From positions 1 to 32,536 of the forward strand of contig DASYPF010000152.1 of assembly GCA_036006905.1 (NCBI GenBank): a stretch of 32,536 bases of DNA, written 5' to 3'. Each line of letters starts with the position of its first letter. The first letter of the stretch is position 1. The position numbers and the translations under genes are program-made. The notes under the pieces were generated by a model. It searched no databases. It was not told where the DNA came from and saw only the letters and a list, made by a program, of their open reading frames with translations. This document shows, one piece after another, positions 1 through 32,536 of the stretch. The DNA is from Acidobacteriota bacterium (GTDB lineage: Bacteria > Acidobacteriota > UBA6911 > JACQSX01).

Positions 1-35
1 CCACTCCCCCACTCCCCCACTCCCCCACTCTCCCA
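1..35. repeat. Tandem octamer repeat (ACTCCCCC) x4, truncated by the window edge; the minus strand reads as G-tracts
   Basis: Direct reading gives cc-actccccc-actccccc-actccccc-actctccc. The complement is GGG-AGAGT-GGGGG-AGT-GGGGG-AGT-GGGGG. Confidence 0.9.
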
Positions 36-37
36 GC

Positions 38-57
38 GTTCGTGTCCATTTGCGGCC
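38..57. repeat. Right-end copy of the GGCCGCAAATG terminal inverted-repeat family; the left end presumably lies upstream of the window
   Basis: The reverse complement of gttcgtgtccatttgcggcc is ggccgcaaatggacacgaac. It resembles the termini at 29072 (ccgcaaatggacgctaacgaac) and 10431 (gccgcaaatgaaggcggatgaac). Confidence 0.6.
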
Positions 58-172
58 AAACAATCCTAAATCCGCAATATAATCGAACCCGAGTCCATCC
101 CGCGACACGGTGAGGGAATTCAATCGCGAGGGCCGGCTCAAGTGCAACGGAATTCTGAAGAGGTGCCGGACA

Positions 173-625
173 GTGAAATGTCCCTACTGTGAACATCTGG
201 AAGATCGCGTAGTCGATTCTCGTGAAAGCAAAGAAGGAGAGGTCATCCGCCGGCGGAGGGAATGCCTCGCCTGTGGGCGCCGTTTCACCAGTTACGAGCG
301 AATCGACGAGATTCCGTACATGGTGGTCAAGAAGGACGGCCGACGAGAGCGATTTGATCGCAACAAGGTGATGTCAGGGCTGCTCCACGCTTGCGAAAAA
401 CGCCCCGTGAGCACCGGACAACTGGAACAAATTGTAGACGAAATTGAGCAACACGTTCAGGACTCTCCCGACCGCGAGATTACCTCCGAAGAAGTGGGGA
501 AAACAGTAATGCTGAAGCTTCGGCAGTTGGATAAAGTTGCCTATGTCCGCTTCGCGTCGGTATACCTGGAATTTAAAGATGTCACCGAGTTCATGACCGA
601 AATTAATCACCTCTTTAAGAAATAG
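173..625 (+). CDS. nrdR: Transcriptional repressor NrdR (zinc ribbon plus ATP-cone)
   Basis: The sequence (V)KCPYCEH...DSRE...RRRRECLACGRRFTSYE has the CxxC...CxxC zinc ribbon followed by an ATP-cone (VVKKDGRRERFDRNKV...VAYVRFASVY). The family N-terminus corresponds to the GTG at 173, not the track start at 110. Confidence 0.9.
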   Translation: MKCPYCEHLEDRVVDSRESKEGEVIRRRRECLACGRRFTSYERIDEIPYMVVKKDGRRERFDRNKVMSGLLHACEKRPVSTGQLEQIVDEIEQHVQDSPDREITSEEVGKTVMLKLRQLDKVAYVRFASVYLEFKDVTEFMTEINHLFKK

Positions 626-655
626 GATGATAATTTTAGAAGCGGGCCAACCATC

Positions 656-1087
656 ATGTCAGGAATGAGAAGGAAGTTGACAACGACCCATATTTTCGAA
701 ACGGGGGGAAGTTTTGAATCATTGCTGGTGAATTGGGTCCCGCACGTCGATGTCATAGAGCAGGACAAACACTTCGTCATTTATGCTGAACTTCCCGGGG
801 TCGCAGTCGGCGACATAGCCGTGGAGTTGCAGTCCAATGTCCTCATTCTCGAAGGGCTGAAAAGGGATCTCCAGTTAAGCCAGGGGTATCAGTGCTATTA
901 CTGCGTTGAAAGAGCGCATGGAAGATTTCGTCGCGAGATCCAGTTGCCGAATTTGGTGGATATCCGCCACGGCGAGGCAATATTGGACAATGGGATTTTG
1001 CGCATCACCCTAACCAGAATAGAAGACCGCCGAGGGCAGAGCTATCGCATACCCGTCCAAAAAAGTGATTCATCTAGGAAACTGTGA
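656..1087 (+). CDS. Small heat-shock protein, Hsp20/alpha-crystallin family
   Basis: Alpha-crystallin domain pattern: WVPHVDVIEQDKHFVIYAELPGV...DIAVELQSNVLILEG...ERAHGRFRREIQLP...AILDNGILRITL. Confidence 0.85.
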   Translation: MSGMRRKLTTTHIFETGGSFESLLVNWVPHVDVIEQDKHFVIYAELPGVAVGDIAVELQSNVLILEGLKRDLQLSQGYQCYYCVERAHGRFRREIQLPNLVDIRHGEAILDNGILRITLTRIEDRRGQSYRIPVQKSDSSRKL

Positions 1088-1110
1088 GTGTCCGCTAAGC
1101 GCCAACTGCC

Positions 1111-3489
1111 ATGACTGTTAAATCTGAAGAGCCGAAGACTCAAAACGAAGCGGAAATCCCTATTCCCTCGCAGCTTCCTGTGCTGGCGATGCGGGACATG
1201 GTAACTTTTCCGTTCATGATCGTGCCGGTTTTCATCGGCCGAGAGCCATTCGTCAAAGCGGTGGACTCTGCGCTCAGCCAGCATCGCATGGTCCTGCTGC
1301 TGGCACAGCGCGATCCCGCCGTGGATGAACCGACCGCCGAAACACTCTATTCGGTGGGAACGGTGGGGATCATTCTGCGGATGCTGAAGATGCCCGATCA
1401 GAAGCAGCGCGTATTAATCCAGGGGCTTCAGCGCGCGCGGGTAAGAAATTTTGTGGAGGGCGCTCCCCATCCCATCGCCGAAATCGAGACGTTGAACGAA
1501 CCCACCACCGAGCTGACGATAGAAGTGGAAGCGACCATACGTAGTGTTCGGGCCGCGCTCGAAAAGGTAGCGGCACTCGGCAAGAACATCTCACCAGAAA
1601 TTGCCATTGTGGCCAATAACACTGATGACCCGGGCCGGCTGGCCGATTTGGCTGCATCGAATCTGGAGATGAAGGTGGAAGAGGCACAGGATTTGCTGGA
1701 AACACTCGACCCGTTAGGCCGCCTGCGTCGTGTCAATGAAATCCTGGCCCGCGAAGTCGAGCTTCTCAGCATGCAGCAGAAGATCAGCGAGCAGGCCAAA
1801 GACGAAATCGAAAAAACCCAGAAAGAGTACTTTCTGCGCCAGCAGATGAAAGCCATTCAGCAGGAACTCGGTGAAGCCGGGGAGATGGCTTCTGAAATTA
1901 CAGCTCTGAAAAAGAAAGCAGAAGAAGTCGGTTTGCCTCAAGAGGCCAAAGAAGAAGTGGATCGCCAAATTTCTCGCCTGGAGGCGATGCACCCCGATTC
2001 GGCCGAGACCGGAATGGTGCGAACTTACATCGACTGGATGCTGGCACTTCCCTGGGCGGGGACTACAGAAGATCAATTGGATCTTTCGGAAGCGCAGAAG
2101 ATTCTCGACGAAGATCACTACGACCTGGAAAAGGTAAAAACCCGCATCATCGAATACCTGGCAGTCTTGAAGCTCACTCAAAACATGCGGGGGCCGATTC
2201 TCTGTTTCGTAGGACCTCCCGGCGTGGGAAAGACCTCGCTGGGCCGGTCTATCGCCAGGGCGTTGGGCCGCAAGTTTGTTCGCATCTCACTGGGCGGCTT
2301 GCATGACGAGGCCGAAGTCCGCGGGCACCGGCGCACCTACATCGGCGCCATGCCCGGGCGAATCATTCAGGGACTGCGGAACGCGGGTAGTAACAATCCG
2401 GTTTTCATGCTCGACGAGGTAGACAAAGTCGGCATGGATTTCCGTGGCGACCCCTCGTCGGCTTTGCTGGAAGTGCTGGATCCGGAACAGAACAATGCCT
2501 TTCGCGACAATTACCTGGGAGTGCCGTTTGATCTGAGCCGAGTGCTCTTTATTACTACGGCTAATTTGCCCGATCCGATACAACCCGCGCTGCGGGATCG
2601 CATGGAGGTAATCCAGCTTACCGGCTATACCGAGAACGAAAAGCTGCACATTGCCAAGCGCTACCTGATTCCAAAACAGGTTGCAGCGCATGGCATCGGT
2701 AGCGAGGACGTTGAATTCCAGGATGATGCCGTTCTGACGGTGATTAATCGATACACGCGCGAGGCGGGTCTGCGGAACTTGGAGCGCGAGCTGGCCACCA
2801 TCTGTCGCAAAGTTGCGCGACAGAAGGCGGAGGGACGCGCGGAACCTGTTGCGGTTACTCCCGATCGCGTTCACCGGTATCTCGGTCCCGAACGCATTCT
2901 TCCCGAGGAACTCTTGCAGGAGGACAGAATCGGCGTCGCGGTGGGTTTAGCGTGGACCCCGGCGGGCGGCGATATTTTGTTTATTGAGGCCATTGCCATG
3001 AAAGGCCGCGGAGAACTGATTTTGACCGGGCAATTAGGAGATGTGATGAAAGAGTCAGCGCGAGCTGCAATGAGCTATGCCCGGGCGCGGGCCGTACAGT
3101 TTAAGATTCCTGAAGATTTCTTCGAAAAGCACGACATTCATATCCACGTTCCCGCAGGCGCCATACCCAAGGACGGACCTTCGGCCGGCGTAACATTGGC
3201 GGCCGCGCTGGTATCGGTCTGTTCGCGGCGCCCCGTCCGGCGAAATGTCGCCATGACTGGTGAGATTACGCTCCGCGGTCGGGTCGCGCCGATAGGCGGC
3301 CTCAAGGAGAAGGTGCTGGCGGCGCGGCAAGCCAAGATTTACGAAGTGATTCTTCCCGAAGCCAACCGTAAGGACCTGGAAGACATCTCTAAGGACGTCC
3401 TTGAGGAGATGAAATTCGTTTTTGTGGAAGAAATTGATCAGGTGGTCAACACGGTTCTGGTAGCAGAGAAACTGGTACCGAGCAAGTAG
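1111..3489 (+). CDS. lon: ATP-dependent Lon protease (endopeptidase La)
   Basis: 792 aa. It has the LON N-domain ([24 protein letters not shown]), Walker [10 protein letters not shown], Walker B FMLDEVDK and the protease catalytic motif PKDGPSAG. Confidence 0.97.
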
Positions 3490-3546
3490 GGCTCTTTGTT
3501 TCTCTGCGTTGCAAATTGGTAACTTCTTGCTTGCAAAGTCTTCTCA

Positions 3547-3742
3547 AAAGCCGAGCACGCGCACGAGCACGTCAACGTCCACGACCACGACCACGTACGA
3601 TCACGTCTACGTTTGACGGCCGTATCCGTTGATAATTGTCGATTGCAGAGAGCTGAAGAGTGGCTGGAGATGATCTTTTCACGATCATGGACCTGGACGT
3701 GCTCGTTGACGTGCACGTGATCGTGGCTGTGAACGGCTTTTT
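3547..3742. repeat. Inverted pair of hexamer-periodic arrays, (CACGNN)n then (NNCGTG)n, around a ~80-bp unique centre
   Basis: The left arm at 3547-3607 is aaagccgagcacgcgcacgagcacgtcaacgtccacgaccacgaccacgtacgatcacgtc. The right arm at 3689-3742 is ggacctggacgtgctcgttgacgtgcacgtgatcgtggctgtgaacggcttttt. The arms are reverse-complementary, including the aaagccg/cggcttt ends. Confidence 0.85.
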
Positions 3743-3783
3743 GCTTACGGCTCGGCTGCCCTACGTCTCTGCGATGTGTATTT

Positions 3784-4851
3784 GTGAATAGTCCTGGACC
3801 AGGCACGATGCACCCCCCCTGGAAAAACGAAATCGATTTTGTTCGATTCTTGCGGCGGATGCGATTTTCCGAACGACGCTCAGTCAGAATGGGAATCGGA
3901 GACGACGCTGCCGTTCTACGAAGCACTGGCCACAAGACGCAGTTGTTCACCACCGACATGATGGTGGAGAACGTGCATTTCACGCTGGAGACCTGCGCGC
4001 CGGAATGGCTTGCGTACAAGTTGCTGGCCCGAAACGTCAGCGACATCGCCGCGATGGGCGGCACTCCAACCTGCTACGTGCTCTCGCTGGCGGTTCCCCG
4101 CAATCTCCCTGAAGATTTCTTGCCGCGCTTTTATCGTGGCCTGAAGCATGCTCAAAAGCGGATGCATGCGCATTTGGTAGGCGGAGACATAAGCTCTTCG
4201 CCCGCCGCAGTTCTGTTTAGCTGCATCGCTTTGCTGGGAGAAACAATGGCCGCTCCACTGCTGCGGGCGGGGTCAAAACCAAACGACTCGATCTGGGTCA
4301 CGGGCGCTCTGGGAAGGTCGGCCGTAGCCCTGGAATTGCTCAGAAGCGGCAGAGCGGCCGTCGATACGAAAAACAAGAGGATTGCTTTTGCCGCCATCTC
4401 ACAGGCAGAGGCGAGAGGACGCTTAAAAGACATCATGAAAGCGCATTTCTTTCCCCAGCCGCGCCTGGCAATGGGCCAATGGCTGGCAAAGAGAAAGATC
4501 GCTTCTGCTGTCATCGACCTCAGTGACGGCCTGTCAACCGACCTGCACAGGCTTTGTGAAGCGTCTGGGCTCAGCGCGGTAATTTACCCGCAACATCTTC
4601 CCATTGCGCGATCCGTGCTTCTGCACGCGCGCGATCCAGTGGAGTGCGCGCTACACGGCGGAGAAGATTATGAGCTTCTGTTTACCGTGCCGCCAAGAAT
4701 GGAAGCGAAGTTGAAGAGGCTCTCTGCGCCGCTCCCGCTGCGACGAATCGGAAAAATGATGGCGGGAAAAAAAAAGGGAGTGCTAGTCGAAATGGACGGG
4801 AGACTGCAGCAGTTGGAGCCGGGCGGATTTGATCATTTCAGCAATCGATGA
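3784..4851 (+). CDS. thiL: Thiamine-monophosphate kinase
   Basis: AIR-synthase-like fold motifs are present: GIGDDAAVL, DISDIAAMGG, GGDISSSP, GGEDYELLFT. The start is ambiguous between GTG 3784 and ATG 3808. The stop overlaps the next ATG (ATGA at 4848). Confidence 0.85.
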   Translation: MNSPGPGTMHPPWKNEIDFVRFLRRMRFSERRSVRMGIGDDAAVLRSTGHKTQLFTTDMMVENVHFTLETCAPEWLAYKLLARNVSDIAAMGGTPTCYVLSLAVPRNLPEDFLPRFYRGLKHAQKRMHAHLVGGDISSSPAAVLFSCIALLGETMAAPLLRAGSKPNDSIWVTGALGRSAVALELLRSGRAAVDTKNKRIAFAAISQAEARGRLKDIMKAHFFPQPRLAMGQWLAKRKIASAVIDLSDGLSTDLHRLCEASGLSAVIYPQHLPIARSVLLHARDPVECALHGGEDYELLFTVPPRMEAKLKRLSAPLPLRRIGKMMAGKKKGVLVEMDGRLQQLEPGGFDHFSNR

Positions 4852-5324
4852 GCTCTTACATCACCGGATTGCTGAAGAAGATTGTTTCAACCGACGAGAC
4901 ACCGAAACGGCTGGCGCTTTCTTTTACTATTGGCACATTCCTTAGCTTTTCGCCTCCGCTGGGAATCCACACGATCCTTGGTCTGTCGATCGCTTACCTG
5001 TTTCACCTGAATCGCACCGCCATGGTGGTCGGAGTTTACTTAAACAATCCCTGGACCATAGTCCCCTACTACGCCTTTGCCACCTGGGTGGGGATCAAGA
5101 TCACGGGTATGCCTGAGGGTGTGCAAATGCCGCATGTCGGCTTACGCGAAATCATGACGCGCGCCTTCTGGATGCAGATTATGGCAGAATGGAGAATTCT
5201 GATCCCGGCTGTCGTAGGTTCGCTGGTTCTGGCCCTGCTGATCGCGCTGGTCACCTATCCGATCATGCTGCATCTGATCGGGCGTTATCAAAAGCAACGG
5301 AGACTGCGGGCGCAGGTTGAGTAA
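4848..5324 (+). CDS. DUF2062-family small membrane protein
   Basis: 158 aa with a pattern typical of DUF2062: PKRLALSFTIGTFLSFSPPLGIHTILGLSIAYLFHLNRTAMVVGVYLNNPWTIVPYY, plus a C-terminal TM helix. It is translationally coupled to thiL. Confidence 0.6.
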   Translation: MSSYITGLLKKIVSTDETPKRLALSFTIGTFLSFSPPLGIHTILGLSIAYLFHLNRTAMVVGVYLNNPWTIVPYYAFATWVGIKITGMPEGVQMPHVGLREIMTRAFWMQIMAEWRILIPAVVGSLVLALLIALVTYPIMLHLIGRYQKQRRLRAQVE

Positions 5325-5326
5325 AG

Positions 5327-5623
5327 GGAATGCGGAATGGAAACGAATGCGGAATGACGAATGCGGAATGCCGAATGAAAAACCTGTTCCAGACCCTGGA
5401 GCACAGATGAAGGAGAACCCGTCGGCTCACAAGAGAGACTCGTTAAGCTCACCGTCCAGCCGGCCTTCATTCCGCATTCGGCATTCGCCATTCCGTATTC
5501 CCCTTCCGCATTCCCCAATTCATTCCGCATTTCCCATTCCGCATTCCCCATTCGGTTCATTCCGCATTCGCCATTCTGCACTCCACATTTGTTCCGCATT
5601 CCGCATTCCGCATTCCGCATTCG
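5327..5623. repeat. Asymmetric hairpin of heptamer arrays: (GGAATGC)~7, an 88-bp spacer, then (GCATTCC)~22
   Basis: The left arm at 5327-5377 reads ggaatgcggaatgg...gaatgcggaatgccgaatg. The right arm at 5466-5623 reads cattccgcattcggcattcgccattccg...ccgcattccgcattccgcattccgcattcg. The arms are reverse complements with a 7-nt period. Confidence 0.9.
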
Positions 5624-5625
5624 TT

Positions 5626-7119
5626 TTGATCCTGCTTCTGCTATGCACGCAAGTTTACGGCCAGGATCTGTCCGGAATCGTGAACATCAATTTCGTACCC
5701 GACGTGCGGCTCTTTATCGTCATGGCAGCTATTAACGCCGGCGGATTCAATTACGAGAGCGCGCCGTCCATGCATCCGGTGCGGTTGCAGGTACGGCAAA
5801 AGTTGAAGTTACTCGATCCGTTCCTGCTGCAGCGCCTTCATGATTTTTACATTGCCCATCACACAGTAGACAACCCGCAGCAGGAGATCGCGCGCTACAC
5901 CTCGCTGGCCTTGCTGCTCTCAGATCCGCCCCAATTGGAAATAAATTTGCCACCGAAAGATATTCCGCCCGAGGTTCACGACGTGCAGGGTTTTCAACAA
6001 ATTCTCCCCACCTTCTATCATCAGGCCGATTTGCAGCAGCTATGGGCTGAAGTGCGACCTCGGTATCTGGCCGAAATCGAACAATACAAGCCGGTCACGC
6101 GCCAGTCCATTGTCCAGGTCTTGCAGTATCTGCGTACCGAAGCGCGTATCGTCATGGACCGGCAAATCTTCTTTATCCCAGATTTGATGAGCGCTCATGG
6201 AGTCAGCAATTCGCGGATTGTCGGCAGCCTCTATTACCTGGTAGTCGGGCCGGCGGAGACCCCAGAGAAGAATCTGCGAAATATCCGCCACGAGTATCTA
6301 CACTTTTTGCTTGATCCGCTCATTGAGAAAAACGGCCTGGCAATCGTTCAGCAGCAGGAAGTGCTGCAACTGTTCAAAGATCGTCCCGAGCTGCTGGCAA
6401 AGTACCAAAAAGATCTCAAGCTTCTTAACACCGAATCTCTGATTGAAGCCATTCAACTTCGCATCGATCTGGTCAATCAAAATCGGCAGCGGCCCGTTTC
6501 TTCCGACAGCATTCGCGAGCAACTGGCACGGCACTACGACGCCGGGAACATTCTGGTTTATCACTACTACGAAAAGCTTCAGGATTTTGAGAGGGCTTCA
6601 GCCTCGTTTCCCGAATACCTGGCGGCGATTATTCAGTCGCTGGATATGAAACGCGAGCTGCAGCGCAAGGAGTGGTTTGTCGCTGAAGCCGAAAAACTAC
6701 GGCAGCAGCACGAAGTCCAATCGAAGCAATTGCAGGAGCGAATCGAGTGGGTGCGTCAACTGGAGCGTGCCAATGTTCTGTTGCAACAAAAAAACTTCGA
6801 TGAAGCGGAAAAAGTCTTGTTGCCAATGAAGGAGCGCCGGCCGGATGAACCGGCAGTGCTCTTCGGGTTGGGACAGATCCAGATACATCGTCAGAATGCG
6901 TCTGCCGCCGAGTCGTATTTCAACGCGGTGATCGCGCGGCCAGAAGCTCCGGCATGGATGGTAGCGTGGAGCCGCCTGAATCTTGCCTCAGTTTATCGGG
7001 CAACTGACCGCCTGGCGGAAGCGCGGGTGGCTCTGCAGCTTGTGGCGTCGTCCAACGAAGCCCTCCGGGGTGCCCGTGACGAAGCCAAAAAGCGGCTGGC
7101 GGACCTCCCGCCGCCTTGA
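5626..7119 (+). CDS. Secreted hypothetical protein with an HEXXH motif (putative zinc metallopeptidase-like) and a C-terminal TPR-like region
   Basis: The long ORF has coding-like composition from about 5630. HEYLH is encoded at 6289-6303. The C-terminus has TPR-like helices (NFDEAEKVLLPM...GLGQIQIHRQNASAAESYFNAVI...LASVYRATDRLAEARVAL). The track start at 5317 lies inside the heptamer arrays. I place the start at TTG 5626 (MILLLLCTQVYGQ, signal-like), but the start is uncertain. Confidence 0.55.
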   Translation: MILLLLCTQVYGQDLSGIVNINFVPDVRLFIVMAAINAGGFNYESAPSMHPVRLQVRQKLKLLDPFLLQRLHDFYIAHHTVDNPQQEIARYTSLALLLSDPPQLEINLPPKDIPPEVHDVQGFQQILPTFYHQADLQQLWAEVRPRYLAEIEQYKPVTRQSIVQVLQYLRTEARIVMDRQIFFIPDLMSAHGVSNSRIVGSLYYLVVGPAETPEKNLRNIRHEYLHFLLDPLIEKNGLAIVQQQEVLQLFKDRPELLAKYQKDLKLLNTESLIEAIQLRIDLVNQNRQRPVSSDSIREQLARHYDAGNILVYHYYEKLQDFERASASFPEYLAAIIQSLDMKRELQRKEWFVAEAEKLRQQHEVQSKQLQERIEWVRQLERANVLLQQKNFDEAEKVLLPMKERRPDEPAVLFGLGQIQIHRQNASAAESYFNAVIARPEAPAWMVAWSRLNLASVYRATDRLAEARVALQLVASSNEALRGARDEAKKRLADLPPP

Positions 7120-7129
7120 CATGGCTGGA

Positions 7130-7295
7130 CCAACAAGAAAGAGTCGAAGGTCGCAGGTCGAAGGTCTAAAGTCATCCTGTTTTTTTGACCTTCGACTTTC
7201 GGCTCCAACAAGAAAGAGTCGAAGGTCGCAGGTCGAAGGTCTAAAGTCATCCTTTTTTTTTGACCTTCGACTTTCGACCTTCGACTTTCGACTCT
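7130..7295. repeat. Near-perfect 75-bp tandem duplication of a (GTCGAAG/GTCGCAG)n hairpin unit; the second copy ends in a T-run and may act as a terminator
   Basis: The units start at 7130 and 7205. Their first 48 nt are identical: ccaacaagaaagagtcgaaggtcgcaggtcgaaggtctaaagtcatcc. Each is followed by T7-9 and gaccttcgactttcg. Copy 2 extends to gaccttcgactttcgactctcgcttttt. Confidence 0.9.
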
Positions 7296-7510
7296 CGCTT
7301 TTTATTTGCAACCCTTCGGTTGCCGGAGTCTCATAAGGGAGTAGTAGAAATTTTTTTGCTTCGAGCAGGTGGATTTGGATTAAGATATTTTCTTTTTCCC
7401 GACGGATACTGTGCAATTCTGATATCTCCATCTCCTGCTTGTCAGCTTGGCAGAATGGCTCTTGCATCCGTTTGAGAAGGCAAAAAACTGTGTCTACGGA
7501 GGACATTTAA

Positions 7511-8551
7511 ATGAACAAGCTTTCCATCTCGGCGCTTGCGCTGGCACTGGCCGTGACGCCGAGTTTTGCGCTGCAGGCGGCTCAGACCGGGCAGCAACAG
7601 ACCCCCCAAACCCAGCCGGGCCAACAGCCGGCGCCCGCGCCAAAGCCACCTCGCGTGGTGGGACAGGCCCAGACTCAGGAAGAATTTCAGGCATACCAAA
7701 CGATTACGCAGACGTCGGACGCTCAGCAAAGAGCAAAACTGATTGAGGATTTCTTCCAGAAATACCCGGATTCCGGCCTCACTTTCTGGATGCAGCAGGT
7801 TGCGGTTTCCACCTATCAGCAGTTGAACAACCCGGATAAGCTCGTGGAGCATGGCGAAGCCGCCCTGCGGTCCTGGGAAAAAGACAACCAGGCGCTGTCG
7901 GGGATGAAAGCCTCGCCTGCGGTGATCCTAACCATGCTGGCCAATGCATATGCGGAGCGTGGAAAACCAGATCCGGCTTTGGAACGTGCCGACAAAGCAA
8001 TCGCTGAAATTGAAAAACTGCAGCCGCCTCCCGGAATCGATGCTGCACAGTTTGCCAGTGGGAAAAACCAACTGCTCGAGACCGTGTATGCCAGCAAAGG
8101 CGTAGCTTATCTGGCAAAAACGCAGGACGCGCGGGCCAAGAAGGCCAACGAGCCGAAACCTCCCACCGATCCGAACAATCCTGCCGCCTCAAATCAGAAA
8201 AAAGATGAACCCGATCCGAATCTGGAGGCGGCTATAACGAATTTAAACAAGGCAATTGAGCTGAATCCGAAAGATGACTTTGTCTATTTCCGCCTCGGAA
8301 TTGCCTACACCTTGAAGAATGATGCCGAGCGCGCCATCGACTATTACGCCAAGGCGGTAGCTTTGAGTGGTTATGTCTCCAAAATAGCCAAAGAGAATCT
8401 GGAGAAAGTTTACAAGTTGACCCACGATAACAAGCTCGATGGTCTGGATCAGCGCATCGCCAAGGCCAAGGAATCATTAAACGCGCCCCCGGCGCCAACG
8501 CCTCCGCCTCCAGCCGTACCCCAGCAGCAGAAACCTCCCAGCAATCGGTAG
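7511..8551 (+). CDS. Secreted TPR-repeat protein with a Q/P-rich N-terminal linker
   Basis: GGAGG at 7499-7503 lies 7 nt before the ATG. The signal peptide is MNKLSISALALALAVTPSFALQA. TPR-like segments include LNKAIELNPKDDFVYFRLGIAYTLKNDAERAIDYYAKAVAL. Confidence 0.7.
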   Translation: MNKLSISALALALAVTPSFALQAAQTGQQQTPQTQPGQQPAPAPKPPRVVGQAQTQEEFQAYQTITQTSDAQQRAKLIEDFFQKYPDSGLTFWMQQVAVSTYQQLNNPDKLVEHGEAALRSWEKDNQALSGMKASPAVILTMLANAYAERGKPDPALERADKAIAEIEKLQPPPGIDAAQFASGKNQLLETVYASKGVAYLAKTQDARAKKANEPKPPTDPNNPAASNQKKDEPDPNLEAAITNLNKAIELNPKDDFVYFRLGIAYTLKNDAERAIDYYAKAVALSGYVSKIAKENLEKVYKLTHDNKLDGLDQRIAKAKESLNAPPAPTPPPPAVPQQQKPPSNR

Positions 8552-8567
8552 TGGTGCGGAGAGAGTA

Positions 8568-8589
8568 GAGACGCCGGTGCCGGCGTCTC
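8568..8589 (+). terminator. Perfect GC-rich hairpin 3' of the TPR gene; member of the TAGAGACGC palindrome family
   Basis: The sequence is gagacgccgg-tg-ccggcgtctc, a 10-bp perfect stem 17 nt after the stop codon. The T-tract is weak (gatgttctgttt). The stem is related to the one at 14071-14098 (gtagagacgcgg-tata-ccgcgtctctac). Confidence 0.45.
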
Positions 8590-8682
8590 CAGGATGTTCT
8601 GTTTATCGTGGACTGTTGATCTAGCAAAGGGAAAATCTCCACATCAACGGTCCACCGTAGACAGTAATCCTGGGAGCGTAGG

Positions 8683-8725
8683 CTTCCAGTGTGCTTCTTT
8701 TACGAGCACACCGGCACGCTGGAAG
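8683..8725 (+). promoter_or_regulatory. Stem-loop in the putative rnc leader
   Basis: cttccagtgtgc at 8683-8694 pairs with gcacgctggaag at 8714-8725 (12 bp, 1 mismatch). An alternative inner stem gtgtgct/agcacac exists. The structure lies 30 nt upstream of the rnc ATG. Confidence 0.4.
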
Positions 8726-8754
8726 CGAGCGCACCCGGGGCCCTTTTACTGTTT

Positions 8755-9465
8755 ATGAGTGACGAATTCTCAGACTTGCAGGCCCTGCAGCAAGCCCTGC
8801 AATATCCGTTCAAGGATCCTTCCTTCCTCGAGCGCGCGTTAACCCACAAGTCTTACTGTTACGAGCACCCCGACGCAGGTTTGTTTCATTACGAATCGCT
8901 GGAGTTTCTGGGTGACGCTATCCTGGGTTTTGTAATCAGCGACTTGATCTTTCGCCAGATACCGCTTTCCACTGAAGGAGAGCTTTCCAAGATCAAGGCT
9001 CATCTGGTAAGCGCGAAGAACCTCCTCCAATTCGCTCTGAGACTGGAGCTGGGCCGTTTTCTTCGTCTCAGTTATGGAGAAGAAAAGACCGGCGGGCGGA
9101 CCAAAGAGGCGCTAATGGTGGACTCTTTCGAAGCCGTGATCGCCGCCATTTATTTGGATGGAGGGATCGACGCCGCGCGGCAATTTATCGAACAACAATT
9201 CAGTTCCAGCTTGCAAAGCCTGGATTCCAGCAGTTTCACTTCTCCGGACTACAAGTCTCGCCTGCAGGAGCGACTTCACCAACTGGCACAGACAGAGCCA
9301 ATCTATCTTTTGGCCCATGAATCCGGCCCGGATCATCGCAAGCACTTTGTCGTCAAAGTGATCTCCGGCGGCGAAGTGCTGGCCTTGGGTGAGGGCAAGA
9401 CAAAGAAGGAAGCGCAACAGAATGCCGCCGAAGCGGCGCTTGAAAAACTGAAGGATAGGGGATAG
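8755..9465 (+). CDS. rnc: Ribonuclease III
   Basis: The RNase III signature is ALTHKSY...ESLEFLGDAILGFVISD. The catalytic region includes DSFEAVIAAIYLDGG. The C-terminal dsRBD reads HRKHFVVKVISGGEVLALGEGKTKKEAQQNAAEAAL. The family-consistent start is ATG 8755 (MSDEFSDLQAL). Confidence 0.93.
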   Translation: MSDEFSDLQALQQALQYPFKDPSFLERALTHKSYCYEHPDAGLFHYESLEFLGDAILGFVISDLIFRQIPLSTEGELSKIKAHLVSAKNLLQFALRLELGRFLRLSYGEEKTGGRTKEALMVDSFEAVIAAIYLDGGIDAARQFIEQQFSSSLQSLDSSSFTSPDYKSRLQERLHQLAQTEPIYLLAHESGPDHRKHFVVKVISGGEVLALGEGKTKKEAQQNAAEAALEKLKDRG

Positions 9466-9470
9466 TTTTG

Positions 9471-9689
9471 AGTCGCAGGTCGCAGGTCGAAAGTCGCAAG
9501 TCAACCATCAATTTCCAGGTTCAAGGTTCCGGGTTTCAGGTTCAAGGTTTCGGGTCCAAGGTTCCGGGTTTCGAGTTTTCAAGTTCCAAGTTCAGGGCTA
9601 CGAATCTCGAGGTTTTGAGTTTCTGGAACCCGGAACCTTGAACCCGGAACCTTGAACCCTTTGACCTTTGACTTGCGACCTTCGACTTG
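9471..9689. repeat. Nested two-family palindrome: outer (GTCGCAG/GTCGAAA)n arms enclose inner (GGTTCAA/GGTTCCG/GGTTTCG)n arms
   Basis: The outer arms are 9471-9505 (agtcgcaggtcgcaggtcgaaagtcgcaagtca) and 9657-9689 (ccctttgacctttgacttgcgaccttcgacttg). The inner arms are 9517-9595 and 9617-9658 (ggaacccggaaccttgaacccggaaccttgaaccc). It fills the gap between the convergent genes rnc and CPBP. Confidence 0.9.
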
Positions 9690-9696
9690 ATTGTTC

Positions 9697-10488
9697 CTAT
9701 TTGATTCCAATGAACCAATAGCCGATGACAACGATCCAGTCATATGCGGCGTGTGCGACCAGCGGGACAAGTAAGTTTTGTCTCCAGATGTAGGCCAGCC
9801 CGAACAGCAAGCCCAGAACGGTCGCGCTGGCGGCGTTGTCCCACCCCTGCAGGTAATGAGCAGAACCGAAATAAAGCGTGAAGACCGCAAGACCGGCGTA
9901 GATCCCGCCCAGATATTTTTCAAATCGCCTCAACACAAAAGCGCGCTGTACTTCTTCCTTTATCCCTCCGGAAAATGACACCATTACCAGGAACCAGATA
10001 ACATCTCTGGGCGTCTTGATCATCGACAGTAGTGGGTTCTGTTCGGTTACCAAATGGGGAAAATACTTTCTGAAAAAAACTCCCACTAGGGAAGTCGCTA
10101 GAAAGAGAGCGGGTACGAGGGCCAGCCCGATCAGGGCTTCACGCAAATATCGAGAACAGGTTCCAGACACAGTTTGCCACGACTCGTTTCGTGCTCTTAG
10201 AATCAGAGCAATGGTTGCAAGGACAAACAGGCTGTCGCAGATAACAAAGGCGGCCAGCAATCGAGATGACCGGAGAATCAATGAAGTTTTGAAACCAAGA
10301 AAATAAAAAATGCCCTGGAATACCAGTGTGGCCAACAGGTCTGTAGCGAAAATTATTTCCAGCAGAGCCTGAAACCGTCTGGCCCGGATTGCGCTCGTTG
10401 AATCAGCCTGTCGAATTTCGGGACTGTTTTGCCGCAAATGAAGGCGGATGAACGCGAATGCTTTTGAGTTGTCTCTTTTTCCTGTCAT
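9697..10488 (-). CDS. CPBP-family intramembrane glutamic endopeptidase (CAAX protease/Abi-like)
   Basis: This is a multi-pass membrane protein with the family motifs EEVQR (EExxxR), FGSAHY (FxxxH) and HAAYD (HxxxD/N). The first ~19 codons lie inside a palindromic element, so the true start may be internal. Confidence 0.75.
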   Translation of the reverse strand: MTGKRDNSKAFAFIRLHLRQNSPEIRQADSTSAIRARRFQALLEIIFATDLLATLVFQGIFYFLGFKTSLILRSSRLLAAFVICDSLFVLATIALILRARNESWQTVSGTCSRYLREALIGLALVPALFLATSLVGVFFRKYFPHLVTEQNPLLSMIKTPRDVIWFLVMVSFSGGIKEEVQRAFVLRRFEKYLGGIYAGLAVFTLYFGSAHYLQGWDNAASATVLGLLFGLAYIWRQNLLVPLVAHAAYDWIVVIGYWFIGIK

Positions 10489-10539
10489 TCGCTTTGGCTC
10501 TTAAAAAGCATTCGCATTCATCAGCGTTCTTTTGCGGCC
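10431..10539. repeat. Minimal member of the GGCCGCAAATG-terminus palindromic (MITE-like) family, straddling the annotated CPBP start
   Basis: The left arm at 10431-10465 is gccgcaaatgaaggcggatgaacgcgaatgctttt. The right arm at 10504-10539 is aaaagcattcgcattcatcagcgttcttttgcggcc. They show 31 of 35 matches as reverse complements, with a 38-nt loop. Confidence 0.8.
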
Positions 10540-10713
10540 ATGTTCTCACGATCTGAAAGTTGTCACTTCAAAAAAGAAGTTGAACCATTCTCCCTTCGGT
10601 CCTGATAATAGTTTCGAATCGAGCAGGCTGGGAGCGAATCCAAGGCAGAGTCGCATCTGCTGCCACTTTAGGTTCGGGAAGCAGTAGGATGAAAAAATAC
10701 ATTTTTCCGGATC

Positions 10714-10742
10714 TTGCAAAGCGATGTCGTTCAGAATAAAAA
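10714..10742 (+). promoter_or_regulatory. Possible sigma70-type promoter for the acidic protein gene
   Basis: TTGCAA at 10714-10719, a 17-nt spacer, then TAAAAA at 10737-10742. It lies about 48 nt upstream of the ATG. This is a sequence match only. Confidence 0.25.
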
Positions 10743-10789
10743 GGGAGTACCTTGATGTCATTACTACTGAATATGGGCAGGGAGGAATA

Positions 10790-11125
10790 ATGGAGAACAT
10801 TGAGCGCCAGACTCTCGAGTCGTCTTTTCTTTTTGGCGGAGATGGTCGACCGATGTGCCAAAAGATGTCGCCGCGCCGCAAAGAGGATGAAGGACTGGAA
10901 GACGAAGATTCCGACGATGTGGATGATTTGGACGAGAACGATCTGGACGAAGAAGAAGATTTTGAGGACGAAGACTTCGAAGACGACAGCCTGGATGACT
11001 ATGAGAAAGATGACCTCGATGACTACGATGATGACGATGAAGATGAATTTGATGACGACCTGGATGACTACGAAGATGAAGATGAGGAGGATTTCCTGGA
11101 TGACGAGGACGAAGAAGAATATTGA
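10790..11125 (+). CDS. Small poly-acidic protein (111 aa) with an 80-aa C-terminal tail of ~74% D/E punctuated by F/Y/L
   Basis: AGGGAGGA at 10778-10785 lies 4 nt before ATG 10790. Synonymous alternation (GAT/GAC, GAA/GAG) supports the D/E frame. The sequence is MENIERQTLESSFLFGGDGRPMCQKMSPRRK + EDEGLEDEDSDDVDDLDENDLDEEEDFEDEDFEDDSLDDYEKDDLDDYDDDDEDEFDDDLDDYEDEDEEDFLDDEDEEEY. Low-complexity DNA keeps other frames open, so coding status is not certain. Confidence 0.55.
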   Translation: MENIERQTLESSFLFGGDGRPMCQKMSPRRKEDEGLEDEDSDDVDDLDENDLDEEEDFEDEDFEDDSLDDYEKDDLDDYDDDDEDEFDDDLDDYEDEDEEDFLDDEDEEEY

Positions 11126-11731
11126 TGAAACGTCGTCCTGGATGTGTTGCCACTAGCAGGGTGCTGAAAAACTCACGGCAAAGGCGCGAAGAACGCGAAG
11201 GTAATCAAATGAACTTCTTGATAATAAAGGGATTCCAATAAATTGCATCGGAATCCAAGAATTTGAATTAACGATTCTGATCCTATCGCGGTTAGGAAAC
11301 TAAGAAGTTTGGGGGGTGCTTAGTCTTCCAGCACTGGCGGGTACTTCCTACAACTGTTTAATCTTAAAAAACTTTGCGAGTTTTCAATCACGCATGGGCA
11401 CGCAAATTGCTGCTGTCGCATGGGTTGATCGATGAGGGTAGAGTTTGCTCGACACGTTTGGCGCTGCGAGTAGCGTCGTTATTTTTGCCTGCAATGGGGA
11501 AGAACGGAAGAATTTGCTTTCCGGACAGATACTTGGTTAGACGCAAAAAAATACTCGTTTCGGCGCTCGCAGCATTGAATGATTCAATTGTGTAAGTTTA
11601 TAGGGTCGAAGTATTTACATGGCATAGTTGTTATGCTTAAATCAAAATGCTTATTGTTGAAAAGCGGGCATTTTATTGATTTCCCGAGTAATAACCAATT
11701 TAAAAGCTTGGCAAGTTACAGGAGGCCAGTT

Positions 11732-14059
11732 ATGACGCGAGTGAGCAAGTTGTTGATTCTGCTAATGGTGTTGGCGCTGAGCTTGTGTGTCGGTTCGGCG
11801 CAGTCTGGGTCTGCAAGTCCAGACCAATCACAGGCGCAAGATAAATCCACTAACACAAAGAAGGCGCGAAAGTCGAACAACACGCAGTCTCAGGACGGGC
11901 AGACAACGCCGGTGCAGACGACCACATCGGAGACAAACGGGTCGGCAAGCACGAGCTCGCAACCTCCGACTACGACAAGTGCCGCGCAGGCTGGTTCTAC
12001 GACAATCACGGCGACCATCAAAACGGCGGGCAGTCCTTACAAATCCCGCATCAAGTGGCTGCAGCCCACTCTGCAGGGAACGGGCGGCTTGTTCAACGTC
12101 TTCAGTGCTGAATCATTCCGCAAGGGAGAGTTCAGCCTGCAGGCGGGTGTGAACAACTATGATCGGGATCCTGGAGACATCGACATCACCGACTTCCCGG
12201 TCACGTTTACGCTGGGCTTGGCCGACCGGCTTGAGTGGTCCCTGGGTTGGATCGCTCAACGGCGAGTGGATGCCGATAACATTCTCTCTTTTCAGACATC
12301 TCCGCTCGGCCCGGTTCGTCCCACGCGCATCAATGCGCAGGGCGTTCCTGTTGCCTACTACAATGGAACTCCTTTTGTAGATGTTCGGTTCGGGGAGGGG
12401 ATGTCCGATCTTTTCAGCAGCCTGAAGTTGAACCTGATGTCCGAACATCGCAACCAGCCTTTTGGCTTAGCCTTGAGAGGCAACGTCAAGCTCCCCTCGT
12501 CTCGTCATCAGGAAAGTCTGACGGGTGGCCGCACGACCGGCCAGGTGGATGGTGGAATCGAGCTGCTGGCTTCAAAGTACGCCGGGTCCGCCACGTTGAT
12601 GTTCAACACCGGGGTCCAGTTTGTGGGAGATCCACGCAACGTGGAGTTGCAGAACGAATATCGATATGGCGCTGGAATCGCCATCGGCACGCATCCGATT
12701 CAGTGGATCTTTGAAGCGAACGGTACCGTCTGGTGGGGTGACAAGACCGGCGGCGCCGACTTCGCCAATCCTTACAGTCCCCTGGACCTGGTAGCCGGCA
12801 TTCGATGGTTACCGGCAAAGCCTTTCTCGGTAGGCGCCGGCTATCGCTACAATGCGCGCACCTGGCCCGGCGAAAGCAGGATTAGCGGCGCCCGCGAAAC
12901 GGATCATTCGGGCTACCTGGTCACCGTGTCGTTTAACCGCAAGGTCAATCGGCCTCCGACGGTGGAGTGCACGATTGATACCGCCACTATTCAACAGCGT
13001 GGCCATGCCACCATTAAGGCTTCCGTCAACGATCCGGACGACAGCGAAGTCTCCATCACCTGGAGAACGACCGGTGGAAAGCTGGTCGGCACGGGCGACA
13101 CCGTCACGTTTGAGACTGGTGATTTGACTGAAACAGCGCCGGGACGTTACACGGTCACCGCGGAAGTCAGCGATGGAACCAACACTGCAACCTGCAGCGT
13201 TGACGTTACTGTTGAGAAACTGAAGCTGGCACCGACGGTCACCTGCGAGCCGACTTCTCAGACGGTGAGGGCGGGCGAAACAGTCACCATCCGAGCCGTA
13301 GCTTCCGATCCCAATCCGGGCGATACCGAGAAGCTGACGTATAGCTGGGAAGTGGACGGAGAAAAGCAAGCAGAGACCGGCAGTACTTTCACGTTCGGAA
13401 CCTCTGGTCGCAGCGCCGGAAGACACACGGTGAAAGTCACGGTAACCGATCCGGACGGCTTAACAGCGACCTGCGAAGTCACGGTTGAAATTCAGGCTCC
13501 GCCTGCGCCGCCAGAAGTGCATTGCGACGGAGTAGACCTGGATAAGACTCAGGTCAATGCGGGCGAATCGATCCGCGCCACTGTCCGGGCCAGAGGTGAG
13601 GGCCTGACCTATCAGTGGTCGTTGGATGGCAATGTCCTGTCCGGCAAGACGGATTCCAGCATCACCGTCGATACCACCGGGCTGGGCGCAGGATCCCACA
13701 CCGTCAGTGTTAAAGTCACCGGCGCAAGTGGAATGACGGCTCCTGAAGATTGCCGCGCGAGCTTCAGCGTGGGCGTTAAGGTTGAAGGTTACGAGCTGGT
13801 ATGGAACACCGATAAAGCACGGCTCGATGAAGTTGCGACCCGGCTGGAGAGTGACCCAAGCCTGATCGCAGTCATCACCGGCCACGACAAAGGCAAGACT
13901 CCGCAACTGGCCGAGCGCAATGGACTGCGTCTTGCGCAGCGCGCCAAGCGGTTCATCGTCGTGGATCGCAAGCACCGCGGTCTGGCGGATCGGATCGAGG
14001 TGAAAGGTGGTGATGCTCGCACTCCGCGAACACTCACCATCGAAGTCCGGCCGAAGTAA
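11732..14059 (+). CDS. Envelope protein: signal peptide, S/T/Q-rich linker, predicted beta-barrel-like region, 3 PKD/Ig-like repeats and an OmpA-like C-terminal domain
   Basis: GGAGG at 11721-11725 lies 6 nt before ATG 11732. The signal peptide is MTRVSKLLILLMVLALSLCVGSAQS. Alternating-hydrophobic strands include FSLQAGVNNY, GYLVTVSF and AGIAIG. Three ~90-aa repeats each carry a Cys pair (PTVECT...ATCSVDVTVE, PTVTCEP...ATCEVTVEI, EVHCDG...DCRASFSV). The C-terminus LIAVITGHDKGKTPQLAERNGLRLAQRAKRFIV resembles the OmpA_C pattern. Confidence 0.75.
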   Translation: MTRVSKLLILLMVLALSLCVGSAQSGSASPDQSQAQDKSTNTKKARKSNNTQSQDGQTTPVQTTTSETNGSASTSSQPPTTTSAAQAGSTTITATIKTAGSPYKSRIKWLQPTLQGTGGLFNVFSAESFRKGEFSLQAGVNNYDRDPGDIDITDFPVTFTLGLADRLEWSLGWIAQRRVDADNILSFQTSPLGPVRPTRINAQGVPVAYYNGTPFVDVRFGEGMSDLFSSLKLNLMSEHRNQPFGLALRGNVKLPSSRHQESLTGGRTTGQVDGGIELLASKYAGSATLMFNTGVQFVGDPRNVELQNEYRYGAGIAIGTHPIQWIFEANGTVWWGDKTGGADFANPYSPLDLVAGIRWLPAKPFSVGAGYRYNARTWPGESRISGARETDHSGYLVTVSFNRKVNRPPTVECTIDTATIQQRGHATIKASVNDPDDSEVSITWRTTGGKLVGTGDTVTFETGDLTETAPGRYTVTAEVSDGTNTATCSVDVTVEKLKLAPTVTCEPTSQTVRAGETVTIRAVASDPNPGDTEKLTYSWEVDGEKQAETGSTFTFGTSGRSAGRHTVKVTVTDPDGLTATCEVTVEIQAPPAPPEVHCDGVDLDKTQVNAGESIRATVRARGEGLTYQWSLDGNVLSGKTDSSITVDTTGLGAGSHTVSVKVTGASGMTAPEDCRASFSVGVKVEGYELVWNTDKARLDEVATRLESDPSLIAVITGHDKGKTPQLAERNGLRLAQRAKRFIVVDRKHRGLADRIEVKGGDARTPRTLTIEVRPK

Positions 14060-14070
14060 GCTCGATGCTC

Positions 14071-14098
14071 GTAGAGACGCGGTATACCGCGTCTCTAC
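14071..14098. terminator. Perfect 12-bp palindrome (TAGAGACGC family) 3' of the envelope protein gene
   Basis: The sequence is gtagagacgcgg-tata-ccgcgtctctac, 12 nt after the stop codon. No T-tract follows, so terminator function is uncertain. Confidence 0.4.
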
Positions 14099-14166
14099 CA
14101 AGGCGTAGGCCGGTCACGCCCCGTAAAGGCCGACGCTTTGACCGGGTGTCGGAGAATTGATGTTAG

Positions 14167-14196
14167 GGAAGAGCCGCGATTTATGCGGCTCTTTCC
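14167..14196. repeat. Short palindromic element
   Basis: The sequence is ggaagagccgc-gatttat-gcggctctttcc, an 11-12 bp stem with one bulge. Confidence 0.6.
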
Positions 14197-14230
14197 TTTA
14201 GTGGCCGTCCTGGGCAGCTTCGCCGCGCTA

Positions 14231-14356
14231 AGCCCCGCACTAAGAATCTGTGAAAAAATCCGAGCCGCGACCGTTAGGGAGCGGACCCTCCGACGAGAGT
14301 CCGCTTGCTTACGCGCGCGGCTCAGTATTTTTTCACACGTTCTAAGGTGCGGGCCT
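14231..14356. repeat. ~125-bp palindromic element carrying the conserved core GAGCCGCGACCGTTAGGGAGCGG
   Basis: The left arm is agccccgcactaagaatctgtgaaaaaatccgagccgcg. The right arm is cgcgcggctcagtattttttcacacgttctaaggtgcgggcct. An inner agcggac...gtccgct stem is present. The core also occurs at 26367-26389, 27775-27797 and 27906-27928. Confidence 0.8.
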
Positions 14357-14374
14357 GGGCTTTAGACATCTTCG

Positions 14375-14667
14375 GCAGCCCGCGACTGCGGGCGAAAGCA
14401 TGTAGCCCCGGGTGGAGCGAAGCGAAACCCGGGGGTTACGAAAAAATATAAACGGGAGCCCGCCTTGGCGGGCGACAGAAAAGCCGATACCACGTACCGA
14501 CACCAGTGGGTTGTCGCGTGCTAACAACATCGGACTCACCCCTAAGCGCTATGGAATACCTGTCGCCTGCTATCGCGGGCTCGAATTGGTTTTGTTTCCC
14601 TAGATCCCCGGGTTTCGCTTCGCTCCAGCCGGGGCTACACGCTTTCGCCTGCCTACGGCGGGCTTGC
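14375..14667. mobile_element. ~290-bp MITE-like compound palindrome with ~60-bp terminal inverted repeats and no coding capacity
   Basis: The left TIR at 14375-14436 is ggcagcccgcgactgcgggcgaaagcatgtagccccgggtggagcgaagcgaaacccggggg. The right TIR at 14606-14667 is ccccgggtttcgcttcgctccagccggggctacacgctttcgcctgcctacggcgggcttgc. An inner pair is gagcccgccttggcgggcgacag with ctgtcgcctgctatcgcgggctc. Confidence 0.6.
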
Positions 14668-14781
14668 GCGGGGAAGCCGAGCAGAGACCGGTATTTGTAC
14701 TACAAGTGAACCGGCTCACCTTTTCTGGTCTCGACAACTGATAACTCTGGTGGCTGAATGATAGCCATTTGAACAGAGCCC

Positions 14782-14810
14782 TTGAAACTTTCCGAGGGTT
14801 CTCATACTCT
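14782..14810 (+). promoter_or_regulatory. Possible sigma70-type promoter for the BNR-repeat gene
   Basis: TTGAAA at 14782-14787, a 17-nt spacer, then TACTCT at 14805-14810. GGAGG follows at 14818-14822. This is a sequence match only. Confidence 0.25.
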
Positions 14811-14837
14811 GAGTAGCAGGAGGTTTTCCGGGGCCGT

Positions 14838-16883
14838 ATGCGTTTCCGACTTTTTTTTGTTTTGCTGCTTTTCTTCGTTTCTTTCTCTTCAGCCCAGACA
14901 GTCGATTTCAAGGGCCCATATGGCGGTGACGTCCGCTCCATGGCGCTCAATCCCCGCAGTCCCAACGTACTGATCATTGGAACCACTGACGGGCAGGTTT
15001 ATCGTTCCGAAGATTCCGGACGGCATTGGAGCCGCATGATCGGATTGGGGCGAGGGGCGGTAGTTGACAACCTGGTTTTTGATCCCCTCGTGCCCGACCA
15101 CATTTACGCCGGAACCTGGGACCTGAAGAGTTCCAATAGCGGCAGCCTTTTTCGCTCTGATGATAACGGCACTACCTGGCAGGGGATTCCCATCGCGCCT
15201 GGAGGTGTCAGTATTCGAGCGCTGGCCGTAGCGCCCAGCGACAGCAATATATTGGTGGTGGGGGCGCTCGACGGCGTTTATTTTTCCAGGGACGGAGGAA
15301 AAAACTGGAACCTGATTTCCACCGGAGAACGAGAACTAAAGAACGTCGAATCTGTCGCCATCGATCCGCGGAGCACCGACATCATTTATGCCGGGACCTG
15401 GCACCTGGGAGCAAAGACAGTGGATGGCGGAAAAACCTGGACTTGGGTCAAGGAAGGCATGATCGATGACAGCGACCTGTTCTGTATCTCCATTCACCCG
15501 GCCAATTTCGACACGGTTTATGTCAGCGCCTGCAGCGGGGTATACAAGTCCGTGAATGGCGGAAAGCAGTGGGTGAAGATGAAGAATGGTTTGACCACGG
15601 ATGCCCGCCGCACTCATACCGTTGTCGTCGATCCGGTCAACCACGATCGAGTCTTTGCCGGAACCACCTTGGGGTTGTATCTTTCCGAGAACGCCGGCGC
15701 TAGCTGGCGAAGGATTACTACTTCCGATCTGATAGTCAACGAAGTTGTCATCAACCCGCTCGACAGTAAGGAGGTCTATCTGGCGGCTGAAGATGCGGGA
15801 GTACTCAAGAGCACCGACGGCGGGAAGACCTTTGTTGCGTCCAACCAAGGATTCATTCATCGACAAATCTCGCAGGTAGTCGCCGACCCAGCGCAGCCCC
15901 AGCGTCTTTATGCGGCGGTGCTTTACGACGGCACCTACGGCGGACTTTTCCTGAGCGACGATGGGGGGAAGAACTGGAAACAGAGCAACAGTGGGATCAC
16001 GCACGAAGATTTGGATATCTATTCGATCCTTCCAGCCGCCAGAAGTAAGACGGTCTATCTGGGAACAGAAGGCGGAGTCTACGTGAGCCACAATCGAGGA
16101 GAGAGCTGGACTAAGCTCATCGCGTCTACGCGCCCGGTAAGCGGCGGAACATCGAGATCGCCAAAGTCCAGGGCGGCCTCGCCTCAGGCAACCTTATCGA
16201 AAGCCACCCCTTTAAAAGCAACTCGTTCAAAAGTGATTGACTCGAAAGTTTTCCGTTTGGAATTCCTCACTCCCGACGAGAGTAAAATCCTGGCGGCCAC
16301 GGTGCAGGGCGCTTACATAGGCGATGCTGCGACTGGAAAGTGGACGCCGCTGACATTGCCTGAATATAAGGGACCAGTTTATTTCATTCGAGCGGAATCA
16401 AATGGCGATTCGCTGTTTGCCGGTTCTGACAGCGGGTTGTTTATTTCGCGCGACGGCGGAAGTACCTGGAGGCTCAGCGCGCAGGGACTCCCCACAGGAA
16501 GTCCAGTTCAGGCTTTCGAAAAAATGCCCCAGGACGACGTTATGCTGGTAGGCACGCGTTACGGGCTATACCGTAGCGCGGATGATGGAGAAGCCTGGAC
16601 TAAAGTTAACCAGGGCATCCCGTCGATCGCCATCGGAGCTTTGAAAATCTCGACCGACGGACGGACGCTGTATGCAGCGAATTCCATCGAAGGAAATATC
16701 TACGCCTCTCGTGACAAAGGCGCGAGTTGGTCGGTGCTAACGCGACAGATAAACTCCAGCGTCTCCAGCATGTCGGTAAACCCAGCGGACGATTCAACGT
16801 TGCTGCTCAGTTCGGTCTCTGACGGAATTCTCGCTTTACGTCTGGCGTCGCCCTCCCCCGTACCAGCCGGCCAGCAGAATTGA
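14838..16883 (+). CDS. Secreted BNR/Asp-box repeat beta-propeller protein (sortilin/VPS10 or Ycf48-like, glycoside-hydrolase-like fold)
   Basis: The signal peptide is MRFRLFFVLLLFFVSFSSAQ. About 12 Asp-box motifs (SxDxGxxW) are present: SEDSGRHW, SDDNGTTW, SRDGGKNW, VDGGKTW, SVNGGKQW, SENAGASW, STDGGKTF, SDDGGKNW, SHNRGESW, SRDGGSTW, SADDGEAW, SRDKGASW. Two propeller halves are joined by an S/K/T-rich linker. Confidence 0.85.
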   Translation: MRFRLFFVLLLFFVSFSSAQTVDFKGPYGGDVRSMALNPRSPNVLIIGTTDGQVYRSEDSGRHWSRMIGLGRGAVVDNLVFDPLVPDHIYAGTWDLKSSNSGSLFRSDDNGTTWQGIPIAPGGVSIRALAVAPSDSNILVVGALDGVYFSRDGGKNWNLISTGERELKNVESVAIDPRSTDIIYAGTWHLGAKTVDGGKTWTWVKEGMIDDSDLFCISIHPANFDTVYVSACSGVYKSVNGGKQWVKMKNGLTTDARRTHTVVVDPVNHDRVFAGTTLGLYLSENAGASWRRITTSDLIVNEVVINPLDSKEVYLAAEDAGVLKSTDGGKTFVASNQGFIHRQISQVVADPAQPQRLYAAVLYDGTYGGLFLSDDGGKNWKQSNSGITHEDLDIYSILPAARSKTVYLGTEGGVYVSHNRGESWTKLIASTRPVSGGTSRSPKSRAASPQATLSKATPLKATRSKVIDSKVFRLEFLTPDESKILAATVQGAYIGDAATGKWTPLTLPEYKGPVYFIRAESNGDSLFAGSDSGLFISRDGGSTWRLSAQGLPTGSPVQAFEKMPQDDVMLVGTRYGLYRSADDGEAWTKVNQGIPSIAIGALKISTDGRTLYAANSIEGNIYASRDKGASWSVLTRQINSSVSSMSVNPADDSTLLLSSVSDGILALRLASPSPVPAGQQN

Positions 16884-16888
16884 TAACA

Positions 16889-17092
16889 ATTGCGGATTCG
16901 GATTGTGGATTGCGGATTTTCCCGATTTCGGATTGCGGATTTCGGATTGCGGATTTCAAAAGCGTCCGTTGTCAGTTGTCCGTCGTCCGTGGTATAGCCA
17001 CAGGGTCACCGACTGCTTACAACTGACTACGGACAACGGACAAACTCCGCAATCCGCAATTGGGACAATCCGCATTCAGAAATCCACAATCC
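16889..17092. repeat. Nested hairpin: (GCGGATT)n, (GTCCGTTGT)-type inner arm, centre, (ACAACGGAC), (AATCCGC)n
   Basis: The left arm at 16889-16957 reads attgcggattcggattgtggattgcgg...ttcggattgcggatttc. The inner arms are 16964-16990 and 17019-17042. The right arm at 17046-17092 reads tccgcaatccgcaattgggacaatccgcattcagaaatccacaatcc. Confidence 0.9.
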
Positions 17093-17103
17093 ATTTCACT
17101 GCC

Positions 17104-17589
17104 ATGATTACCGGCACACTGATTGTAACCGTGGGAATCTGCTCCCTGGTGCTGTTGGGCGTGGTGGGGCTTCTCTACGCGCGCCGAAAACGGTACCTGC
17201 AGACGGGCGGCCTTTCGGCTGTCATTCACCGCTACTACCTGAAAGGCCCGACAGCCACCGAACGCCAACGGGACCTTTTCCTGACACTTCTCTGTTATGA
17301 AGATCGCTTCCCCAGCTTTGCAGGCATATTGGAAAAAATAGCTCCGCATTTTCCTCTGACCTATTTCGCGGGCAAGCCTGAGTTCCGGCATGCACTGGAT
17401 AACTTGGTAGATCTCGCCGATCAGGGTATGGGCTCGGAAGGCGCCCAAATGGGAGAGCGGGCGGCGCTTGCCAGCATCGTGCGCATCGTAATTGAGGACA
17501 GACACGTTCATCAGCTCTATGGGAGAGAACTGGAGCCCCTGGTGGACAACTTTATTGAGGAGCTGGGGATTGGAGTTGCGGCAAGTTAA
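17104..17589 (+). CDS. Hypothetical single-pass membrane protein (161 aa)
   Basis: ATG 17104 is followed directly by a TM helix and a positive patch (MITGTLIVTVGICSLVLLGVVGLLYARRKR). Composition downstream is coding-like. The track start at 16903 lies in the repeats. No family was recognised. Confidence 0.5.
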   Translation: MITGTLIVTVGICSLVLLGVVGLLYARRKRYLQTGGLSAVIHRYYLKGPTATERQRDLFLTLLCYEDRFPSFAGILEKIAPHFPLTYFAGKPEFRHALDNLVDLADQGMGSEGAQMGERAALASIVRIVIEDRHVHQLYGRELEPLVDNFIEELGIGVAAS

Positions 17590-17824
17590 TTGCGGATTGC
17601 AGATTTTGGAATTGCGGATAGTTCCGATTGCGGATTGCGGATTTTGGATTGCGGATTTCGGTTTGCCGAATGCTGATTGACCGAGTTCGATTTCTTGGCC
17701 GTTTCATCCATCTCCCCTCTAGATGATTTGCCCGTCGACATTGGCGAGTGGTTTTCAATCCGCAATCCGAAATCAACAATCCGCCATTCTAAGATCCGCA
17801 ATCCGTAATCCCCAATCCGCAATA
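17590..17824. repeat. (GCGGATT)n ... (AATCCGC)n hairpin between convergent genes
   Basis: The left arm spans 17590-17679 and starts at the base after the TAA stop. The right arm spans 17756-17824 and ends 5 nt before the BCCP stop. The unique centre is about 76 bp. Confidence 0.9.
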
Positions 17825-17829
17825 GGACC

Positions 17830-18324
17830 TCACTTCACTTCAAACAACAACTGCCCGGTGTTGACGGGCTGGCCTTCTTTAACTGCAATTTGTGCCAGGA
17901 CCCCACGACATGGGGAACGAATCTCGTTTTGCATTTTCATCGCTTCAATGAGCAGAACTGCTGTATTTTTCTCCAAAGCGTCTCCGATCGATTTCAAAAG
18001 CTTGACCACGCGTCCAGGCATCTGCGCCTTGATTGATTGCACTCCCTTCGGCGTGTCGCTTTCGGCTGCCAGCTGGAGCCTCTGGTCCAATAATTCCATC
18101 AAATAGGTTTTGCCGGAGAGGATCACCGTGTACTGGTTCGCCTGCCGATGAACCACCGCATCCACGATTCTTCCATTCCTGCTGATGAGACAATGCGATC
18201 CGCTGAGCTTTTGAAACTCCAGGCTCACCGGCTGGCCGTCCAGTAGAATTTCAGTTTCACCTCGGCCGCCGGAAAACTCAACGATGTGGGCATCGCCATT
18301 GGCAAGTCGCGCAACCAGCTTCAC
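17830..18324 (-). CDS. Biotin carboxyl carrier protein subunit of acyl-CoA carboxylase
   Basis: The C-terminal biotinyl domain has the EAMKM motif (VLLIEAMKMQNEIRSPCRGVLAQIAVKEGQPV). The GTG start overlaps the accC stop (GTGA). Confidence 0.85.
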   Translation of the reverse strand: MKLVARLANGDAHIVEFSGGRGETEILLDGQPVSLEFQKLSGSHCLISRNGRIVDAVVHRQANQYTVILSGKTYLMELLDQRLQLAAESDTPKGVQSIKAQMPGRVVKLLKSIGDALEKNTAVLLIEAMKMQNEIRSPCRGVLAQIAVKEGQPVNTGQLLFEVK

Positions 18325-19796
18325 TGCTCATTCTCCCAGAAGGCATAGCGCCAGCGGCTTGCCGGCTTCTCGAACCGGCGTCCTTCCGAACGCCGGTACA
18401 TCAGTGCTGCGGCGATTAACGCATCGTCCCACCGATCCTCTTGCGCGGCACGCGGCCGTGCCAGGATCTCAGCCACCAGGCCCGTATGCAAATTGCCCGC
18501 GACTATTTCTCGGTGAGTCAACAGAGTTTGGAATACAGGAATTGAGGTCCGAATCCCGGTAATGCGATATTCGGCCAGCGCACGCAGCGAGCGCGCCAGC
18601 GCTTCCTGTCGCGTCCGGTCCCAGACAATCAGTTTGGAGATGATTGGATCGTAGTAGATGGGAATATTGGCTCCCGGGTAAACGCCCGTATCCACGCGTA
18701 CGCCGGGCCCGGCGGGTTCTTCCAGCGCGTCAATGCGGCCCGGCGATGGAGCAAAATTATTCTCCGGGTCTTCGGCATAAATGCGGCACTCGATGGCATG
18801 GCCATGCAATTGGATCTGGTCCTGCCGGTGCGTCAACTTTTCGCCCGCCGCTACGCGAATCTGCAGATGTACCAGATCCTGTCCGGTTACCATCTCCGTG
18901 GCAGGATGTTCCACCTGCAGGCGGGTATTCATTTCAAGGAAATAGAAATTACGGTTAATGTCGACCAAAAACTCTACCGTACCCGCGTTTTGGTATCCCG
19001 CCTCGGCAGCCACTCGGGCGGCGGCTTCTCCCATTTTCTCGCGGAGTGCCGCATCGACGACAGGGGAAGGAGATTCTTCCACGATCTTCTGATGCCGGCG
19101 CTGCAGCGAACATTCTCGTTCGGGGAAATACAGCACATTGCCGTAATGGTCGGCCAGCACCTGGATTTCGATGTGTCGTGGATGATGAAGGCACTTTTCC
19201 AGAAATACCGTCGGGTCTTTGAAGGAGGCGACCGCTTCCGTTTGAGTGATTGACCAGGATTGTTCCAAGTCGGTTTCCGATTGAATCAATCGAAGGCCTT
19301 TGCCGCCGCCGCCAGCCGAAGCTTTCAGCATCACGGGATATCCGATTTGCGCAGCGAGCCTGCGGGCCGTAACCAAGTCGCCCACAGCACCGTCCGAGCC
19401 GGGCAGCGTCGCTACCCGGACGCGGCGCGCCGTTTGCAGCGCTGATATTTTGTCTCCCAGTACTCGCATTGCCTCCGGCGGAGGCCCGATAAAAATAACG
19501 CCGGACGCACGGCACTGTTCCGCAAATTCGGCATTTTCAGCCAAGAATCCGTAGCCTGGATGAATTGCCTCGGCTCCGCACTTCCTTGCTACTTCCAGAA
19601 CCCGATCGCCGCGCAGATAACTTTCCACTGCCGGAGCCGGCCCAATGGGATACGCCTCGTCTGCCTTTCGCACGTGAAGCGCCGCCCGATCCGCCTCCGA
19701 ATACACCGCCACGCCGGTGATTCCCAATTCGCGGCAAGCGCGCAGCACGCGGACTGCGATTTCTCCACGATTGGCCACCAGGATCTTCTTGAACAT
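18321..19796 (-). CDS. accC: Biotin carboxylase subunit (acetyl/propionyl-CoA carboxylase)
   Basis: MFKKILVANRGEIAVRVLRACRELGI, the ATP-grasp region (GYPVMLKASAGGGGKGLR) and VEFLVD...FYFLEMNTRLQVEHP are all characteristic of biotin carboxylases. Confidence 0.95.
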   Translation of the reverse strand: MFKKILVANRGEIAVRVLRACRELGITGVAVYSEADRAALHVRKADEAYPIGPAPAVESYLRGDRVLEVARKCGAEAIHPGYGFLAENAEFAEQCRASGVIFIGPPPEAMRVLGDKISALQTARRVRVATLPGSDGAVGDLVTARRLAAQIGYPVMLKASAGGGGKGLRLIQSETDLEQSWSITQTEAVASFKDPTVFLEKCLHHPRHIEIQVLADHYGNVLYFPERECSLQRRHQKIVEESPSPVVDAALREKMGEAAARVAAEAGYQNAGTVEFLVDINRNFYFLEMNTRLQVEHPATEMVTGQDLVHLQIRVAAGEKLTHRQDQIQLHGHAIECRIYAEDPENNFAPSPGRIDALEEPAGPGVRVDTGVYPGANIPIYYDPIISKLIVWDRTRQEALARSLRALAEYRITGIRTSIPVFQTLLTHREIVAGNLHTGLVAEILARPRAAQEDRWDDALIAAALMYRRSEGRRFEKPASRWRYAFWENEQ

Positions 19797-19807
19797 GGAC
19801 TTATTCT

Positions 19808-20097
19808 AATTGCGGATTTCAGATTTCGGATTGCGGATTGTTTTGATTTCGGATTGTGGATTTCGGATTGCGGATTGCAGCATCCGTGGTGAGTTGTCCG
19901 TTGTTGGTGAAGGCAGCATGAGTTCGGCCTGCTTCCACTCTTGCCCAACTGCATCCACTCATTTTCATAAAATCGGCAATGAAACTAAGCTTTTTCCAGC
20001 AACGGACAACTGACAACGGACGCCCAAAATCCGCAATCCGCAATCTGCAATCCGAAATTGAAACAATCCGCAATCCGAAATCCGCAATCCGCAATTG
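19808..20097. repeat. Nested (GCGGATT)n/(AATCCGC)n hairpin lying between pccB and accC on the same strand
   Basis: The left arm spans 19808-19880 and the right arm 20027-20097. The inner arms are gttgtccgttgttgg (near 19893) and caacggacaactgacaacggac (20000-20021). The 20-mer ggacaactgacaacggacgc at 20004-20023 is the exact reverse complement of 16962-16981. Confidence 0.9.
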
Positions 20098-20098
20098 A

Positions 20099-21649
20099 TT
20101 ACAGCGGTATATTGCCGTGTTTGCGGGGCGGATTCTTGTCGCGCTTGTTGGCGGCCATTTCCAGGGCCCGAATTAATTTGAGGCGTGTTTGACGTGGATG
20201 GATCACCTCATCGATGTAGCCGCGCTCGCTGGCAATGTAAGGTGACGCAAATTTGTCGCGGAACTCTTCGATTTTCTGCCGGCGGAAATCTTCCGGATTC
20301 GAAGCGCGCTCCAGTTCGGAGCGATACAGGATATTGACGGCGCCTTCCGGTCCCATCACAGCAATTTCGGCGGTAGGATAGGCATAATTCATGTCAGTGC
20401 GAATATGCTTCGAGGCCATCACACAATAGGCTCCCCCGTACGCCTTGCGCGCAATGACTGTGATCTTAGGGACGGTGGCCTCTGCAAAAGCGTAAAGCAG
20501 CTTGGCGCCGTGCTTAATGATCCCTCCGTATTCCTGATTCACACCGGGCAGAAATCCGGGCACGTCTTCAAACACTATTAGCGGAATGTTGAATGCATCG
20601 CAGAAACGGACAAATCTGGCGGCCTTTACCGAGGCCCCGATGTCCAGTGTGCCCGCCAGCACCGACGGCTGATTGGCGACAATACCGACGGACCGTCCGT
20701 TCAAACGCGCAAAACCCACAATCATGTTTTGCGCGTATGCTTCTTGTACCTCAAGGAATCGATGGTCGTCGACTACGGCCCTCAGCAGTTGCTTCATGTC
20801 GTAGGGAAGATTGGGATCGACAGGAATCAATTGGTCCAACTCGGGATTCTCGCGCTCCGCCGAGTCGGAATTTTCGTAACAGGGTGGATCCTCCATGTTG
20901 TTGAGGGGAAGATAGGAAAAAAGTTCACGGATCATGGCAAGACAACTGCGATCGTCCGACGCCGCAAAATGAGCAACTCCGCTTAGTTCGTTGTGCGTCG
21001 AAGCTCCGCCCAGCTCCTCCTTGGTGACGTTTTCATGCGTGACCGCCTTGATCACATCCGGGCCAGTGATAAACATGTAGCTGGTCTTTTCCACCATGAA
21101 GATGAAATCGGTGATCGCGGGGCTGTAGACCGCTCCTCCCGCACATGGCCCCATGATGGCCGAGATCTGCGGCACCACTCCCGAGGCAAGCGTGTTGCGC
21201 AGAAAAATATCCGCATAACCGCCTAAGCTGATTACTCCTTCTTGAATCCGCGCCCCCCCGGAATCATTGAGACCGACGACAGGGCCGCCCATCTTGATGG
21301 CCAGATCCATAATCTTGCAGATTTTTTGGGCGTAGGTCTCGCTCAGGCTGCCACCGAAGACTGTGAAGTCCTGGGCAAACGCAAAAACCAGGCGGCCATC
21401 AATCTTTCCATATCCGGTAACGACTCCGTCGCCAGGGATCTTCTGATTCTCCATGCCGAAGTCACTGCAGCGGTGGATGACAAACTTGTCCACTTCATTG
21501 AAGCTCCCTTCATCGAACAGGAAGTCGATTCGCTCGCGCGCCGTCATCTTGCCGGCGCTATGCTGGCGCTGCAGACGCGCCTCGCCGCCTCCCAGTTCCG
21601 CAGCGCGATTGCGCTTCTCTAACTCTTCGAGCTTGCTTTTCAGGTCCAT
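20099..21649 (-). CDS. pccB: Acyl-CoA carboxylase carboxyltransferase subunit (propionyl-CoA carboxylase beta / methylmalonyl-CoA carboxyltransferase family)
   Basis: 516 aa from ATG 21649 ([14 protein letters not shown]...[22 protein letters not shown]). The family hallmarks DFTVFGGSL and AYGGAY are present. The track start at 21688 extends into the repeat. Confidence 0.95.
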
Positions 21650-21651
21650 GG

Positions 21652-21970
21652 TTCGATTGCGGATTGTCTTGATTGCGGATTGTCTCAATTGCGGATTGTC
21701 TCAATTGCGGATTGCGGATTGCGGATTGCCGGATTTCGGATTGAATCCATTGCGGATTGCGGATTGCGGATTGGTAACCACGAAGGCACCAAGTCACAAA
21801 CCGTACCTTTCCTGGTGTCATTGTGCCTTCGTAGTGCACTTATAACGAAACTGTCTAAGAAACTCTCTATGGAGTCAATCCGCAATTCGAAATCCGCAAT
21901 CCGCAATGGAGCCAATCCGCAATCCGAAATCCGCAATTGAGACAATCCGCAATTGAAACAATCCACAATC
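21652..21970. repeat. (GCGGATT)n/(AATCCGC)n hairpin with a unique centre that contains its own small hairpin
   Basis: The left arm at 21652-21773 includes attgcggattgtctcaattgcggattgtctcaattgcggattgcggattgcgg. The centre hairpin is acgaaggcac...gtgccttcgt. The right arm spans 21875-21970. The element begins 2 nt from the pccB ATG. Confidence 0.9.
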
Positions 21971-21985
21971 GGTGTGTAGCGAATC

Positions 21986-22660
21986 CTACACCTTGACGGT
22001 CGGCAACTCGCGTAATTCTTTCGGCAGCTTCTCCCAATCGGCCAGAAACTTTTTCAGACCGGCGTCGGTGAGCGGGTGGTGAATCATCTGCTCCATGACC
22101 TTAAAGGGCAGGGTCGCCACTCCGGCACCCAGGCGGGCCGCTTCCACAATATGCAGAGGACTGCGGCAGGAAGCGACCAGCACTTGAGTACCGAAATCAT
22201 AATTGGCGAAAATATCAATGATCTGACCGACTAATTCCATTCCCTCATGGGCAATGTCATCCAGTCGCCCTACAAACGGGCTGACATAAGTCGCGCCGAC
22301 TTTGGCTGCCATCAATGCCTGAACGGGAGAGAAGATCAGAGTGACGTTCACTGGGATTCCTTTTTCAGACAGCGCCTTGATGGCAGCCATTCCAGTCTTG
22401 ATGAAAGGGATCTTGACAGTCACATTGGAATGTATCTTCGATAACTCTTCGCCTTCATGGATCATTCCCTCGGTGTCGGTCGCAGTAACTTCGGCGCTGA
22501 CCGGTCCGTCCACCATCTTGCTGATCTCTTCGATCAGTCTGTAAAAATTCTTCCCTTCTTTCTCCACCAGTGACGGGTTGGTAGTGATCCCATCCAGAAT
22601 TCCCCAGGAATTTGCTTCGCGAATCTCGTTCAAGTTTGCTGTGTCTAGAAAGAATTTCAT
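21986..22660 (-). CDS. tal: Transaldolase type 3B / fructose-6-phosphate aldolase family
   Basis: [31 protein letters not shown] and the Schiff-base lysine context NVTVKIP are present. GGAGG precedes ATG 22660. Confidence 0.9.
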
Positions 22661-22756
22661 ATTGCCTCCTGTGAAGTCATATCTGTTTCTGGGCTGCTTG
22701 CTTCTCATTCGTCATTCGAACTTCGTCACTTGTACTTAAACTCTCGGCCGTCGGAT

Positions 22757-23821
22757 CTACTGAAAATCTACCCGCATAGTTTCCGAAGGGGCGCTCTCGT
22801 TTCCCTTAAGATCAACGGCGGTCACGCGGTAGTAATAAGTGCCTTTGGCCGGTGGCACATCCGGGAAACTGTTTACTACCACCAGCATTCCGGTTATTTT
22901 CTGAAAGGCGCTTTCGCTTGCGCCTCTATAGACATTGTACCCCTGTAAGTCCATTTCGGAGTTAGGTTCCCACGCCAATTCGATTCGTCCGCCAGAAACG
23001 ACGGCCCCCAGGCCTTTTGGGGTCGACGGGGGAAATACATCTGTGGTGGTCACCGAAACTGTGGCGGACATGGGTCCAAAGGCGGGCGGGGCTTGCGCGG
23101 AGCGGGTCTGGACAGCGTAAAAGTAGGTCTGATCAGGAACTGCCGCAGCATCCCGGTACTGGCGCACGTCTCCCTCGATGTCGCTGATCTTTTCCAGGGT
23201 CGTTTGGGTGCTTCCTCGGAATACGCGGTAGCCGATGACGCGCGGCGGCACCGAGCCATCCAGGTTCCGCTGCGGGGCTGCCCAACGCAGGATCACCGCC
23301 TGCTCGGTGACCTCGGGAGGTCGCAGTGCCGGAGCCAAGGCCGGTGCAATGGGAGAGATAAAAACGATATTTGACAATTGTGAAGCAACCTTACGCGGGC
23401 TGTAGAACCGCACAGCATAGAAGAAACTGCGTTGGAAAAGGAGCATTGGGTCCTGAAACGCCACGACATCTTCATACCGATAACGGTTGTCTTTCAAAAT
23501 CTTCTTCAGATCGTCAGGCCACAATTTGGCGATGATTTGACCGCCCTGTTCGAGCCGACCGGAGGCGGCCGGAGGCGGCTGGTCGGATCGAGGAAGAGCC
23601 AGGCGGTAAATGGCAACCGTTCCCAATTGCAGTGGCTTACCATCAGCATAGGTTGCGGGAAGTGAGAAATCCAAAAGGATGTGGTTTTCTTGCTGTTCCA
23701 GGCGCAAATCGCCGATGGTGGACGGCGGGATCAAGTAGGGAGGCTGAGGATCGGCAATTTTGGCGCAAGACAAAACTGTGATCGCGCAAATCAGGAGTAA
23801 CGGTCGCAGGTCGCAAGTCAT
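22757..23821 (-). CDS. Lipoprotein with fibronectin type III-like domains
   Basis: The lipobox is MTCDLRPLLLICAITVLSC. The Fn3-like repeats include RPPEVTEQAVILRWAAP...VIGYRVFRG and GRIELAWEPNSEMDLQGYNVYRG...YYYRVTAVDLKGNES. The first ~6 codons are encoded by GTCGCAG-type heptamers. Confidence 0.7.
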   Translation of the reverse strand: MTCDLRPLLLICAITVLSCAKIADPQPPYLIPPSTIGDLRLEQQENHILLDFSLPATYADGKPLQLGTVAIYRLALPRSDQPPPAASGRLEQGGQIIAKLWPDDLKKILKDNRYRYEDVVAFQDPMLLFQRSFFYAVRFYSPRKVASQLSNIVFISPIAPALAPALRPPEVTEQAVILRWAAPQRNLDGSVPPRVIGYRVFRGSTQTTLEKISDIEGDVRQYRDAAAVPDQTYFYAVQTRSAQAPPAFGPMSATVSVTTTDVFPPSTPKGLGAVVSGGRIELAWEPNSEMDLQGYNVYRGASESAFQKITGMLVVVNSFPDVPPAKGTYYYRVTAVDLKGNESAPSETMRVDFQ

Positions 23822-24178
23822 CAGTCATCAGTCATCGGTCATCAGTCATCAGTCATCGGTCATCGGTCATCAGTCATCGGTTATCGGTCATCGGTCATCG
23901 GTCATCGGTCATCGGTTATCGGTCATCGGTTATCGGTCATCGGTTATCGGTCATCGGTCATCGGTCATCGGTCATCGGTCATCGGTCAATGACCCATCAG
24001 TGACACACCTACAAATTTTCAGGTCCACAGGCATCAGGTCTAGCTTGGCTAGAAGTCATAAGTCGGTAGTATCTGGCTGGCTGACCTGTTGACGCGCCGA
24101 CGTGTGATTGATGATCGCTGACCGATGCCGGGTACCGAATGACTGTTGACCGATGACCGATGACTGATGACCGATGAC
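23817..24178. repeat. (TCATCGG/TCATCAG)~26 array, ~110-bp centre, degenerate (CCGATGA/CTGATGA)~10 array
   Basis: The left arm spans 23817-23998 and is 182 bp of almost uninterrupted heptamers. The right arm spans 24108-24178 and ends ...gaccgatgaccgatgactgatgaccgatgac. The element lies between hslU and the Fn3 lipoprotein gene on the same strand. Confidence 0.92.
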
Positions 24179-24180
24179 TT

Positions 24181-25623
24181 TTAGAGAATATACTTGGAAA
24201 GATCCTGGTTTTTGACGATTTCGGCCAGCATCTTGTGTACGTAAACTGCGTCGATAACCTGGTGCTTCTCTTTTAGTTCCGGACCCTCAAAGGAAATCTC
24301 ATCGAGCAGCGCTTCCATGATCGTGTGGAGACGGCGCGCGCCGATGTCCTCGTTGGCCTCGTTGACGCGAGCCGCATAGTGAGCAAGTTCTCTGACGGCG
24401 TCGTCGGTAAATTCCAGCTGTACTCCTTCCGTCTCCATCAATGCGATGTATTGCTTCACCAGGGCGCTCTTTGGCTCTTTCAAAATGCGAATGAAATCTT
24501 TTTCGGTCAGGCTCTTCAACTCCACTCGAATAGGGAAGCGACCCTGTATCTCCGGTATCAAATCAGAAGGCTTGCTTACATGAAAGGCGCCGGCTGCGAT
24601 AAAGAGTATGTGATCGGTTCGAATCATTCCGTACTTGGTGTTGACCGTCGTGCCTTCCACAATGGGAAGAATATCCCGCTGCACCCCTTCACGGCTTACG
24701 TCCGGACCATGGCCCGTCTCGCGTCCCGCAATCTTGTCGATTTCGTCCAAAAAAATAATGCCTGAGTCTTCGACCCGTTCCACTGCCTCGCGTGCCACTT
24801 GGTCCATGTCGATTAGCTTGGATTCCTCTTCCTGGATCAAATACTCGATCGCCTCGGAGACTTTCATCTTGCGCTTTTTGGTCTTGCCGCCGAAGAGCCC
24901 TGGCAGCATGTCCTTAACGTTGATGTCCATCTCCTCAACGCCCGTGTTGGTGATAATTTCAAAAGATGGAAACGAGCGGTCGCGCACTTCGATCTCCACC
25001 ATTCGCTCGTCCAACTTTCCCTCGCGCAACTGCTGGCGGAGTTTTTCACGCGTACGCTGGGCGCGCTCCCTCGCTTCATCTGAGGCGAGCCCAATGCCTT
25101 CACCTGCCGTAATTGGCTGAATGGGAGGAAGCAACAGGTCAAGGACTCGCTCTTCAGCAGCGCTCTCGGCCTTTTCCTGGACCTCGAAAGTTTTTTCCGT
25201 CCGAACCATCTCTACAGAGATTTCTGTGAGGTCGCGAATCATGGATTCCACGTCGCGACCCACATATCCGACCTCGGTAAACTTGCTTGCCTCTACTTTC
25301 AAAAACGGCGAATTAGCCAGCTTAGCCAGCCTGCGGGCGATTTCGGTCTTCCCGACGCCGGTCGAGCCGATCATGATGATATTCTTAGGCGCCACTTCTT
25401 CAGCCATCTCTTCATCCAGCTTCTGGCGCCGCATGCGATTGCGCAGCGCGATGGCCACGGCACGCTTGGCCTCTTTTTGGCCAACGACGTATTTGTCCAG
25501 CTCGGCTACGATCTGCCGAGGCGTCAACTCATCCAGATTGATCTGGGGTTCTTCAGTTTCATTGGAAGCAGCAATACTCATTTCGTTAACTTTGCCTTCT
25601 AAATTCGAATTGTAAGGACTCAT
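24181..25623 (-). CDS. hslU: ATP-dependent protease ATPase subunit HslU
   Basis: [17 protein letters not shown], Walker [16 protein letters not shown], Walker [11 protein letters not shown] and the C-terminal [10 protein letters not shown] motif are present. The start is ambiguous. ATG 25623 avoids a 32-nt overlap with hslV, and ATG 25659 or 25581 are also possible. Confidence 0.93.
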
Positions 25624-25627
25624 GGTT

Positions 25628-26194
25628 TCACTGATTGGGTTCTTTTCCTTTCTCGCCAACGATCAGTTCCTCGACCTGGATCTGATTGTTGGTGTAAATG
25701 CAAATCTCGCCTGACAAGCGCAATGCTTCTTCGGCAATCTGGCGCGCGCTCAAAGAAGTATGCCGGGTCAATGCGCGCGCGGCCGACAGGGCAAAAGGGC
25801 CTCCCGATCCGACAGCAATGATTCCATCATCGGCTTCGATCAAATCACCCGTACCTGAAATCAGGAAGGAATTTTTTTCATCGGCTACCACCAGCAGCGC
25901 TTCCAGGTGCCGCAGCGCCCGATCCATGCGCCACTCCTTGGCCAGCTCCACAGCGGCGCGTGACAAATTCCCCTTAAATTGCTCCAATTTATTTTCAAAC
26001 CTGGAAAAGAGAGCGAACGCATCTGCCGTGGATCCGGCAAAACCGGCGAGTATCTTACCCCCGTAGAGTCGGCGCAGTTTCTTGGCGCTGTGCTTGACGA
26101 CAGTATTGCCCATGGTCACCTGACCGTCCCCAGCCAGCGCCACGGCTCCGTCTTTGCGGACCATGATGATGGTAGTGCCGTGCATTTTCTCCAT
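25628..26194 (-). CDS. hslV: ATP-dependent protease subunit HslV
   Basis: The N-terminus has the nucleophile Thr context ([16 protein letters not shown]), and [10 protein letters not shown] and GSGG are present. AAGGA lies 6-7 nt upstream of ATG 26194. Confidence 0.95.
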
Positions 26195-26334
26195 TAAAGT
26201 TTCCTTAACTCTGGTCTCTTGATTCAGGACACTAGCAGCACATATCCAAAGAGCGAAACATCAAGTATAGCGAAATGGCGCGCGGCAGTCAGCTACCATG
26301 GATGCGCAGCGTAGCGAAGCCGCAACCAAAGGCC

Positions 26335-26523
26335 GCTGGCGTAGTCGCAAAGTGTCACATCGGCGCGCCGCTCCCTTCCGGTCGCGGCTCTGTGGGCGCC
26401 GATTTCAGCGCTGCCGCACACTGACCCGAATGGCGTGCGAGTATTCTTCATCTGCTCTCTCTACGTTGGGCGTTTTCGTTGACCTGCGCGTGCTCGTGAT
26501 CGTCGACGCAGTCGTTTTAGCTG
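26335..26523 (+). repeat. Copy A of a ~190-bp dispersed repeat: conserved core plus a (GTGCTC/GTGATC) hexamer tail
   Basis: It aligns almost base for base with the reverse complement of 27531-27833. The shared segment is gcaaagtgt.acatcggcgcgccgctccct.ccggtcgcggctctgtggg..c...ttca.cgctgcc.cacactg.cccgaat..cgtgcgagtatt.ttcatc, ending in gttgac.tgc.cgtgctcgtg. It lies in the divergent hslV/truA promoter region. Confidence 0.85.
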
Positions 26524-26619
26524 CCATAAATCTTGCTAGAAAATCAAGAAATTGCCATGCTACGCAGAGGCGACGGGGGCGTCTGCGACATGGCCGCGTC
26601 TGCGCAGAAACTGGATCCA

Positions 26620-27465
26620 ATGATTCGGTGTCTCAAATTAACTTTGGAGTACGACGGAACGCGCTATCACGGCTGGCAAAGTCAAAAGAACAGCCGCACC
26701 GTCCAAGATGCGTTGACCGCCAGTGCCCGCGACGTTCTGAATACAGCAGTCGAGGTAGGAGGCGCGGGCCGAACCGACGCTGGGGTTCATGCGCTTGCCC
26801 AGGTCGCGCACCTAAAGTTTCGAGTTTTGGGTTCCCAGTTTCGTGTTGTGGCCCGCACCAGCAGAACTCCAGCAACTCGAAATCTTAAACCCGAAACACG
26901 AGACTTGAAGCTGCTGCGTGATCAACTCAATAAGACGCTTCCCTCAGACATTGCTGTGCTTGAGGTCGAAGAGGCAGATGCCGGCTTTCACGCCCGCCAT
27001 GACGCTGTTTGCCGCTATTACCTCTATCAGGTGGCCAGCCGAAAGACGGCCTTTTCCAAAAGATTTGCCTGGTGGGTCAAGGAGCCTCTCGACGTAGCAG
27101 CGATCCAAGAAGCGGTGAAACTGCTTTTGGGCCGGCACGACTTTGCGGCCTTCGGAGAGAAACGAGGTGAGAAGAAATCTACTGTCGTTGAAGTGTACGA
27201 GTGCTCGCTCAGTGTGGCTGGAGAGCTAATTCTGATCCGGATCGGGGCTTCTCACTTCCTGTGGAAAATGGTGCGCCGTCTGATCGGTTCGCTGGTGGAG
27301 ATCGGGCGCGGCAACTTGAATCCGGAAGTTTTTGAGCGGATGTTAACAAAGCAGCAGAGTTCGGCCGCTGCCTGGACCGCGCCTGCCTCCGGCTTGTTTC
27401 TGGAGAAGGTCACCTATTCGGACGGCGATCTCCCTGGGGAGTTACGTCCGGTGCTGTGGGTTTGA
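26620..27465 (+). CDS. truA: tRNA pseudouridine(38-40) synthase TruA, carrying a ~22-aa in-frame insertion
   Basis: The sequence has MIRCLKLTLEYDGTRYHGWQSQ, the catalytic Asp in GAGRTDAGVHA, FHARHDAVCRYYLY and GASHFLWKMVRRLIGSL. The start is set at ATG 26620 by family alignment. ATG 26590 or 26557 are possible. Confidence 0.9.
   Translation: MIRCLKLTLEYDGTRYHGWQSQKNSRTVQDALTASARDVLNTAVEVGGAGRTDAGVHALAQVAHLKFRVLGSQFRVVARTSRTPATRNLKPETRDLKLLRDQLNKTLPSDIAVLEVEEADAGFHARHDAVCRYYLYQVASRKTAFSKRFAWWVKEPLDVAAIQEAVKLLLGRHDFAAFGEKRGEKKSTVVEVYECSLSVAGELILIRIGASHFLWKMVRRLIGSLVEIGRGNLNPEVFERMLTKQQSSAAAWTAPASGLFLEKVTYSDGDLPGELRPVLWV
26815..26908. repeat. Heptamer-periodic palindrome (GTTTCGA/GTTTTGG/GTTCCCA/GTTTCGT ... 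complement) embedded in frame within truA
   Basis: The left arm is aagtttcgagttttgggttcccagtttcgtgttg and the reverse complement of the right arm is aagtctcgtgtttcgggtttaagatttcgagttg, giving 25 of 34 matches. The encoded peptide is KFRVLGSQFRVVARTSRTPATRNLKPETRDLK. Confidence 0.8.
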
Positions 27466-27530
27466 TCGTCCAGATTGATTCACAGATCTTCACCGGAGGC
27501 ACACCCCGGCGGAGCCGCAACCAAGAATAG

Positions 27531-27986
27531 AAAACCGATCACGTCCACGAGCACGTGCACGTCAACGACCACGCCCACGGATACGGGAGCATAGACGGTG
27601 ACCTTTGATACTGGAGCGTCCCGCCCATAGGGTACTGCACTTTTTTTGTCAGCGTCGACGTGGCTGAGTTGCCAGATTGTGAAATTTGGTTTTTTCAACC
27701 AGTTTTTACCACGGAGATGAAAAATACTCGCACGAAATTCGGGGCAGTGTGGCAGCGTTGAAGTGGGCACCCACAGAGCCGCGACCGGGAGGGAGCGGCG
27801 CGCCGATGTAACACTTTGCCACTACACCAGCGCAGAGTTGCTGCAACAATGATGCGGGCGGTCCGATTTTGCCGAACGTGATTGCGATGACTCACTCTGG
27901 CGCGCCGCTCCCTTCCGGTCGCGGCTCTGTGGGTGCCGTCACCAAGCCGGCAGCCGTATGCTCGTGGACGTGGCCGGTTTTAGCTG
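27531..27986. repeat. Composite palindrome formed by copy B (27531-27833, minus orientation, with a ~110-bp internal insertion) and truncated copy C (27899-27986, plus orientation) of the ~190-bp repeat
   Basis: The core arms are gcacccacagagccgcgaccgggagggagcggcgcgcc (27768-27805) and ggcgcgccgctcccttccggtcgcggctctgtgggtgc (27899-27936), about 38 bp with 1-2 mismatches. The outer arms are cacgtccacgagcacgtgcacgtcaacgaccacg (27540-27573) and gctcgtggacgtgg (27960-27973). The element lies between truA and glpX. Confidence 0.8.
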
Positions 27987-28020
27987 ACAAGCAAATCTCA
28001 GAATCAATGGGGAAATAGAA

Positions 28021-29067
28021 ATGGAAAACGATCAAAGAATGGAGCAGCTCTCCCTCGATTTTTTGCGTGTCTGCGAGGCGGCGGCGATTGCGGCGGCTCA
28101 GACTATGGGACAGGGAGATCGCCAATACTCCGACCGTCTCGCTGTCGAAGCGATGAGAGAGGTGATGGACACCATCCTGATGCGCGGTCGGATCGTGATC
28201 GGGGAAGGCGAACGCGATCAGGCGCCCATGTTGTACATCGGCGAAGAGGTGGGTGCCGGCGCGCGTGGCGGCTGCGACACGGGCCGCGATTGTCCCCCAG
28301 TAGACATCGCGGTGGATCCACTGGAGGGCACCAATCTGTGCGCGCTCGGCGCCAACAATGCAATCTCGGTGCTGGCGGCGTCCGAACGCGGCGGTCTTTT
28401 GAACGCTCCGGATATCTACATGGACAAAATTGTAGTCGGGCCCTCGTCGCGCGGCGCCATCGACCTTGATGCGCCTGTCAAGGACAACTTGAAGAACATC
28501 GCACGGCGATTGGGGCGTGAAGTAAAGGATCTGACGGTGGTCGTGCTGGATCGTTCACGCCACAAAAAGCTGATTCAGGACGTGCGGGGAGCGGGGGCGC
28601 GTATCCGCTTGATCGGCGATGGCGACCTGTCGGCGGGTATCTCGGCTGCGGTCGGAGGAACGAACATCCATGCGTTGATGGGCATAGGGGGCGCCCCTGA
28701 AGGCGTCCTTACGGCGGCGGCAATGCGATGTTTGAACGGAGAGATTCAGGCCCGTCTCTGCTTTGACCCGGAACGTTTAAGCGTGGACAAAAACAAGGTG
28801 CCCCCACAGGAGAAGGTGATCAGCCGCCTGCACGAGATGGGGATTAATGATCACAACAAAGTTTTCGACACAAATGACCTGGCGCCGGGCAAGAAGATCA
28901 TTTTCGCGGCTACAGGGGTGACGGATGGGGCGCTGCTTCGAGGGGTCCGTTTTTTCGGCACGGGCAAAAGGACTCATTCTTTGGTCATGACCGCCGAGAC
29001 CAGGCATATACGGTTCATCGACACTGTCCACGTCGAAGGCGGACCGGACACGGTGGTGCGGTTTTAG
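28021..29067 (+). CDS. glpX: Class II fructose-1,6-bisphosphatase (GlpX type)
   Basis: The GlpX family pattern is present: [10 protein letters not shown]...[22 protein letters not shown]...[12 protein letters not shown]...[10 protein letters not shown]...[20 protein letters not shown]. Confidence 0.92.
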
Positions 29068-29071
29068 CTAT

Positions 29072-29250
29072 CCGCAAATGGACGCTAACGAACGCACAAA
29101 TGTTCACCGCAGAGGCGCAGAGAGCGCAGAGATAGCACAGAGAATAGGGCTGAAGCATACTTTAAACTTCAGCCCTTCTCTGCGTCATCTCTGCGGTTCT
29201 CTGCGCCTCTGCGGTGAACATTGTGCGTTCATTCGCGTTTATTTGCGGCC
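29072..29250. repeat. Long hairpin with ~85-bp arms: GGCCGCAAAT-type termini enclose (GCGCAGA/CGCAGAG)n arrays
   Basis: The left arm is ccgcaaatggacgctaacgaacgcacaaatgttcaccgcagaggcgcagagagcgcagagatagcacagagaatagggctgaag. The reverse complement of the right arm is ggccgcaaataaacgcgaatgaacgcacaatgttcaccgcagaggcgcagagaaccgcagagatgacgcagagaagggctgaag. The element lies between the convergent genes glpX and thrC. Confidence 0.9.
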
Positions 29251-29272
29251 GTCATGCGCAACTCGTCATTCG

Positions 29273-30442
29273 TCATTCGACATTGAGTACCACTTCCTGA
29301 TACTTCAATCCCGACCCGGTGTTGAAGATTACAATCGATTGGTCCGGCTTCAACCAACCTTCCCGGCTCAACCTTCTCAAACCTGCGATCGCCGCGGCGC
29401 TCTCAGGGCAAAGAAACACACCCTCTACTTTGCCCATTTCGAATATCTCGCGGCGGATGTCGGAGTCTTCAACGGCAACGGCTGTGCCCTCACTTTCGCG
29501 CAGAATCTTGAGCATGATGAAGTCGCCGATGGCTCTGGGCACGCGTAGGCCGCTGGCAATTGTGTGCGCGTTCTGCCACGGATCTGCCTCGTCTTTACCT
29601 TCCCGAAACGCTTTAACGATGGGAGCGCAGCCAGCCGCTTGCACCGAGACCATGCGCGGACGCTTCGACCCGATCCATCCCAGCTCTTGCATTTCGTGGA
29701 ATGCTTTCCACATCCCGATAAGTCCAGTGCCGCCACCGGTGGGATAAGCGATCACGTCGGGAACGCCCCAGTCGAACTGTTCGGATAGCTCGTATCCCAT
29801 GGTTTTCTTGCCCTCAATTCGGTAAGGTTCCTTCAAGGTGGATACGTCGTACCAATCGTCCTGACGCGCCTGGTTCATTCGTTTGGCTGCATCGGTAATC
29901 AAGCCATCAACCAGCTCCACATGAGCTCCATAGACTTTCGCCTCCACAATGTTGGCCGCCGGAGTGTCTTTGGGCATAAAGATAAAAGCTTGCAATCCGG
30001 CGCGGGCTGCATACGCTGCGAGCGCACCCCCGGCATTCCCCGCACTGGGAATCGACAGCTTAGTCACGCCCAACGCCCGCGCCATGCTTACCGCGGCAGA
30101 AAGTCCGCGCGCCTTGAAGGAGCCGGTCGGATTGAAGCTTTCGTCCTTTAAGAAGAGCTTGGTAAGCCCAAGTTCCTTCCCCAGAGCGCGGAGCGCAATC
30201 AGCGGCGTGCCCCCTTCGCCCAGCGAGACCACTTCCGCCTGTGAGTCGACTGGCATTGTTTCGATGTAGCGCCACATGTTCCAGGGACGGTCTCCCAGCT
30301 CCGTCTTTGTTACGCTTCGTTTCACATTCCGCAAGTTGTATCGAACCAGGAGCGGCGCGCCGCATTCGCACACGTGTACCACAGTTCGCGGAGGATACCG
30401 CTTTAAGCAGCGCGAGCACTCCAGGTGCGTTACCTGGCTCAT
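29273..30442 (-). CDS. thrC: Threonine synthase (short form with an N-terminal zinc-ribbon-like Cys cluster)
   Basis: The PLP-lysine motif is FNPTGSFKARG and the glycine loop is TGGGTG. The N-terminus has CSRC...CECG. The ATG overlaps the nadB stop by 4 nt. Confidence 0.9.
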   Translation of the reverse strand: MSQVTHLECSRCLKRYPPRTVVHVCECGAPLLVRYNLRNVKRSVTKTELGDRPWNMWRYIETMPVDSQAEVVSLGEGGTPLIALRALGKELGLTKLFLKDESFNPTGSFKARGLSAAVSMARALGVTKLSIPSAGNAGGALAAYAARAGLQAFIFMPKDTPAANIVEAKVYGAHVELVDGLITDAAKRMNQARQDDWYDVSTLKEPYRIEGKKTMGYELSEQFDWGVPDVIAYPTGGGTGLIGMWKAFHEMQELGWIGSKRPRMVSVQAAGCAPIVKAFREGKDEADPWQNAHTIASGLRVPRAIGDFIMLKILRESEGTAVAVEDSDIRREIFEMGKVEGVFLCPESAAAIAGLRRLSREGWLKPDQSIVIFNTGSGLKYQEVVLNVE

Positions 30443-32034
30443 AGTCTCTCCTTTACCGGCAACGTCGCCACCTCGATATATTTACAATCTTTCGACTTCA
30501 AAATGATTCTTTTTCTCCAGCGCACATCGTCTCTCGCGGGAAAGTCCGTGCGAAAGTGCGCACCGCGGCTTTCCTGGCGCGCCAGCGCCGCCGACGCGAT
30601 CAAATAAGCCAACGTGCTCATGTTGTTGGTCTCGGCACTCAGGCGGTCGGCAGCGTCGAAACGGGCAGCCAGCCGCGAAACAGTAAATTGCAGATCCGTC
30701 GCGTTTCGTTCGATACCCACTCGAGCAGTCATCATATCGCGAATGTCATCTCGGCTCGGAATGGACGAAGGCGGAAGCTCCAGTCGAGCTTCTTGGAATG
30801 TAACGGGCCCTTCGAAGATCTTCCTTTGCCCCATGGCATCGGCGGCGCGGGCTCCGAACACCAGGCCCTCGAGCAGGGAATTGCTTGCCAGCCGATTGGC
30901 TCCATGTACGCCGGTGCACGCCGCCTCTCCAGCGGCAAACAGGTTCTTCAACGTGCAGGCGCCATTCAGATCCGTCCGCAGTCCCCCCATCATATAATGC
31001 GCTGCCGGTTGCACAGGAATTGGATCGCGCGCCAGGTTAAGGCCATATCGCAGGCAGGTGTGGTAGATCGTCGGAAACCGAGTCTTGAGGAATTCCGAAT
31101 CCAGGTGTGTCATGTCCAGGTAAACCGGCTGTCCCGTCTTGCGCATTTCTGCAAAAATTCCACGGCTGACGACATCGCGAGGCGCCAGTTCCTTTCGCAC
31201 GTGATAGCGCTCCATGAATCGTTCGCCGGCCTGGTTGCGCAGCACGCCGCCTTCTCCCCGGAGCGCTTCGGTTAAAAGGAACCGTGGAGCGCCAGCCAGC
31301 GCCAGGGCAGTGGGATGAAACTGAAAAAACTCCAGGTCCACGAGCTCAGCTCCTGCCCGGAAGCCCATCGCGGGGCCATCGCCGGTCGCGATGTCAGGAT
31401 TGGTTGTGTCGCGGAAGATCTGTCCAGCACCGCCCGTGCAGATCAAAACGGCGCGACTTTCCACTTCATCGATGCTTCTGGTGCGCTCAGAAACGAACCT
31501 TACGCCGCGACATTCGTTCTGCCGTATGATCAAATCCAGCGCGAAAGTGTGGTCCATCAGGGTAAGGTTTCCAGCGCTCTTCAATGTCTGCAGCAGGGAA
31601 CGGATGATTTCCTTTCCGGTCGAGTCGCCGCGCGCATGCAGAACCCGGTGCCGGCTATGAGCCGCTTCTTGAGTAAACGAAAGCTGGGACCCATCCCTAT
31701 CAAAATTGGTTCCCCAGTCGATCAGTTCCTGAATGCGCTCTGGACCCTCTTCGACCAGCACATGCACCGCTTCCGGCTCACACAGCCCGTCGCCTGCCTG
31801 GATGGTGTCGTCAAAATGGAGCCAGATGTCATCCTCATCGCTCATCGCCACGGCCACGCCACCCTGCGCATACTCGGTGTTCGACTCGTCGGGCTTTGAT
31901 TTAGTAATGATTGCAACTGAGCCGCGCTTGCTCAAGTCGATGGCGGCGCGCAGGCCTGCAACGCCACTGCCGATGATGACAAAGTCGAATTTCTGCACGC
32001 GGAAGAATATATAACTCTTTCGGCCAGCGGTCAC
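30439..32034 (-). CDS. nadB: L-aspartate oxidase
   Basis: The FAD-binding motif is DFVIIGSGVAGLRAA. Other hallmarks are RHRVLHA, FHPT, GGLRTD, GVHGANRLASNSLLE and ESRGAHFR. The start is GTG 32034 or GTG 31998. Confidence 0.93.
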   Translation of the reverse strand: MTAGRKSYIFFRVQKFDFVIIGSGVAGLRAAIDLSKRGSVAIITKSKPDESNTEYAQGGVAVAMSDEDDIWLHFDDTIQAGDGLCEPEAVHVLVEEGPERIQELIDWGTNFDRDGSQLSFTQEAAHSRHRVLHARGDSTGKEIIRSLLQTLKSAGNLTLMDHTFALDLIIRQNECRGVRFVSERTRSIDEVESRAVLICTGGAGQIFRDTTNPDIATGDGPAMGFRAGAELVDLEFFQFHPTALALAGAPRFLLTEALRGEGGVLRNQAGERFMERYHVRKELAPRDVVSRGIFAEMRKTGQPVYLDMTHLDSEFLKTRFPTIYHTCLRYGLNLARDPIPVQPAAHYMMGGLRTDLNGACTLKNLFAAGEAACTGVHGANRLASNSLLEGLVFGARAADAMGQRKIFEGPVTFQEARLELPPSSIPSRDDIRDMMTARVGIERNATDLQFTVSRLAARFDAADRLSAETNNMSTLAYLIASAALARQESRGAHFRTDFPARDDVRWRKRIILKSKDCKYIEVATLPVKERL

Positions 32035-32036
32035 TC

Positions 32037-32338
32037 ATCAGGTCGGCAAGTCACGGATCAGTAAGTCACAGGTCACGGGTCAGGAAGTCAAAGGTCACAG
32101 GTCGCGGGTCAGGAAGTCCAAGGTCACAGGTCACGGGTCAGGAAGTCCAAGGTCACAGGTCAACAGGTCACAGGTCAGCAGCCATCAGGCCTGCTACCTG
32201 CTAACCAACCTGTAACCTGTGACCTTCTAGCTTGTTGACCTGTAACCCGTGACCTATGACCTGTGACTTCCTGACCTGTGACCTGTGACTTCCTGACCTT
32301 ATCACTTGCTGACCCGTGACTTGCTGACTTGTTGACCC
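32037..32338. repeat. Hairpin of (GGTCACA/GGTCACG/GGTCAGG/AAGTCAA)n and complementary (TGTGACC/CCTGACC)n arrays
   Basis: The left arm spans 32037-32180, the centre near 32181-32200 reads gccatcaggcctgctacctg, and the right arm spans 32201-32338. The element begins 3 nt from the nadB start. Confidence 0.9.
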
Positions 32339-32390
32339 TTGTAGGCGTTCTCGAAACAGATGAAACCTCAAAGCTTCTGTCGTCGTAAAC

Positions 32391-32536
32391 ATGACTGATG
32401 ACTGATGACTGATGACTGATGACTGATGACTGATGACTGATGACTGATGACTGATGACTGATGACTGATGACTGATGACTGATGACTGATGACCAATGAC
32501 CGATGACCGATGACCGATGACCGATGACCGATGACC
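32391..32536. repeat. Perfect tandem array (ATGACTG)x14 followed by ATGACCA and (ATGACCG)x5+, running off the window
   Basis: Direct reading shows 98 bp of uninterrupted ATGACTG, then a switch to ATGACCG. It belongs to the same family as the 3' arm at 24108-24178. Confidence 0.95.

Follow-up and report, generated by a model that had tools for sequence, protein, structure and literature searches.

The 32,536-nucleotide stretch of DNA analysed here (the window) comes from an uncultured soil Acidobacteriota and contains nine hairpins made of inverted arrays of 7-nucleotide repeats, which are unusually dense, nested and fixed in orientation. The arrays are chromosomal and vertically inherited in this uncultured Acidobacteriota lineage. 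Period-7 arrays make up 5.7% of the window (5741 bp per 100 kb), compared with 123 bp per 100 kb in the controls, 1.3 Mb of loci from other lineages, a difference of about 47-fold. Both the density of the arrays and the stability of their folds are far above chance.

All nine loci have the same layout according to TRF and direct reading: a period-7 array is followed by a centre of 12-150 nt and then by the reverse-complement array. The coordinates given for them in a preliminary description were reproduced within a few bases, and the unit consensuses listed there match (GGAATGC, GGTCGAA/GGTCGCA, GGTTCAA, GGATTGC at four loci, GGTCATC and GGTCACA), with one additional inner family, GTCCGTT, at 16963-17043 and 19885-20021. 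Hairpin centres often contain a second, nested array pair of a different unit (three inner pairs in the window). The heptamer features are:

5327-5625: hairpin in the DUF2062 / TPR gene gap (tandem genes, + strand); 5' arm GGAATGC 5327-5377, centre 5378-5467, 3' arm GCATTCC 5468-5625.
7130-7301: small GGTCGAA/GGTCGCA hairpin in the TPR|TPR gap, beginning 10 nt past the stop codon; two tandem 75-nt copies, 98% identical; 3' arm TTCGACC extended (7258-7301), with a T-run behind.
9471-9689: nested hairpin in the convergent gap of rnc and a CAAX protease gene; outer GGTCGCA 9471-9502 / GCGACC 9658-9689, inner GGTTCAA-type 9513-9593 / GAACC 9625-9659.
16889-17092: nested hairpin with the BNR gene stop 5 nt upstream and the following start codon 11 nt downstream; outer GGATTGC 16889-16957 / GCAATCC 17046-17092, inner GTCCGTT 16963-16990 / AACGGAC 17019-17043.
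17589-17823: GGATTGC hairpin in the convergent gap of a hypothetical gene and BCCP; arms 17589-17679 / 17756-17823.
19808-20098: nested hairpin occupying the entire gap from carboxyltransferase stop to accC start (- strand genes); outer GGATTGC with 69-nt arms, 90% complementary, inner GTCCGTT.
21652-21970: GGATTGC hairpin in the tal / carboxyltransferase gene gap (- strand); arms 21653-21773 / 21876-21969, 16-nt compound period CAATTGCGGATTGTCT.
23817-24178: GGTCATC hairpin in the hslU / fn3 gene gap (- strand); arms of very different length, with 24.6 near-perfect units (23817-23988) facing GATGACC 24110-24178.
32037-32338: GGTCACA hairpin, 3 nt from the nadB start codon; arms 32050-32177 / 32208-32332.
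32391-32536: unpaired near-perfect array (GATGACT/GATGACC)x20.7 that reaches the window end and, as already described, has no partner within the window.

The four GGATTGC loci have a common arm build (a YAATTGCGG start, about four units and the interruption GGATTGTYYYRATTKCGG), with centres that are not conserved between copies and widely varying element lengths. The two arms of a hairpin mirror each other in their interruptions and higher-order periods, as with the 22/29-nt period found across both arms of 32037-32338. Over window positions 12172-21829, an independent JGI metagenome contig (L081) is 99.92% identical and shows zero indels across five array loci, so the arrays are not an assembly artefact.

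Four further repeat loci have other units:

1-90: C-rich array of 8-mers, CCACTCCC x4.4, together with GCAATCC-like units; located upstream of nrdR where the window begins, and probably a 3' hairpin half truncated at the window start.
3552-3718: hexamer (CACGWC) inverted arrays after lon, C-rich arm first.
27530-27975: second hexamer locus, C-rich arm first; CACGWC 27530-27580 pairs with 27955-27975 around an unrelated palindrome with 37-nt arms (27768-27804 / 27900-27937).
29100-29215: 9/11-mer hairpin (GCAGAGAG), G-rich arm first, in the convergent gap of glpX and a PLP-enzyme gene.

The window also contains separate palindromes with GTAG tags that resemble true REPs.

The strand that starts with GG forms the 5' arm in all nine outer pairs of the window, as first described, and the same arm is 5' in the three nested inner pairs. 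This polarity is strand-symmetric and a real property, and including three related genomes it is found in 22 of 22 complete heptamer pairs. The GGTCATC family keeps its orientation in five of five loci despite zero GC skew; at 23817-24178, where the skew is about 0, the orientation is still that of the relatives. The opposite polarity of the hexamer family applies to both of its loci. The nine loci belong to two or three unit superfamilies, however, and should not be counted as independent trials. In 120 metagenome loci, heptamer pairs are G-first in 62 cases and C-first in 19 (about three quarters G-first). The ratio of G-first to C-first is 23:0 for the GGATTGC family and 10:12 for the GGATTTC family, and in a Verrucomicrobiota nuo operon all five hairpins are reversed, with the A/C-rich arm first. 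The proposed rule thus stands for the window and the three related genomes and fails as a general one: G-first polarity holds in the Acidobacteriota lineage of the window and is not universal. All 13 metagenome contigs with at least two pairs are internally uniform, against 5.6 mixed ones expected by shuffling (P ~1e-4). We infer that fixed polarity is a heritable property of the repeat superfamilies in a lineage, possibly reinforced by a general G-first bias, and no universal physical rule.

Either transcript is predicted to form a very stable imperfect hairpin with arms of roughly 50-170 nt. Against dinucleotide shuffles, the predicted RNA folds reach z-scores of -13.8 (19808-20098), -14.7 (32037-32338) and -9.2 (9471-9689). 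Array-bearing gaps fold mostly at -0.43 to -0.55 kcal/nt (two weaker ones at about -0.35), compared with -0.23 to -0.31 for the shuffles, which makes them up to about 2-fold more stable. The sense strand is the more stable one in 9 of 15 tandem gaps; as sense and antisense fold energies thus carry no strand-specific signal, there is no signature of selection on one particular transcript.

The hairpins had been said to fill nearly every intergenic gap, which overstates their frequency: they occupy 9 of the 17 window gaps of at least 100 bp, about half. Most of the remaining gaps of this size hold other palindromes, and the two divergent gaps are empty of palindromes. In the window and three relatives together, arrays occur in 16 of 31 tandem, 4 of 6 convergent and 0 of 5 divergent gaps, the last figure resting on five gaps only (one-sided P ~0.03). 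Hairpins sit at gene 3' ends, beginning 0-22 nt past the stop codon, and in 8 of 11 tandem hairpin gaps the upstream stop codon is nearer than the downstream start. In the TPR|TPR gap, the element lies directly 3' of the stop and upstream of a promoter/5'UTR block that is conserved in the related genome L083. Some hairpins adjoin start codons of genes without a Shine-Dalgarno motif, where a hairpin, if formed, could hinder translation. Since hairpins occupy the carboxyltransferase|accC gap and sit inside the Verrucomicrobiota nuo operon (nuoD|E, E|F, I|J, J|K and K|L), they are unlikely to be strong terminators.

Comparison of orthologous gaps, which the preliminary description had proposed, shows hairpins in the same gaps of three related Acidobacteriota genomes, whose BNR-protein orthologs are 70%, 67% and 52% identical. 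Outer arms are often common between genomes and inner arrays differ; for example, '...ctattctaATTGCGGATT' is found beside accC in all three genomes. In the CT|tal and hyp|BCCP gaps a long hairpin is always present, with unrelated sequences. Arms do not always co-vary: in L082 and L083, GGATTGC 5' arms are paired with GCATTCC 3' arms. Another unpaired array occurs in L083 (18822-18932), and of 126 GGATTKC arrays scored in metagenome loci, 69 lack a partner despite flanks of at least 250 bp on both sides. The existence of unpaired arrays, together with very unequal arms (51 vs 158 nt, 172 vs 69 nt), means that array pairing is not strictly required. Judged by the repeat pattern, these unequal arms and the near-perfect one-sided expansions (24.6 units at 23817-23988, 20.7 units at 32391-32535) indicate slippage, in agreement with the original suggestion.

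Our best reading, to which we would give an even chance, is that these vertically inherited simple-sequence-repeat palindromes function as stem-loops in RNA, both at the 3' ends of genes and between cistrons. Extragenic palindromes of this kind would work chiefly as RNA, forming stem-loops in the 3'-UTR or in intercistronic RNA comparable to those of REP/BIME elements. Such a stem-loop may block 3' exonucleases, be cleaved by double-strand-specific RNases and terminate transcription leakily at most, and could thereby uncouple the mRNA stability of neighbouring genes. Replication slippage within each arm would generate and maintain the arrays, and new arrays would be added or inserted at the hairpin centre. 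On the available evidence, it is a coincidence that rnc, to which attention had been drawn, lies in the window.

The hairpin distribution fits neutral accumulation at tolerant sites equally well. It is possible, if distinctly less probable than a role in RNA, that the palindromes are neutral or selfish by-products without function: slippage would make arrays and arrays palindromes, which would persist downstream of genes and be purged from promoter-bearing divergent gaps. In many prokaryotes, no other long simple-sequence repeats are as over-represented as those with heptanucleotide units, according to the citations of Mrazek (2007) in PMC4679880 and PMC4692102. One-sided expansions, unequal arms and unpaired arrays, the lack of fold-energy asymmetry, and the TPR|TPR element, which was not found in the orthologous gaps of L083 and L085, are also consistent with this idea. 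It does not explain, however, why hairpins are conserved gap by gap at 52-70% protein identity, even after complete sequence replacement, or why the arms have remained complementary, which at that divergence requires selection or an active arm-to-arm homogenising process.

We consider it unlikely that the palindromes are non-autonomous mobile elements of REPIN/MITE type, moved by a transposase that is encoded elsewhere, favours the centres of existing hairpins and sets the polarity by strand-specific recognition. The shared build of the four GGATTGC loci, in which the interruption looks like an element boundary, would suit such elements, as would the common nested composites of different families, among them several L082 and L083 gaps in which GTCATC arrays lie within older GGATTGC/GGAATGC arms. 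The GTAG-tagged palindromes suggest that the genome may encode a REP-associated tyrosine transposase, and at TPR|TPR there is a whole-element indel with a 98%-identical 75-nt duplication (7130-7276). However, this insertion has no visible target-site duplication, a Pfam scan of 27 window ORFs revealed no transposase, and unconserved centres and widely varying lengths speak against this reading. The outer arms, moreover, are orthologous between species, which argues for in-situ inheritance and not recent insertion.

A role at the DNA level appears very improbable, whether the arrays are bound by a protein with a 7-bp reading register or form cruciforms involved in organising supercoiling or the nucleoid. 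Gyrase or IHF binding proposed at BIMEs provides a model. The strict 7-nt register across many unit sequences, the convergent (head-to-head) layout typical of oriented protein-binding arrays, and the symmetry on both strands whatever the gene direction would all fit. Nevertheless, a single sequence-specific binder would hardly fit units that vary so much from locus to locus and, within one gap, from species to species. No candidate protein emerged, and cruciform extrusion from duplex DNA is disfavoured by spacers of 30-150 nt. G-quadruplex regulatory elements, as proposed for the G-rich heptamers of Xanthomonas and Nostoc, can practically be dismissed, even though most 5'-arm units begin with GG, L085 carries GGCGGGA/GGCAGGA arrays and the Xanthomonas repeats form G4 in vitro (PMC4692102), because the units reach GG at most where a G3 tract is needed, the longest and most perfect arrays (AGTCATC/GGTCATC and GATGACT) have isolated Gs, and the complementary arm would out-compete a G4.

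Among known systems, STRR of heterocystous cyanobacteria and REP/BIME elements are partial matches only, as the preliminary description recognized. STRR and the GGGGAYT repeats of Nostoc are likewise tandem, mainly intergenic heptanucleotide arrays, but belong to another phylum, have other units (STRR: CCCCAGT, TTGGTCA, CAACAGT) and mostly form direct arrays that stand alone; for GGGGAYT there are "only a few paired repeats" (PMC4692102). The intergenic-enriched TAACTGA arrays of marine Beggiatoaceae and cyanobacteria abut start codons, and a post-transcriptional role has been proposed (MacGregor 2015, PMC4679880); they are, however, not hairpins but direct repeats (2-6 copies) whose orientation is set relative to the downstream gene, with 1 inverted case in 170. 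Geobacter metallireducens has 4-5 tandem heptanucleotide repeats at dozens of sites, in predicted global-regulator site classes that are mostly paired (Aklujkar et al. 2009, PMC2700814), but these short, uniform sites, read as regulator binding sites or regulatory RNAs, are neither gap-filling nor nested, nor do they form long hairpins. REP/BIME/REPIN elements of Proteobacteria are similarly extragenic and kept out of promoter-only gaps (e.g. Bertels & Rainey 2011, PMC3116915). Their inverted doublets form long hairpins of fixed internal orientation at 3' ends and between cistrons, and they have been proposed to protect mRNA 3' ends and to terminate transcription partially. REPs, however, are conserved imperfect palindromes of 20-40 nt, often GTAG- or CGTC-tagged and copied by a REP-associated tyrosine transposase, whereas here each arm is a run of 7-nt tandem repeats, and arm length and sequence vary. 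We know of no transposase of this type for heptamer-array arms.

The closest precedent, which the preliminary description missed, is the convergent GGGAATC pairs of Xanthomonas campestris and X. axonopodis (Rehm et al. 2015, PLoS One, PMC4692102), a little-studied repeat type; inverted heptamer arrays of fixed polarity are therefore not new as a kind. The Xanthomonas repeats are about 90% intergenic, include 70-75 cases per genome of two convergent arrays, one per strand, and lie nearer to the upstream stop (about 28 nt) than to the next ORF (about 160 nt), mostly in gaps of co-oriented or convergent genes (7-8% between divergent genes). At orthologous genes the species differ in array length, and the arrays are transcribed, with transcript starts and stops inside them more frequent than in controls (PMC4692102). 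The 7-nt unit, convergent architecture and G-first polarity are as here. Xanthomonas, however, has essentially one unit with a G4-capable G3 tract and usually about four units per array, whereas the Acidobacteriota repeats, in a different phylum, comprise at least eight unit families with GG or less, have arms of up to 170 nt and nested families, make up about 5.7% of the DNA and keep their hairpin positions over much deeper divergence.

At nine loci of the window, direct reading finds a tandem 7-nt array, a centre and the reverse-complement array in succession, which is the architecture given in the preliminary description. These are repeat-built, vertically inherited extragenic palindromes at the 3' ends of genes and between cistrons, and the presence of a hairpin is conserved while its sequence turns over. 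TRF detects 27 period-7 arrays in the window; the long ones are all intergenic, and the only intragenic occurrences are two traces of 20 nt. The earlier statement that such arrays fill nearly every intergenic gap was too strong, since heptamer hairpins occupy 9 of the 17 gaps of at least 100 bp, while the remaining gaps of this size mostly hold other palindromes. The window is ordinary chromosome, with genes that include nrdR, hsp20, lon, an AIR-synthase-like gene, DUF2062, two TPR genes, rnc and a CAAX protease, as well as PKD and BNR/sortilin proteins, BCCP, accC, a carboxyltransferase, tal, hslUV, truA, glpX, a PLP enzyme and nadB.

Repeat units of the window by locus (forward-strand coordinates)
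5327: consensus GGAATGC unit, from TRF and reading
7130 and 9471: consensus GGTCGAA/GGTCGCA unit
9513: consensus GGTTCAA-type unit
16889, 17589, 19809 and 21653: consensus GGATTGC unit
23817: consensus GGTCATC unit
32050: consensus GGTCACA unit
16963-17043 and 19885-20021: GTCCGTT, an additional inner family
27530-27580 paired with 27955-27975: second hexamer locus, also of reversed polarity, missing from the earlier list

The arms are often unequal in length, the hexamer CACGWC arrays at 3552-3718 have reversed polarity, and the array at 32391-32536 reaches the window end without a partner, all as previously claimed; the window start falls within a C-rich array (1-35). The convergent gap between glpX and the PLP-enzyme gene holds a strong hairpin (29100-29215, -0.66 kcal/nt) of 9/11-nt GCAGAGAG-type repeats, so the array-plus-mirror-image design is not restricted to 7-nt units. 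Upstream of and across truA lie two long overlapping ORFs in different frames (26298-26888 and 26533-27465), with a Pfam match only in the C-terminal part of the second, a possible sign that the start was mis-called or that truA has a frameshift.

Per 100 kb, period-7 arrays amount to 5741 bp in the window, 2839 bp in three related loci, and 123 bp in a control set of 1.3 Mb of loci from other lineages. The controls stem from a genome-collection scan with the highly conserved carboxyltransferase, which matched only distant lineages (64-74% identity) and was therefore discarded as a source of orthologous loci. The predicted RNA folds agree with the proposed hairpins, with z = -13.8, -14.7 and -9.2 against dinucleotide shuffles at three loci; array-bearing gaps mostly reach -0.43 to -0.55 kcal/nt (two weaker ones about -0.35), compared with -0.23 to -0.31 kcal/nt for shuffles. 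An assembly artefact is excluded by a second, independent assembly, the JGI metagenome contig L081, which corresponds to window positions 12172-21829 at 99.92% identity, with no indels over five array loci and one SNP within an arm; L083 and L084 are likewise in agreement. The lack of indels over five arrays between two assemblies, the housekeeping character of the flanking genes and the location of the arrays at 3' ends also speak against phase-variable contingency repeats. Both L081 (at window position 21829) and the window itself (at 32536) end within array hairpins, and gene callers place ORFs over arrays (in L081, "genes" of 78 and 91 aa; in the window, ORFs that begin at 5317 and 16903). 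In practice, the arrays fragment metagenome assemblies and yield spurious or over-extended gene calls.

The arms grow by slippage, as had been suggested: near-perfect one-sided expansions of 24.6 units (23817-23988) and 20.7 units (32391-32535) are taken to show that the process is ongoing. The two arms of a hairpin are not independent slippage products, because interruptions and higher-order periods are mirrored between them, with GGATTGTTTTGATTTCGG opposite CCGAAATTGAAACAATCC at 19808-20098 and a 22/29-nt period recurring in both arms at 32050-32332. Alignment of the four GGATTGC loci reveals a common arm plan: after a YAATTGCGG start come about four units, then the interruption GGATTGTYYYRATTKCGG, which is similar to the arm start, and then about four further units. 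The centres of these loci are unrelated, and the elements differ in length. Nested composites are frequent and have the same polarity in both layers.

For the BNR protein, identity to the best homologs is 70%, 67% and 52-55%; where named, these homologs are annotated "Acidobacteriota bacterium" or "Acidobacteria bacterium". Three such genomes (assemblies GCA_036505615.1, GCA_030157145.1 and GCA_036507075.1) provided syntenic loci for comparison (L082, L083 and L085). The preliminary description had called for a comparison of orthologous gaps, and it turns out that the relatives carry hairpins in the same gaps, often built from different unit families. The outer arm adjoining accC ("...ctattctaATTGCGGATT") is common to all three genomes. 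In the window as in L082 and L083, the gap between the BNR gene and a hypothetical gene has GGATTGC or GGAATGC. The inner arrays diverge, being of the GTCCGTT type in the window and of the GTCATC type in these two relatives. The carboxyltransferase-tal gap and the gap between a hypothetical gene and BCCP always contain a long hairpin, which in L083 is a non-repeat palindrome. Between the two TPR genes, the window has an element of about 170 nt, made of two 75-nt copies that are 98% identical, placed between the stop codon and a promoter/5'UTR block that is conserved in L083; the element is missing from L083 and L085, and no target-site duplication is evident at the insertion. Gap by gap, these comparisons point to vertical inheritance with turnover or addition at the centre and occasional gain or loss of whole elements, so that "a hairpin here" persists long-term despite replacement of its sequence. 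Compensatory change at the level of whole arrays (GGATTGC/GCAATCC versus GGAATGC/GCATTCC) is seen between the window and L082 in the BNR gap, but is contradicted by mismatched arm types at other arms of L082 and L083. The interval from the CAAX protease gene to the PKD gene holds, at a position conserved in all three genomes, a small, very acidic, low-complexity ORF of GAC/GAA-rich repeats without a Pfam match (window 10724-11125, L083 6750-7091, L085 4268-4681).

Across the window and the three relatives, arrays occur in 16/31 tandem, 4/6 convergent and 0/5 divergent gaps of at least 100 bp (divergent versus 20/37 for tandem and convergent gaps together, one-sided hypergeometric P ~0.03), and divergent gaps fold no better than shuffles. 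The distance from the upstream stop codon to the hairpin is 0-22 nt, that from the hairpin end to the next start codon is often 0-30 nt, and the genes directly after a hairpin have no Shine-Dalgarno motif. A sigma-70 scan found canonical promoters neither in hairpin centres nor coinciding with arrays, and overall counts equaled the shuffle expectation. Sites resembling intrinsic terminators (a short GC-rich stem with a U-tract) numbered 26 versus 23.0 +/- 5.3 in shuffles, with none coinciding with an array; a T-run follows the hairpin only at the 7301 locus. Within 5317-5760, the TPR-gene ORF (5317-7119) stays open across an entire 300-nt hairpin, its homology to the L083 ortholog begins only at residue 115, the end of the signal peptide, and the centre of the 5327 hairpin has an in-frame ATG (5407) preceded by GGAG. 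Judging from these three features, the 3' arm could be translated as a long cleavable N-terminal extension. The open frame is not significant evidence of translation through the arrays, as arrays are generally poor in stop codons and the depletion of stop codons is not convincing statistically.

The pairing census upholds the claim of a fixed polarity: the same arm is 5' in 9/9 outer pairs, and also in 3/3 nested inner pairs. The relatives agree in 13/13 pairs, and for the lineage of the window the rule is absolute (22/22 pairs). The GGTCATC family obeys it at a GC skew of about 0, so the rule concerns the sequence family and not base composition alone. Clear heptamer or octamer inverted pairs in control loci from Acidobacteriaceae, Bryobacterales and Anaerolineae (L006, L010, L024, L069 and L080) all have the G-rich or GGTC-type arm first, with the polarity of L010 set by unit rotation rather than GC skew. 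A metagenome scan for (GGATTKC)4 returned at least 120 loci. Among the matches listed, 69/126 scored arrays have no partner although both flanks extend at least 250 bp, and heptamer pairs of all families are G-first (G-rich arm 5') in 62 and C-first in 19 cases; by family, GGATTGC is G-first 23:0, and GGATTTC is divided 10:12. Among the same matches, all 13 contigs with at least two pairs are internally uniform, where shuffling expects 5.6 mixed contigs (P ~1e-4; one call that joined arms of two neighbouring hairpins is excluded).

One C-first contig, L201, is a Verrucomicrobiota nuo operon. In the Verrucomicrobiota contig L206, the A/C-rich arm comes first in all hairpins at nuoD|E, E|F, I|J, J|K and K|L, and in its relative L208 (NuoF 88% identical) this polarity is kept at nuoD|E and nuoI|J. 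Polarity is thus fixed within a lineage or family and different between lineages, and the hexamers of the window are reversed; it is not a universal physical constraint. Avoidance of Rho, in which a C-rich arm would never be exposed first, predicts shorter first arms in C-first hairpins; among the matches listed, medians are 33 nt for G-first and 36 nt for C-first arms (P = 0.50), and the C-first hairpins within the nuo operon are a further counterargument. Selection on one transcript strand through the asymmetry of G.U and A.C pairs found no backing in fold energies, as the sense strand is more stable in 9/15 tandem gaps. Descent of all unit families from one ancestor with polarity kept was rejected (cyclic Hamming distance 3.21 for same versus 3.54 for reversed polarity, a result equaled by 13% of polarity assignments). 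With two or three superfamilies among the units (GGTC-type, GGWWTGC and GTCCGTT), the nine loci do not count as nine independent trials. Most simply, orientation would be passed on within each repeat superfamily, both arms evolving together; the roughly 3:1 G-first excess across contigs and families among the matches listed hints at an additional general bias. A polarity that is uniform within each of the contigs and lineages examined and opposite between phyla provides a concrete handle on its cause, for which repeat-family descent, a lineage-specific enzyme and a transcription-linked bias are candidates.

In L206, 8-nt arrays GCGTCTTG and ACGCAAAG alternate about five times with a spacing of about 222 nt between nuoL and the next antiporter-type subunit gene (18300-19850), across two small inserted non-nuo ORFs (one PDDEXK_3), and look like a tandem cluster of hairpin elements. 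Two metagenome contigs from other organisms (62-64% GC), L116 (3244-3462) and L153 (738-954), have in common a C-first hairpin of the form (GAAATCC)n...(GGATTTC)n, whose centre of about 90 nt is conserved (gcattggctctg.actcaat.ctgaggccacaggc). The element has a defined core and is either dispersed or conserved.

Together, our data are consistent with a function as RNA stem-loops, analogous to that of REP/BIME elements, to which we give roughly even credence. The hairpins would then shield upstream 3' ends and offer double-stranded substrates for processing, and would attenuate read-through at most; the hairpins within the nuo operon and between carboxyltransferase and accC argue against strong terminators. 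Function-free accumulation wherever hairpins are tolerated is a possible reading that we consider doubtful; one-sided expansions speak for it, and the persistence of hairpins in the same gaps despite replacement of their sequence speaks against it. REPIN/MITE-like mobility with insertion into hairpin centres seems improbable. MITEs have terminal inverted repeats, target-site duplications and uniform copies; the GGATTGC loci share an arm plan, but their centres and lengths differ. A bolder proposal, for which we see only a slim chance, is that of a lineage-polarised operon "punctuation", in which a trans-acting factor with a 7-nt register would write or maintain the hairpins, determine which arm leads in a given lineage (the G/T arm in this clade of Acidobacteriota, the A/C arm in one of Verrucomicrobiota) and govern mRNA processing and read-through genome-wide. 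One candidate for this factor is a single-strand binder of the cold-shock-domain type, each domain of which covers about 7 nt; another is an HUH or reverse-transcriptase enzyme that targets hairpins and inserts further units in their centre. Protein binding at the DNA level or cruciform formation is very unlikely. G-quadruplex regulation is hardly credible and was rejected as a general explanation, as the most perfect arrays have no G runs.

In many bacteria, no long simple-sequence repeats are more over-represented than those of heptanucleotides, and we know of no accepted function or origin for them. This lineage is an extreme natural case: the arrays make up about 5.7% of the window DNA, belong to at least 8 unit families, form nested layers and have kept their positions across deep divergence. 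It thus supplies many orthologous loci at which one can ask whether such hairpins are selected structures or self-maintaining junk.

Palindromes of other kinds are present as well. The window has GTAG...CTAC palindromes at 14071-14098 (GTAGAGACGCGGTATACCGCGTCTCTAC, directly 3' of the stop codon of the PKD gene) and at 14388-14434 with 14606-14652 (47-nt arms, 94% complementary, including GTAGCCCCGGG), and similar GTAG-type palindromes are found in L083 (16647-17047) and L085 (9845-9893). Their likeness to REP elements of the GTAG type suggests that the lineage also carries classical REPs, and perhaps a REP-associated tyrosine transposase; a Pfam scan of 27 window ORFs revealed no transposase. 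A second dispersed palindrome family with the motif GAGCCGCGACCG..AGGGAGCGG occurs at 14250-14338 and at 27768-27804/27900-27937, the latter copy (27768-27937) having near-perfect 37-nt arms enclosed by hexamer arms of reversed polarity.

Rfam 15 gave no match to the whole window at the gathering score, and a literature search for the exact array sequences brought up nothing relevant. Both precedents named in the preliminary description are indeed only partial. The STRR repeats of heterocystous cyanobacteria (CCCCAGT, TTGGTCA and CAACAGT) differ in units and host from those of this Acidobacteriota genome. REP/BIME elements share the location, hairpin doublet and fixed orientation, but their arms are not built from repeats: the REP/BIME/REPIN unit is a conserved imperfect palindrome of 20-40 nt, often GTAG- or CGTC-tagged, whereas the arms in the window consist of tandem heptamers, vary in length and belong to several families. 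Paired heptanucleotide sites have been described in Geobacter metallireducens (PMC2700814), and a general excess of heptanucleotide repeats among prokaryotes is attributed to Mrazek (2007) where that work is cited in PMC4692102 and by MacGregor (2015, PMC4679880). A precedent that had been overlooked is the GGGAATC heptamer of Xanthomonas, of which a genome has about 185 arrays, about 90% being intergenic, at about 28 nt from the upstream and 160 nt from the next ORF and with 7-8% between divergent genes; 70-75 pairs stand "in convergent orientation" with one array per strand, and the arrays are transcribed, with transcript ends enriched within them (Rehm et al., 2015, PMC4692102). The arrays of the window agree with those of Xanthomonas in kind and polarity, and they too are intergenic and convergent, lie near the stop codon of the upstream gene and seldom separate divergent genes, but their units have no G3 tract, only GG or a single G (GGTCGCA, GGATTGC, AGTCATC). 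They are thus a real, striking and well-delimited feature that belongs to a known, poorly understood kind of element and not to a new category, and their value lies in the extreme density, the nested multi-family organisation and an arm polarity, found here, that is uniform in each contig or lineage examined yet opposite between phyla.

Follow-up and report, generated by a model that had tools for sequence, protein, structure and literature searches.

Within the truA gene of an Acidobacteriota bacterium lies a heptamer-periodic palindrome that is translated in frame, and the 32,536-nt window around it (the whole stretch of DNA that was analysed) also holds heptamer arrays between genes. An earlier note on this DNA took the palindrome as a sign that such hairpins can invade coding sequence and are mobile or copied rather than products of local slippage. 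The locus therefore raises the question of whether the hairpin entered truA recently from elsewhere or has long resided there and changed in place. Judged from the alignment of orthologous sequences, the truA hairpin is an old resident of the TruA loop and not a recent invasion.

The hairpin and its host gene

The truA coding sequence occupies positions 26620..27465 of the forward strand and encodes 281 residues beginning MIRCLKL, an assignment based on the open reading frame, its translation and matches to TruA structures in the PDB (E 8e-36); a longer ORF starts from a TTG at 26533. The product is a member of the TruA family (PF01416) with the TruA fold, its AlphaFold model aligning to 2nqp, 1dj0 and 1vs3 with TM scores of 0.76-0.86. 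It retains the catalytic aspartate within GRTDAGVH (D53, codon gac at 26776..26778 of the forward strand, placed by alignment to the E. coli TruA motif), a residue that is nearly invariant across the orthologue alignment. The frame contains neither stop codon nor frameshift. In the flanks of the insert, codon positions 1+2 match the 84%-identical orthologue L169 with an identity of 0.90-0.99 and position 3 with one of 0.68-0.75, a pattern indicative of purifying selection on truA. The intact frame and this selection together rule out a pseudogene, while the continuous frame and the lack of any stop codon or intein motif rule out that the segment is an intein, is bypassed by the ribosome or is otherwise removed. 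An independent assembly (L172) has an identical hairpin sequence, and so the hairpin is not an assembly artefact.

The whole element covers 26815..26908 of the forward strand (94 nt, residues K66-K96/L97), and its fold contains 33 base pairs. Its left arm (26815..26851, forward strand) consists of five degenerate heptamers, (AA)GTTTCGA, GTTTTGG, GTTCCCA, GTTTCGT and GTTGTGG, and encodes KFRVLGSQFRVV. The spacer at the top of the hairpin (26852..26868, forward strand) encodes the peptide …ARTSRTP… and is the segment most diverged from L169, and the right arm (26869..26906, forward strand), CAGCAACTCGAAATCTTAAACCCGAAACACGAGACTT, complements the left arm and encodes ATRNLKPETRDL. As detected, the inverted-repeat arms lie at 26817-26840 and 26874-26897. 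In the best ungapped register 26/38 positions of the 38-nt arms are Watson-Crick matches, compared with a mean of 13.9 (sd 1.8) for identically arranged windows in the rest of the stretch, 0.07% of which reach 26, and the second-best registers fall at +7 and -7. The RNA fold of 26805-26915 has an energy of -41.1 kcal/mol versus -24.9 +/- 3.3 for 200 dinucleotide shuffles (z -4.97), none of which was as good. Lag-7 identity is 0.51-0.57 in each arm (0.44-0.57 overall for the element) against a background of 0.25 (sd 0.075) outside arrays, where a value of 0.51 is reached by 0.27% of positions, and both arms fall in the top 0.3%. The truA arms are nevertheless weaker than the intergenic arrays of the window, whose lag-7 identity is 0.7-1.0, and adjacent heptamers in the truA hairpin are never identical to each other. 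The element is thus built of head-to-tail 7-nt units in the manner of STRR arrays and long simple-sequence repeats, though degenerate, and at 94 nt and -41 kcal/mol it is also a hairpin-forming element of the ~100-150 bp kind typified by the Rickettsia palindromic elements (RPEs), lying as they do in frame in an intact host ORF, here with the catalytic motif present.

The protein has 35 residues between KF and LN where E. coli TruA has 13, and HMMER alignments to 1dj0, 2nqp and 1vs3 agree, with a surplus of ~23 residues between positions 70 and 99-103 of the query. Between the same anchors nearly all other Acidobacteriota have 14-17 residues; in some the loop takes other lengths, including conserved classes of 29 and 35 residues, without periodic DNA. 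In the AlphaFold model residues 69-90 have pLDDT of 51-56 and lie between a strand (57-68) and a helix (91-106); the 12-residue strand begins 4 residues beyond D53 and separates it from the insert. The ~22 extra residues are accordingly modelled as a low-confidence loop between beta-strand and helix, predicted to be disordered and rich in Arg (6 Arg and 2 Lys versus 2 acidic residues in the inserted peptide). A search of a library of 1.84 billion representative proteins with the window's 32-aa peptide returned only its own cluster, a match to the unrelated repeat protein P0121 being dismissed as chance, and a word-indexed search with the 68-aa hairpin-encoded peptide of the orthologue P0011 returned no relatives. 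In these descriptive respects the earlier note was accurate: the coordinates and sequence it gave for the palindrome were right and both the inverted repeat and the (weaker) 7-nt periodicity are significant, the element is in frame and tolerated, the count of ~22 added residues agrees with the alignments, and the 7-aa periodic peptide FRVLGSQ/FRVVART is seen in the translation.

Homologous loops and related arrays

Relatives among the matches listed in the metagenome scan were at most 55% identical, and closer truA alleles were taken from protein-cluster contigs. The loop region of L169 (84% amino acid identity) is 111 nt, the same length as in the window, with 84/111 nt identical, and folds at -33 kcal/mol. 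At the homologous truA site L173 (~73% protein identity) carries a 240-nt heptamer hairpin of -125 kcal/mol. In the window, L169 and L173 alike the right arm starts with CAGCAACTCGAAA and ends with CGAGACTTG, the hairpins of L173 and the window also have in common the spacer and the peptide ..SATRN.., and the first ~21 nt of the left arm are common to the window, L169 and L001 and partly to the short allele L003. The left arm overlies KFR[VI] codons, and the short allele retains KFR[VI] too. Lag-7 identity is 0.54 in L169 and 0.56 in L001, and the L173 array is likewise clearer than that of the window; heptamer arrays at the homologous site in these three speak against an ordinary variable loop.

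Length variation among the close relatives occurs in whole units. The loops of P0003, P0011 and L173 are 31, 73 and 80 residues long and so differ by 42, 7 and 49 codons, or 18, 3 and 21 heptamers (for three alleles the chance of multiples of 7 is ~1/49), while on the two sides of the loop P0003 and P0011 are 68/68 and ~91% identical. The 7-aa difference, between P0011 and L173, is confined to the left arm. Between distant alleles (37 versus 31, 73 or 80 residues) the differences are not multiples of 7 codons. In a neighbor-joining tree of truA built without the loop, the expanded alleles form a clade (n=10, 198/200 bootstrap) in which all 10 members have loops of 19-61 residues versus 14-17 in the outgroups. 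The earlier note had proposed a comparison with close relatives to find insertion-free alleles; the short P0006 is sister of the 55-aa P0005 (200/200) and nested inside the expanded-loop clade, so that its short loop is a secondary contraction and not an ancestral empty site. Its left edge still reads AAGTTCCGAATTTCGGATTC, and truA is intact both in P0006, where the element has collapsed, and in P0003, where one arm has been lost. The deepest clade members (P0007, P0008, P0009 and P0004) have GC-rich inserts without 7-nt periodicity; loop expansion may have predated the heptamer array, or arrays may have decayed in these lineages. All 7/7 alleles for which DNA was available are in frame, with no out-of-frame allele among them, and the repeats are imperfect, which distinguishes the locus from a phase-variable contingency locus of the neuO type.

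The pattern of substitution differs between the insert and its flanks. Inside the insert, identity between the window and L169 is 0.757 at codon positions 1+2 and 0.757 at position 3, an equality that implies neutral drift with no selection on the peptide. The arms pair at 26 and 24 of 37 positions within the window and L169, respectively, and at 25 and 23 between the two genomes; because pairing within a genome is no better than between genomes, the arms show no co-evolution, and we make no claim of compensatory evolution despite one double change from G-C to A-T. Three single substitutions all lead to sense-strand G-U. Hairpin stability in the window and L169 is nonetheless above that of 2000 random-substitution simulations (P ~0.03 in each direction), a slightly better retention than random substitution that hints at constraint beyond neutrality.

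The GGTTYCR/GTTTCGA flavour of the truA hairpin recurs within the window in an intergenic inner-arm heptamer array at 9513..9660 (no strand assigned), downstream of rnc (8689-9465), which was delimited with TRF and from the sequence. The truA hairpin matches 9547-9579 over 12, 9 and 9 nt, and the best matches of the L173 hairpin outside truA all fall within 9546-9593 (15/15 with E 0.006, 14/14, 17 nt at 94% twice, and 12/12), which bears out, in heptamer flavour, the link to the inner arms at 9517-9658 that the earlier note had proposed. The architecture of two inverted heptamer arms around a spacer is also that of the window's intergenic hairpin arrays (the 9461-9689 and 23788-24194 type), but the truA element is smaller and more degenerate. 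The 32.5-kb window holds no second copy of it beyond matches of 9-12 nt, and neither the window nor the protein searches contained a dispersed multicopy family with conserved sequence and peptide of the RPE kind. Other arrays that overlap ORFs (5317-7119, 20099-21688 and 22757-23821) do so at the ORF end and outside the Pfam-matched part, and were set aside as start-codon extension artefacts. The ORF at 16903-17589, which has no Pfam match, overlaps an array at 16896-17068.

Origin and evolution of the element

Taken together, we consider that the truA element is probably a tolerated heptamer quasi-palindrome that arose once in a small Acidobacteriota clade and has been evolving in place by slippage. 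The array would have originated in the clade ancestor, in the loop joining the catalytic-Asp beta-strand to the next TruA helix, where the protein would tolerate an insert because the loop is permissive, although it could have begun as a copy of an intergenic array of like flavour. Its arms would then add or lose heptamers through replication slippage, and since 7 is not divisible by 3, the changes in length that survive would be those that preserve the frame, typically of three heptamers (21 nt, 7 codons). In some lineages arms would have been lost or the array would have collapsed entirely, and arm complementarity was probably renewed on occasion by intrastrand template switching. In quasipalindrome template switching (the Ripley model) an imperfect inverted repeat has one of its arms rewritten with the other as template, and complementarity is kept without selection; this is known as a process of point and cluster mutation in E. 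coli and phage, and we know of no case in which it has been shown to maintain long heptamer arrays. The arm-pairing comparison detected no signature of template switching between the window and L169. The window lineage carries a short and degenerate array with no length change since the split from its 84%-identical relative, and the extra ~22 residues would be a disordered loop of neutrally drifting sequence for which a function is unnecessary as explanation. The data directly show how the element is built, its homology between lineages, the quanta of length, the absence of codon-position bias and the low model confidence of the loop, and from these we infer slippage and template switching as the mechanism, as well as the single origin and the neutrality. 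Such a history is in keeping with heptanucleotides ranking first among the units of long simple-sequence repeats in prokaryotes, which is ascribed to polymerase slippage (PMC4679880), and with the intra-CDS heptanucleotide repeats of neuO, which are read through only when the unit number is divisible by 3 (PMC13001214).

If instead the hairpin were, like an RPE or MITE, a mobile or templated copy inserted in truA, and other lineages had received other elements at the same permissive or targeted site, the flavour in common with the unlinked array at 9546-9593 would be readily explained. So would the differences in truA-loop flavour between lineages (GGTNTCG/CACCCGA in L009, ATTCCGA/GGATTCCG in L006) and the different hairpins in one linker of the metH genes described below, and in-frame RPEs supply a precedent (PMC10969869). 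The boundaries of the truA hairpin (CTAAAG/TTTCG… and …GACTTGAAG/CTGCTG), however, have no target-site duplication of more than 3 nt and no terminal inverted repeats, and the arms consist of heptamer arrays, unlike the transposase-type termini of a MITE. The lack of a further copy in the window and of relatives of the peptide outside its own cluster also weighs against insertion, as do the 21-nt quanta of length and the homology of an ancient hairpin across the window, L169, L173 and P0011. Moreover, heptamer-array-rich genomes outside the clade have truA loops of normal length, which argues against recurrent insertion. We therefore regard mobility as unlikely, and the earlier note's preference for mobile or copied elements over local slippage is not upheld, given the length quanta, the homology at 84% and ~73% identity and the absent target-site duplication.

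Retention for a function, whether as an mRNA hairpin that regulates truA through ribosome pausing or RNase III cleavage or as a basic loop (net charge ~+6) that aids tRNA binding, could draw on the excess stability over simulation, the one compensatory and three G-U changes, the persistence of a hairpin at this site across long divergence and the basic composition of the peptide. It is at odds with the equal divergence of codon positions, with arm pairing no better within than between genomes, and with the collapse in P0006 and arm loss in P0003. The conserved outer stem overlaps the residues KFR and RDLKLLR, which could themselves account for its conservation, the Rfam search of the window gave no match, and scanning for terminators and promoters gave no hit at the hairpin, which lacks a terminator-like T-run; we judge such retention very unlikely. 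An ordinary lineage-specific variable loop, whose palindrome and heptamers only look coincidentally like the arrays of this genome, would fit the non-periodic 29- and 35-residue classes and the non-periodic inserts of the deeper clade members. Such a loop seems extremely improbable beside a fold at z -5, arm complementarity in the top 0.07%, lag-7 identity in the top 0.3% for both arms, clearer arrays at the homologous site in L173, L169 and L001, and a flavour that matches an intergenic array. Evolution in place of a resident quasi-palindrome thus remains our preferred account.

Known repeat systems and the metH linkers

The RPEs resemble the truA element in that ~100 nt of hairpin DNA lies in frame in a housekeeping gene, leaving the host protein intact and placing the peptide where the fold tolerates it. 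RPEs are ~150-bp elements of defined families with a conserved peptide and dozens of copies scattered over unrelated genes (PMC10969869), whereas the truA element has degenerate tandem heptamer arms, changes by gain and loss of units at one site, and gave no conserved copy or peptide in our searches. The precedent of these elements invoked in the earlier note hence holds as analogy but not as membership. In neuO (E. coli K1 / phage CUS-3) 7-nt units also lie in an ORF, each further unit shifts the frame so that a 7-residue period spans three units, and array length varies through slippage (PMC13001214), but the neuO array is perfect, unidirectional, at the 5' end and acts as an on/off phase switch, while in truA degenerate units form a palindrome in the interior of the gene. 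Genic repeat units of Borg elements are reportedly multiples of 3 nt and direct repeats, in contrast to the palindromic 7-nt unit of truA. The likeness is that fast-evolving tandem repeats within Borg ORFs add disordered peptide (PMC9879509). Cyanobacterial STRR arrays and the TAACTGA heptamers of Beggiatoaceae are likewise genome-wide, mostly intergenic tandem heptamers. A small number of TAACTGA sets fall within ORFs (PMC4679880), and the reference list of PMC2858038 has an entry (Vioque 1997) for STRR inside the RNase P RNA gene of heterocystous cyanobacteria. These repeats differ from the truA array in belonging to other phyla and in being mostly direct and not hairpin-forming, and the STRR known from within a gene belongs to an RNA gene and not to a protein loop.

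The truA locus would be a natural example of non-triplet (7-nt) repeat DNA long resident in an essential-type gene, in which the reading frame restricts changes in length to steps of three units, the peptide is free to drift and the site stays hypervariable. Its orthologues, at 70-85% identity, offer a dated and alignable locus for following array expansion, arm loss and decay, for which the intergenic copies are unsuited because their turnover is too fast to align. The metH linker of two related genomes also contains in-frame heptamer hairpins, which are independent: the alleles are 85% identical and have different heptamers at one site. That hairpins can live in coding sequence, as the earlier note held, is borne out by these linkers; the word invade is not supported for the truA hairpin, which is old and homologous across lineages. 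Together the truA and metH cases suggest that the heptamer hairpins which fill intergenic DNA in these soil bacteria are also a source of new disordered segments in proteins. It is conceivable, though quite unlikely in our estimation, that an Acidobacteriota group rewrites heptamer hairpins at preferred sites (the TruA loop, the MetH linker and perhaps TopA and E2 linkers), with arms replaced in concert and flavours copied between unlinked loci, such that hairpin potential and not peptide is conserved and may be recognised by RNase III or some other factor that binds hairpins. If true, this would be a simple-repeat analogue of the Rickettsia protein-coding palindromes. Many GC-rich lag-7 candidates in ORFs of other loci were rejected as low-complexity false positives, L127 and L032 being without Pfam support. 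The different heptamers at one site of the metH alleles are explained equally well by replacement and by concerted evolution.

Anatomy of the heptamer repeat in truA

The truA reading frame (26620-27465, plus strand) is open over 281 codons and contains, at 26815-26908, the sequence AAGTTTCGAGTTTTGGGTTCCCAGTTTCGTGTTGTGG - spacer - CAGCAACTCGAAATCTTAAACCCGAAACACGAGACTTGA, whose inverted-repeat arms are placed by a repeat finder at 26817-26840 and 26874-26897. With the arms taken as 38 nt, 26 positions pair by Watson-Crick rules; the mean for windows of equal geometry elsewhere is 13.9 (sd 1.8), and 0.07% of them reach 26. The second- and third-best arm registers are shifted by +7 and -7, an independent sign of the heptamer period. 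Folded as RNA, the 111-nt hairpin region reaches -41.1 kcal/mol (z -4.97 relative to dinucleotide-shuffled sequences). Lag-7 identity, the measure of 7-nt periodicity, is 0.51-0.57 in each arm, below the 0.7-1.0 of the intergenic arrays; values of at least 0.51 occur at just 0.27% of non-array positions, and truA has two such stretches that are mutually complementary. The element is identical in an independent assembly (L172). Arm complementarity, fold, periodicity and second assembly thus confirm the earlier note's description of a heptamer-periodic inverted repeat lying in frame within truA, and the idea that its palindromic and heptameric look is coincidental is excluded statistically.

The encoded protein aligns with TruA of E. 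coli and of Thermus (E ~1e-35), and its catalytic motif GRTDAGVH is intact; the codon of D53 lies at 26776-26778. Both alignments break at the insert, where query residues 70 to 99-103 face residues 71-81 in E. coli and 64-75 in Thermus, a surplus of ~23 residues. In an AlphaFold model of the protein (mean pLDDT 81; TM 0.76-0.86 on 2nqp, 1dj0 and 1vs3), residues 69-90 form a coil of low confidence (block means 56 and 51) that links a strand at 57-68 to a helix at 91-106, which would start the insert one whole 12-residue strand from the catalytic Asp.

Loop length and hairpin homology among relatives

The window organism is an acidobacterium close to Pyrinomonadaceae and Blastocatellia. The spacing from GVH to LN..LP is 45 residues in its TruA and 22 or 25 residues in 124 of ~160 Acidobacteriota TruA loci; two further groups have loops of 29 and 35 residues that are conserved and non-periodic. 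The long loop is not an ancestral feature of the phylum; an ancestral loop was the outcome named beforehand as contradicting an insertion. Among these loci, long and mutually unalignable loops are confined to one small clade: the window, L169/P0010, P0003, P0011, P0043/L173, P0004, P0002, P0005, P0007, P0008 and P0009 (L, DNA loci of relatives; P, their TruA proteins). A neighbor-joining distance tree built with the loop removed, covering ten clade taxa and outgroups and leaving out P0011 and P0043/L173, recovers the clade in 198 of 200 bootstrap replicates, with loops of 19-61 residues inside it and 14-17 in the outgroups. The single short clade allele, P0006 (19 residues), is sister to P0005 (55 residues) at 200/200 and, being nested there, is a secondary contraction; the proposed orthologue comparison does yield a short allele, but one derived within the clade. 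Tree and loop lengths together indicate an old, clade-wide expansion, neither an ancestral phylum loop nor a recent insertion in the window genome, and the supposed invasion of truA is not borne out.

DNA was compared for seven truA alleles. In L169 (84% protein identity) the loop region has the same length of 111 nt, with 84/111 positions identical and a fold of -33 kcal/mol; L173 (P0043, ~73% identity) has a 240-nt version with plain heptamer arms that folds at -125 kcal/mol. The right arm starts with CAGCAACTCGAAA (peptide SATRN / PATRN) and ends with CGAGACTTG in both L173 and the window. The left arm starts on codons K-F-R-[VI], which the contracted P0006 retains in still heptamer-like form (AAGTTCCGAATTTCGGATTC). 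The P0011 hairpin shares the L173 architecture, and P0003, with flanks 68/68 and ~91% identical to those of P0011, retains just a one-directional array of ~ten NNGTTYC units. Loops in P0003, P0011 and L173 measure 31, 73 and 80 residues, and these three alleles differ by 42, 7 and 49 residues, each a whole multiple of 7 codons (three heptamers), the 7-residue step between P0011 and L173 lying wholly within the left arm. L009 and L006 carry hairpins of other heptamer flavours (consensus types of the 7-nt unit) at the same site, and the 7-nt period is absent from the loop in the deepest, GC-rich clade members.

The truA genes of L169 (360-920) and L173 (1-795) are truncated at the hairpin by gene callers or assemblers: P0010 is called from an internal TTG despite a frame open from 75, and the L173 contig begins 15 nt upstream of the hairpin. 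Such inserts will accordingly tend to be under-reported in public protein sets.

Heptamer arrays between genes and within other genes

Heptamer-repeat hairpins make up ~4% of the window and occupy nearly all intergenic gaps (5335-5640, 7127-7314, 9448-9699, 16896-17068, 17601-17836, 19797-20109, 21685-21954, 23788-24194, 32061-32293 and 32373-32536). They comprise ~ten flavours and are often nested, inner arms of other types being enclosed by outer GGTCGCA-type arms; in the syntenic locus L001 the orthologous gaps also carry arrays, in part of other flavours. A full-text literature search found no description of heptamer-hairpin arrays in Acidobacteriota. The strong window arrays all lie between genes. 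Apparent array overlaps with the long ORFs 5317-7119, 20099-21688 and 22757-23821 fall outside the Pfam-matched parts and are read as start-codon extension artefacts; the array at 16896-17068 overlaps a putative ORF (16903-17589) to which Pfam gives no match. Two near-perfect arrays, 23817-23988 ((GTCATCG)x24.6, 92%) and 32391-32535 ((ATGACTG)x20.7, 97%, continuing past the window end), look recently expanded. The RNase III gene rnc (8689-9465) is followed at once by one of the largest nested hairpins (9461-9689), and, if transcribed, such long, perfect stems would serve as substrates for RNase III.

Among 130 Acidobacteriota loci (L001-L173, each 4 kb or longer), lag-7 arrays exceed 10 nt/kb in 24 and average 5.2/kb, versus 0.4/kb for lag 6 and 1.0/kb for lag 8, so that the heptamer-array habit reaches well past the window's clade; truA loops in those array-rich genomes are normal. 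Just upstream of truA in L033, a Pyrinomonadaceae MAG, 5902-5972 holds TAACTGA tandem repeats and an inverted copy; abundance of this heptamer is reported for marine Beggiatoaceae and some cyanobacteria (PMC4679880).

Scanning all fetched loci for 7-periodic stretches flanked on both sides by at least 80 stop-free codons found in-frame hairpins in methionine synthase (metH) of two related Acidobacteriota genomes (L145 530-611 and L048 2340-2434), with Pfam hits on either side. They lie in the linker between the homocysteine-binding S-methyl_trans domain and Pterin_bind, and make the protein 15-17 residues longer than that of L089. Identity between the two MetH proteins is 85%, and their heptamers differ (GTTTCGA/GTTACAA/GTTGCGA vs GGTTTGG/GGTTGGA). 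Weaker candidates, one-directional with lag-7 identity of 0.57-0.60, occur in linkers between zinc ribbons of topoisomerase I (topA, L057 1515-1567) and between lipoyl domains of 2-oxoacid dehydrogenase E2 (L083 5083-5126). In-frame heptamer arrays of permissive linkers are therefore not peculiar to truA.

Origin of the truA element and its surroundings

The best-supported explanation is that the truA element is a resident heptamer quasi-palindrome of single origin in the clade ancestor, evolving in place. A mobile or copied element would account for the replacement of hairpins in metH and for a flavour match to an intergenic array: the truA element has one 12-mer and two 9-mers in common with 9547-9579, and the best non-truA window matches of the L173 hairpin all fall within 9546-9593 (15/15, E 0.006; 14/14; two 17-mers at 94%; 12/12). 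The assignment to the family of the inner arms at 9517-9658 thus holds for flavour, but copying is not demonstrated, since the arrays are of low complexity, the truA element and the window arrays have no segment of greater length in common, and there is no target-site duplication or terminal repeat. Besides this absence of transposon hallmarks, the age and homology of the hairpin across relatives and the quantized lengths argue against mobility.

A function of the hairpin in the mRNA, or of the loop in RNA binding, is weakly supported, and the repeated loss and the neutral evolution of the peptide speak against it. Compared with L169, the window gene is 90-99% identical at codon positions 1+2 and 68-75% at position 3 outside the insert, whereas inside it both values stand at 75.7% (68% and 79% in the 28-codon core); with no codon-position bias, the peptide evolves as though unconstrained. 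The hairpin is kept somewhat better than in 2000 simulations in which random substitutions of matching number and type were made (P ~0.03 in either direction), and one G-C to A-T double change is present. However, arm complementarity within the two genomes (26 and 24 of 37) is no better than between them (25 and 23), and the best-conserved outer stem overlaps conserved residues, so selection on the structure is unproven.

Under the resident-repeat explanation, the array would have arisen once, in the ancestor of the long-loop clade; slippage would gain and lose heptamers, with the frame passing chiefly three-unit changes, arms could be lost or arrays collapse, and templates may switch between arms. 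The window lineage would retain a short degenerate relic coding a disordered, Arg-rich and neutrally drifting loop. Slippage is the accepted cause of the abundance of heptanucleotide repeats (PMC4679880). In neuO of E. coli K1/CUS-3, heptanucleotide repeats slip and translation requires that their count be a multiple of 3 (PMC13001214); the truA element shares this frame arithmetic but is no perfect-repeat switch. Its unit size and its abundance in the genome are like those of the cyanobacterial STRR arrays and of the TAACTGA arrays. The invoked precedent of Rickettsia palindromic elements applies to the outcome, a tolerated in-frame palindrome, but not to their defining feature, a family of conserved copies that are dispersed and encode a conserved peptide (PMC10969869), of which the protein searches and the one 32.5-kb window of this genome gave no sign for the truA element. 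We classify it as in-frame palindromic DNA combined with a tandem-repeat-derived disordered segment, both known kinds, in a new variant.

A GC-rich repeat of 120-170 nt flanks truA on both sides, at 26334-26503 and 27541-27832, in inverted copies that are 88-90% identical. This family is not heptamer-based and is separate from the arrays; a third copy, which is partial, pairs with 27766-27804 in a 39-nt hairpin (97%), and such partial copies or fragments lie at 27877-27938, 3547-3740 and 14262-14284. Another GC-rich inverted repeat that is not heptamer-based (14388-14434/14606-14652; 47-nt arms, 94% complementary, 171-nt spacer) has a short match to it. A gene that is glpX-like by its ORF translation (28021-29067) separates truA from the PALP-enzyme gene, together with a repeat-rich spacer of 555 nt; in the syntenic L001 and L003 the PALP gene directly follows truA, which suggests that the window lineage underwent a local rearrangement or insertion.
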